Shown here: positions 1 to 64,000 of the stretch, one piece after another
Layout of the letters: each line of letters starts with the position of its first letter
Numbering within the stretch: position 1 is the first letter of the stretch
Origin: Azolla caroliniana
Taxonomy: Eukaryota; Plantae; Polypodiophyta
Reading direction: 5' to 3'
Length of the DNA stretch: 64,000 nucleotides
Assembly (NCBI GenBank): GCA_043228905.1
Contig: JBHGNT010000001.1
Span: 8,680,001 to 8,744,000 of the forward strand
Program-made: the position numbers and the translations under genes
The notes under the pieces: generated by a model
Databases searched by the model: none
The model's input: the letters and a program-made list of their open reading frames with translations, nothing else
Told to the model about the DNA's origin: nothing

Positions 1-446
1 CCGAAGATGTAAGAGACTGAAGAGAAGAAGAAGAAGAAGAACATGGGGTCTCCACAAAACTCTGCGCGGTTCGCTGAACGTGCGATGCATCGCCTCGAAC
101 ATGACAGGTATGATCTTTTTAATCTTGAGAGAGACACGACAGAGAGAGACAGACAGACAGAGAAGGAGAGTAGAGAGTGCCCTAATCGTGCAAAAATACA
201 GAGTACCTGTTTTTATTCTCTGCCCCTTTCTCTCTCTATCTACCTCTCAGGCCTTTTGGTTCCTCGTTTCTTCTTGATTTCTTCCTATTTCCTATGCCTG
301 CTTACCCTTGACATTTTGAATCCTGTGTTATCTTTCTATACATCAATCCCCTTTATACTTTTTTGATCACATACTAGATTATATGTAGAACTCTTAAAAT
401 CCATTTGCCATTTGTTGCTCAACCCAAATGTGCATACATATATACA

Positions 447-2402
447 ATGGAGGGGAAATTAGAAGCACTTGTCCAGAAGCCTCTTCTCCTCATAGAGATT
501 GTGAGGAAGGCCGCCGAAGAGACCGAGTTTTTCAAACAGGATTGTGTTGAGATAACCCAGAAGATTGAGACCCTTGCTGAGCTCTTACAGAACTTTTCAC
601 GCCTCTTCCAGACAAACAATGCGTCCAGTTTATATGAACGCCCTGCCCAACGCATCCTCACAGAAGTATCTATCACTCTTGAGAAAGCTCTTGTTATTTT
701 GAAAAAATGCAAGAAGACTGAAATGATCAAGAGAATGGTCAATATCATGGCATCTGCAGATATGGGTAGAGTTAATAGTGCAATGGACTGTGCTATTGGT
801 GATGTATCTTGGCTACTGAGGATGTTTGCTAATAGCCAAGGTGGAAAGAGGGGAGGGATGGAAGGTTTGCCACCAATTGCAAGTACTGATCCTATGCTTG
901 CATGGGTATGGGGCCAAATAGCTCTTGTTCATATGGGTAGTCCGACAGAGAAGGAAGAAGGAGCAAGCTATTTGGCATCTATTGCATCTGATAAGGATCG
1001 GAACCGTGTGCTTGTGATTGAGGAAGGGGGGATCCCGCCATTGCTTAAGTTGCTTAAGCATGGGATTACCATCGGGGGTCGACTTGCTGCCCTTGATGCC
1101 CTCGGAGCATTAGGATCCAATAATGAATCAATGCAGCAAATCTATGAACAAGGAGCAATTCCTATATTCGCTCGAATCCTTCAAGATGGACCAACGAGAG
1201 TACAAGCAAAGGTAGCTTGGGCAATAGCTAAAATGGCCTCTCAAGCTCCTGATGCAACTGCATTCTCGACTGAGACTATCATCAAGCCCCTGGTTTCCCT
1301 CCTAGCCTTAGAGGCAATGGACACGGAGGCTCATAAGCTGAGTCGAGGCAATGCCATGTATTCTTCTGCAAGGATCAACACAATATTGAGAAGCTCCTCA
1401 GTTGTGGAGGAGAAAGTCGGGTGGAACCAGATGATGATGAGCACGGGTTCTGACACTGGAAAGCTCGATGATCAATGGGACACTAAGTCAACTCATTCTG
1501 ATATCTTCATAGATAAGAAATATCATGGGCTTTCAAGGAATCTCAGCCTAAGTACCTCAACACAAGATCTTACTTCCCAACATCCTCGCCATACTCGAGG
1601 TTTTAGTGACTCATACGACTTCCATGGGTTATCAAGACGAGAGCGCCAAAAAAAAGGATGGGAGAATGAAGACCCTGAGATCAAGAAAGAGCTCAAGATT
1701 CAAGTTACTTCGGCTTTGTGGAAACTGGCAGAGAACAATGTAAAAAATTGCAGGAAGATTGTTGAAACCAAGGCCCTTATTTGTTTTGCTAAGTTAATGG
1801 GAAAGGAGACTGATGAAGCCCTGAGGAAATCCGTGATGGCCGTAATGGAGATCACGGCGGCGGCTGAGAGAGATGTGGAATTCAGGCGGTTTGCCTTCAA
1901 GAAAAACTCCTTGTCTTCAAAAGCCATCATAGATCAGCTACTTAGGCTTATACAAAGTGGGCCAGCAGATGTGCAAGTTCCATGCTTGAAAGCTATCGGA
2001 TCCTTGTCACGAATTTTTCCGGACAAGGAAACAAAGGTAATTCATCCTCTGGTACACCAGTTAGGAAATGCAGACCCTGAAGTGGCTGCCGAAGCTGCTC
2101 GTGCTCTTGAAAAATTTGCACATACCAGTAATTTTTTGCATCTAGAGCATTCCAAGGCCATTGTGGATGCAAACGCAGTCCCTCTCCTTGTTCAACTCGT
2201 CGGCTCAGATCATGACAAAGATATCCAAGTGCCGGCCCTGATTCTACTATCCTATCTAGCAATGCATGTGGGGGATACTGATGTTTTTCGTGAGTGTTTT
2301 ATACTTAAAACACTCAAGAATCTTGCTCGCACCAACGTAGCTCAAATACAATCAGTCCATGATGTGCTTTCTAATGCAATACAACAACTTGAGCTCTATT
2401 AA
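447..2402 (+). CDS. ARO: ARMADILLO REPEAT ONLY (ARO)-like protein, ~651 aa, no intron in this segment
   Basis: Long ORF, first ATG at 447. ARO-type motifs: N-terminal AEETEFFKQDC/LYERPAQRI, LPPIASTDPMLAWVWGQIA, ARM repeats (IEEGGIPPLLKLL), EDPEIKKELKIQVTSALWKLAENN, C-terminal AARALEKFAHTSNFLHLEHSKAIV. A possible extra 5' exon is described in findings. Confidence 0.85.
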   Translation: MEGKLEALVQKPLLLIEIVRKAAEETEFFKQDCVEITQKIETLAELLQNFSRLFQTNNASSLYERPAQRILTEVSITLEKALVILKKCKKTEMIKRMVNIMASADMGRVNSAMDCAIGDVSWLLRMFANSQGGKRGGMEGLPPIASTDPMLAWVWGQIALVHMGSPTEKEEGASYLASIASDKDRNRVLVIEEGGIPPLLKLLKHGITIGGRLAALDALGALGSNNESMQQIYEQGAIPIFARILQDGPTRVQAKVAWAIAKMASQAPDATAFSTETIIKPLVSLLALEAMDTEAHKLSRGNAMYSSARINTILRSSSVVEEKVGWNQMMMSTGSDTGKLDDQWDTKSTHSDIFIDKKYHGLSRNLSLSTSTQDLTSQHPRHTRGFSDSYDFHGLSRRERQKKGWENEDPEIKKELKIQVTSALWKLAENNVKNCRKIVETKALICFAKLMGKETDEALRKSVMAVMEITAAAERDVEFRRFAFKKNSLSSKAIIDQLLRLIQSGPADVQVPCLKAIGSLSRIFPDKETKVIHPLVHQLGNADPEVAAEAARALEKFAHTSNFLHLEHSKAIVDANAVPLLVQLVGSDHDKDIQVPALILLSYLAMHVGDTDVFRECFILKTLKNLARTNVAQIQSVHDVLSNAIQQLELY

Positions 2403-2755
2403 GGAGCATCGAATTGATTGACTGCATCATACTCTTTGATATGGACATGTTAATTTACTCCAATAGTTGTAATAGGAGATGTCCAAGCATTTTGTTAGAT
2501 TATAAGATTTCAGATGCCACATAAATATGTTTATGTTTGCATTTATAGTATATTAATTCACAATGATGGTCGGTGCTTAACTGGAGCACCAGTGTTGTGA
2601 AGGATGCTAATCTGCGTCTATCTTGTGAAGCTAGTCAGTATTCTTCCATTGTATGGATTGTATACGGAACAAGATTCCAATTTCTTAAAGCAACAAACCC
2701 ATGATCACTAGGACAAGTTTCAGTGAGAGAACTCTTCTTATCTATTATCTTTACC

Positions 2756-3011
2756 TAAAAAAGAAATCTGTCTCCTAAGTTAATGGATAAAAAGCTGTCC
2801 ATTTCAAGTCATTTGTTGAGTGCTCATCCAATCTAAGCACATCTTATTGTATCATGTTGAATAATGTATATTGTTCTATAGTTTAAAAAAGAAATCTATG
2901 CCCTAAGTTAAAGGATAAAAAGATGTCCATTTCAAGTCATTTTGTAGTGCTCCTCCAATCAAAGCAGATCTTGTCATATCATGTTGAATGATGCATTTTG
3001 TTCTGTAGTTT
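2756..3011. repeat. Two-copy ~128-bp tandem duplication downstream of ARO
   Basis: TAAAAAAGAAATCT...GTCCATTTCAAGTCATTT...TATCATGTTGAAT...TAGTTT occurs at 2756 and again at 2884, diverged. Confidence 0.85.
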
Positions 3012-3609
3012 GACGTGCATTTATTGGGTCCTTTGTGATAACATACTGTGGCTGCAAAAAGGTTTGAAAGTTTTGTGGGAATAAGTTGACATATGTGAAA
3101 TTGGCTGGAGAGAGTATACAAAAAAGCCGTAGTTTTGGAAAATATGCTTGATATATTTGGGAGTGGAGACTAAGAAGAGAGAAAGAAAGATATAGCAACG
3201 TCTCTTAGGAGGAAAAAATGGCCTATAAGACCAAACAAGAGATTACATCTTAAAATGTTGAGAGAAAGAAAGTTCTATTAACATCCATGGGAATGCAAAT
3301 CAGACTGATCGTATCAGTCTTGAATCGAGGACAGTATATGTGCACTAAAATTGCTGCAATTCATATATATGTTAGAGCAATGAAAAGTAAAAAGCAATAT
3401 TCTTGATGAGGGTACCATAAATTATCATGTGTACTCTCATATATATGGCTACATTACAATGATACACTGCCCAGTAACCTTGTTTTCTGCCTTCATAGAC
3501 TTTTGACAAATCTTGCTTTCTATTTTTTAATTGTTCCACATCTCTACACTTATATGTCTTGAAGAGACTGTGTTGCTTCACTCGTTTGATTTTTTTCTTG
3601 TAGGTTGTA

Positions 3610-4720
3610 TAATATTATCTGTTTCCTCTCGAGTCCTGACACCTGCAAGGGGATCACCTATGTCTATACCTATTCTTCAGGTGAAAGCAATTTATGGGTA
3701 AAGATGTTAATCACAGAGCACAGAGCACAGAAATGCACCATCATGGAGATGGCTCAAGCAATGCCATCCATCGCTGTATTGGATGTTCCGGCCTGAGGCT
3801 TCCTTCAAAATAGGCAACATCCAGAACTGATGGTCTGCCTCTGCCGTAAAAAATATTCTTTTGGATGCCAATCCACATACCCAAGGAGCAACAACAAAGG
3901 CTAGCTGCAAAGGTTGATTTTACTCAGGTATGGTGTGGAATCAAAAGGTTTCCGCCTTCATGATCTGGAAATGACATTAAGAATGGTAAGTCGTGATTTT
4001 ATCTTCATTGAATCATGTCTCTCAGCCTCTGTTGATGGGAGCCATTTTCCATGAACACATCTATGCGTATTCCTCTGCCTTTTCTGATTATGACATCCCA
4101 TCTCATCATCCTCTGTAAGGAGATACAAATTCATCATGGGATTATTCCTTTGTATCTTCGTCAGCTGGAGTTCATGAAATCAAAAACAGGATTGAAGTCA
4201 GTTCACTACTCTCAGCATGCAGAGGAGCAACAAATCTTTGAGGGGGGGCAATTTGTTAACTTTCCCCCGATGACCTGCATTTATCTACAGCAACCAAGCC
4301 TGCTTCAATGGATGAGGCATGAGATACTATGCAGGCAGGCTTGGAGGCAAATAATAGCAACGATTATTGTGAGGTAGTACATTGGCCTTCCAAGTTCAAG
4401 CTAATTGGTGTAATGTGTCTTTACAAAACCAAATACAGAGTCCACAAAGCATTGGGTAAGATTCAAGCACCTTGTGATAACAGGGCTATTCTCAACAGTG
4501 TGTGTGGATTTTGATGAAGACCTTTAATTACACAGATAATACCCAATCACAACATCTTATCTCTTGCTGCTAGTCATGGATGCCTGTGTTTCAGATGAAT
4601 GTCAAAGCATGTCTTTCTCAATGGAGTTCTCAGGCAGGGATTATATGTGAGAACCATTACTTGGTTTCTCCATACGTGTTAATGAGGATTGTATGCTATT
4701 GGGTGTCAGCTAAGCTCTAC
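3610..4720 (+). pseudogene. Highly decayed Ty1/Copia integrase-RT remnant
   Basis: Broken frames give GVESKGFRLHD..VSRDFIFIE (end of integrase), LIGVMCLYKTKY, GYSQQ..DFDE and LAASHG..FQMNVK..FLNG (Copia RT motifs). No LTRs seen; boundaries approximate. Confidence 0.7.
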
Positions 4721-6611
4721 ATCAATTGAAAGTGGTGTGAGTCTTCAATTCAAGAGAAAGCGTCAAAAGTTTTTAAACACATAAGCTGGAACCAAAACCT
4801 TATTCTTGTGAACCTTGAAACTAGCTCAAAACTGAGAAAAGCGTATTCAAGATCCACCTTGGTGAGGTAAAAATAAAGCCTCAGCATGGTTAGGCTTCCT
4901 TGTTCAGTGGAAGTTAAACCTTACTAGTTTTGTCAGGTAAAAGACAACAGATGCAGAGCGTTGCTTTCAACTGCCAAATGACATGAGTGATATCTGAAGA
5001 ATGAAATGTCAATATGTCATTGAACATATCCATCTGTATCGATGTGAACGATCCCAGAGTACACTCTCAGATTTGTCATTTGATCTCCTATCATCAAGTT
5101 AATGAAATTGCTTGTGTGTTCTCAATATCATTTGGACCTATAGAAGTAAGCTATGTTTGTTGTTTATATGGACAACTTTAAGTTAACACTTCTTTGTTCA
5201 ACTCATCGGATATCTAATGAGAATATTCTTAAAAGAAATTTTAACCGATGTGATTGTGCCTTGTATTGCTGAGTCATCTAATCAATTTGTTTTTGTTCTG
5301 TTAGTGTAGAGCGCTGTTGGGTGCCTTTCCACCTTTAATGTAGATTGTACTAAAGAGTGATTAAGAGAAAATTGCATGATACATGCATATTTTGTACAGA
5401 GACTTGTGTGGGAATAATCTCTCCTTTGTTACACCATAAATCATGTGGACAATTACCTCTAACTACAATATAATTGGTATAGAAGCAAATGTGCAACAAA
5501 AGAGTAAAAGGCAAATTTGATGAAATACACGGAGGATGACCATATGTTTGAAAGCATACAAATATAGATTATAGATATTGTTAAGGTTACTACCTTGAAA
5601 AAATTAGTGCTTATAAACAATTCTATATATCAGTACTTTAACCATTCTATAATTTCACATTATACTATTATAGATTTAGATATTTACTTACATGTACATA
5701 CATGGACAGCTGTCTGTAGTAGTGGAGTCACTTTAGATGTTCTTCTAGCATCTAAGTGGTCACTTGACATAGAGGCATTGGGCCATGTACATACATCTTT
5801 GTGCATTGTGCCACTCCAACTCAACAAGTTTTTTTTTCTCCAGATCTTATTGATATAAGGGTATAACTGTGAGAGCTTATGCATGTGACAAGTATCAAAA
5901 AGGTGAGGCAATCAATTATCAAACGTACATCACTGAATTGTATACCACATTAAGTTTCCCACTCATGGCTAGTTGCCAAATCTTAGTGCCAATATCTGGG
6001 AAGATCCAAGGTGTTTTAGGTAAAGGATGCCTATGAGACATCCCAATGATCATGGTTACTAGCAACCTCTCCATTGATCTCAAAACATCATAGGAACACT
6101 CAAATCAATTTTGGTGATCTAGGACAAGACCTTGCATTTGAATTCCATATCAACAAACCAGAACTTAATGTGGATCATGAAACTATGGCATGCCTCCTTA
6201 TTAGCCCACCAAATCTTTACATATCCTAGTCTATTTATCCGCGGCCAATTTTCCCAAGCTTAGCAATTAGCCCATTGTACTTGTATCCACATGTTTCAGC
6301 ATGCCCCACAAATTCTGCTGAAAGTACACACTGGCCACTAAGTAGTCTTTATGATCACAACATTAATACAATCTATACAAAATGCCAAAAGTAGTGAATT
6401 TCAAATTTACAGTGAGGTTACATTCTAGCCTTCTACCGCCACCAAATTGAGGTAGTAGTTATCGTATAATGTTCGTTCACCCTTCACAAGCACACCACAA
6501 GAAGGAAAAAAGGCATATATTTCCTCAGGTGAATCAAGTGAGTGACGTGCAAACCATTTAAAAGAAACTTGTTATCACCCTTAAAAAAAGTGTACTACAG
6601 AAAAAAAAACA

Positions 6612-9286
6612 CTATTGCCAAGTCATCTGCTTGAAGCCAGGTCTATTATATTGGTCGAACCCGCCATCGGGATCTTTTCTTTTCAATACACCACCACCTG
6701 ATGATAATGATGATGTCGATGATGATGACGACGATGATGATCCAGGTTGTGGGTAAGGAAATTGAATATTACATCCGCCATCTCTGGTACGCACATCAGG
6801 GCCAGCATTTAAGTCTAGGTTAGGTCTTACCCAAGAAGCAACACCCAAATCTCCTCCTTGAGTTTCTCCACCCATGCTGCTTATAAGGTAAGGCCGTACA
6901 TAGTGTGAAACCTGGGCTGGACCACCTGTCGGAAAAGGAAGCATCATTGAAGAGGTGACGACATGGGGTGCTGTAATAGTAGCAGCGCTTCCATTGTTGT
7001 ATGTAGATGTTCCATTGTTGTATGTAGAGGTTACATTGTTGTATGTAGAGGTTACATTGTATGAAGAAGCAGAAGGAGGAAATCCGACCCCAAAAGGAAA
7101 GCCGCCATATGAGAAAGTGGGTGGAATTGTCGTGGTGTAAGAGATACCTGAAGTAGCACTAGCTGGATATATGCCACCAGTATTGTGAGGCCCAAGGCTT
7201 TGGGCTGTGGTGAAAATAGGCCTTGAACTCTGTATAGAGTATACGGGGTCTGTTCTATGGGTAGAAAATGAAGGAACCATCATCGTTGAAGGAACAGAGC
7301 TCGCCGGATAATAATACCGGCTTGCATCTGCTTGATTCTGAATCAAGCCCACAACGCCAACGCCAGAAGCTGGCATTCTAGCATTATCAACATCCTTATG
7401 CTGCCGATGATACAGAGTAGCCTCTTCTTGATCCAAACCAGGCCCATCATTCAAATCAAAGTCAAGAATCACTCGAGGAGCACCACCATTACTCTCTGGA
7501 ACTGTGTTTGGAAAAGAGACCATGCTCTCTTCACTTTCATCTACCTGATTCAGATCCAACTCCGGCCTTAATGATGTCAAAGGAACATTGTTAGATGAAT
7601 CTTCCATGCCTCTTTCATCCACAATATTAAGGTCGATATCCAGGAACCGATTTGCTTGTTTAGCACTCTGGCAAGAATCAGCTGTCGTTGTATTGGTTGC
7701 ATTAGTATCCAGAGCAAGTTGCCAAGTTTCGGCAGTACGGCGTGGCTCAGCAGGTCGAAATGCACTTGTAGCAGCAGATCCTTTCCAGCCTAGATCTCCA
7801 TTCATTCTGACAAGATCAGATGGAGGTATGAAAGCCCCTTTGGTGGCTGAAACAGTGGCAACCAAGGCTGCAATTGAGTTAGTCTGAATAGATAGGTTTG
7901 ATATAGGGGGGTCAGAGGACATTACAACAGGACTTGAACTTGGCTGCTCATTGTTATCAAGAGTGGCCTCTTCTGTATCAAACCCTTCATTCAGATCAAA
8001 TACTGGTCTATCCACATCTTTGCTTCCAAGCTTTTTAGTACCAACGGATAATGAAGCAACCTCACCATCTATTGCAGCTTCCTCCACAGGGGGAAGCTCT
8101 GAATCTATAGATTCCACAGGTACTGTGGACACATCAATATTGCTTATCTCCTTGTTATCAGAGCCACAACCACAATCAAGTACATTTTCTAGATCTGACC
8201 TCATGTTCTCTTTATCGCTACAGTGTGAAAAAGATTCTTCTACTTCATTTTCGCTTACTGCCGTTTGAATCTTATCCATATCAGCCTCTCTTTTTTGTGG
8301 ACGGCTTTCTAAGTCCACTGCACTAGCATCAGCATCTGATGCATCATCACTAAGAGGTCTTTCAATTCCTTTGTCTTCAACACTTACATCAGTGCCAGCA
8401 TGAACAGTCAGACGATTTTTCATTTCCTCACAGGCAGGTTCCTCTTCATGTTCATCTTCGGAAGGCCTGGTTTGTCCCTCAAACTCTCTTTCATCTTTGC
8501 AAGGGCTAGTTGAGACATCATCATGTACCTTGGAGTTGTTTGTGCCTTTGACTTCCTGTTTGACTTCTTTCGCTGCCTGTCTGGATATCTCAAGAGGATC
8601 TTCTTCCGACTGTTCTGAGGGGTTAATCATGCCAGCATTTGTGAAAGCTAAAGCTTCTGCTGTAAAGGTATCCAAAATAGGTGATATTGGTCTTGCACCC
8701 TTTAAAGACGATGTTTGTGCATCATCAGGATTTTCACCCATAGATCTCTCACTATCAAAAGTGGTTGTGGTAGTTACTGTCAAAGTTCTCCCACTACCAA
8801 ATGCAGTTACAGTGTTTTGTTTCAACGATCTCCTGCTATCAAAAGCGGTAGTGGTGGTTTGTGACAAGGATTTCTCACCATCAAAAGCGGATGACATCTT
8901 ACGTCCCAAAGATCTCTCACTGTCAGAAGTGGTTGTTGTAGTTTGTGGTACTTCCATCAAAGAGTTAACATTACCCATATCAGTAGACAATACTGGTATG
9001 TTCGCTTCACTACCAGCTTCTCTTGTCAAAACTTCTGGTTGAATATTATGAACACAAGATTCCATCATTATAGACTGATCACACACTTCTTTGCCAGTTG
9101 GTGAAATTGAATTCTTGATGTCTGCTACGTCTTTTATCAATTTTTCGTTGCCTAACTCCGAACTATTTAGCATCCCTTGGGGGTCTACTACTAATTCGAC
9201 AGCCTCTTGAGGTGTTGACACTTTCTCAGATGTAGCATTAGACTCCAAGGATCCATTTATGGTATCTTCTTCCTTGCTTTTCACAC
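6612..9286 (-). CDS. SUO: SUO-like BAH/TFIIS-N protein, exon 4 (last); low-complexity C-terminus with repeated DLN (EAR-like) motifs
   Basis: Acceptor TTTTAG|GT at 9287/9286 is phase 1, matching exon 3. Motifs FDLNE, LGWKGSAATSAFRPAEPR, LDIDLN, LDLNQ, FDLNDGP, LDLNAGP. Stop at 6612-6614. Confidence 0.85.
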
Positions 9287-9580
9287 CTAAAAACATAAGA
9301 CAATCAAATATCAGAATACATAGAAGCATAGTATGAACCATACATGCATTCGCATTCGAGTATGGTAAACACCCTCGAAGTATGATAAATACCATACTTT
9401 TGCATTTCTTATTTGCTATAAGGTAAAACCTTTTTTAAGGTAAAAAAGTGAAAAAAACATAAGTATGTTTTCATAACATACACACTTGTTTGCAAATGTT
9501 TGAGCAGAAGAATGTGAATATTACGTTTTATACATTGAAGTAATTATAATAGTAAAAGCAACAGACAATGCAATATATAC

Positions 9581-11504
9581 CATCGTTCTGTTCTAGGTTG
9601 TCGCATGCTGGTTCAGTTGAAACCATCGCTTGCATTGTGGACTCCATTTCAAGGTGAGAACGCCCTTCTCTACCAACAGAGACTTTCTCATGTTCAGGCC
9701 CTTCTGATGTTGCTACACTTGCTAATAAACCAATCCCACCTTCCATAGTGTCAGTGGAATGTCTCTCGAGGCTTGGGTTAGAAGTATTCGGGATATCAGT
9801 AATGAGTTTAGAAATTGGGGGTACACTTTTTATAATTTCCGCATGTGCACTCTTTATTGTTACCATGTGTGCATCTGATGAACCTTTGCCACTAGTCTGT
9901 TCCCTGGGTTTTTTCTCAACACCAAATGATCTGCAATGGCCCTCATCCAGTGTATCAGTCTCTGACCTATCTATTTCTTCTTTACAATCAGCCTTAGAGC
10001 TCCTCCTATTGGTATAATTGCTACTGCCACCACATTTGGCATCCCCACTAGTGTCTGGAGAATGAACAGGAGCTTTGCTACTTACATTAACAGAATCATG
10101 TTTATCTATTGAACCTGGTGAAGACAACCTATTGTTGGCTACACCAGTTGTATCAACAAAAGAGCCACCATTAACACTATGAGCTGGACTTCGTGCTGGA
10201 TTTGGGATCCGTACTATTAACCTTTGACTATTATTTGTTTCGGCTCGGCCTCCTCCATCACCCATTCCTTTATCCACCACTGTAGAACTGGCCTTATCCG
10301 TTGTAGAGGCTTTGTGCCTGCCACTTGTATCTCTTTGAAGTCTTGGAGAAAGAGTTGTATGACTCTTGCTAGAATGGCTATGGCCGGTGCGCACAGATGT
10401 GGCAGAGGATCGATTAGCCAAAGATGAAACGGGGGTCTTCGCTTCTTCCTTCAAGGACCCGACTCCTTTTCCCGAGCCACTACACCAAGACTGGCTATTA
10501 GTATGTGATTGGCTAGAGCTGCAGCTTTTCTCTTCCTTAATAGGAGCTAGCACTTCATTTGTCACACTAGTGTGTGGCTTCACAGCATTATCTTTAGGTG
10601 TGAGATGTGGAGATGGATTAGACTTCGTATCTACAGTAGAACCACAGCCATTTAAGGACAGTTTCATGGTTGGATTGGTCTTTGCTGATCGCCCTTTTAT
10701 ATTCTGAGTCTCATTAGCAGCCTTAGAAGACCAAGTTGTTGTGGTATTCAATCCAGACTTGCCCTCATCTGAAGAGTTCATCTCTGATTCAACTCGCTTT
10801 TTCCATGTGTCAACAAGTTTCCTTGCTTTCTTTTGGATTTCAGTATTCTTGTAGCTCTTGAGGTTATTAACAGACTTTCCAACCAAGCATGTTTTCAATG
10901 CATCCAAATCCACTGGCAATTTATCTAGTGCACGAAGTAAGGTCAACAACAGATCCTCTAATCCTTTGTCGCTCTCTTTGGGACTTCCATCTCCGAGCTT
11001 TCCCTTATGAGCTTCTTGCAACCAGTCATCTAGTACAGAAAGAGCTCCTAGTTGGACGAGGTGAGTGAGGCAGTCTTCCCTCTCTGTTGCCGCAATAATT
11101 CTTGCCAGCAATACTCTACGAGAAACAACATCAGCCATCTTTTTATTACCTTCGCTCCGTTCCTGGATCATCACTTGAACGAGCTGTTCCACTAATGATG
11201 TGTTAGAAAGGCCTCTTTCCTTATCCTTATCAGCAAAAGCTGCAAAATCCTCGAATCGCATCATGATGTTTTCTCTTTTCGAATCAGTTTCCTGCACCTT
11301 GACAAGCTTATCACGCTTTCCTGAATCCACATTCTGATCATTTCTGTCTCTCTTCTTTCCTCTCCCTTGATTAGAAAGAGCCACATCAGCTTTCGATGAA
11401 GTGGGTGTATTTGAAGCCTTCTGAGAGATCCCTTGTGAATGTGTACTCGTTTGCATCTCGTGTTTGGTTTTATCCAACAATTGGTCTACTTCTGCCTGAT
11501 GTTC
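9581..11504 (-). CDS. SUO: SUO-like protein, exon 3 (TFIIS N-terminal domain)
   Basis: Acceptor CCACAG|GAA and donor G|GTATAT. Motifs LDDWLQEAHKGK, LLRALDKLPVDLDALKTCLVGKSVNNLK..EIQKKARKLVDTWKKRV, RLIVRIPN, GIGLLASVA. Confidence 0.88.
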
Positions 11505-11595
11505 CTGTGGTATATTGAATAGTATAACAAATGTTGAGCATTTTTTGCTCACATCATGTTTGAATAATTCTAAGATACAGGTCTGGACTACTTAC

Positions 11596-11964
11596 ATCTG
11601 TATAGTCTTGCTCGGTGAGCCAATACAAGCACTTATTTGCAGTATCATAAACCCGCCTACATATGAATGAAGGAAGACCCGGAGGAAGGTCAATGCCCTT
11701 TCGAAGGAATGCGACTTTGCAAGGGTGAAGCAAATATGCTGCCGATATCTCATCCTTGTGAAAGGAATAGAAGATTTCGTTCGGTGCCGCCTCAACTGAA
11801 GCACCTTTGCCTAGTTTGAGTTCACTGGGTCTATATAGCCAATTCACACAAAGCTTCAAGTTTCCCTCTTTATCTGTTCTAAGCTTTCTAATTATCCCAA
11901 TAAAAGGGGGAGCATTTTCAGCCTGAAACAGTGCACAATCTCCAACAGAAATCTTACGACCAGC
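11596..11964 (-). CDS. SUO: SUO-like protein, exon 2 (BAH domain)
   Basis: Acceptor AACAG|GCT and donor GAT|GTAAGT. GRKISVGDCALFQ..PPFIGIIR..VNWLYRPSELKLGKG..PNEIFYSFHKDEI..LHPCKVAFL..FICRRVYD. Confidence 0.92.
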
Positions 11965-12938
11965 CTGTTAATCAACATAAAAAATTAGATATCAAAGGCA
12001 ACAGGCTTTGTTCAGAGTCGAAGACCCATTATCAAAACATGAAAAAAGTACATATAACAAAGATAAGTCTTTAGTCTCTTATGAATAATGCCTAAAAGGC
12101 GACGTAGATAGATCGCTCAACACAATAGAACATAATTTTCTTTTGTATGCAGTTAACCCAGAGATGAATATGCAAATATGAAAGACAGTTGCTTTTAAAA
12201 TATTCAAAACATCCCAACTTTGTTACTATAATATCTGTTGCAACTTAAAGAAGTAACATTGGACCACTTATTAGCCCACTAATATATTGGGCTTTTGTAG
12301 CTTTGTTTTATAGGAAATAAATAAAGTAGTCATTAAATTTCATGAATCATGTTTGAGTGATTTATCTGTGCTTATTCTATGGCGATAAACACAACTAGTG
12401 TCAGCTAGCATCCAGACCATGAAGAAATTTACATCTCTTCAAAATCCAAAGACTGTTCAGATTTTTCATGATTACTGCAATTGAGACGGGGGCAACATCC
12501 AAGTTATGGTAAAGAGATTAATTAGGGCTACTAAATTTCAAACTAAAAAGAAGTGGATTCCTCCAACAGATAACCCTAAAAAATTTGGTATGGAGACAAG
12601 TTAGGCCTACTAAATTTCAAATTTAATAGGAGCTTTGATTAGGAATTTCATATTCAGCAATGAGCCTTTAACTACTTGCTATAGAAAGAATTTTGTAATC
12701 CTCATTAATCATAATTTCTATAATACATGAATAGAAACTCCTATCGATTCTTTCTATTTCACTCAATAACTGATTAATCGAATTGGAGCTCTGCTCCACT
12801 TTCTTGCCGTTGATCCACACCAAGATTAAACGTCAATTCCCATCCAGGATATTACGACTTAAAATCCTACCTTGGAGTTTACAAATTAAATTTTAATTTG
12901 AGAGGGCACATATTCCACCATTGGATGTTAGCTATATA

Positions 12939-13201
12939 CATCAGTCATAAGTTTACACATTAGCTTCGCATAAATCATAAGTTTCCCCGTTGTTTATGCA
13001 TCAATCACACATGTTTTTCCTAAATAAATCATAGTTTTTGTGTTTTCGTACATTAATCATATGTTTAAATGTTAGAAATACATCAATCATATGTTTATGT
13101 GCTGGATATTGCATCAAACTTTTATTTGCATCAATGATAAGACTACATGGTAGTTATGCATCAATCACCTAGTTGATATATTATACATAAATCACATGTT
13201 T
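12939..13201. repeat. Degenerate ~30-bp minisatellite (~10 units, core CATCAATCATATGTTT) in SUO intron 1
   Basis: Cores at 12939, 12969, 12999, 13023, 13051, 13081, 13112, 13129, 13159 and 13186, with variable linkers. Confidence 0.7.
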
Positions 13202-13244
13202 ATATGAGGTAAATTACGAAACAAATTATGAGAAGAATACTCAC

Positions 13245-13370
13245 TTTAGAGAAAGAATTCAGTTGAGTAGAATCATAGTGTGCAGTAGAAAGAGCAGGAG
13301 GAGAGGAGAGCAATGGCTCAGACCACATGTGCCACTTCTGCTGCTTATCTTCACGGCGCTGCCCATGCAT
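13245..13370 (-). CDS. SUO: SUO-like protein, exon 1 (MHGQRREDKQQKWHMW...NSFSK)
   Basis: MHG start and NSFSK end are typical of this family; donor AAA|GTGAGT at 13244. The four exons total 5094 nt (1697 aa + stop) with consistent phases. Confidence 0.85.
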
Positions 13371-14236
13371 ATCATTCCCTCAATTTCCTTCTTATCTTTT
13401 TCTTTATCTTTTCTTCATATATCTGTCAATATCTATGTATATGTATCACAACGCAAGATGGAATCTCTATCTTGATCTCGAAAGGCAGAATCTTGAACAT
13501 GAAAAAAACACAGAGTCTTGTAGATCTGAGGATGGATTCTCCAGTACAAGAAAACAGAATCCCGGGCCAAAAAAGAACTTTAACTGGGCAAGATAGATGG
13601 AACCTCAACACGATTCTTGACCACTGGAATCTGAACCAGGCACACTAGATAAGACGGAATAATGGCCACAAAATCCGGAATCTCGCTGGCTGGGCGATGT
13701 CGAAATCTTACTGGGTCATAATAGAATCTTGCTCGGTGAAGATGGGATCTTCTTCAACCACAGGACTTTCTAAAACATTGAGGAAGCTTGTAAGATGATG
13801 ACAGAAACTTGAGCACGGCTAAATCTTGTTGGTTCACAACCTCGGCAGAACCTCATTGGGTGGTCACAACGAAATCTTGATCTCTGAAAGCAACGCATAA
13901 GCATCAACGAGATAGAGTATATATCATCTGAGAAACTATTTCTTTAGCAGGATGACGAGGGGGGGAAATTAACTTGGTAAGCCAAAACAAAATGACAGAT
14001 CGAAGAGGTAGTAATTCAAATATACGTATCGATCTGGACTACTATCTTAAATCAAGATGAAAAAGAATAGCAGAGAGGGAGAGAGAAAGAGAGATCTGGT
14101 CTGATAGTTATTGCACAGATCTGCACGAAGAAGATAAAAGGAAGAGGAATTCGTCAGACCAGAAAATACTTTCAGAAAGGCAAAGCTCTGTTTCTGCACG
14201 CCTCGTTTCGAGTTATCTGATTAAACGGGGAAGAGA

Positions 14237-14239
<3 letters not shown>

Positions 14240-14275
<36 letters not shown>

Positions 14276-14710
14276 TATATCAAGAGTTAATGGCTTTCTT
14301 TTAAGAGAAGCGTTTTCTTCTTCTGCTGCTGCTGCTGCTTTCTTCTTCTTTCGACCGATAGCTGGCAATGGGTCGGTAGTCTGCAAACAGAGAGCTTCTG
14401 CACAGAGCGATCTAGAGAGAGAGAGAGATTAGGGTTTGTGAAAAAAAAGCACAGAGCAATTGGGTAGGGTGCAGGGGAAAGAGAGCGGATGAGAGAGAAA
14501 CGAAGGGAGAGAGAGAAGAAGAGCGAATGGATGAATGAACAAAAACTTAGAGAGAGAGTGAGAGAGAGTGTGTGTGTGGGGGGGGGGGTGTGTGGGTGTG
14601 TGTGTGTGTGTGAGAGAGAGAGATTGTTGGTGTGGGTGTGTGTGTGGATTAGATTAGAATTTAGAAGAAGGGAGGGAGTGATTCTTCTTGCCAAGAGAGA
14701 GAGAGAGGGT
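14240..14710 (-). promoter_or_regulatory. Probable promoter/5'UTR start of the SUO-like gene: (GA)n/(GT)n microsatellite-rich, pyrimidine-rich on the transcribed strand
   Basis: (GA)n at ~14240-14272 and other GA tracts, (GT)n and a G run at ~14567-14612, telobox-like TAGGGTTT at ~14430. It lies upstream of the ATG on the - strand; the TSS is not determined. Confidence 0.5.
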
Positions 14711-17205
14711 GAATGGTGGGACTCGTCAGGGCGAATGAAATGGGTCTGGTCCGGCTTTCGCACGCATCTCTGCATATTTTTTTGTCCGCCCACTCTTCTC
14801 CCACATCAACGAACACGGCTCGAAAAACTTTGCAGGCTCACCAGCCCGACTACTCCCCGCCTTCAATGGATGCACTCAACCATTTTTATCTCGTTTTTGT
14901 CAACGAGCTTGTGTTGATTTCCCTGGAAGGAGCAGATCCCATGGCATTCCCTCCGTTAGCAGGCACTAATTTCTCTTCCTCAGCAATATGTCCACGCCAA
15001 CTTGAATATATATACACACGCACGCACACATTTGGTGCAATTAGTGCTTATAACTTATATTCAATCCTCCGTATCCTTGATTTATTGACCAATGAAGCAG
15101 TTGGATAACTTCGTGGTTGATTTCCTTCAATTCGTTTGGCAGACAAAACACATGGAAAAGTCCTTACCTTGTGTAACATCATGTGTCGGGAATGGGCAAG
15201 TTTCTAACGACGTTGAGTATAAAAGTTCTATCTATGCATTGGCTTGAAAAAGTAACTCCACTCCTCTAAAGTTGTGACTATGAGGCTTGAAATTATCCAT
15301 TGGAATGACTCGTTGGCCGGATTGATGGCTAGTATTGTTTGTTCTCTGTCTCAGTACATGTGTAAAGACCATGGTGAGTAGTGAGTAAAAGCCATAAGAT
15401 TGATTGGGCCATAGATTCAAACAACTTATTTGGGATCCTATCCTCGTGCCTCCATTACTAGATGGAACGTGTGTTTGATTTCAACTCATGGTTGGCCTAT
15501 ACATAGTCAATTGCCCAAATATTTATGTATGAGATTGCAACATGAACCATGACTAGATATATTTTATAATGATGCATGCATGGCATTATGGAAAAATCAT
15601 TGATGTTTTGGGAACATTAAGACTCAAAGGTTTTTAGGATAATTCATTGCCTCCAATGCAACATTTGTTTCCATGACCATGTTTACGTTAATCCTTCATT
15701 TTGATATGTTGTTACAAGCAATGGACGTTTACTTGATCACACTTGTTGGAGTGTAGATGAGCATGTGAAGCATTTCTTCGTTTACTCTCGGTTCATCGTT
15801 GTACAATACTTTAGTGGACATACTCACAACCTAGTTTTTTAAAGATTCTAGTGTCAACATATTGTAAAAGTTCTTTGTGGGATTTTATCTTGAACTGAGC
15901 GTTCCCACCAATAATATAATGCTCAACTAAAAAAAGTGGAAGTGTGTAGATAAATAGATGGTCAATAATGGGGAGTTGTTTGGTGATTGTATGTTGTGAC
16001 TTTTAGTGCAAGAACTATAGAATGATTCAAACAGAAAGATGAATTCATCCTCATCTTGGCGATATGTTAACTCTAAAGAAAAACAAGACCAATTTGCTTT
16101 TTTTAATTAGGGATCATTCTCATGCTCAAATGACAATATATTATGGATCACTCATGGTTACATGGGTCGTCGTTAGTCTGGAAGAAGAGTAACAAGCAAC
16201 TTATTGTCTAAGGATACTTTGCATGCTCATGTGGCAATTTATTATTCAACTCATTTTTTTTGAAGTGAATGGATCGTGCCACATGGTATTTGGACCTCAA
16301 ATAGAGAAAATGACATTGTTGTTTTTTAGGCTCATATAATGGCACTCACACATATAATTGCCTTCATAAATTGCAACCATGATTTGGTTATGACCATGTT
16401 CTTGACCAAATGTGGAGGAAGGGTATTGATTTAGTCCCATCATCCCCATGGCACACACGTCCATCCAATCAATTGAGCCTCCCCCTTACACACACACAAA
16501 TACGTAGCAACATGGCTCCACGTGTCATTAATATACCTCACCGTTCAGTCTAATAAGATCGATTGTCTTTGCTTACCAAGCTTTTCTTGTGTTTAGGTAG
16601 ATCCCATTTTACTAGGATCTTTATTGATGATATTGCTTTGGCGTACTTTTATTTTCTTCATTTTAATTACCTCTTGAATTCGATTCATTGTGTTGCTCTT
16701 ATAGGTGACCTAATGCAATAGGTCAATGGCCAATAAACATCACAAAATGTAGCAAATAAATATGGAGGCAACCCATAAAGTTAAGCGTTATTCAATGACC
16801 ATGTCAACATTGTGATTATCAATTTACCTTGAACACTGTCATTTGAGCCACTAAAAGTTAATCATATAGTAAAACATCTTTGATTGACCATTGGTCATTC
16901 ATATAGGTATTGTTATTTTGAAATTATGTCATGTTGGTAAACTCCACCTCCCTAACTCACCAACCTACAATATTTTCAAAAATGTTGTTATCCAATAGGG
17001 TTAAGTCGTAAGTCCTGGAAAAGGTGGGGAATCATGTGACATTATTAGATAAAAAGTTTGTTTGACTAAAATGACCCATACAAATTAGCAAATTCTCTAC
17101 CATTATTGTGCCTAGAGTGTTTCATGGGATGCCTTATTTAGGTTGCAACAAAGCCATTTTTTATTCTCGTGGGAAAGTGCAATTATATGCGGAGATAAGC
17201 ATGCA

Positions 17206-17208
<3 letters not shown>

Positions 17209-17245
<37 letters not shown>
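17209..17245. repeat. (GA)n microsatellite
   Basis: Perfect GA run. Confidence 0.9.
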
Positions 17246-17248
<3 letters not shown>

Positions 17249-18399
17249 ATTGTGGTGGGTCGCTAGGATATTGCATCCTGTCTATTGTAGTTATGTAATT
17301 CATGATTCATACATTACTGTTTATGTGAAAAGACAACATGATTGTCCTATGAAAAAAGAGTCACATTTGCTATCAATTTATGTAAAAGATGACGGCAAAA
17401 GGCAAGTTTCCACCTAGAGGTAGCAAGAAAGTGAGAATTTTTCCGTCAGAAATGTGAATTGATCAAACACTACCCTCTCTAGTTTAGAGACTACAAAATT
17501 TCATCGTTTATATATAAACAACCTCATGCTACAAGCATAAATCTATACATCCATGCCAATAGGTATAAAATTAATGTGGAAAAGACATTGATAGATACGG
17601 AAACATGACATGCAAATGTTTATGTCGTCGAGGAAGTGGATATGACCAACAAGATGGAATTAGTATTGTTCCAAATTTGCAAGTCTTAGGTATAACGAAT
17701 GCTGAAATCAACTAAAAGATTGTGCACCAGGTTTCAAAGTCAATATTCATATTTACCACCATCAAAGTTGATTGATTATCTTATATTGTAAAAATATTGG
17801 CATATAGCAACCATGCCCTAGCTCTTGTTTAAATATGGGGGTTCTTACACTTAGAATAGAGAAATTATGATACACAAGTTACTTGTACACGTCACGTAAA
17901 TTGACTACTATCATCATCACAATTGAGAGTCCATCGAAATATGATGAATGAACAATAAACAAATGAAAAATAATTTAGTCCATAAAAACGAAACATGCAT
18001 TAGATGTAAATGTATCCAAACTCAATGTGATGTGATATGTATGTGCTTGTTTCATTGACATGCAATTTTTTCTTCTTCATTAGTTAAATATGTCCTTTTG
18101 TACACAAATTTAGTCCCCTTATCGGGTAGTCCTTGCCAAAATTATCCTATCATTCTCAGCTACTATATACCATGTGTTGGTTGTACAAAAGCTCGCCACC
18201 AGACGTCTACTTACATTTGGATGACATCTCATATTTATCTTACACCCACTTTCCATACACATCATTTGTATTCAATAGTCCACATGTATGTTCTCTATGT
18301 ATCTCATCTCATTCACGCCCCTCTTTCAACTAATGGGACGGGGGAACAACCAACTGGGTACCATGTACTGACATCGTATATCCATTCCCTTTTCTGCAA

Positions 18400-19229
18400 C
18401 GGTACCATCGATGTAGTACACCAATGTTTTCTAAAATTCAACCTCATTAGTTATGAAGCATCATCAGTTCCATCAATCCGCTCATACGCCTTCAATGTAG
18501 TTATCAGTGCACGCTATATTAGGTTAATAGATTCAATAGGACTATATTAGCTTAATAGATTTAGTAGGAGATTGCTTGTTTGCTGAAATTACCCTAGTAC
18601 ATCTTGTCATCCATATGCACCATATGACAATGGGTGCAAGCAACATCCATAGATCTCCAAATTTTTGCTTCTGTGCAATAACTACAGACACCATGTTATC
18701 AGTGATCAATTGAATAGTTCCATTCTCGCCTTTGTATATTACTTTGCATGTGCTATCATATTTCTCCATGTCATCATCAAGACAATTCAAGCAAGCATTT
18801 CCCCATTTGAGGGTAAATGAGTTGGAGGCATGTCATAGCAATCGTAACACCCTTCACCATACAACTGCTGCTCGCGACATTCCCATAGACAATGGGGAAT
18901 GCTTTCCAACTGTCCACATGCACTACATCTAGGGTCTACATTGGGGTATTTGCCCCACGTCCCTACTAGCAAGGCTCTATGCATAATACACCATAAGCAC
19001 ATCATTATCTTGCGATCACCACTGCCATATCATTTTCCACAATTGAACTAATTGCTTTTCACTAATGCCCTCAAATATCCAATATTTTTGTGCTTTAATC
19101 TTTTTATGTTCTTGTTCCAGAATAATTTGCCTCCTGATTTTCGTGTTGTACCGGAAAAACTAAACCAACTTTGCACCCCTAGTTCGTCCTTCAGTTCTCC
19201 AGAAATACATCGTTGGGTCCCATGACAGT
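18400..19229 (-). mobile_element. L1-type LINE 3' fragment (zf-RVT region), decayed; cut by Copia A 5' LTR
   Basis: Minus frames give LWKMIWQ, CLWCIMHRALLVG..DPRCSACGQLESIPHCLWEC and APIVIWCIWMTRC, typical of the plant L1 ORF2 C-terminus. Left boundary approximate. Confidence 0.75.
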
Positions 19230-19695
19230 TGTTGAATGAGCAAGCTCAACTAGATCCGGATTGGTTGGATAAGCCAGAACCGGATCGTATCTGGATCGAT
19301 GTCCGAATAGTATCTGGATCCATGTCTGAATAGTATCCGGAACGAATAGCCGGATCGGAGAGCCAGACCCACGTGTATATCGGTAGGCCGTTTAGAGGTC
19401 TACGATTCTAGACTACTAGGTAGTCATGGTCCTCGTAGTTAGTGTCAGCCGTTCGTATGAGCATTGAAGTACATAGTACTTTTGTCAGTTCCTTGTGGAC
19501 TTGTATAAAAAGTGCTCACTGAGCACATCCTATAAACAAAGTGTAATTGTTTTGAATTTAGTTTTATGCTTTCTGCTCTCTCTGTCTCTTATGTGTATTC
19601 TTTGTTCTCAAGCTTCCATTAAACCTTCATTCTGTGTTTTCTGTTGCTATCTAGATAAACTGGTTTGTCAAAGCTTCCGCATATTAACTTTGACA
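19230..19695 (+). repeat. 5' LTR of Copia A'
   Basis: Starts TGTTGA, ends TGACA, followed by PBS TGGTATTAGAG (tRNA-iMet type) at 19696. Similar to the LTRs at 25455 and 28803. Confidence 0.85.
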
Positions 19696-19940
19696 TGGTA
19701 TTAGAGTGCGAGGGTTGAGAACCTCTGCTGCTGACAAGCATTTTTTTTGAAGACAAACCCTAACCACCGGTAAAAGAATAGACTGAAAAGAGAAGGTATG
19801 GACAGAAGCATGGCGAGCTCGCTTCCAACAGAAAAGGTCAACCAAAGCAACTATGTGTCCTGGTTGTATAAAATGCACCACCTGCTGGGGCATGGATACT
19901 AGAGCTACGTGGAAGGAGCAAATGAAGCAACGTCGGACTC

Positions 19941-20501
19941 TGAAGAGAAATGTGCGGAATATCCCTCGGCCACAACCGAGTAGTAAATCACTTCTATAAG
20001 AATCAAACACAGAAATGGGAAATGGGGAGTACAAAAGAAAAATGACACAAGATGTTTACGTGGAAAACCGTAGTAGGGGAAAACCACGGGAGCCCACAGA
20101 CTCCGAACTATCACTATGAAGAGAAGGGGTACAATCAAAGACTCGGAGGCAACGACCTTGAGCTCTGTTTCTTCGCCCAGTGGCGGTTATAACAGAGTAT
20201 CACTCTGTATCTCTCTCTCTCTCTGTCTCTCTCTCTCTCTCTCTGTACAATAGTTACAACAATATGACAACAACACCCTCATCACTATAAAGTGATTGCC
20301 CTAAGTCATATTTATAGTTATATGAACTTAGGGCTATTTACAAAGATAGCCTCAATGGGCTTGTTCAAGACATATTTACAAATCTGTCTTCTCTTCCGGT
20401 TCTCACCGGGTCCATCGATCCGGTTTCCGGATCTTTCCGGTTCTCACCAGGTCCTCTTTATTCATCACCGGATCCCATCCGGAGAGACCAATTTCCCAAC
20501 A
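19941..20501 (-). mobile_element. Solo LTR of the Copia F family inserted in Copia A gag
   Basis: The reverse strand starts TGTTGGGAAATTGGTCTCTCCGGATGGGAT, like the LTR at 61211, and shares CTCCCGTGGTTTTCCC..GGTTTTCCACGTAAA. TSD GACTC (19936-40) / GATTC (20502-06). Confidence 0.88.
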
Positions 20502-23500
20502 GATTCAGCACATAAGGACTTCTCGATTTGGGAGCAAGGAGCGAGTGGGGTGTTGTACTGCCTTGCTTCCTGTGTGCACGACTAGATGCTTGGGTACATT
20601 AGAGATGCAAAGTCACTAATCGAGGCCTAGGAAAATCTTCGGAAGATTTTCGCCACAAGTACCACGGCTCGGAAGTTGCAACTCTGGCAAGAGCTCAACA
20701 ATATCTGGCAATGGGACATGTCGATTACCGACTACACCACCAAGATCACGGAGATCTGCGACGCGCTCGGTTCCATCAATGTGACGGTGGACGAGGATGA
20801 GATGGTCCAGATTTGCCTCGATGGTCTAGCACAACGGTACAGGCCAATCCGGAGGCGATCTGTACTCGGAAGAAACCACCGTCCTTCTTCGACTTGCAAT
20901 CAATGTTGATGGTCGAAGAAAACCATGCGAGTGGGTTGAGGACTACTCAATTAGACAACCAAATGTTGTACACAGAGGCAAATCGGCCCCATGGGCGTGG
21001 GGGACGAAGTGGGTTGGCATGCAATGCAGGCGGCTGACAAGAGCAGAACCGGAGGCATAGAGATAGTGCCAATAGCAGTTGCGGACCCTCCACTAGCAGG
21101 GGGAGTCAAAGCGACGTCGAAAACCGGCAAGGGAAAACCGACACGGAATGTTGGTATTGTGGCAAGAAAGGCCACCGAGAAAGTGAGTGTTGGAAGAAGC
21201 GCGCCGGATCTGGCAAGGTCGGACAAGGGAACCGACAAAACTTGCACTACATAGAAGGATCAGATGGATCTAGAACTGGTAAGACCGGAAAAGGGTTAGC
21301 CTTTGTGATGAAGCACAAGGCGAACTCGATGAAGAAGACCACTTTCAGATCGGAGGAAGTGTGGTACGTTGACTCCGGAGCATCAAACCATATGATGAAC
21401 CACAAAGAGTGGTTCTCCTTCTTGGAGAAACCAGAACAACCGTGAGTTGTCGAAACCGGAGACGCCACTCCTCACCCAATCGTGCATGTCGGAGAAGTTC
21501 CCCTGAGCCACCTCGGACAGAGGGGGAAGCTAATGAACGTATTACACATTCCGACTATCACGAAGAACCTGGTGTCGGTCGGACAGATCGTCGACTAGGG
21601 AATGCAGGTGCGGTTTACGCACCTCGGGTGCTTCATCAAGGAGGAGGGCCAAATTATCGCGCAAGGGGGCAGAGATGGGAGGATGTTCATCCTTGACACC
21701 AATGACGTCGGCACCACCTTGTTCGCCAAAGGACAGAAGGTCGAATCGGACATCGACCTGTGGCACAAGCGGATCGGCCACGTCAATTACCGAAGGCTTC
21801 AAGACTTGCAGACGAAACAAGTTGTTTTTGGTTTGCCAAAGTTTAGTGGCCGGAAGGCCCAAGTATGTGAAGCCTGCCAACTTGGGAAGCAACACCGGCT
21901 TCCATTCCCCGCCGAACAAAACCGTAGCCGTAACAAGCTCGACCCTATTCATTCGGATGTATGGGGACCGGCACAAAACGCGAGTCTTGGCGGGAGTCGA
22001 TACTTCATCTCCTTCATCGACGACTATAGTCGGCACACATGGATCTACCTCATTGAGCGGAAGAGCGAAGTCTTCAACTGTTTCTGGAACCTCCAGAGCA
22101 TGGTGGAACGGGAATCGGAGAGGAAGATCAAGTGCCTGCGGTCAGATGGTGGAAAAGAATATTTTTCTGGCCAATTCAACAACTATCTACATTAAACAGG
22201 AATTCGGAGAGAGTTCAGCTGCAGATACACACTGGAGCAAAATGGTGTGGCCGAAAGGAAGAACCGGTCGCTTGTCGACGCGGCAAGGGCAATGCTGGAA
22301 GAGAAGAGCATGCCCCATTTCTACAAGGCGGAGGCGGTCCGGATGACCGTCTACATCCAAAACCGGATCGGTGACAAGGTGTCCGCGCGTGAGCTATATT
22401 TCGGGTGCAAGCCGAATTTGAGACACCTTCGGATTTTCGGCAGCATAGCATATGTGCATGTGCCGGATGAGAAGCGGAGGAAGCTGGATGCAAAATTGGA
22501 GAAGTGCATCCTCGTCGGCTACTCACATGAGCAAAAGGGGTATAAGTGTTATAACCCCCGGACGAAGCAGGTCCAAGTTAGTCGCGATGTTGAATTTGAT
22601 GAGACGGCATCATGGTATGCCTTATAAGCTCCGACTTTTGACGCCGACCCGATACCGGAGGATGAGGCTAGTGAGCCTGAACCGGTCTAGATAGAAGATG
22701 ATGAATCGGGGACTCAAGAAGAGAGTCCGGAATCGTTTCGGTTGAGTGGGCCGAACGAGAGACTGGTCAATCCGACCAGTCGGATGAGGAACCGACGAGT
22801 AATGAAGACTCTATCGTGCTCTCCCCGCGCAAGGAACCGAGGAGATGGTTCACGCGCAAAGAGACGGGGAAGAAGAAGATGCCAAATTATGAAACCAGTA
22901 ATGATGAGTCAGATTAGAGTGGATCCGACTCTAGAAAGGAAAATGACGGTTCTTCGGCACCGAAGACCGAACCGGCCAAGAAGGGCCTCAAACCGGGTAA
23001 TGGTGGGTTACGTCGGTCAACCCGCCAAAAGGAACCTGTTAAGCGGTACGGGTACAATGAATACATGGCACATCACTATGCGTATATGACCAAGGTGGCG
23101 GAAGTGCGTGCGCCGGAGAGCTACGCAGAAGCGGCAAAGGACGCACATTGGCGTGCCGCTATGGAAGGAGAGATGTGGGCACTTGATGCCAACGATACAT
23201 GGGACCTGGTTGACCCTCCCCATCACAGTAAACTGTTCGGATGCAAGTGGGTGTACAAGGTAAAGTACAACGCCGACGGTTCAGTTAACCGGTACAAGGC
23301 CCGATTAGTGGCGAAGGGATACGCACAGGCCCACATAATCGACTATGACGAGACCTTCGCTCCAGTAGCGAAGATGACGACGGTTCGTGTGGTTCTGGCG
23401 GTTGTTGCGGCAAGGGGGAGGCATCTTCACTAGATGGATGTGAAGAATGCATTTCTTCAAGGAGATCTTGAAGAAGAGGTCTTTATGATACAACCCCCCG

Positions 23501-24528
23501 GTTTCTAGACGGAGATGAACAAGTGGGCGGTATGCCGGTTGAAGAAGTCACTTTATGGCCTGAAGCAAGCCCCCCGAGCTTGGAATGCGAAGATCACGCA
23601 CCGGTTGTGTAAGATGGAGTTTGCGGCCTCTCCAAGTCCGACTCTTCGTTGTTCATCCGGCAAGGTTCGGACGGTCCGGTTTGCATCTTGTTGTATGTTG
23701 ATGATCTGGTCATCACCAGACCCGGACTCAATGAAATCAGCCGAGTCAAGTCCCAGTTGTCAGATGCACTTGAGATGAAGGACCTGGGGGACCTTCATTA
23801 TTTTCTTGGGATCGAGGTGATCCGAACCCCCGATGGCATATTGCTCTCACAGAGGCACCATGTGTTGAATATGTTGTACAAGTTCGGCATGACAGAATGC
23901 CGACCTGTCTCTACACCCTTGGACTGGAACCAGAAGCTCTATCCCAACTCTGGACCGGCCTGCGATGAGAAACGGTTCCGACAAATTGTCGGAAGCCTTA
24001 TATATTTGACCATCACCCGACTCGACATAAGCTATCCGGTCGGTGTGATTAGCCAATTCATGCAGAAGCCGACCGTAGAGCATCTTCAGTGCGCGCACCG
24101 AATACTGCGGTATGTGAGCAGCATGAAGGACCGAGGACTGTTATACCGACGAGGTATAACCGAAGAGTTGGTCTGTTACACAGATGCTGACTGGGTCGGC
24201 GATGCATCAGATCGCCGATCAACCTCTGGTTATATGTTTTCCCTAGGTAGCACGGCTGTTGCGTGGGGCAGCAAAAAGCAGCCAACAATTGCTCTATCGA
24301 GCACTGAGGCTGAGTATCGGGGTGCTACCGTTGCCACCTATGAAGCCATTTGGCTTCGGCGACTACTGCAAGACCTACGGCTCGAGGTACCGACCCCGAT
24401 TCTAATCTACTGCGACAACATAAGCAACGTGCAGCTCGCCAAGAACCCCGTATTCCATGCTCGCACAAAGCACATAGAAGTGCACTATCACTTCGTGTGT
24501 GAGCGTGTCATGAGCGGTGAGGTCGAAC

Positions 24529-24876
24529 GTCGCTATGTTCATACGGATCGGCTAGTTGCCGACATCTTCACCAAACCACTCGGATCGGACAAGTTGCAAC
24601 ACTTCACCAAAATGCTTGGTGTTCAACATCTCGATGTGCCACACTTGAGGGGGAGAACGGGCAAAAACACCAGAACGGGCAAAGGCAAAGAGACTGCCGA
24701 ATGTCGCTATGTTCATACGGATCGGCTAGTTGCCGACATCTTCACCAAACCACTCGGATCGGACAAGTTGCAACACTTCACCAAAATGCTTGGTGTTCAA
24801 CATCTCGATGTGCCACACTTGAGGGGGAGAACGGGCAAAAACACCGGAACGGGCAAAGGCAAAGAGACTGCCGAAT
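24529..24876 (+). repeat. 174-bp in-frame tandem duplication of the RNase H end
   Basis: RYVHTDRLVADIFTK...LRGRTGKNT.TGKGKETAEC occurs twice; CGAAYG microhomology at 24524, 24698 and 24872. Confidence 0.95.
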
Positions 24877-25454
24877 GCGCTGGTGAGGGAAGAAGCGATA
24901 AAGGGAGAGACAAGAAGAAGAAATTTGCCGAGTCGACAAAGGAAGTCAACACATCCTAACAAGTCGAAACAAGTGGCAACGGCGACAGAGTCAAGAAGGA
25001 CAGAGCCGACCGAAGGAAGAAAGCCAAGACCCGGACATGGTCCGATGTGGTGAAGGGCCTCAAATCGGAAGACGAATCGGGAGCGACCGATTTGGACAAG
25101 AACTGGAACGAATCGGAGACAGTCGATTCGGTTCAACAGAAAGATTCGGAAGGACCGGATCAATTCAAGGCCAAGAGGACGAGAAGGCAGCGAAAGTCAA
25201 CGCCAACACAAAGGAATCAACAAACCAGCATATGCCGAAGTCACAGTAGTGAGGGAGTTGAATTGGGCTTGTTGAGTAGACAAGCCGACCGAGGAGGTCG
25301 AGGTGCGTAGAACAAGAGGGGTCGCGGCAAATAGAATCGGACCGGACAAGGAGCGCGAGCAAGGCGGAGTGATGCAAAAAGGAGCCAGGCAGAAGGACCG
25401 GTTGCCACAGACGTTGACACTACGACCGGACCTCAAGTTGAGCTTGAGGGGGAG

Positions 25455-25833
25455 TGTTGAGCAACAAGCTCAATTGGAGTCGGATTGGCTGAATAAGCCT
25501 GAGCCGGTGAGCGAGACAGATCGGTGAGCCGGTGAGCCGGATCCATCAGTAATCGGAAGCCTAGTAGCAGCTAGACTACTAGGGAGTTAATACCCTCGTA
25601 GTTAGTGTCAGACGCTCGAGTGAGCATTGAAGTACACCGTACTTCTGTCAGTCCATATGGACTTGTATAAAAGTGTTCGCTGAACACATACTATGTATAG
25701 AGTGTTGATATAATTTTTGAATAGTGATTCTTGTTCTGCTCTCTCTGTCTCTCTTGCGTACTGTTAAGCTCTCCACTAAACCCGTTCTCTGTTTTCTGTT
25801 TTCTATTGCTTCTGCACGTTATTTGTTTTTACA
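25455..25833 (+). repeat. 3' LTR of a Copia A-family copy
   Basis: Follows the PPT, TGTTGAG...TTTTACA. Same family as the 19230 LTR but clearly diverged from it. Confidence 0.8.
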
Positions 25834-26048
25834 CTTTTCATATTCAATATTTCGTAAGAAGCAAACATATAAAAACCGTGGGCACAAAACCATTGTTTTA
25901 GCCCATGGTTTTTGCATGAAGAGACCTATAAAAGCCTATAGTGGGGCTTGTGTAAGGGGACAAGTGATGTAAGTAAAACTTTTAATCAAAGATCTGAGTT
26001 ATCCTAATGGTGATGTATCTTGTCTCGTAAAACTAAAGTCAAGGGTTC

Positions 26049-26083
<35 letters not shown>

Positions 26084-26200
26084 ATCCATCTATCTGTCTG
26101 CAATACTTTCTCGCTTACGTTGTAAAAACTTCAAATCCTTCCGAACCAGGACCCCGGTGGTCCCGCTTCATTTCGTGAACACGTGAGGATTTCCTCGACA
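25834..26200 (+). mobile_element. 3' part of a Trp-Gypsy clade LTR (subfamily X), in Copia A' integrase
   Basis: Reverse complement of ~53505-53965. Ends GACCCCGGTGGTCCCG...CTCGACA, followed by ACGG of the host NGVAERKNR codons. Confidence 0.85.
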
Positions 26201-28802
26201 ACGGTGTGGCCGAAAGAAAGAATCGATCAATTGTGGGGGTGGTACGGGCAATGCTAGAAGAGGAGAGCATGCCCAAGTTCTACTGGGCCGAAGCCATCTG
26301 CACGATTGTCTACATCCAAAACTGGATCGAGGATAAGGTGTCAACACACGAGCTGTATTCCGGGCGGATGCCGAATTTAAGGCACCTTAAGATATTCGGT
26401 AGCATAGCCTATGTGCATGTACCGGATGAGAAGTGGAGGAAGTTGGGCCAAAGTCGGAGAAATGCATATTAGTCGGCTACTCTCATGAGCAGAAGGGGTA
26501 TAAGTACTATAACCCCCGGACAAAGACAATCCGAGTGAGCCGAGATGTCAAATTTGATGATGAGCTGGTGAGCAACGAAGACTCGATTGTGCTCTCCCCG
26601 TGTAAGGAACTAATGAGACGGTTCACACGCAAGGAAAAGGGGAAGAAGAAGATGCCGGAATACGCCACCGACAGAGACGAGTCGGATTGAAGGGAATCCG
26701 ACTCCGGACGGAACGAAGTCCCAGTCAGCTAAGAGGGCCTCGCAATTGCCGAATGCGAAGTTACGCTAATCGATCCACTAGACGAACACCGTCAAAAGGT
26801 ACAGATTAATGAGTACATGGCGCATCACCACGCGTACATGATGAAAGTGACGGAAGTGCGTGAGCCGGAAAGCTACGCAGAGTGGCAAAAGACGCGAATT
26901 GGCGTGCCGCAATGGAAGAAGAAATGCGGGCACTAGATGCCAACGACACATGGGACCTGGTTGACCCTCCCCGACATTGCAAACCGTTCGGTTGCAAGTG
27001 GGTGTACAAAGTCAAGTATAATGTTGACGGTTCGATCAACTGGTACAAGGCCTGGTTAGTGGCAAAGGGATACACGCAGACCCACAGAATCGACTACGAT
27101 GAGACCTTCGCTTCGGTAGCGAAGATGACAACGGTCTGTGTGGTGCTAGCGGTTGCTACGGCAAGGGGGTGGCATCTTCATCAGATGGATGTGAAGAATG
27201 TGTTTCTTCAAGGTGTTCTTGAAGAACAGGTCTACATGGTCCAACCCCCCGAATTTCAGTCAGAGATGAAAAAGTCGGTAGTGTGCCAATTCAAGAAGTC
27301 GCTTTACAGTCTAAAGCAAGCCCTTCGAGCTTGGAATGCGAAAATCACGCACAGGTTGCGTAAGATGGGTTTTGCGACCTCAAAATTCAACTCCTCACTG
27401 TTCATCCAGAAAGGTCTGGACGGCACGGTATGTATCTTGCTATATGTAGATGATCTAGTGATCACCAGACCCGGGCTCAATGAAAATCGGCCGAGTGAAG
27501 TCCCAGCTGTTGAATGAAATGAAGGACCTGGGGGACCTTCATTATTTTCTAGGGATTGAGGTGATCCATACCCCCGACAGTATATTCCTCTCACAACGAC
27601 ATTATGTGCTGAAAAGGTTGTACAAGTTCGGCATGACGGATTGCCAACCGATCTCCACACCCTTGGACCGGAACCTAAAGCTTCGTCCCAACTCCGGAGC
27701 TGCCTACAACAAGACACGTTTCCGACAAATCCGTTATCCGGCATGAGTTAACAATCACCTACTTGACATCAGTTATCCAGTCGGAGTGATTAGCCAATTC
27801 ATGCAAAGGCCGACCGTGGAGCACCTTCGGTGCGCACATCGTATACTACGGTATGTTAGTGGCACTAAGCATAAGGGTCTGTTATACCGACATGGTATAG
27901 CTGAAAAGCTAGTCGGATATACAGATGTCGATTGGGCTGGTGATGCATCGGATCGCCGGTCCACCTTCGGATACATGTTTTCTCTGGGTAGCGCGACTGT
28001 TGCGTGGAGTAGTAAAAAGCAACCAACAGTGGTTCTGTTTAGCATTAAAGTTGAGTATCGGTGCACTACCATTTCCACCTGTGAAGCTATATGGCTTCGG
28101 CGACTGCTGCAAGACCATCGGGTCGAGGTACCGACCTTGATCCTGATCTATTGTGACAACATCATATAGCTCGCTAAGAACCCCGTATTTCATGCTCGGA
28201 CAAAGCACATAGAAGTGCTTTATCACTTTGTGCGTGAGCGAGTCCTAAGTGGTGAAGTTGAACTTCGCTATGTTCACATGGATCGGCAGGTTGCCGACAT
28301 CTTCACCAAGCCGCTCGGATCAGACAAGTTGCAACACTTCTCGGAGATGCTCGGTCTCCACCATCTCGACGTGCCGCACTTGAGGGGGAGAATGGAGATA
28401 GGTAATGGCATCAGACAAGGAGCCGGAGAGAAAGAGAGAACCAAGACACGGGGAGATAAGAAGAAAATGGAAGCCGAGTCGACCAAAGGAGTCGGCACAT
28501 CCGAACAAGTCAGAGAAAGTGATGACGACATCAAAGTCAAGAGAGAGAGAGCTGACTGGAATAAGAAGGCCAAGACCCGGACATGGTCCGATGTTGTGAA
28601 GGGCCTGAAAACGGAAGACGAGTTGGAGACTACCAACTCGGACAAGAGCTGGAACGAATTGGAGAAAACCGATTCAATTCAACAATTTGATTCGGAAGAG
28701 CCGAATCTGTTGAAGGCCAAGCGAACTAGAGGGCAGTGAAGATGACACTAGAGTCATAGCAACGAAGGAGCTAAGATGGGCTTGTTGAGCAGACAAGCCG
28801 AT
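26201..28802 (+). mobile_element. Copia A' 3' half (INT end, RT, RH, tail), pseudogenised
   Basis: AERKNRS, KARLVAKG-like, LYVDD, ADIFTKPL, then KAKTRTWSDVVKGLK tail. Internal deletion near 26560 relative to copy A. Interrupted at 28803. Confidence 0.9.
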
Positions 28803-29243
28803 TGTTGAGAGACAAGCTCAACATTGGGTGATGCGTAAATGGGTACGTAACCTAGTGTGTTGACTGGGTGCGTAAAACCGTATGCAAAATATGGCCGTGG
28901 CGGTGTTTGAACCGAGAGGCCGTTAGAGTGTTATTCCTCGTAAGGAATAATTTTGGGAGTAAGTGTAGGGTGCTCGTTTATGAGCGTTAAGTACTGTAAG
29001 TACTTGTGTCAGCCCAATAGTCAGGGCTTGTATAAAAGGTGCTCACTGAGCACGAAGTATGTACAGAGAACATAGAGAGAACATACCGAGAATTATTTTG
29101 AATATAGTTTTGTATTTTCTACTTTCTCTCTCTCTCTCTCCCTCTCTTCCTTTGTGGTCTCTGTGTTCTATCGAATTGTCGTACTACTGAACCGTGTACT
29201 CTGTGTTCTTACGCATACGCTTCCGCACACGTATTCTTTTACA
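28803..29243 (+). repeat. 5' LTR of Copia C
   Basis: TGTTGAGAGACAAGCTCAAC...TTTTACA followed by PBS TGGTATCAGAG at 29244. Confidence 0.88.
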
Positions 29244-31792
29244 TGGTATCAGAGGGTGAGGGTTGAGACTCCTCTGCAGCCGACAGAAAAGCTTGCGATA
29301 AAACATAGTTAAGTTGTTATCGGAAAGGATAAGACAACAATATGGATAGAGGAATGGGAAGCTCGACAGGAGCAACTACGCATCTTGGTCGTACAAGATG
29401 CACCAGTACCTGCTTGGTCATGGCTATTGGAGTTATGTCGAAGGAGTTAATGATACAACACCCGAATCGACACACATATATTTTTCGGCTTGGGAACAAG
29501 CGGCAAACAAAGTTCTTTATTGCTTCGCGTCCTGTGTGAGCGATCAGCTCTTGAGCTACATTCGGGATGCTAAGACGCCAAAGGACGCGTGGGCGAATCT
29601 CAAGAGGATTTTCGCCGCTAGCACAACGGCCAGGAAGCTGCAGCTCAGGTAGGAGTTCAGCAATGTCCGACAGAAAGATCTGTTTGTGGCTGATTACACG
29701 GCCTGAATCAAGGAGATCTGCAACTCTCTCGCCTCCGTCAACGTGAACGTTGAGGAGGACGAAATGGTGCAGGTTTGCCTTGGTGTGTTAGCGTCAAAGT
29801 TCGGAGCGTTCCGAACGGCGGTCTGCACAAGAGAGATTACGCCCTCGTTCTTCAAGCTTCAGTCAATGTTGCTCGTCGAGAAAAATCACGTGAGTGCGTC
29901 GACGAGTACACACACAGACAACAAGATGTTGTACACGGAGGAAGATAGGCCCGTTGTCGTGGCGGATTGGCGCGCAATGGAGGTGGCCGAAAAGAGTAGA
30001 ACATGCGGCATAATCGAAATGCCAGAAGCAGGGGGAGTCATAGCGGTGCTGGAAGCCGGCAAGAGAAGGCCACGACGGAATGCTGGTACTGTGGCAAGAA
30101 AGGCCACAGTGAGAGAGAGTGCTGGAAGAAGAGAGCCGATTCGGACAAAGCCGAATCGAGCGGAAGAGACGCAGGAAGGTGTCAGAAATCACACTATGTC
30201 GAAGGCTCCGAATGAGGCGGAAATGGATTGGGCCTAGCCTTTGTAATGAAGCACAAGGCCATTTCGATGGCCGTGAACACCTCGAAATCGGGGGAGGTGT
30301 GGTATGTTGATTCCGGAGTGTCAAATCATATGACGAGTCATGAGGAATGGTTCTTGTACTTGGAGAAACCGGAAAAACAAGGAGTGGTCGAAACGGGAGA
30401 CGACACTCCGCATACCATCGAACATGTCAGAGAAGTTCTTCTCAGGCACATCGGGTAGAAAGGGAAACTTATGAACGTGTTGCACGTCCCGACAATAATC
30501 AAGAACCTGGTGTCGGTCGGACAGATCGTCGACCAAGGGTTACAAGTTCGATTCACGCACCTCGGGTGCTACATCGAAGAGGAAGCCAAAGTTATTGTGC
30601 AAGCGCGCCATGAAGGGAGGATGTTTATCCTTGACACCAATCAAGCCGGAACCGTGTTGTTCGAGAAAGGACAAAAGGTCGAGTCAGATATCAACATGTG
30701 GCACAAGCGGTTTGGCCACGTTAACTTCCCACAACTTCGTGAAATGTAGACGAAGAACATTGTTTTCGGCTTGCCGAAATTTCGGGGCCATAATGGCCAA
30801 GTTTGCGAAACCTGTCAACTCGGGAAGCAGCACCACCTTCCATTCCCCAATGAGCATAATCATAGTCAAAATTCGTTGGATTTGATCCATTCGGATGTGT
30901 GGGAACCGACACAGAACGTGAGTCTCGGTGGAAGCCGTTACTTCGTAACCTTCATCAATGACTTCACTCGGCACACCTGGGGGTGCTTGATCATGAAAAA
31001 GAGCGAAGTCTTCGTGTGGTTCCTGAAGGTGAAGAACCTTGCGGAAAGGGAAACATGGCGTAAGATCAAGTGCCTACGGTCTGATGGCGGGAAGGAGTAC
31101 TTCTCCAACTAGTTCATGAGTTATGTACAGAAGGAGGGAATTCGATGCAAATTCTCGTGTAGATATACGCCGGAGTAGAACGACATAGACGAGCGGAAGA
31201 ATTGGACAATCGACGAAGCCGCTAGGGCAATGCTTGAAGAGAAGCATATGCCGATGTTTTACTAGGCTGAAGCCGTAAGGATGGCTGTTTAATTGCAGAA
31301 TTGGACCTCTGCTAATGGAGGAGTGTCGCCACATGAGTTGTATTACGGCAAGAAGCCAAACTTGGCACACTTGAGGATTTTCGGCAACATTACGTATGTG
31401 CATGTGCCGAATGAAATGAGGAGGAAGTTGGATGCCAAAGCCGAGAAGTGTATATTGGTCGGCTATTCAGACGAGCAGAAGGGGTAGAAGTGTTATAACC
31501 CCAGACAAAGGAAGTTCGCATAAGTCGAGATGTCGTATTTGACAAGTTCACTTCGTGGTACTTGCCTTCACCTCCAATACCTCATGACTCCATTCCGAGT
31601 TCTGAAGAAGAGATCAGCGAGGTTGAGATGCCTCTGCGTGATGAGGATATTGGAGCTCTGACAGAGAGTCCGATCTCATTTCGGCTAAGTGGGCAGAATG
31701 AGGGGTTGGGCCGAGATGGCCGACCAAATGAAGAGCCAACGAGTAGTGGAGACTCGGCCGTGTTGTCCCCGCATAAAGAATCGAGGAGACGA

Positions 31793-32472
31793 TGTTGTGG
31801 AGAAAACCGTCCCTAGGCGGAATCGGAGAATGATGTGCGCGAACCGGCCCTTACACACGGGTACACGTTTTGTTGTAATATACATATTTAGGTACAAGTC
31901 GGCTGATGTGAATATCCTAGGTCGCACGAATTTGATAGGTAGGAAATCGAGGCATATCTCTGTCCGAAAGGACAAAGAATAAAGAGGATGTAACAAGTTG
32001 TAACGGCCTCCCTCCTTGGGCTATAAAAGAGAGGGAGAGGAATCGTAAAAGGGCTCGCTTTTGTCGAGGACGAAGCACTGTCAGATTGGGACCGAGCTCT
32101 TCTCCTCTGTCTGTCTCTGTACTTGCTCTGTGCAGGTTTTCGGGAGGCTGACTCTGCTCCACGGAATGCCCGAGTGCTTCCGACAGAGTCTCCATCTCGC
32201 TCTTCTGTGTGCGTGTGTGTAGGCGTAGGAGATCTGTCGCTCACTAGCTTGCCGGTTGTAACCCCTTTTTCATCAGAATATATATATATACTTATACGCA
32301 TTCGTCTCATTTCCGTTGTTTCATTCGGTCGCGGTTTCTGTGTTTCTGTGTGTGTGCGTGTGTGGAAGCACAACCGTTGTCTTTCTTGCTCCCACTCCTG
32401 ATCGGTTGTTCCTCGGTCCAAGGCCCCCGTGGTCCCGCCTCGTTCTACACGCACGTGCGTAACAACGTGACA
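31793..32472 (+). mobile_element. Solo LTR of the Trp-Gypsy clade
   Basis: TGTTGTGGAGAAAACCGTCC...CCCCGTGGTCCCGCC...GTGACA, ends matching G1/G2 LTRs; 4-bp TSD ACGA/ACGG. Confidence 0.9.
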
Positions 32473-32868
32473 ACGGTTTATGCGTAAAGAAAAGGGGAAG
32501 AAGAAAATGTCGGAGTACAATTTCGACAGTGCCGAGTCAGATCAGAGCGAATCTGACTTCAGGCCAATTGAGAAGGAACCTCCAAGGAAGGGGTCAAAAT
32601 CGACCGAAAAGGTTGTGAAATCGGGTAATCACGAGTTACGTCGATCTACCCGCCTAAAGAACCCCGTAAAGAGGTATGGGTATAATGAGTACATGGCGCA
32701 TCATTATGCGTACATGACATGCATGGCAGAAGTGCGTGAGTCGGAGAGCTATGCAGAAGCGGCGGAAGACGCAAATTGGTGTGGTACGATGGAGGAAGAG
32801 ATGCGCACATTATCAGACAACGAGACTTGGGACCTAGTTGACGCACCTAAAGGTGTTAAACCGATCGA

Positions 32869-33154
32869 ATGCAGATGGGTGTTTAAGGTGAAATACAACA
32901 CAGACGGCTCGGTCAACCGATATAAGGCCCGTTTGGTTGCGAAAGGCTACGCACAGAAGCACGACGTAGATTACGACGAGACCTTCGCACCAGTTGCGAA
33001 GATGACTACCGTGCGAGTTCTGCTAGTCGTAGCTGCGGCGAATGGGTGGCATCTACATTAGATGGATCAGATGCAGATGGGTGTTTAAGGTGAAATACAA
33101 CACAGACGGCTCGATCAACCGATATAAGGCCCGTTTGGTTGCGAAAGGCTATGT
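32869..33154 (+). repeat. ~200-bp tandem duplication in Copia C RT; second copy split by G1 (continues 52981-53097)
   Basis: ATGCAGATGGGTGTTTAAGG... at 32869 and 33071; both copies end CATTAGATGGAT. Confidence 0.9.
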
Positions 33155-35108
33155 TGTCGCGTTACTACGCGCGTGCGTGGAGAAACGAGGCGGGACCACC
33201 GGGGTCTTGAACCGAAGAGCAGGTGATAGGAGGGGAAAGACAAAGAGAGAGACGACCGGTTACGTATGAGCAAAGAAACACAGGGACACGGCCCGTCAAC
33301 GCAGAAAGCGCAAATGGACATTGAGACAGAGAGACACGAATGTTTGTATATTAACAAATGACACAAAACAACGGAGCACGCGAGCGGTTACAACCGAACA
33401 GGCCGGCGAACAGATGCCGATGCCTGTTCGTCTACGCACGAAAGGGGATAGGATGGAGGTGCTGCCGGAAGCACACAGGCGTTCCTCGAAGCAGCGCGAG
33501 CCTCCCGAAATCCTGTAGAGAAGAGCGATGGAGAATGAATAGAGGAGAAGCGTTCGGTTACGGTCCGACAACACTTCGTCCTCCTCAATGCGCGATCCCT
33601 TCTCCCCGCGTCTCCCTCTCCTTTATAGCTTCAAGAAGGGAGTCGTTTCCCTCATTAACTTTCTACCTACCGAATCTAACTACCTAGGATATACCTTTGT
33701 ACCTAATCCTTTATTATATACATTAGAGGGCGCGCACGCGTGAAGAGCCGGTTCGCGCACGCTATACACCGATTGCGCTAAGGGACGGTTTTCTTCACGA
33801 CATCCGCCCCCACCTAACCGCGCATCCACCGGTATGCGCCAAAATTGGGTTCTGGTTGGAGAAAACCGGTCCGGGTTCCGGTTCCTCGTTCATCGGCTCG
33901 TCCTCTGTTTCAGACTGTTCATCGTCGCTGTCCAGGCCTCTTACATCCGGTTTGCCGTCGTGGCGCTTCTTGAACGCCTTGATCCGCTTCCCTGCTACCG
34001 GTACCGCCATCCTTGTACCGTCGAGTTCTGCTAGGTGATACGTCCCATTGTCGTTGGCGCTCGTTACCACGTAAGGCCCGAACCACCGCTTTGCAAACTT
34101 CCGTGTTGCCCGGTGCTGGTTGTCGAGGCTGTTGTCGTAGACTAGCACCCAATCGCCTTCCTCGATTTTCTTTGGTCGGAGCCGGTGTGTTCGGTCGAAC
34201 CGGGCTTTGTTCCTCATCCTCGCCGTCCGAAGCCTCTCCGCCGTTTGTTCCACGTCCCCTGGCCTCCGCTCGAGCTGCCGTATACGCGCCGCTAGCAGTT
34301 CTTCCCGGCTCATCTCGTCTCTCCAGTCCACCGTCGCCCAAGAGGAGATCGTCTGTTCCATCGGTATGATCGGCTTCTGTCCGAACATGAGCTCTGACGG
34401 CATGAACCCGGTTACCGAACTGTGCGTTGTCCGGTCCACCCACAAGGCATAAGGTAATAGTCGTGGCCAGTTCCCGACCTGGCCTCCGCATGCCCGGACT
34501 AGCGCTTTGACGATCGGTCCGTGTCCGCGCTCCACCTTCCCGTTCGCCTCCGGATTGTACGTTATGGTGAGCGAGAGCTTGACCCCTAACCGATTGAACA
34601 GCTCCTCGGCCTCTTCGGCGTCCAATTCCCCGCGGTCAGCCACGATCTTCCCGACGCACCCGTACCGGCATATCACGTCCTCGATCAGGAACCGACACAC
34701 GGCCGCGGTCGTTTTGTTCTGTAGGGCTCGGCCTTCCACCTAGTTCGTCAGGTCCTCCCGGGCCAGCACCAGATATCACATCTGCCCTACGCCCATCGAC
34801 ATCGTCACCAACTCTACCATCCATTTGAAGTGGATGGCCGGAGGGTATGTAGGGTGAAGCTCGTCCCGATGTCAAACTATGGAGTGTATCTGACAGCTCT
34901 CACAAGTTGTCACGAACCGATGCACGTCCCGGTACAGTCCCGGCCACCAGTACTTCCCCTTTAGTTTCTCGAACGTGGCCCATGTCCCACGGTGTCCAGC
35001 CCAGGGGCTGTCGTGGTAGGCCTTCAACAACTCCTCCTGTTCCTCCTTCATCGCCACTACTCGGAGCAGGATGCCGTTCCTCTTCTTCGGGTGCTTCCAC
35101 AAGTATCC

Positions 35109-35194
35109 TGTTGGAGACGAGGTCGTCTATGCGGAAGATCAAGAAGCATTCGATTGGTGTTTGAATACCTGCGTATGCCAGTTTCTAGGTCGTT

Positions 35195-35228
<34 letters not shown>

Positions 35229-38200
35229 ACAAAAGACTTTCTATTCAATAGAAACAATAATACAACACCCAACCTTACAAGAAGGTTACAAGGTCACTAT
35301 ATATAGTGACCGACTTAGGGCAACTACCATTTATGCTAATTACACAAATGGCCCGAAGGGATAGTGTGAGTACGTCCATTATACACTTGTATTCGACACT
35401 CCCCCGTAATGGGCGTATACATGGGTTATCTAAGATTACAGGTATAAACTTAGGTTCTCGGACATATCAGTTTTTGTTCGAGTCGGCAGGGTCCAAAGGC
35501 AGAAGACCGAACTGGTCGGGTCGGAAGAGTTGAAGCCGATCATTAAGGAACTGATGTCGGTTGTCGGAAACCATCCTGCGCTGTGTCCGGCTCTAACCGG
35601 ACTGGTTTGTCGTTACGCCCATCTGATGCCGAAGAGACCGAAAGCGGTCTGCCGAAAGACACTTGGTCATTCCATCTGCGACATTGTCGGTTGTGGATAT
35701 TTTCTCTAGACCGATTTTCCCTGAGATGACGCAGTCTCGAACGAAGTGATATCGAACGTCGATATGTTTGGAGGCGTTGTGGTGAACCGGATTTTTCGAC
35801 AAGGCAACAACACCTTGACTGTCGCTATAGACAACTGGGGCCGAGTCATGATCGACTTGCCGAAACGTGTGCGCCAGCCGACCGAGCCATAAGGCTTCTT
35901 TTGCTGCGTCGGACGCAGCTACATATTCTGCTTCGGTCGTTGAGGTCGCTGTGCACTCCTGAAGTTTCGACTTCCACGAAATTGCTCCATTGCCGAATTT
36001 GAAGCAGTATCCGGTTGTTGATTTCCGACTGTCTATACAGCCGGCGAAGTCCGAGTCGGTGTAACCGACTACGCCTGAGGTTCGGTTCGGACCGAAAAGA
36101 ATGCCATGGTCTTTTGTGCCAGCCAGATATCTGAACACATGCTTGACTGCGTTCCAATGCGATCGGCCAGGATTGTGCATAAATCTGCTAACGACTCCTA
36201 CGGCGTGAGAAATATCAGGCCGTGTCGCGACCATCAGGTACATAAGGGAGCCGACTGCCGGTGCATACGGTACCGACTTCATATCTTCCCCCTCCGGGCC
36301 GGATGTCGGGCAGTCTCGCTGAGAGAGCCGAAGATTCATTGGGAGCGGGGTTGAAGCAGATTTGGCTGATTGCATGTTGAAGCGTTCCAAGACACGTCGG
36401 ATATAGTCGGTCTGAGACAAAAAAAGATGTCGTTTATCGCGATGCCGACTAATCTTTATGCCGAGTATGTGTCGTGCCGGACCGAGGTCCTTCATGGCAA
36501 ACTTCAACCGCAGTTGCCGAATGAGATCGGCAAGTTCGCCCGCGTGGCGTCCAGAGATTAGCATGTCGTCCACGTAAATGATGAGGAAGATGGGTGATCC
36601 ATCTTGAGCTGTGTTGGTGAAGAGACAATGGTCCTCATCGCTTTTTGAGAAGCCGATCGATTGGATGAAGTCGTCGAACTTCTTGTACCATTGTCGTGGT
36701 GCCTGTTTGAGGCCGTATAGACTCTTCCTGAGTCGGCAGACTAGATGTTCTTGGCCAGTAGCAACGAAGCCTTTTGGCTGCTCCATATAAATTTCCTCTT
36801 CAAGATCACCATGGAGGAATGCTGTTTTGACATCTAGCTGAATCAGCTCCAGGTTGTCGGCTGCCACTACGCCGAGTAGAAAACGAAGGGTTGTCATTTT
36901 CACCACTGGTGAAAAAATCTCGTCGAAGTCGACGCCATATTCTTGTCGGAAGCCCTTCGCAACTAATCTGGCCTTGTACTTTGGGGTGGTCGAATCAGAC
37001 GTCTCTTTTAGTCGATAGACCCACTTGCAAGGAAGAGCACGTCGGTTCCTAGGTAATTCGACCAGATCCCAAGTCTTGTTTGCCCGAATGGAGTGCATTT
37101 CCGACTCCATCGCCAGATGCCAGGTGGCGGAATCGACAGATGTCGATGCTTCTTCGTAAGACGTCGGTTCGCCGGCGTCGGTGAAGAAAATTCCAGGAGA
37201 ATACCTCTCCGGAGGTTGCGACAGTCTCTCGGATCGTCGAGGTATGATTGGACTGGTCGCATCGGGTATCGAGGTCGGATGGTCCGAAAGCGGATTGTTC
37301 TGCTGTGCCGAGTCGGAGTTGTCCGAGTCGGTAGTGTAAGGTTCAGCTACCCGTGAAGCTGACCGTGTGTTGAGAGCGGGGCCTTCTTGAAGGGTCGGCA
37401 CATCGGAAAATGTTACCCTTCGGACTTCGATCGGTTTTTCGACTGATGGATTCATAGCCGACTCGTTGAACACAACGTCCGAACTTCGGACGATTTGTCT
37501 GCGTTCGGGATCCCAGAGTCGGTATCCCATTTCGCCGTCGGATCCATATCCGAGGAAAATGCATTTCCTGGACCGAGGTGCAAGTTTTCGGCGATCATCT
37601 TTCGGAATAAGGGCGTACGCCTCGTATCCGAAGATCCTCAGCTTGTCGTAATTCGGCTTACTGCCGATCCATAGTTCCTGAGGAATTTGAAGTCCTAGAG
37701 GTCTACTTGGCGACATATTGATTATGTGTACTGCCGTGAGTAGAGCCTCTGCCCAGAAGCCATCCGACAGTCCGGAGTGTTGGAGCATGGAAACTATCCG
37801 TTCTTGGATTGTCCGATTCATTCGCTCTGCAATCCCGTTTTGCTCCGGACTGTGTGGTGCCGTAAACTCACGTCGGATGCCGCGTTGTCGGCAGAATTTG
37901 ACGAATTCTTCGGATTTGAACTCTCCCCCATTGTCGGTCCGAAAGCATTTCAGTTTTCGGTCGGTTTGATTTTCTACCATAGCGAGCCAATCTGAGAAGG
38001 TCGAGAAGACCCGATCTTTGGTGCGAATCGGATAAGCCCACACCTTGCGAGTCGAATCGTCAATAAAAGTGACGAAGTAAGAGGCACCGCCTAGAGACTG
38101 ATGCGGCATTGGGCCACAGACGTCCGAATGGACCAAATCGAGAGGTCTCGTTTCTCTTGGTGCTGATGTCGGGTGTGATGCGGCTGCTTGTTTGCCATAC

Positions 38201-40569
38201 TGGCAATGCTCGCAGAATTGATGGTCGGAGAAGGATAGTTTAGGGATGTATCCGGCTCTAGATAGATGCGTAATGCCGGCCTTGCTGAGGTGTCCTAATC
38301 TTCTGTGCCATAGTGATGACACAGGAATATCCACCAAAAACAGGTTACCCTCTCTGAGCGTAACATGTAACGGATATAGTGAGTGTATCTTGGGTCCTCT
38401 AGCAAGCAGGAGGTTCCCCCTGTGGAGTGTCCACCCTCCCGAAGAAAAACCGGCACGAATGCCGTCTTCATCTAGTTGTCCGACTGAGATCAATGGCCTT
38501 GAGAGCTCGGGTACATGTCGGACATTGTGGAGTACAAGTGTAGAGCCACCTGCAAGGTTGAGCTCTACTGTGCCGATTCCGATGATGTCACAGTGTTGTG
38601 AGTTGCCGACTCGAACTGAGTCGGAGTGACGGATCGTATATTGCCGAAATTGGGATCGATGAGGAGTCACGTGAAATGACGCGCCCGAATCTAAGAGCCA
38701 TGTGCTCGACTCTTCAGTCGTGAGTAGGACTTCTGATCTGACTGGATTTTCGATTGATAGTATATTCGGGTCGTCTGGTAGCACATCAGCTGAGAAGCTG
38801 ACGTAATTGATCTCCTCATGCCGGCCACTCTTCTTGTTGTTCTTGTTCTTGAGTGCGCGGCAGTCGGCTTTGATGTGTCCGGGTTTCTTGCAATAGTTGC
38901 AGATTCGGTTATCCCGTGACTGGCTCCGTCTTCGCGGATTGTTCGGCGGCCGTGAGGAATCTCTTCCTCGTATGTTCGATCGGTCTGTCGAACCTTGTAC
39001 TACATAAGCGTCGTCTGTTGAGTCTTTGGCGAAAGACTTTCTCCGAGCTGCTTCGGTCAGGATTGCGCTCGTGACTTCGGAGTATTTAACAGCCGTGGTT
39101 CACGCGTTGCACACGGTTGTGACAAAAGTTTCCCATGATGAGGGAAGGCTACTCATGAGTATCATTGCTCTGAGTTCATCCTCGATTGCCGTCCCCTGTG
39201 ACGAGATTTGGGAGCTTATGCTTTCGTACTCATTGAGGTGTGCTTGAACCGAGTCGGATTCTTTCATCCGCAAGTTGTAGAGGCGCCGGATCAGAAACAT
39301 CTTTGTTGCGGCGACCTTCTTTTCGTAAGTGTCCGACAGTGTTTTCCACAGTTCGAATGCTGTCGTACACGATTGCACCGTAAAGTATACCGATTCCGAT
39401 AGGTGCATCCGAATCGTGGGGCGGACGATTCTGTCCAGCTTCTGCCACTCAATTGGTTTGTATCCTTCTGGAGGTTCTTCATTTTCGATGGGATCGATTT
39501 GCCCCTTGACTATGAGATAGTCCTGCATTTGTTCCTTCCAGAAGTTGAAGTTCGATCCATCGAACTTGCGTAGACTCATTTCTGACGAGCCGGATGTTGA
39601 TGCCATCAAATTTGGTTTCGGTTGACGGAGCTCGGTTCGGAGTTGACTACGAACCTTGTTGGAGTGCAGCCGGTTGGCTCACCCGATATTGTTCTAGTCG
39701 GATTTGAACCCGAGTCGGTTCGGCTTCGGAACTTGCTCGAATTGACTCCGGTAGCTTGAGGGACAGAACCGACTGGTCTTCCCGAATGTTGCCGAGTCGG
39801 AGTGAGCCCGGTTCGTTTCGGATATATATGCCGAATACCGATTATTGAAACCGATTATCTGGACCGATTCTGCTTCGGTTGACTGCAGCAACGAGAGAGA
39901 CGGATCCAACTGATCCTCCCGAATGTCGATCAGCCAGATGAAGCACGAATTTGGGGTTGTTGTCTTAAGACCGATCTGCACCGAGTGGTTACAATGAGCG
40001 GCGTTTGATTACCTCTTCGGATGCCGTTTAACCGGGTGGAGCACGATCGTGTCAATGTTGCACAAGGGGATTTCACCTCGAGCGGTTACGATCACAAGGG
40101 ACAGAGTACAACCTGCTGGCTTACTCCAAGCGAAGATGATCTAACGCGATGAGATGCAAGCCTCGTTTCTCTTCTTCTTCTCTCTTCTTCGAATGACGCA
40201 GGAAACCGAATGCTGTGCAGGCTGAGACGACGGCCGACAGCAGATTGAAGGACCGACTACTGTGCAGGCTCTGATACCAGATGTTGGAGACGAGGTCGTC
40301 TATGCGGAAGATCAAGAAGCATTCGATTGGTGTTTGAATACCTGCGTATGCCAGTTTCTAGGTCGTTGCACAGAGAGAGAGAGAGAGAGAGAGAGAGGCA
40401 CAAAAGACTTTCTATTCAATAGAAACAATAATACAACACCCAACCTTACAAGAAGGTTACAAGGTCACTATATATAGTGACCGACTTAGGGCAACTACCA
40501 TTTATGCTAATTACACAAATGGCCCGAAGGGATAGTGTGAGTACGTCCATTATACACTTGTATTCGACA
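35109..40569 (-). mobile_element. Ty1/Copia D (Tnt1/Tork-like), full-length and young
   Basis: LTRs 40282-40569 and 35109-35398 appear identical except one AG unit. Perfect TSD TATCC, PBS TGGTATCAGAGC at 40268-40279, PPT at 35399-35406. Confidence 0.95.
35593..39606 (-). pseudogene. Copia D gag-pol polyprotein with one in-frame TGA (39100-39102)
   Basis: ORFs 39100-39609 and 35593-38784 share a frame. The interval encodes CNYCKKPGHIKADC; then LDSGASFH, WHRRLGH, HSDVCGP, IYVDDML, ADGMTK. Confidence 0.9.
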
Positions 40570-43500
40570 TATCCATCCCGGAGAAAGAATCGGTACGCTT
40601 TCTTCCGGATCCGGTTGGCATCGTTCTTTGTCCATGACGCGTCCGACGTCATGGTCCTTAAGAATCCCCCAATCTGCAGCCACTCCTCGTCGTACTTGCT
40701 CTCGTTGAAATCGTTAAGCGCCGGAGTGCTCCCCCCCTCGGTTGTTACGTAAGCCGCCTCGAAGAAGTCCACGCCGACTTCCTCATCCTCCGAAACCATG
40801 CCGCCCTCATCGTCGAATCGCGCCCTCGAAAGCATGTCGGCCATGGCATTGTCTTTCCCGGAAATGTGTCGTATTTCCGGGCACAGGGACTTGATGTACA
40901 CTATCCACCTGAGCATTGCCAGGTCTGGGGTTGCGCATCTGGAAACCATGCCGAGAATCGGCAGGCAGTCCGTCTCGATAATCACTTCTGTCCCGATCAG
41001 ATAGTCTTTATCGACCTTCACCGCCGAAACGATACCCCAGAGTTCGCGTTTAACCTGGGCGTATCCTCGCTGTCGCTCGCCGAGGACCTTCGCGCCAAAC
41101 CGGATTGGGAACCGAATGCCATCCTCATCTTCTTGGTTGACGACCCATCCGATCCCGGTCGGACTCGTATCTACCGTCATGTAGATGGGAGTACCTTTCT
41201 TGTAGACAACCTTCCGGAGTGCCGGAGCTGCAACAAGAGCCTCCTTCATCTTTCGGACCGACTCCGTATGCTCGTCCCGCCACTCGAATTTTCGCCCCTT
41301 TTTCAGCAACCCCTATAGCGGCTCGGCAACGTGGGCGTAATGCGGGATCCATATGTGGTAGAAAGCGCATGCTCCCAAGAACCTCCGTACCTCCGTGACC
41401 GAGTTACAGTCGGGCTTCATTGCGGAGATGGCTTCTACCTTAGCCGGAGATGGTTTCCGGCCATACGGTCCGCATAGATGTCCGATGACCATGATCTCCG
41501 ATTGCCCGAAGGCCGATTTCTCCCCGGAGAAGGTGAGCCTCACGTCCTCTAGCCTCCGCAGCACCCTCTCGCAGTCGTCAATGTGTGTCGCCACGAATTT
41601 CCGGCATCCGTCTGGTCCGATCGTTTCGTCCCTTTTCTCCACCGGACATCCCTTGATCGGGATGTCGTCCAAGAATGGCATGGTGATGTCCGGGATACAA
41701 TCCCTCAGCACCTTGTTCATCGCATTCACGATCTGGGCCACCGAGTTCGTCCCTCCTTGTGGCAGGGTACACATCCACACTAGGCCGAGAGGAGTCCGCA
41801 TCATCGTAATGTCTCTGCTCTCTACGGCTAGTTGGAACTGATCGTACCCTGAGTACAGATCACCGACCAAGTAGATCGACCTTCCGGCGAAGGCCTCCGC
41901 GAACTTGTCTATCGTTGGTCCGATTCCTGCATTCCAAATGGTCACTCTGTTGACCGGTTGCAGGTCTTGAATGAAGCGCAACGTCCCGTTCTTCTTCGGT
42001 ACGGTAAACCACCGGTTCGAGTACGGGGCACTCGACGGTTTGAGGATGCCCATATCGACTTTCTGTCTCAATAGCTCCATCAGCTCCGGGATGTGAGCTC
42101 TTGGTACCAGAATTGGTTTGAGATTCCATGGCACATGCGGTACCGTGAATATCACCATCGGCTTCACGACTGTCGGGTCCACGCACCCGATCTCTTCCGG
42201 TGAGAATGCGAAGGCTTTCCCGTGCCTTCCGAGCATTCTCCGAAACCGGTCTTCTTCCACTGGCAGTAGGAAACCGCCCCCACCTATTTTGAGCTCCCGT
42301 AGCGTTCTGTCGGTGAAGGTGTGTCCTATGCAGGTCGGATCTCGTAAACTGGGGTCCGACGCGACCCCCTTGATTCGCAACTCGCTGCCCTCCGGTAAGG
42401 GTGCCGCGACTGGCCTTACCTTCCGGTCCACAGTCTTGTACTTCGTGTTAACCCGGGCCGTCCAATCCGACTCGAGCCCCCGACTGAAGTCCGCGATGAC
42501 TTTGTACATCTCTTCTGAACAAACCGGTATTGTCCGGTCCTCTTTAAGGCCTTCTCCGACCACCTCTCGCAGTATTCCCAAGGTATTGTCGAAGGAGACC
42601 GCCTCCACGGCTCCGTTGATTTCCTCGCTGGGCCCAAGAACTCCGCACGCCCGAAGTCGCTCTTCCGCCCTTGTCTTTTCTCGGCCAACGACGCCGACTA
42701 TCGTACACCCTCCGTTGTCGGAGAAACAAAACTTCCTACTTATGGTACAAGGTTTCTTCGGTTTTGCCTCTATCGTACATTTGTGGGGTTTTCCCGGAGT
42801 GTCCGGACTGTTGCGGCCCCACGCCTTGACAACCCTCTCTAAAAATCCTCTCGGTTCTCGCCATCGAGGGACTCGTGGTTTCGCTCGTGGTTCGGTCGCA
42901 CCGTCAGGAACTGGACCGAATGCCCATCCTGACTCTTGACCCTCACGTAAGCCGACCTGTTGTCCAACACCTTGGTCTCCATCCGCGCTGCCGTAATGTA
43001 CGGTTCTCCCAGTATGACCGGGTGCGAGGACGTCTCCTGCACAAAGAAGTGTTGATCTATCTCGACGTCGCCGATCTTGACTCGCACGTTTGGGTAGGCC
43101 CCGTGTAGTTCCTCGGTGGCGCGCTGTCGTGAAGAAAACCGTCCATAGGCGGAATCGGCGCACCAAGGCGTGGGAACCGGTTCTTCACGCGCGCACGCTC
43201 CGAGTTGTACATAGAAACGAATTGAGAGGATAATCGGCAGGAACGGGCCCTAACTCAAGTGGAGACAAAGACCGCGCGAACAGTCTTTTCGGTCGCGCGC
43301 GCGAACTGTACGAGTCGGCGGCGTAACTACGCGGATCTGTGAAAAACGGAGCGGATCCCTGTCCAAAAGGGACAGGGAATAAAGCTGACACGACGGCCTG
43401 TTCGTCGGCCTATATAAGGAGCGGGAAAGAGCTGTTGCAGGGATCGGGCGCGGAGAGGACGAAGTGCTGTCGGACCGTTTCTGGACGCTTCGCTCTCTCC

Positions 43501-43926
43501 GTTTCCTTCCTTCTTGAGCTCCAAAGCTTTCTGTGCAGGGTTCCGGGGAGGCTCGCGCTGTTTCGAGGAACGCCCGAGTGCTTCCGGCAGCACCTCCGAC
43601 CTGCTACCCCCCCCATTTCCCCGTTTGTGCGTCAAAGCGAACAGGCATCGGCATCTGTTCGCCGGCCTGTTCGGTTGCAACCAACCTGTGCCCCATCGGG
43701 GGTTGTAGTCGTGTTAGCCATTTTGTTAATACACATATTTAGTCATTCGCATCCGTCTGTGTCGGTGTCTGTTCGCGTTCTCCGTGCTGAAGGGCCGTGT
43801 CCCTGTGTATCCCCGGTCCTGCGTAGCCGGTTCTCTCTCTTTCTCCTCCCTCGCTTGCTCTTTGGTTCGAGACCCCCGCGGTCCCGCCTCTATTCCGCAC
43901 GCACTTGCGTAATATCTCGACATCTT

Positions 43927-43943
43927 TGGTGAACCCGACGTGA
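43927..43943 (+). promoter_or_regulatory. Primer binding site complementary to the tRNA-Trp 3' end
   Basis: TGGTGAACCCGACGTGA is the reverse complement of ..TCACGTCGGGTTCA-CCA (plant cytosolic tRNA-Trp(CCA) 3' end as recalled). Also present in G1 and G3. Confidence 0.85.
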
Positions 43944-43966
43944 AAGAGGCGGCAGAAGAGCAGAAG

Positions 43967-46093
43967 ATGAGGGGGTCGGATCTCGCAGAGGCCATGGCTT
44001 CGGCCGTGGATCGGATCGTAAACGCGCGCGAGGGTACCGGTGCCCTCGACAGAGCTATTGAGGCGGTCGTCGGCACGATCGGCCGGTTCGATGGGAGGGA
44101 TGCCACGAAGTATCTGGCGTCCTACGGTGCAGAAATGTTGATGCGGGACATTCCGGAAGAAAGGCGTCTTGCCGGTTTTCCCCGAGTGGCAATGCCGAGC
44201 ATCCATGCGGAGGTGCTCGAGGTGCGGGCGGAGAGCCGTACCTGGGAGGAGTTCGAAGGTCGGCTCCTAGAGAAATACGGGCTGGACGACGCGCTCCGGC
44301 TTTCGAAGCGAAGGTTCATGGAATGGGTGGAGTCCCCGGGGAAGGGAAGAAACGCGTCGGCACTCCTCCGGGAGTTCGAGGAAAACTTTGCGCGCCTTTC
44401 GGCGCTCGACCGAACCATCCTGGACACGAGCCGGGTCTTGCTGTTTGTCAAGTCGGTCGACGAGCGGGATCGGGAGCAAGTGGGCCTCTTGCTGGAAACC
44501 GAAGACGGGCTCACTACCGACTGGGCGGCTGTCAGGAAGGTCTGTGGCCGTTTCGACAAACGGCGAGAATGGGCGGATAACGGGGCGACTGGGTCGGGCT
44601 CGGTCGCAGCAAGGAAGCTCGAACCAGCGCCACAGGTGCGCAAGGAAGAGACCCGGGAGTGGTTGGAAACCGGTTCGGCTTCGACCGGCGTAGTCAGAGG
44701 CTCAACCGGAGGAGCGGCGCTGGAGGAATTGACGAAGGCGATAAAGGACCTCCAAATCGCGCAGGCCCGAAGGGAAGGAGGCGAACCGGCTCGTGACCGA
44801 CGACCGGCGGCAGGAAACAGGTGCATGTGGTGCGATGAAGTCGGCCACGTTCGGAAGGACTGCGGCGACTTCGCGGAGGCGCTGAGGGACCGGGTGGTGT
44901 ACCTGTGGGAAGGACGGGTGCATGCCAGCGACACCCGAAGGGCCCTGAGCCGAAACGACGGAAAGGGTGGTATGAAAAGGTTGATGGAAGAGGCGGCGGC
45001 CCGACACGCGGAAACCGTCCACTACTCGGCGTCGGCCGGCATTCGAGTCGGGGGCGGCGAGGCCCGAAAGGAAAGCAAAGCCGGATTCTGGCCGACGATG
45101 CTGGAAGGCCTTGCCGGTGCAGGGCTTAAAAGGGAGGAATCGGACCGTGCGGAGAAACGGGTACGGGAGATGACCGGGTGGAGCGACCCGGTCGAGGAAA
45201 GGACGGGCTTCGTGGAAGCCGCTTGCCGGAACTACGAGGCTCTGGTAGAAGAGAAGCGGGTGGGAAAACCCGGGACGACCGGGCCCTCACAACGATACGA
45301 GACCCGGTCCGGGCCACGACGGGACGAAGCCGGCAGGGCCGGTACGCAAGATAAACCCCAGAAGGGCGGGTACCGTCTGGGGACGGAGATAGAAAGAACC
45401 ACGGACTTACGAAAGGTCCTGGAGGAACGGATCCTCGACAGCAAGGTGGAGCTGTCGCTACGGGAGGTGCTTGGAATCGCCAAGAAGGAGTTCCACGACT
45501 CCATCGTGGACTTGGTGAAACGGAAGAGGCTGTCAACGGAGACAGAACCGGAAAGACCGGTGGAAGTGCGGACGACGCACCTAGACGACATGGCGCTGGG
45601 AGACGAGTGGGCGGAAAGCCACTATTCGAGACCGCACTGGGCCCGAGCGACCACGGAAACCCCGGTGAAGATCGGCGATGTCCAGGAACCGGTGATAGCT
45701 TTGGTGGACCACGGATCGGAGATCAATTTGATGTCCATGGACTTCTATAAGAAGGGCAAATGGCCGATCAACACCAAGCACGGGTGGAAAATAAGGGCAG
45801 CAACGCGCGCCACCGAGGAACTGCACGGGGCCTGTCCGAATGTGCGAGTCAAGATCGGCGACGTCGAGATTGACCAGCACTTCTTCGTGCAGGAGACGTC
45901 TTCGCATCCGGTCATACTGGGAGAGCCGTACATCACGGCGGCGCGAATGGAGACCAAGGTGCTGGACAATGGTTCGGCCTATGCGCGGGTCAAGAGCCAG
46001 GACGGCCGCCATTCGGTCCAGTTTTTGACGGTTAGGCCGAACCACGAGCGTAACCGCGACTCCCTCGGTTCCGATAACCGAGAGGATTTTTAG
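43967..46093 (+). CDS. gag: G2 Gag-protease ORF
   Basis: First ATG at 43967. Zinc knuckle CMWCDEVGHVRKDC; aspartic protease LVDHGSEINLM...VILGEPYI; ends EDF*. Confidence 0.92.
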   Translation: MRGSDLAEAMASAVDRIVNAREGTGALDRAIEAVVGTIGRFDGRDATKYLASYGAEMLMRDIPEERRLAGFPRVAMPSIHAEVLEVRAESRTWEEFEGRLLEKYGLDDALRLSKRRFMEWVESPGKGRNASALLREFEENFARLSALDRTILDTSRVLLFVKSVDERDREQVGLLLETEDGLTTDWAAVRKVCGRFDKRREWADNGATGSGSVAARKLEPAPQVRKEETREWLETGSASTGVVRGSTGGAALEELTKAIKDLQIAQARREGGEPARDRRPAAGNRCMWCDEVGHVRKDCGDFAEALRDRVVYLWEGRVHASDTRRALSRNDGKGGMKRLMEEAAARHAETVHYSASAGIRVGGGEARKESKAGFWPTMLEGLAGAGLKREESDRAEKRVREMTGWSDPVEERTGFVEAACRNYEALVEEKRVGKPGTTGPSQRYETRSGPRRDEAGRAGTQDKPQKGGYRLGTEIERTTDLRKVLEERILDSKVELSLREVLGIAKKEFHDSIVDLVKRKRLSTETEPERPVEVRTTHLDDMALGDEWAESHYSRPHWARATTETPVKIGDVQEPVIALVDHGSEINLMSMDFYKKGKWPINTKHGWKIRAATRATEELHGACPNVRVKIGDVEIDQHFFVQETSSHPVILGEPYITAARMETKVLDNGSAYARVKSQDGRHSVQFLTVRPNHERNRDSLGSDNREDF

Positions 46094-49000
46094 AGAGGGC
46101 TGCCAAGGCGTGGGGCCGCGACAGTCCGGACACCCCGGGAAAACCCCACACCTGTACGATAAAACCGAAGAAACCTTGTACCATAGGTAGGGAATTTTTG
46201 TTCTCCGACAACGGAGCGTGTGCGATGGTCGGCATCGCCGGCCGAGAGAAAACAAAGACGGAGGCGAGACTTCGAGCGTGCGGAGTTCTCGGCCCGGACG
46301 AGGAAATCAACGGAGCCGTGGAGGCGGTCTCATTCGACGACACCTTGGGAATGCTGGGAAAGGTAGTCGAAGAAGGCCTTAACGACGACCGGACGATACC
46401 GGTGTGTTCCGAGGAGATGTACGAAGTCATCGCGGACTTCGGTCGAGGGCTCGAGTCAGTTCGGACGGCCCACGTAAACACCAAGTACAAGACTGTGGAC
46501 CGGAAGGTAAGGCCAGTAGCGGCACCCTTACCGGAGGACAGCGCGTCGAGAATCAAAGGGGTTGCATCAGACCCTAGTCTACGAGATCCGGCCTGCATAG
46601 GGCACACCTTCACTGACGAGACGCTCCGAGAGCTCAAAATCGGTGGGGGCGGGTTCCTACTGCCGGCGGAGGAAGACCGGTTTCGGAGGATGCTCGGAAG
46701 GCACGGGAAAGCCTTCGCATTCTCGCCGGAGGAAATCGGGTGCGTTGACCCGACGATCGTGGAGCCGATGGTGATATTCACGGTACCGCATGTACCATGG
46801 AATCTCAAGCCAATCCCGGTTCCGAGAGCTCACATCCTGAAGTTGATGGAGCTGCTGAGGCAGAAAGTTGATATGGGAATTCTCGAGCCGTCGAGCGCCC
46901 CATATTCGAATCGATGGTTTACCGTACCGAAGAAAAACAGTTCGCTGCGCTTCATCCAGGACCTGCAGCCGGTCAATCGAGTGACCATTCGGAACGCAGG
47001 AATCGGACCGACCATAGACGAGTTCGCGGAGGCCTTCGCCGGAAGGTCAATTTACTCGGTCGGGGATCTATACTCAGGGTACGACCAGTTCCAGCTGGCC
47101 GTGGAGAGCAGAGACCTTACGACGATGCGAACTCCCCTCGGCCTAGTTCGGATGTGTACACTGCCGCAAGGAGGGACCAACTCGGTGGCCCACATGGTGA
47201 ATGCGATGAACAAGGTTCTGAGGGACTGTGTCCCGGACATTACCATGCCGTTTCTGGACGACATCCCGATCAAGGGATGCCCGGTGGAAGAAAAGGACGA
47301 GACGATCGGGCCGGACGGATGCCGGCGATTCGTGGCGACGCACGTCGACGATTGCGAGAAGGTGCTGCAAAGGCTAGAGGATGCGAGACTCACCTTCTCC
47401 GGGGAGAAGTCGGCCTTCGGGCAGTCAGAAATCATGGTGGTCGGACACCTGTGCGGACCATATGGCCGGAAACCGTCTCCGGCGAAGGTAGAAGCCATCT
47501 CCGCGATGAAGCCCGACTGCAGCTCGGTCACGGAAGTACGGAGATTCCTGGGGGCATGCGCGTTCTACCACATATGGATCCCGCATTACGCACACGTCGC
47601 GGAGCCACTGTACGGGTTGCTGAAAAAGGGGCGAAGGTTCGAATGGCTAGACAAGCACGCGGAATCGGTCCGGAAGCTGAAAGAGGCCCTTGCAGCGGCA
47701 CCGGCACTCCGGAAGGCGGTTTACGGGAAGGGTACCCCGGTATTCATAACGGTGGATACCAGTCCGACCGGGATCGGATGGGTCGTGAACCAGGAAGACG
47801 AGGACGGCAATCGGTTTCCGATCCGATTCGGCGCGAAAGTCCTCAGTGAACGGCAGCGAGGATACGCCCAGGTTAAACGCGAACTCTGGGGTATTGTTTC
47901 GGCGGTTAAGGCCGACAAAGACTACCTGATAGGGACGGAAGTGATCATCGAGACGGATTGCCTGCCGATTCTCGGTATGGTTTCCGGATGCGCGACTCCG
48001 GACCTGGCGATGCTCAGGTGGATAGCGTACATCAAGTCCCTGGACCCGGAAATACGACACATTTCCGGGAAAGACAACGCCATGGCCGACATGCTTTCGA
48101 GGGCGAGGTTCGACGACGAGGGCGGCATGGTTTCGGAAGACGAAGAAGTCGGCGTGGATTTCTTCGAGGCGGCATACATAACGACCGACGGGATGAGCAC
48201 TCCGGCGCTTAACGAGTTCGACGCGAGCAAGTACGACGGGGAATGGCTGCAGATCGGCGGGTTTTTGAAGACGATGACGCCCGATGCGTCATGGACGAAG
48301 GACGAGGCCAACCGGATCCGGAAGAAAGCATATCGATTCTTTCTCCGAGATGGGCATCTATGGAAGCACCCGAAGAAGAGGGACGGCGTCCCGCTCCGAG
48401 TGGTGGCGATGAAGGAAGAACAGGAGGAACTGCTGACGGCCTACCACGACAGCCCTTGGGCTGGACACCGTGGAACATGGGCTACGTTTGAGAAACTAAA
48501 GGGGAAGTATTGGTGGCCGGGGCAGTACCGGGACGTGCATCGGTTCGTGACAACTTGCAGGAGCTGTCAGATGCACTCCATAGTCCGACATCGGGACGAG
48601 CTTCACCCCACGTACCCTCCGACCATCCACTTCAAATGGATGGTAGATCTGGTGACGATGCCAATGGGGGTAGGACAGATGCGGTACCTGGTCCTAGCGC
48701 GGGAGGATCTGACGAACCAAGTGGAAGGCCGGGCCCTTCCAAACAAAACGACCGCGGCCGTATGCCGGTTCCTAATCGAGGACGTGATATGCCGGTACGG
48801 GTGCGTCGGGAAGATCGTGGCTGACCGAGGGGAGTTGGACGCCGAAGAAGCCGCGGAGCTGTTCGACCGGCTGGGAGTCCAGCTCTCGCTCACCACTGCG
48901 TACAATCCGGAGGCGAATGGAAAGGTGGAGCGCGGACACGGACCGATCGTCAAGGCGTTGGTTCGGGCATGCGGAGGCCGAGCCGGTGACTGGCCGCGGC

Positions 49001-49581
49001 TGCTACCTTATGCTTTGTGGGCAGACCGGACCACGCACAGTTCGGTAACCGGGTACATGCCGACGGAGCTCATGTTCGGCCAGACGCCGATCATGCCGAT
49101 TGAACGGACGATCTCCTCGTGGGCAACGGTCGACTGGAGGGACGAGATGAGCCGGGAGGAGTTGTTGGTCGCACGTATACGACAGCTCGAGCGGAGGCCG
49201 GAGGACGTGGCACTGGCTACGGAGAAGCTCCGGGTGGCGAGGACAAAGAACAAAGCCCGGTTCGACCGAACGCACCGGCTACGACCGAAGAAAATCGAAG
49301 AAGGTGACTGGGTGCTCGTCTACGACAGCAGCCTCGACAACCAGCACCGAGCCACACGGAAGTTCGCACGAAGGTGGTTCGGGCCTTACGTGGTACGGAG
49401 CGCCAATGACAACGGGACATATCACCTGGCGGAACTTGACGGCACGAGAATGGCGATACCGGTTGCAGGGAAGCGGATCAAAGCGTTCAAGAAGCGACAC
49501 GACGACGAGCCAGACCCGGCTCTCCTGGTCGGCAGTGACGAACGATCCGAAAATGAAGAAGAACCGACGGGCGAGGAATGA
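46078..49581 (+). CDS. pol: G2 Pol (RT-RNase H-integrase), -1 frame relative to Gag-PR
   Basis: Frame opens after TAA at 46075-77. RT DLYSGYDQ, LPQGGTNSV, PFLDD; RH VDTS..ETDC..ADMLSR; INT H..H..CRSC, VDL, ADRGE, NGKVERG, GPY. No chromodomain. Confidence 0.93.
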   Translation, partial: PRGFLERAAKAWGRDSPDTPGKPHTCTIKPKKPCTIGREFLFSDNGACAMVGIAGREKTKTEARLRACGVLGPDEEINGAVEAVSFDDTLGMLGKVVEEGLNDDRTIPVCSEEMYEVIADFGRGLESVRTAHVNTKYKTVDRKVRPVAAPLPEDSASRIKGVASDPSLRDPACIGHTFTDETLRELKIGGGGFLLPAEEDRFRRMLGRHGKAFAFSPEEIGCVDPTIVEPMVIFTVPHVPWNLKPIPVPRAHILKLMELLRQKVDMGILEPSSAPYSNRWFTVPKKNSSLRFIQDLQPVNRVTIRNAGIGPTIDEFAEAFAGRSIYSVGDLYSGYDQFQLAVESRDLTTMRTPLGLVRMCTLPQGGTNSVAHMVNAMNKVLRDCVPDITMPFLDDIPIKGCPVEEKDETIGPDGCRRFVATHVDDCEKVLQRLEDARLTFSGEKSAFGQSEIMVVGHLCGPYGRKPSPAKVEAISAMKPDCSSVTEVRRFLGACAFYHIWIPHYAHVAEPLYGLLKKGRRFEWLDKHAESVRKLKEALAAAPALRKAVYGKGTPVFITVDTSPTGIGWVVNQEDEDGNRFPIRFGAKVLSERQRGYAQVKRELWGIVSAVKADKDYLIGTEVIIETDCLPILGMVSGCATPDLAMLRWIAYIKSLDPEIRHISGKDNAMADMLSRARFDDEGGMVSEDEEVGVDFFEAAYITTDGMSTPALNEFDASKYDGEWLQIGGFLKTMTPDASWTKDEANRIRKKAYRFFLRDGHLWKHPKKRDGVPLRVVAMKEEQEELLTAYHDSPWAGHRGTWATFEKLKGKYWWPGQYRDVHRFVTTCRSCQMHSIVRHRDELHPTYPPTIHFKWMVDLVTMPMGVGQMRYLVLAREDLTNQVEGRALPNKTTAAVCRFLIEDVICRYGCVGKIVADRGELDAEEAAELFDRLGVQLSLTTAYNPEANGKVERGHGPIVKALVRACGGRAGDWPRLLPYALWADRTTHSSVTGYMPTELMFGQTPIMPIERTISSWATVDWRDEMSREELLVARIRQLERRPEDVALATEKLRVARTKNKARFDRTHRLRPKKIEEGDWVLVYDSSLDNQHRATRKFARRWFGPYVVRSANDNGTYHLAELDGTRMAIPVAGKRIKAFKKRHDDEPDPALLVGSDERSENEEEPTGEE

Positions 49582-52500
49582 AGACGGGCCGGTTTTCTCC
49601 GTCCCAACTCTCTTGGCGCATACCGGAGGATGCGCGGTTAGGTGGGGGCGGATGTCGTGAAGAAAACCGTCCATAGGCGGAATCGGCGCACCAAGGCGTG
49701 GGAACCGGTTCTTCACGCGCGCACGCTCTGAGTTGTACATAGAAACGAATTGAGAGGATAATCGGCAGGAACGGGCCCTAACTCAAGTGGAGACAAAGAC
49801 CGCGCGAACAGTCTTTTCGGTCGCGCGCGCGAACTGTACGAGTCGGCGGCGTAACTACGCGGATCTGTGAAAAACGGAGCGGATCCCTGTCCAAAAGGGA
49901 CAGGGAATAAAGCTGACACGACGGCCTGTTCGTCGGCCTATATAAGGAGCGGGAAAGAGCTGTTGCAGGGATCGGGCGCGGAGAGGACGAAGTGCTGTCG
50001 GACCGTTTCTGGACGCTTCGCTCTCTCCGTTTCCTTCCTTCTTGAGCTCCAAAGCTTTCTGTGCAGGGTTCCGGGGAGGCTCGCGCTGTTTCGAGGAACG
50101 CCCGAGTGCTTCCGGCAGCACCTCCGACCTGCTACCCCCCCCATTTCCCCGTTTGTGCGTCAAAGCGAACAGGCATCGGCATCTGTTCGCCGGCCTGTTC
50201 GATTGCAACCAACCTGTGCCCCATCGGGGGTTGTAGTCGTGTTAGCCATTTTGTTAATACACATATTTAGTCATTCGCATCCGTCTGTGTCGGTGTCTGT
50301 TCGCGTTCTCCGTGCTGAAGGGCCGTGTCCCTGTGTATCCCCGGTCCTGCGTAGCCGGTTCTCTCTCTTTCTCCTCCCTCGCTTGCTCTTTGGTTCGAGA
50401 CCCCCGCGGTCCCGCCTCTATTCCGCACGCACTTGCGTAATATCTCGACAGCGCGTCGCCGCCCGTATCTTCCACCCGTGCTTGGTGTTGATCGGCCATT
50501 TCCCCTTCTTGTAGAAGTCCATGGACATCAGGTTTATTTCCGAACCGTGGTCCACCAGCGCTACCACCGGTTCCTGAACATCTCCGATCTTCACCGGGGT
50601 TTCCGTGGTCGCTCGGGCCCAGTGTGGCCTCGAGTAGTGGCTCTCCGCCCACTCGTCTTCCAGCGCCATGTCCTCCATGTTCGTCGTCCGCACCTCCACC
50701 GGCCTTTCCGGTTCTGTCTCCGTCGACAGCCTCTTCCTCTTCACCAAGTCTACGATGGAGTCGTGGAACTCCTTCTTGGCGATTCCGAGCACCTCCCGCA
50801 ACGACAATTCCACCTTGCTGTCGAGGATTCGTTCTTCCAGGACCTTTTGTAGGTCCGTGGTCCTTTTGATCTCCGTGCCCAACTGGTATCCGCCCTTCTT
50901 GTGGTTATCCCGGGCACTGGTCTCACCGACCTCATTCTGTTTTGGCCTGAATCGGGTTTCGTATCTCTATGAGGGTCCGGCCCCTCTGGTTTTACCTACC
51001 CGTTTGTCTTCAACCGGAGCCTCGTAGTTCTGGCAAGTTGCTTCGACGAAACCCGTCTTTTCTTCGACCAGGTCACTCCACCCGGTTACCTCCTGGACCC
51101 GCTTCTCCGCGCGGTCCGCCTCGTCTTTCTTTAGTCGGGCACCGGCGAGGCCTTCCAGCACCGTCGGCTAGAACCCAACTTTGCTCTCCTTCCGGGCCTC
51201 GCTGCCACTGACCCGAATACCGGCCGACGCCGAGTAGTGGACGGTCTCCGCGTGCCGGGCCGCTGCCTCTTCCATCAGCCTTTTCATTCCTCCTCGCCCG
51301 TCGTTTCGGTTCAGGGCCCTCCGGGTATCGCTGGCGTGCACCTGACCTTCCCACAGGTACACTACCCGGCTTCTCAAAGCCTCTGCAAAGTCCACGCAGT
51401 CTTTCCGGATGTGGCCGACCTCGTCGCACCACATGCACCTATTTCCTGCCGGAGGCCGTCGGTCACGAGCCTGTTCGCCACCTTCCCTCCGAGCCTGGGC
51501 GATCTGGAGATCCTTTACCGCCCGTGTCAACTCCTCCAAAGCTGTCCCCCCGGACGAGCCTCTGACCACACCGGTCGAAGCCGAACCAGTTTCGAGCCAC
51601 TCCCGGGTCTCTTCTCGTCGCACCTGCGGTATCGGTTCGAGCTTCCTTGCTGCGACAGGACCCGCCCCGGTATCAGCCCACTCCCACCGTTTGTCAAAAC
51701 GGCCGCAGACTCTTTTTACCGCAGCCCAGTCAGCCTTCAGCCTGTCTTCGGTTTCCAGTAAGGAGCCCACTTGCCCCCGATCCCGTGCGTCAACCGATTT
51801 GACAAACAGTACGACACGACTTGTGTCCAGAACGGTCCGATCGAGCGCCGAAAGGCGCGCAAAGCGATCCTCAAACTCCCGGAGGAGTGCCGACACATTT
51901 CTTCCTTTGTCGGGGGACTCCACCCACTCCATGAAGCCCCGCTGCGAAAGTTGAAGCGCGTCATCCAGCCCGTATTTCTCCAGGATCCGTCCTTCGAACT
52001 CCTCCTAGGTCTGGATCTCCGCCCGAACCTCGAGCACCTCCGCATCGATGCCCGACATCACCACTCGAGGGAATCCGGCAAGACTCCTCTCTTCCGGAAT
52101 ATCCCTCATCAACATCTCCGCCCGGTAGGACGCGAAATAACTCGTGGCATCCTTTCCACTGAACCGGCCGATCATATCGACGATCGCCTCAATAGCCCCT
52201 GTCAAGGGCGCCGGTGCCCTCACGCGCGCTCACTATCCGGTCCACGGCCGAAGCCATGGCCTCTGCAAGATCCGACCCCCTCATCTTCTGCTCCTCTGCT
52301 GCCTTGTTCACGTCGGGTTCACCAAATATGTCGCATTAGTACGCGCGTGCGTGGAGAAACGAGGCGGGACCACCGGGGTCTTGAACCGAAGAGCAGGTGA
52401 TAGGAGGGGAAAGAGAGAGAGAGAGACGACCGGTTACGTATGAGCAAAGAAACACAGGGACACGGCCCGTCAACGCAGAAAACGCGAATGGACACAGAGA

Positions 52501-53794
52501 CAGAGAGACACGAATGTTTGTATATTAACAAATGACACAAAACAACAGAGCACGTGAGCGGTTACAACCGAACAGGCCGGCGAACAGATGCCGATGCCTG
52601 TTCGTCTATGCACGAAAGGGGATAGGATGGAGGTGTTGTCGGAAGCACACAGGCGTTCCTCGAAGCAGCGCGAGCCTCCCGAAATCCTGTAGAGAAGAGC
52701 GATGGAGAATGAACAGAGGAGAAGCATTCGGTTACGGTCCGACAACACTTCGTCCTCCTCAATGCATGATCCCTTCTCTCCGCGTCTCCCTCTCCTTTAT
52801 AGCTGCAAGAAGGGAGCCGTTTCCCTCATTAACTTTCTACCTACCGAATCTAACTACCTAGGATATACCTTTGTACCTAATCCTTTATTATATACATTAG
52901 AGGGCGCGCACGCGTGAAGAGCCGGTTCGCGCGCGCTATACACCGATTGCGCTAAGGGACGGTTTTCTTCACGACAACGCGCAGAAGCATGATGTAGATT
53001 ACGACGAGACCTTTGCACCAGTTGCGAAGATGACTACCGTGTGAGTTCTGCTAGCTGTAGCTGCGGTGAATGGGTGGCATCTACATTAGATGGATGTAAA
53101 GAATGTGTTCCTGCAAGGTGATCTTGAGGAACAAGTGTACATGGTACAACCCCTCGGATTTCTATCTGAATAGAACACTTCAGCAGTTTGCCAATTGAAG
53201 AAGGCATTATACGGCCTTAAGCAAGCCCCGCGAAGATTACACAACGGTTGCGTAGAATGGGGTTTACGACGGCCAAATCGAACTCTTCGTTATTCGTTCG
53301 GCAAGGTCGACATGGACCGGTTTGTCTTTTACTTTATGTTAATGATTTAGTCATCTCCAATGCCAACCTGGAAGAAATCGGTTGCATAAAGTCTCAGCTT
53401 GCAACATCATTCGAAATGAAGGATCTTGGCGACCTTCATTACTTCCTCGGGATCCAAGTAATCCATTCCCCCGAAGGCATATTGATCAGTTAGCGTTATT
53501 AAGTTGTCGAGGAAATCCTCGCGTGTTCGTGAAATGAAGTGGGACCACCGGGGTCCTGGACCGGAAGGATTTGAAGTTTTTAGCAGTGTAAGCGAGAAAG
53601 TATTGAAGATAGATAGATGGATGAAGAGAGAGAGAGAGATTGAGATAGAGATTGAACCCTTGACTTTAGTTTTACAAAACAAGATACATCACCATTAGGA
53701 TAACTCAGATCTTTGGTTAAAAGTTTCTTTTTACTTACATCACTTGCCCCCTTACACAAGCCCAACTATAGGCTTTTATAGGTCTCTCCATGCG

Positions 53795-53911
53795 AAAACC
53801 ATGGGCTAAACCCATAGGCTAAATCCATGGGCTAAACCCACGGGCTAAAACCATGGGCTAAAACCATGGGCTAAAACCATGAGCTCAAACCATGGGCTAA
53901 AACCATGGTTT
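53795..53911. repeat. 13-bp tandem repeat (AAAACCATGGGCT) x~9 in LTR X U3
   Basis: Direct reading of the units. Confidence 0.92.
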
Positions 53912-53985
53912 TGTACCCACGGTTTCTATATGTTTGCTTCCTACAAAATACTGAATATGAAAAGAAAATATACAAATTAAAGCAC

Positions 53986-54060
53986 TCAGTAGTGGCTTTA
54001 GTGGTAAGTTAATTTGTCTCCTATCTTGGAGGTGCAAGGTTCAAGCCTTGCTTCCACCCA
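53986..54060 (+). other. tRNA-derived Pol III A/B-box module inside LTR X
   Basis: A box TGGCTTTAGTGG (53993) and B box GGTTCAAGCC (54038), 45 nt apart. Hairpins GCAAGG/CCTTGC and CTCC/GGAG; no good acceptor stem. Confidence 0.55.
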
Positions 54061-55602
54061 TGTATGCACTTAAATGTTACCAGGGTTTAGTCTTATTTTT
54101 ATATTTACAATTGAGCGCACATCACATGTGCACATGCTTAACTTTACATCTAGCTTTTCTTTTACGATTCTCATTTCAGTCCTATTTACAACATGCTACC
54201 ATATGCGTGTGGCCTTCACCCCTTTCACATGTGCACATTGCACCTTCTCGATTTTGTTCGTTGCACACAATTTTCATACCGTTGCCGAAAATCTTCACGA
54301 CAACATGCTGAATATGCTCTTCAAGTTCGGGATGACAGATTGTAAGCCCATCTCGACCCCTCTGGATAGAAATGTAAAGCTTCGCCAAGATTTGGGAAAG
54401 GCATGCGACCCGACGTGGTTTCGACAGATTGTCGGAAGCCTCATCTACTTGACGATCACTCGGCCGAACCTCAACAATCTGGTCAGAATGATCAGTCAAT
54501 TTATGTCACAACCCACGACTGAACACCTTTAGTGCGCGCAAAGGATATTACGATATGTCCGTAGCACAAAAGACATGGCATTGCTGTATCATGCAGACGT
54601 AGCCGAGCAGCTAGTTGGCTACATGGATGCCGATTGGGCCGAAAACGCCCACGATCGTAGATCCATATTTGGATACACATTCTCATTGGGAAGTGCAGCG
54701 ATCGCGTGGAGCAGTAAGAAGCAGCCGACAGTAGCACTGTCGAGCACAGAGGCCGAATATCGAGGGGCAACTGTCGGTACGTGCGAAGTCATTTGGCTAA
54801 AACGGCTATTACGGGATCTACACATACAAGTGTCTGATCCGACGACGATCTATTGCGACAAACTCAGCAGCATCCACCTTGTGAAAAACCATGTATTCCA
54901 CATCGGACCAAGCACATTGAGGTGCATTACTACTTTGTCCGCGAGCATGTCCTTTTTGGTGAAGTCAAACTGGTATATGTTCTGACGGATCGACACATTG
55001 CCGACATCTTCACCAAGCCCCTTGGTCTCGACAAGTTATGAAATTTTTCGGGTGAGCTCGGTCTGTGCCACCTCGACACGCCGAACTTGAGGGGGAGACA
55101 GGAACAGGAGTGTGAAAGGAACGGTAGTGATCGCGATTCCGAATCGGATGAAGAATTCCAATTCGGGCCGGCTGAAGAAGCCGAAGAAGAAAACAAGGGC
55201 CGTAATCGAAAGGAAGAGCCGAAGACAGCTGAACAAAAGGGAAGTACAACCAAGAAGGGCGTAAAGGCCAAGACCAAGACGTGGTCTGACATTGTCAAGG
55301 GCCTGAAAATAGAAGACAAATTGGAGACAGCCAATTCGGGCGAAAGAGGAATTAAATTAGAAATGACCGATTTAATCGAAATGTTCGATTCAGACATTAC
55401 GAATCAACTGAGGGCCAAGTGGAGGAAAGGGCAGCGGAAGAGGCACCAACACCGCGATAGCAAGGGAGTTGAGGAGGGCCGCTTGAGCAGACAAACCGAT
55501 CGGAATGGTCGAAGCGTGCGGAATCAAACGGGTCGAGGAGCGTGAGCGAGGCGTGAAGCCAGGAGAGGCCGGAGCGAAGATCCGGAAAAGCAGATGGAAC
55601 CT

Positions 55603-56672
55603 TGTTGTCCGCCGGAATAGTAACCGACGGACAAGAGTGCAGGAAAACGGAATAGTATAATATTGTAACGCATGTAACGGTTCACACTAGAAGCGTGAAC
55701 GGCTAAAAGACCTTGTGTATATAAAGGGCAGAAAACCTCTGATAGAGGTAGCGTGTAATTTTGAATGTAAGAGGCGTATCGTAATAGAGTTCTATCTTCT
55801 CTGATATTTGTGTATAGCTATGGCTAATCTACTGTGTGTCTGTAACACTTGAGAGCGTGGGAGTAAGTAACGGTGTGTGCGCTAGCCCACTGTCAAAGGA
55901 GCTCGGTTGTAGCCGTGTCCCTTATACGTTGGTAGGGTACGGGGAATATCCCACTAAGTATTATGCACAGACGCTACCATTCGTTGTCACACAGCCACTT
56001 GGAGGTCTAGGTCGAAGGACTGACCGTAGACCGTGTTCCTAGTCGGTAACACTTTTGGCACGCTTGGTGATCTGTGTTTTCTCATAGACGAACAATGACG
56101 AATGAATGTTTAGCCGCAGACGCCCGAGAGAACCAACACGACCAGACTGGCCAATCACAAGGTCCATCACACGCCAGGCAGAGGAATGCGCACGGCAAAA
56201 GCCCCGCCTCAGCGACCTCAGCACTACCTGTCAGGACCACAAAGGTGATTTCCCGCTCTCCAAATACCTCGATGATACGCGGGAAGCACGCTCACCACAC
56301 TAGCACTGTGGTCTTTCCCTGCCCGCCATAGCCCCCAGCATGGCCTTTGCCTATCCCCGCTTTAACGACGAAACCGACGTCGCAACCCACATTCGCATGT
56401 TCCTCAATGTCTGGAATGCAAACCACATGGCGTAGAGCCTTTTTGAGGCAGTAACGCACCAGTCCAAAATGACGGAGTTCAGGTTAACATTGGATGGGCG
56501 AGCGGCGTTTTGGCATTCACAGATGGATCTGCCAGCAATCACGACATTCGACTAGCTGCAGTCCACCTTTTTGCGGTTCTTCCATCGGAGGGTTCCACAA
56601 CGCGAAATCCTCGGACCGTTCTACACAATTAAGCAGCTGCCGACCGAGATGATCGTGGATTTCAGCTTACGT
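55603..56672 (+). mobile_element. Ty3/Gypsy H (non-chromovirus, Tat/Athila-like): 5' LTR 55603-56051, PBS, decayed gag
   Basis: TGTTGTCCG...CGGTAACA. PBS TGGCACGCTTGGTG at 56056 (tRNA-Arg-like). Gag AYPRFNDETDVATHIRMF..LTLDGRAAFW..TIKQLPTE with stops; interrupted by G3. Confidence 0.72.
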
Positions 56673-57797
56673 TGTCGTGAAGAATTTCGGCTAGAGGCGA
56701 AAGCCGGGAAACATTGGCTACATCGGTGGGGTGCAGCGTGTGTACGCACCCATGTACATTTAGTGTGAATATCGAGGGCGCCTTTATGGCGCTGAAGAGT
56801 AGTCAAGTCGGGTCAAACGATCCCATGAAAGTCGGGATTTGTCCCACATTGTAACGCATCCCTCTCCTTGTTCTATAAAAGGAAGGGATCGCCCTTTGTG
56901 GAGGGGTTGCCCATTTTGCATTAGAGGGTATACCGTTAGGTTTAGAGTTAGGTTCTTCTTCTTCTCCTTCTGCGTGTTTGCTTAGGGTTTGCTTTGGTTC
57001 GGCCTCCTGTGCAAGACCCCGCTCGGCGCGACGAGCTGAGAGCTCCCCGACGGCGGCTTGACAGCAGACGACTACTGTAACCTACCTCAGTCCGGCTCGA
57101 AGCCGGGAATGTATTCTTCTTTATATATATACATACATATACGTTTGCGTCCGTCTGTGTGTATTCGCGTCTTCGTTGGTGTCGAGTGCTTCCCCTTTTT
57201 CCTGCGTTTTCTGTACATAAGGGCGTGAGTCGGGTCGGGCTGTGTGTGTGTGTGTGTGTGCGAGTCAGTGTTAATCTCTCTCTCTCTCTCTCTCCCTTCG
57301 GTTGCTTCCGGTGTGCTTCTGGGATGCCCCGGAGACGGCGAGGCACGACTTCCTACGCTCCATCTCTCCCTAGTCCAAGACCCCCGTGGTCCCGCCTTTC
57401 TCCACGCACACGCGTAACAACGCGACATATTTGGTGAACCTGACGTGAAAGGTGGCAAGGGAGGATGGAGTTGGAAGACTACGACCTTGCGGAGATGGTG
57501 GCCGAAGTGGTGTTGGAGTCGGCACGAGTGGTGATGAGGCGAGAAGCAGCGCAACAAGCGGTTGAGTGAGTGGTCGAAAGAGTCGGCCGTTTCAACGGGG
57601 ACAAAGTCCCACCTTACTTGGAAGCCTACAACGCGGAAATGGAGGAGCGTGGCGTAGACGAGGCGTTGAGGCTGGAGTTCTTCTGTCGGGTCGTGGCTGT
57701 CCGGATGCATGCGGAAATAAAGGAGCTTCGTGAGGCTCATAGTTTGTGGGAGGCCTTTGAAGAGGCGCTCCTGAAGGCATACGGAGGATGGCGGAAG
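56673..57797 (+). mobile_element. Ty3/Gypsy G3 (Trp clade): 5' LTR 56673-57427, PBS 57432-57448, gag start
   Basis: TGTCGTGAAG...CGCGACA; PBS TGGTGAACCTGACGTGA. Gag VGRFNGDKVPPYLEAYNAEM is homologous to G2 IGRFDGRDATKYLASYGAEM. Left flank ACGT. Confidence 0.9.
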
Positions 57798-60700
57798 TGT
57801 TGGAGACGAGGTCGTCTATGCGGAAGATCAAGAAGCATTCGATTGGTGTTTGAATACCTGCGTATGACAGTTTCTAGGTCGTTGCACAGAGAGAGAGAGA
57901 GAGAGAGAGAGAGGCACAAAAGACTTTCTATTCAATAGAAACAATAATACAACACCCAACCTTACAAGAAGGTTACAAGGTCACTATATATAGTGACCGA
58001 CTTAGGGCAACTACCATTTATGCTAATTACACAAATGGCCCGAAGGGATAGTGTGAGTACGTCCATTATACACTTGTATTCGACACTCCCCCGTAATGGG
58101 CGTATACATGGGTTATCTAAGATTACAGGTATAAACTTAGGTTCTCGGACATATCAGTTTTTGTTCGAGTCGGCAGGGTCCAAAGGCAGAAGACCGAACT
58201 GGTCGGGTCGGAAGAGTTGAAGCCGATCATTAAGGAACTGATGTCGGTTGTCGGAAACCATCCTGCGCTGTGTCCGGCTCTAACCGGACTGGTTTGTCGT
58301 TACGCCCATCTGATGCCGAAGAGACCGAAAGCGGTCTGCCGAAAGACACTTGGTCATTCCATCTGCGACATTGTCGGTTGTGGATATTTCTCTAGACCGA
58401 TTTTCCCTGAGATGACGCAGTCCCGAACGAAGTGATATCGAACGTCGATATGTTTGGAGGCGTTGTGGTGAACCGGATTTTTCGACAAGGCAACAACACC
58501 TTGACTGTCGCTATAGACAACTGGGGCCGAGTCATGATCGACTTGCCGAAACGTGTGCGCCAGCCGACCGAGCCATAAGGCTTCTTTTGCTGCGTCGGAC
58601 GCAGCTACATATTCTGCTTCGGTCGTTGAGGTCGCTGTGCACTCCTGAAGTTTCGACTTCCACGAAATTGCTCCATTGCCGAATTTGAAGCAGTATCCGG
58701 TTGTTGATTTCCGACTGTCTATACAGCCGGCGAAGTCCGAGTCGGTGTAACCGACTACGCCTGAGGTTCGGTTCGGACCGAAAAGAATGCCATGGTCTTT
58801 TGTGCCAGCCAGATATCTGAACACATGCTTGACTGCGTTCCAATGCGATCGGCCAGGATTGTGCATAAATCTGCTAACGACTCCTACGGCGTGAGAAATA
58901 TCAGGCCGTGTCGCGACCATCAGGTACATAAGGGAGCCGACTGCCGGTGCATACGGTACCGACTTCATATCTTCCCCCTCCGGGCCGGATGTCGGGCAGT
59001 CTCGCTGAGAGAGCCGAAGATTCATTGGGAGCGGGGTTGAAGCAGATTTGGCTGATTGCATGTTGAAGCGTTCCAAGACACGTCGGATATAGTCGGTCTG
59101 AGACAAAAAAAGATGTCGTTTATCGCGATGCCGACTAATCTTTATGCCGAGTATGTGTCGTGCCGGACCGAGGTCCTTCATGGCAAACTTCAACCGCAGT
59201 TGCCGAATGAGATCGGCAAGTTCGCCCGCGTGGCGTCCAGAGATTAGCATGTCGTCCACGTAAATGATGAGGAAGATGGGTGATCCATCTTGAGCTGTGT
59301 TGGTGAAGAGACAATGGTCCTCATCGCTTTTTGAGAAGCCGATCGATTGGATGAAGTCGTCGAACTTCTTGTACCATTGTCGTGGTGCCTGTTTGAGGCC
59401 GTATAGACTCTTCCTGAGTCGGCAGACTAGATGTTCTTGGCCAGTAGCAACGAAGCCTTTTGGCTGCTCCATATAAATTTCCTCTTCAAGATCACCATGG
59501 AGGAATGCTGTTTTGACATCTAGCTGAATCAGCTCCAGGTTGTCGGCTGCCACTACGCCGAGTAGAAAACGAAGGGTTGTCATTTTCACCACTGGTGAAA
59601 AAATCTCGTCGAAGTCGACGCCATATTCTTGTCGGAAGCCCTTCGCAACTAATCTGGCCTTGTACTTTGGGGTGGTCGAATCAGACGTCTCTTTTAGTCG
59701 ATAGACCCACTTGCAAGGAAGAGCACGTCGGTTCCTAGGTAATTCGACCAGATCCCAAGTCTTGTTTGCCCGAATGGAGTGCATTTCCGACTCCATCGCC
59801 AGATGCCAGGTGGCGGAATCGACAGATGTCGATGCTTCTTCGTAAGACGTCGGTTCGCCGGCGTCGGTGAAGAAAATTCCAGGAGAATACCTCTCCGGAG
59901 GTTGCGACAGTCTCTCGGATCGTCGAGGTATGATTGGACTGGTCGCATCGGGTATCGAGGTCGGATGGTCCGAAAGCGGATTGTTCTGCTGTGCCGAGTC
60001 GGAGTTGTCCGAGTCGGTAGTGTAAGGTTCAGCTACCCGTGAAGCTGACCGTGTGTTGAGAGCGGGGCCTTCTTGAAGGGTCGGCACATCGGAAAATGTT
60101 ACCCTTCGGACTTCGATCGGTTTTTCGACTGATGGATTCATAGCCGACTCGTTGAACACAACGTCCGAACTTCGGACGATTTGTCTGCGTTCGGGATCCC
60201 AGAGTCGGTATCCCATTTCGCCGTCGGATCCATATCCGAGGAAAATGCATTTCCTGGACCGAGGTGCAAGTTTTCGGCGATCATCTTTCGGAATAAGGGC
60301 GTACGCCTCGCATCCGAAGATCCTCAGCTTGTCGTAATTCGGCTTACTGCCGATCCATAGTTCCTGAGGAATTTGAAGTCCTAGAGGTCTACTTGGCGAC
60401 ATATTGATTATGTGTACTGCCGTGAGTAGAGCCTCTGCCCAGAAGCCATCCGACAGTCCGGAGTGTTGGAGCATGGAAACTATCCGTTCTTGGATTGTCC
60501 GATTCATTCGCTCTGCAATCCCGTTTTGCTCCGGACTGTGTGGTGCCGTAAACTCACGTCGGATGCCGCGTTGTCGGCAGAATTTGACGAATTCTTCGGA
60601 TTTGAACTCTCCCCCATTGTCGGTCCGAAAGCATTTCAGTTTTCGGTCGGTTTGATTTTCTACCATAGCGAGCCAATCTGAGAAGGTCGAGAAGACCCGA

Positions 60701-61210
60701 TCTTTGGTGCGAATCGGATAAGCCCACACCTTGCGAGTTGAATCGTCAATAAAAGTGACGAAGTAAGAGGCACCGCCTAGAGACTGATGCGGCATTGGGC
60801 CACAGACGTCCGAATGGACCAAATCGAGAGGTCTCGTTTCTCTTGGTGCTGATGTCGGGTGTGATGCGGCTGCTTGTTTGCCATACTGGCAATGCTCGCA
60901 GAATTGATGGTCGGAGAAGGATAGTTTAGGGATGTATCCGGCTCTAGATAGATGCGTAATGCCGGCCTTGCTGAGGTGTCCTAATCTTCTGTGCCATAGT
61001 GATGACACAGGAATATCCACCAAAAACAGGTTACCCTCTCTGAGCGTAACATGTAACGGATATAGTGAGTGTATCTTGGGTCCTCTAGCAAGCAGGAGGT
61101 TCCCCCTGTGGAGTGTCCACCCTCCCGAAGAAAAACCGGCACGAATGCCGTCTTCATCTAGTTGTCCGACTGAGATCAATGGCCTTGAGAGCTCGGGTAC
61201 ATGTCGGACA
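57798..61210 (-). mobile_element. Copia E (near-identical to D): 3' LTR 57798-58085 plus pol, interrupted by Copia F
   Basis: Matches 35109-38524 almost base for base. A 1-bp deletion near 58387 frameshifts the RNase H end. Confidence 0.95.
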
Positions 61211-61939
61211 TGTTGGGATTTCGGTCCCTCCGGATGGGATGTCCGGAGATGAATGACGGCAAGCCCGGTTGCAGTTACGGAGCCGGATGATGAAGACCCC
61301 GGTTATGGAACCGGATGATGAAGACCCCGGTTATGGAACCGGATGATGAAGACCCCGGTTATGGAACCGGATGATGAAGACCCCGGTTATGGAACCGGAT
61401 GATGAAGACCCTGGTTACGGAGCCGGATGATGAAGACCCCGGTTACGGAGCCGGATGATGAAGACCCCGGTTACGGAACCGGATGATGAATGTACCCGGA
61501 GAGAGATCCGGATGCGGAGACATATTTGTGAATATGTTTGCCAAGAGCCCTTGAGGCTATATTTGTAAATAGCCCGAAAGTCATATGTGTATAAATATGA
61601 CTTAGGGCAAACAGTTTTTGTAGTTGCTCATTTTTCATGAGAAGTGAGAGCAGCCGAGAGAGAGAGAGTGAGAGACGAAGAGGTCGTTGCCTCTGTGTAT
61701 TACCGCCGCCTGTGGCGAAGACAGTGAGCTCAAGGTTGCTGCCTTGTAGCTTCACCAGTGTACATCCCTGTTCATAGTGATAGTTGGAGTTTGAGGACTC
61801 CCGTGGTTTTTCCCATTTAGGGTTTTCCACGTAAAACATCCAGTGTACCTTTCTCTCTATTGTTTTGTGCATTTTCTATTTCCTGTTTTCTGTGCGTTGA
61901 TCCCATTCCTCGGTTGTGGCCGAGCACTGTTTTCCAACA
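61211..61939 (+). repeat. 5' LTR of Copia F with a 28-bp tandem array (61274-61488, ~7.7 units)
   Basis: TGTTGGGA...CCAACA; PBS TGGTATCAGAGC at 61943. Unit CCGGATGATGAAGACCCCGGTTAYGGAR starts at 61283, 61311 ... 61479. Confidence 0.92.
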
Positions 61940-61970
61940 AACTGGTATCAGAGCGACGGTAACACAGAAA

Positions 61971-64000
61971 ATGGAAGGCGGCAGCAGCGGGCAGCCAGGA
62001 ATGATGGTGCTGAATGCGCAGAATTACGCCGACTGGAAGATCAAGATGGAGGATCTTCTGATTGTTCGGGACCTGTACGAACCGATTGACAGGTCGGAAA
62101 TACCGAAGGGAGTACTTGAGTCGGAGTGGAAGCTCCTGAACCGGAAAGCCGTAGCAACGATCCGACAATATGTCGATGTAAGCGTCCTACAACATGTGGC
62201 GAATGACACCAACGCATATGAGATGTGGAAGAAGCTGTCGGGCCTCTACGAGAGGAAGAATGCGATGAACCGGACCTCCCTGATGAGGAAGATTGTGAAT
62301 CTCAAGTACCGGGACGGCGAGAGTATGGTGGAACACGTAAGCACGTTCATGGGATTCGTGAACCAGCTTGCGGCGATCAAGTTCCCGCTGGAGGACGCAA
62401 TGCAAGCCATCATTTTGATGTGTACATTGCCGGAAAGCTGGGAGAACTTGGTGGTAACTCTCAGCACCTCCTGCACCGAAGATAACTTGTCCTTACAAAC
62501 GGTAAAGACAAGTATTTTGAATGAAGAAGCGCGTCGGAGAGATAAAGAACCGGCCTCCGACTCGAAGGCGCTGCTCACCGAATCGGAATGGGGAAGACAT
62601 CGGAACCGGAGTCCGCAAAGACGGGAGAAGTCGGGGACCCGGTCGCAGTCAAGAGGAAGGCCCACATGCTTCCACTGTGGGAAGACGGGGCACTTCCGGA
62701 AGAATTGTCGGCATTACCGAAAGGACAACGGAGCCGACGACACCGATTCGAAGAAGTCACCGGAGAGAAACGGTGCATACCGGAGAGCGACGGACCGGAG
62801 AGGTTCGGATCGGCGAGGGCAGGACCGGAAAGGAACGACGGCACTCGCGGCAAGTGAAGAAGAGATAATGCTCATTACCGAAGAGAGGGAGCTGAACCTT
62901 GCCGGCGTAGAGATGACCTGGGTGGTCGATTCCGGAGCGTCGTTCCACCTGACCCCGGAGAAGAAATACTTCTCATCCTACACAGCCGGTGAGCACGGCT
63001 TTGTCCGGATGGGAAATGAAGGTACATGCCGGATTGCCGGCATAGGAGACGTGTGGTTGATGACATCAACCGGATGTAAGATGCTGCTGAAGGATGTTCG
63101 ACACGTTCCGGAGGTTCGATTGAACCTGATTTCGGCTGGGAGGCTAGACGATGAAGGCTACACGGGTAGCATCCGGAACGGTGTCATGAAGTTCAGCAAA
63201 GGGAGCCTGATAGTGGCTCGGGCCCGGAAGGTCAACACCCTGTACCTGATGAATTCCCGGCTCTGTCCGGAGGAGCTGAACGTGGCAGCCGACATTGCCG
63301 GTGAGCTGTGGCACAAGAGACTGTGCCACATGAGTGAGAAGGGGATGAAGAGGCTTGCAGAAGACAACCTTATTCCAGTGAAGCATGTGCACCTGGAGAA
63401 GTGCACCGACTGCCTGGCCGGTAAGCAAAACCGGACCTCCTTCCACTCAAGGCCACCGACGAGACGTAGCGCACCATTGGAGCTGGTGCACACTGATGTG
63501 TGTCAGGTAGAAACGAAGTCACATGGCGGAGCCCAGTACTTCGTGACATTCATTGATGACGACAGCCGGAAGCTGTGGACGGCACCGTTGAAGACAAAGG
63601 ACCAAGTGTTGTCCGTCTTCAAAGAACTCCACGCGAGAGTGGAAAGGGAATCCGGCAAGAAGCTGAAAGCGATACGAGCGGATAACGGAGGGGAATACCG
63701 GGGGCAGTTCCAGGAGTACTGTCGCTCGAAGGGAATCCGGCTCGAGTTTACTGTGCCGAAGACGCCGGAACTGAACGGGCTGGCCGAGAGGATGAACCGG
63801 ACCATAATGGAGAGGGTCCGGAGTATGCTGGCGCATGCGAAATTACCCAAGGGGTTTTGGGCTGAGGCGATGTCGACGGCGACATACGTGATAAACAGAT
63901 CACCCTCAGTACCTTTGGACGGAGACACGCCGCAGAGAGTGTGGACCGGTAGGGAAGTATCCTACCGGCATCTGAAGGTGTTCGGGTGTCTCGCATACGT
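61971..64000 (+). CDS. Copia F (Tnt1/Tork-like) gag-pol, open to the window end
   Basis: MEGGSSGQPGMMVLNAQNYADWKIKMEDLL.., CFHCGKTGHFRKNC, VDSGASFH, WHKRLCH, HTDVC, RADNGGEY, NGLAERMNRT. No stop noticed; runs off the window. Confidence 0.9.
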   Translation, partial: MEGGSSGQPGMMVLNAQNYADWKIKMEDLLIVRDLYEPIDRSEIPKGVLESEWKLLNRKAVATIRQYVDVSVLQHVANDTNAYEMWKKLSGLYERKNAMNRTSLMRKIVNLKYRDGESMVEHVSTFMGFVNQLAAIKFPLEDAMQAIILMCTLPESWENLVVTLSTSCTEDNLSLQTVKTSILNEEARRRDKEPASDSKALLTESEWGRHRNRSPQRREKSGTRSQSRGRPTCFHCGKTGHFRKNCRHYRKDNGADDTDSKKSPERNGAYRRATDRRGSDRRGQDRKGTTALAASEEEIMLITEERELNLAGVEMTWVVDSGASFHLTPEKKYFSSYTAGEHGFVRMGNEGTCRIAGIGDVWLMTSTGCKMLLKDVRHVPEVRLNLISAGRLDDEGYTGSIRNGVMKFSKGSLIVARARKVNTLYLMNSRLCPEELNVAADIAGELWHKRLCHMSEKGMKRLAEDNLIPVKHVHLEKCTDCLAGKQNRTSFHSRPPTRRSAPLELVHTDVCQVETKSHGGAQYFVTFIDDDSRKLWTAPLKTKDQVLSVFKELHARVERESGKKLKAIRADNGGEYRGQFQEYCRSKGIRLEFTVPKTPELNGLAERMNRTIMERVRSMLAHAKLPKGFWAEAMSTATYVINRSPSVPLDGDTPQRVWTGREVSYRHLKVFGCLAY

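Follow-up and report, generated by a model that had tools for sequence, protein, structure and literature searches.

The window analyzed here, a 64-kb stretch of the genome of the fern Azolla caroliniana, contains six insertions of a Ty3/gypsy clade with LTRs of the form TGTCG…CGACA. It raises the question of whether these elements choose a CpG as their target and, if so, what recognizes it. A first-pass annotation of the same DNA had proposed that all six targets are 4-bp sites of the form R-CG-N, that the integrase itself makes this choice, perhaps at methylated CpG, and that such a choice accounts for the nesting of the copies. Our analysis demonstrates that CpG-centred insertion is a real feature of these elements, which fall into several families within a single lineage of non-chromovirus Ty3/gypsy elements.

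The outer ends of the LTRs are pinned by the polypurine tract (PPT; GGTGGGGGCGGA directly followed by TGTCG) and by the primer-binding site (PBS; CGACA followed by TCTT and TGGTGAACCCGACGTG). Many of the target sites can be compared with uninterrupted copies of the same host element, a Copia retrotransposon that is present as paralog A (20556–25194, forward strand), which served as reference for empty sites, as paralog B (26201–28740) and as copy C (29518 to about 55100), which bears three of the clade's insertions. The first insertion of the clade is a 3' terminal LTR fragment of Phygy type (25821–26200, forward strand) that ends in CGACA, shares 90% identity with the 53505–54302 solo LTR and has a flank on its right side, ACGG (26201–26204), where paralog A reads ATGG (22242–22245). 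A solo LTR in copy C (31793–32472, forward strand, TGTTG..GTGACA) lies between ACGA (31789–31792) and ACGG (32473–32476); the empty paralogs read ATGG (22845–22848) and ACGG (26618–26621), so that the surplus at the filled site is exactly 4 bp. The full-length element G2 (33155–52976, reverse strand), itself host to two nested insertions, has a 3' LTR at 33155–33802 and a 5' LTR at 52329–52976 with 96.8% identity, a PBS at 52309–52324 and a PPT at 33803–33814. It is flanked by ATGT (33151–33154) and ACGC (52977–52980), and its empty sites read ACGC (23321–23324), ACAC (27072–27075) and ACGC (32949–32952, forward strand). The last of these, which the annotation had already read as ACGC, is part of a tandem duplication of about 210 bp in the RT region of the host Copia (32868–33075). 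Once 4 bp are taken out at the G2 site, the host RT frame reads ..LVAKGYAQKHDVDYDE...

The gag of G2 carries the intact, young element G1 (43125–50450, forward strand, 7326 bp), whose LTRs (43125–43922 and 49653–50450) are 99.4–99.7% identical and whose PBS and PPT lie at 43927–43942 and 49641–49652. G1 is flanked on both sides by GCGC (43121–43124 and 50451–50454). Removal of 4 bp brings back the G2 gag frame ..AATRATEEL.., whose residues ATRATE the annotation had given for what it called G2's site, and the gag of G1 itself holds one GCGC (45805–45808) as the single-copy homologue of the target. The solo LTR at 53505–54302 (reverse strand) again lies in copy C, between AAGT (53501–53504) and ACAT (54303–54306), and both empty paralogs read ATGT (23860–23863 and 27604–27607). 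Here, the 4-bp length of the duplication is proven, whereas its original sequence, given before as ACGT, is ambiguous in view of the paralogs; ACGT is the most parsimonious reading of the sequences. Finally, the 5' LTR of G6 (56673–57427, forward strand) has ACGT as its left flank (56669–56672) and is followed by a PBS (57432–57447, TGGTGAACCTGACGTG) and a gag fragment (57483–57785) that is interrupted by a Copia-like insertion at 57798.

The flanks and coordinates of all six insertions thus read as first annotated, and the empty paralogous sites and restored host frames bear out a target-site duplication (TSD) of 4 bp, which empty paralogs document for four of four two-sided insertions. At five of the six sites a central CG can be read directly, whereas at the remaining one (53505–54302) it is inferred, to which extent the claim of six out of six has to be reduced. 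With a local CG frequency of 0.057–0.075, the probability of at least five central CGs in six sites is about 1e-5. Copia-like elements in the same pile serve as control: an element within the pol of G2 (35109–40569, forward strand, 290-bp LTRs), whose sibling starts at 57798 inside G6, has the 5-bp TSD TATCC/TATCC. The second 5-bp example named before, GACTC/GACTC, could be traced only to the flanks of a 158-bp TG..CA segment (19941–20098).

Six sites, two of them reconstructed, and a pattern noticed afterwards would be compatible with chance, a post hoc pattern or misdrawn LTR ends. Against this stand the PPT and PBS that fix the ends and the 4 bp that are single-copy at paralogous empty sites, and a prediction made beforehand could be followed in independent loci of other genomes. 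Protein searches located close relatives in Riccia and Ceratopteris, and we sampled relatives with 57–95% Pol identity from Riccia sorocarpa as well as from assemblies in ENA, including environmental ones. Outside the window, TSD positions 2–3 are CG in 23 of 27 flank groups, against a background CG frequency put at 0.014–0.043 or at 3–6%, an excess with P<1e-22 even if the background is set to 0.075. All seven perfect two-sided TSDs among the relatives are 4-bp NCGN sites. The metagenome contigs (80 loci) were mostly collapsed LTR-internal-LTR assemblies that yield one-sided flanks, and in each of the two pairs obtained, L020 and L081, the left and right flanks do not match; L027 was excluded due to an apparent terminus within an internal tandem repeat, and no LTR pair was found in L006. 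The check suggested by the annotation, when applied to relatives, hence returned both the 4-bp length and central-CG enrichment above background. Together with 186 elements in the literature that show the same TSD (PMC6317226), these data refute chance or artefact as an explanation, to which we assign practically no probability.

The four non-CG sites in the relatives are CCAG, CCTT, CTGC and GCAT, according to which the CG preference may not be absolute. Three of these four exceptions have TG or CA, into which CpG decays. At the edges of the TSD, T occurs at position 1 in one of 28 sites and A at position 4 likewise in one of 28. Since C is common at position 1 in the wider sample, the R of the proposed R-CG-N motif does not hold, in contrast to its central CG, and the motif is V-CG-B.

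Which lineage carries this trait can be judged from the coding sequence and the PBS. The 5.7-kb internal region of G1 is occupied by two ORFs on the forward strand, a gag-protease ORF of 717 aa (43940–46093) with a DUF4100 match and a weak aspartyl-protease match toward its end (Pfam), and a pol ORF of 1127 aa (46198–49581) that encodes RT, RNase H and integrase in the Pfam order RVT_1, RT_RNaseH and RT_RNaseH_2, Integrase_H2C2 and rve. The integrase consists of an H2C2 zinc domain, an rve core with an ADRGEL motif downstream of its second catalytic Asp, and, at the C-terminus, a GPY/F or SH3-like (SH3_Tf2-1-like) module, about 30 residues past which pol ends. No Chromo match was obtained in G1 pol even at E<=1, in agreement with the earlier description of an integrase lacking a chromodomain. 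G1 and G2 have TGGTGAACCCGACGTG as their PBS and G6 has TGGTGAACCTGACGTG; the complement of the PBS has a CCA end and matches abundant 3' tRNA-type fragments of plants. The PBS of all three elements may be of the tRNA-Trp type, as judged from the plant tRNA-Trp 3' end; neither the window nor 16 loci contained a tRNA-Trp gene for comparison, and no Rfam family matched within the window. One related family (ERZ25073694) has a different PBS.

These features appear to match the published description of the Phygy lineage. Neumann et al. 2019 (PMC6317226; REXdb) list Phygy as non-chromovirus elements of 7.7–10 kb with a TSD of "4 bp (100%) (NCGN)" (n=186) and a tRNA-Trp PBS in 81% of the 186 elements. 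The CpG-centred 4-bp TSD, which the annotation had set against the 5-bp TSDs of most plant LTR elements, is therefore a known signature of Phygy, although the literature devotes one sentence and one table cell to it, and our finding matters little as a discovery. Like Phygy, the elements in the window combine a 4-bp NCGN TSD and a non-seed land plant host with coding sequence that spans the internal region and lacks a chromodomain, an extra RNase H and an extra ORF. They differ in that G1, with 7.3 kb, is slightly shorter than the published range and in that their host is a fern with relatives in Riccia and Ceratopteris, whereas Phygy was presented as a species-specific lineage of Physcomitrella patens (Neumann et al. 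2019, PMC6317226). In subsequent publications, Phygy elements are annotated for liverworts as well as ferns. No P. patens protein was among the 120 matches listed in either of our protein searches.

We consider it highly probable that the CpG-centred 4-bp stagger (V-C-G-B) reflects a conserved, intrinsic integrase-DNA preference of this Phygy-type lineage. The integrase would join both LTR ends to the target with a 4-bp stagger whose two central base pairs are strongly preferred as CpG, and the preference would reside in the integrase-DNA complex and be common to ferns, liverworts and, according to the literature, a moss. That the integrase itself selects CpG, as proposed in the first-pass annotation, is most likely because the CG sits with base-pair precision in the middle of the staggered cut, which points to the intasome rather than to a host tether as the reader. 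Tethering by host proteins is the usual route of target choice for Ty1, Ty3, Ty5, MLV and HIV, and on these general grounds a host factor that binds CpG, for example an MBD or CXXC protein, could tether an intasome whose integrase has no sequence preference. However, a tether would bias insertion regionally over tens of bp, while CG occupies exactly positions 2–3 in 85–100% of events, and the edge rule, a T-less position 1 and an A-less position 4, fits intrinsic preferences of retroviral integrases (PMC4422553). Host tethering is thus very improbable.

The intrinsic preference has a possible structural basis. Serrao et al. (PMC4422553) reported a V-Y-R-B target consensus with a flexible central YR step for PFV, avoidance of T at position 1 and of A at position 4 for retroviruses with 4-bp TSDs, and base preferences of retroviral integrases that are largely independent of chromatin. 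In the simplest reading, V-CG-B would be the V-Y-R-B preference sharpened to an extreme: other 4-bp-stagger integrases bend the target and unstack its central pyrimidine-purine step, and in this clade additional putative contacts would restrict Y-R to C-G. PFV integrase is also the best sequence match of our integrase among solved structures (PDB, E=1e-19). The ADRG[E/D]L motif places an acidic residue at the position of PFV Ala188 or HIV Ser119 in 102 of 102 clade sequences. We rejected this invariant Glu/Asp as the CG reader because its PFV counterpart touches the base 3 upstream of the joining point and not the centre.

Whether methylation contributes is a separate matter. An integrase that picks methylated CpG would steer the elements into silenced transposons and thereby cause their nesting, and several observations would agree with this: all six copies in the window sit inside other elements, Phygy is reported to be enriched at liverwort centromeres, decayed TSD copies (ATGT from ACGC; ACAT) carry the C>T and G>A substitutions that methylated cytosines typically give rise to, and several insertions at the ERZ25073694 loci lie in CpG-depleted DNA (o/e 0.36–0.47) that has presumably long been methylated. 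However, decay within TSDs reflects only methylation after insertion, some insertions in Riccia adjoin called genes, and neither an MBD nor an SRA domain was found in gag or pol, nor was a CXXC domain. The CpG o/e of the flanks is the same as the background of the locus or lies slightly above it, as target availability predicts, and being indistinguishable from that background it is uninformative as a proxy for target methylation; mCG and CG look the same in sequence. CpG choice also fails to explain the nesting of all six copies. Because a CG occurs every ~14–17 bp here, the motif provides no regional targeting, and the same pile also contains nested Copia-like elements whose 5-bp TSDs lack CG. 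Selection of methylated CpG as the cause of nesting is therefore doubtful. Just as unlikely, in our opinion, is the related idea that the intasome reads the CpG step directly with a sensitivity to 5mCG, for or against, and that this trait predates the split of ferns, liverworts and mosses; if true, it would link insertion to the target's epigenetic state.

Beyond the published signature, the present data have several implications. The fern window, Riccia and the environmental assemblies add an independent replication beyond Physcomitrella, which shows that the lineage has conserved its CG specificity over deep evolutionary time, and the motif is refined to V-CG-B and tied to the V-Y-R-B rule of 4-bp-stagger retroviral integrases. 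An integrase that naturally requires one dinucleotide almost without exception offers a good system for studying how intasomes read target DNA, and a Phygy-type enzyme could reveal any effect of cytosine methylation on integration. In practical terms, LTR finders that require 5-bp TSDs will overlook or mis-trim Phygy-type elements.

Chromoviruses (Tekay, CRM, Reina, Galadriel) have an integrase with a C-terminal chromodomain, usually a tRNA-Met PBS and a 5-bp TSD; the elements in the window differ in all three respects and do not fit this group. Selgy, from the non-seed plant Selaginella, is also short and non-chromoviral, and 96% of its copies have a 4-bp TSD, but it has a tRNA-Ala PBS and a length of ~5 kb, and an NCGN motif has not been reported for it. 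Drosophila gypsy is likewise a Ty3/gypsy element with a strong preference for a short alternating pyrimidine-purine target, YRYRYR, thought to be due to bendable DNA (PMC9427105). Its target is AT-rich (TAYATA-like), however, and as an insect errantivirus with env it belongs to another lineage. The integrases of PFV and gammaretroviruses share with our clade the 4-bp TSD, the central pyrimidine-purine step and the same avoidance at the edges (V-Y-R-B). They differ in the residue at PFV Ala188 or HIV Ser119, which is Glu or Asp across the clade, and in that retroviral integrases show a weak statistical preference, whereas the Y-R of the clade is nearly always C-G.

Self-comparison of the window shows that the region from ~20.5 kb to 64 kb is a nested pile of LTR retrotransposons. 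It includes three Copia copies, A (20556-25194), B (26201-28740) and C (29518 to ~55100), which are paralogs diverged from one another. Inside or next to them are six insertions from a single Ty3/gypsy clade: an LTR fragment (25821-26200, + strand), a solo LTR (31793-32472, +), the complete element G2 (33155-52976, -), within whose gag sits G1, a young and intact element (43125-50450, +), a second solo LTR (53505-54302, -) and the 5' LTR of a further element, G6 (56673-57427, +). All share the termini TGTCG…CGACA, and since their LTRs are only 70-90% alike they represent several families. The PPT GGTGGGGGCGGA lies directly against the 3' LTR, and the PBS TGGTGAACC(C/T)GACGTG, putatively complementary to tRNA-Trp, begins 4 nt beyond the 5' LTR. 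At 43927-43942, 52309-52324 and 57432-57447 the PBS is also perfectly complementary to abundant plant small RNAs of 3' tRNA type ending ..CACGUCGGGUUCACCA; these carry the annotation 'miR894', and in Cryptomeria they have been mapped to PBS sites of gypsy elements (PMC5846777). G1 encodes a gag-protease ORF of 717 aa with DUF4100 and a pol of 1127 aa comprising RT, RNase H, an H2C2 zinc domain, the rve core and a GPY/F / SH3-like end. A domain search of these two ORFs found neither a chromodomain nor a methyl-DNA-binding domain, so that the earlier description of an integrase lacking a chromodomain holds.

The sole clear host gene of the window is an ARO-like armadillo-repeat gene without introns (DUF7792 + Arm; 405-2402, +), whose best named homologues are from the ferns Adiantum and Ceratopteris (53-57% identity), with Riccia at only 40%. 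A 927-aa ORF without a Pfam match (6612-9395, -) and a 674-aa ORF with a Med26/TFIIS N-terminal domain (9528-11552, -) are probably host genes adjoining the pile.

Because every two-sided insertion has an empty paralogous site, duplication length could be checked directly against uninterrupted sequence. All flanks reported in the first-pass annotation were re-read identically, and single 4-mers at the paralogous sites establish the proposed 4-bp TSD for all four two-sided insertions. Around the solo LTR at 31793, copy C reads ACGA…ACGG and the paralogs have a single ATGG or ACGG. The empty target of G2, ACGC, is preserved at 32949-32952, within host sequence that was tandemly duplicated over ~210 bp, and reads ACGC in A and ACAC in B; the Copia RT frame is regained once 4 bp are taken out at this site. 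The gag of G1 has one GCGC (45805-45808) where G2 shows GCGC…GCGC, and one single 4-mer occupies the site of the solo LTR at 53505 in the paralogs. The central CG claimed for all six sites was read directly at five; at 53505, where AAGT and ACAT flank the LTR and ATGT stands in both paralogs, ACGT is the most parsimonious original target, reconstructed rather than demonstrated. At the local CG frequency of 0.057-0.075, at least five of six central CGs correspond to P ~1e-5. The TSDs of Copia-like elements in this pile are 5 bp long and lack CG, as had been noted (TATCC at 35109-40569; GACTC around 19941-20098).

The tandem duplication of the Copia RT region (32868-33075 vs 33068-33154 + 52977-~53100) immediately adjoins the G2 insertion. 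Two Copia-like copies, one in the pol of G2 (35109-40569) and one in the gag of G6 (57798-61211), are 99.8% identical across 3.4 kb and have 290-bp LTRs that are 99.3% identical; this near-identity, together with their nested positions, indicates very recent activity.

The TSD check that the first-pass annotation suggested genome-wide was carried out on fetched relatives, where 4-bp TSDs and CG excess were both found. Among the matches listed, the best named Pol sequences are from the liverwort Riccia sorocarpa (~60% identity), and ENA and JGI contigs reach 95%. The sample comprised Riccia sorocarpa chromosomal loci, long contigs of ENA assembly ERZ25073694 and 80 metagenome contigs, with LTR ends placed by LTR pairs or by PPT-/PBS-anchored termini carried over between sequences. 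Perfect two-sided TSDs flank seven elements or solo LTRs; each is 4 bp long and NCGN (ACGA, ACGC, CCGG, ACGT, ACGC, CCGC, ACGG). CG occupies TSD positions 2-3 in 23 of 27 distinct flank groups outside the window (P <1e-22), against a background of 1.4-4.3% of dinucleotides in these loci. The CG-centred 4-bp TSD is thus a genuine and strong pattern, conserved from host to host. The four exceptions (GCAT, CCAG, CTGC, CCTT), three with the CpG decay products TG or CA, stem from old elements or possibly chimeric contigs. Three flank pairs do not match (L008 3007/14098, ACGG/GCAT; L020 582/8440, CCGC/ACGT; L081 1669/2305, ACGT/CCGC), likely owing to recombination between copies or assembly chimeras. 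A family in ERZ25073694 (L001, L005, L008, L009, L010) with another PBS, TGGTGCTTCCACTGAGAG, and 2.4-kb LTRs retains both the 4-bp NCGN TSD and TGTC..CGACA ends. Contig L011 (ERZ1034411 NODE-1263) and other metagenome contigs in ERZ10343xx-ERZ10344xx have high coverage, and their Pol reaches 95% identity to G1 Pol; these metagenomes seem to contain DNA of the same host species or of a sister species.

The first-pass annotation further suggested that the integrase selects CpG, perhaps methyl-CpG, which would account for the nesting. Dependence of site choice on CpG methylation is unlikely: methylated and unmethylated targets look the same in sequence, flank CpG observed/expected equals locus background, and decayed TSD copies show methylation only after insertion. 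Nesting is shared by Copia elements with 5-bp non-CG TSDs, and as the window has one CG per ~14-17 bp, the motif alone could not steer elements into transposons. CpG observed/expected is ~1.0 across the window, old transposons included; for the loci of Riccia and ERZ25073694 (L001-L010) it ranges from 0.33 to 0.7. In the source genome, CpG decay is slight. The earlier interpretation holds in part: the CG-centred 4-bp TSD is replicated, the nesting account is not supported, and neither is the purine at position 1. C is common there, and T at position 1 and A at position 4 were each seen in one of the 28 CG sites, so that R-CG-N becomes V-C-G-B.

Retroviruses with 4-bp TSDs likewise disfavour T and A at TSD edges, with the consensus V-Y-R-B for prototype foamy virus (PFV); their intasome bends the target so that a central flexible pyrimidine-purine step is unstacked, a preference mostly independent of chromatin (Serrao et al., PMC4422553). 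PFV integrase is the best solved-structure sequence match of the clade integrase (E=1e-19), and the clade has the same V-Y-R-B frame with Y-R narrowed almost entirely to C-G. Most economically, its intasome would share this target geometry and accept CG as nearly the sole one of three Y-R steps. An acidic residue three positions past the second catalytic Asp (ADRG[E/D]L; ADRGEL in G1 pol at ~48820-48840) is found in 102 of 102 motif-carrying relatives among the matches listed (P0001-P0120), at the target-DNA-contacting position of PFV Ala188 and HIV-1 Ser119. Since Ala188 contacts the base 3 nt upstream of the joining site (PMC4422553), this residue was rejected as the CG reader; it would instead concern the flanks and may offer a lead to their preferences.

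In a survey of 13,566 plant LTR retrotransposons, the non-chromovirus lineage Phygy (n=186) is listed with TSD '4 bp (100%) (NCGN)', a length of 8628 bp (7656-9968) and a tRNA-Trp PBS in 81%, a trait set found in none of the other lineages among the 30 surveyed (Neumann et al. 2019, PMC6317226). That 4-bp TSDs predominate in Phygy is likewise noted by Jedlicka et al. 2019, who find GC-rich centres in 4-bp TSDs. Originally deemed specific to Physcomitrella patens, Phygy has later been annotated in the liverwort Apopellia and in ferns, and our integrase matches include Ceratopteris. Together with the fern affinity of the host gene, this makes a fern-like plant the probable source of the window. 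The structural criteria that were checked all fit the window clade, and its elements, judged by structure and TSD, are probably Phygy-type. The CG-targeted 4-bp TSD is already a published hallmark of Phygy, and what is new here is the host; the window elements would therefore add a new member to this lineage in a new host.
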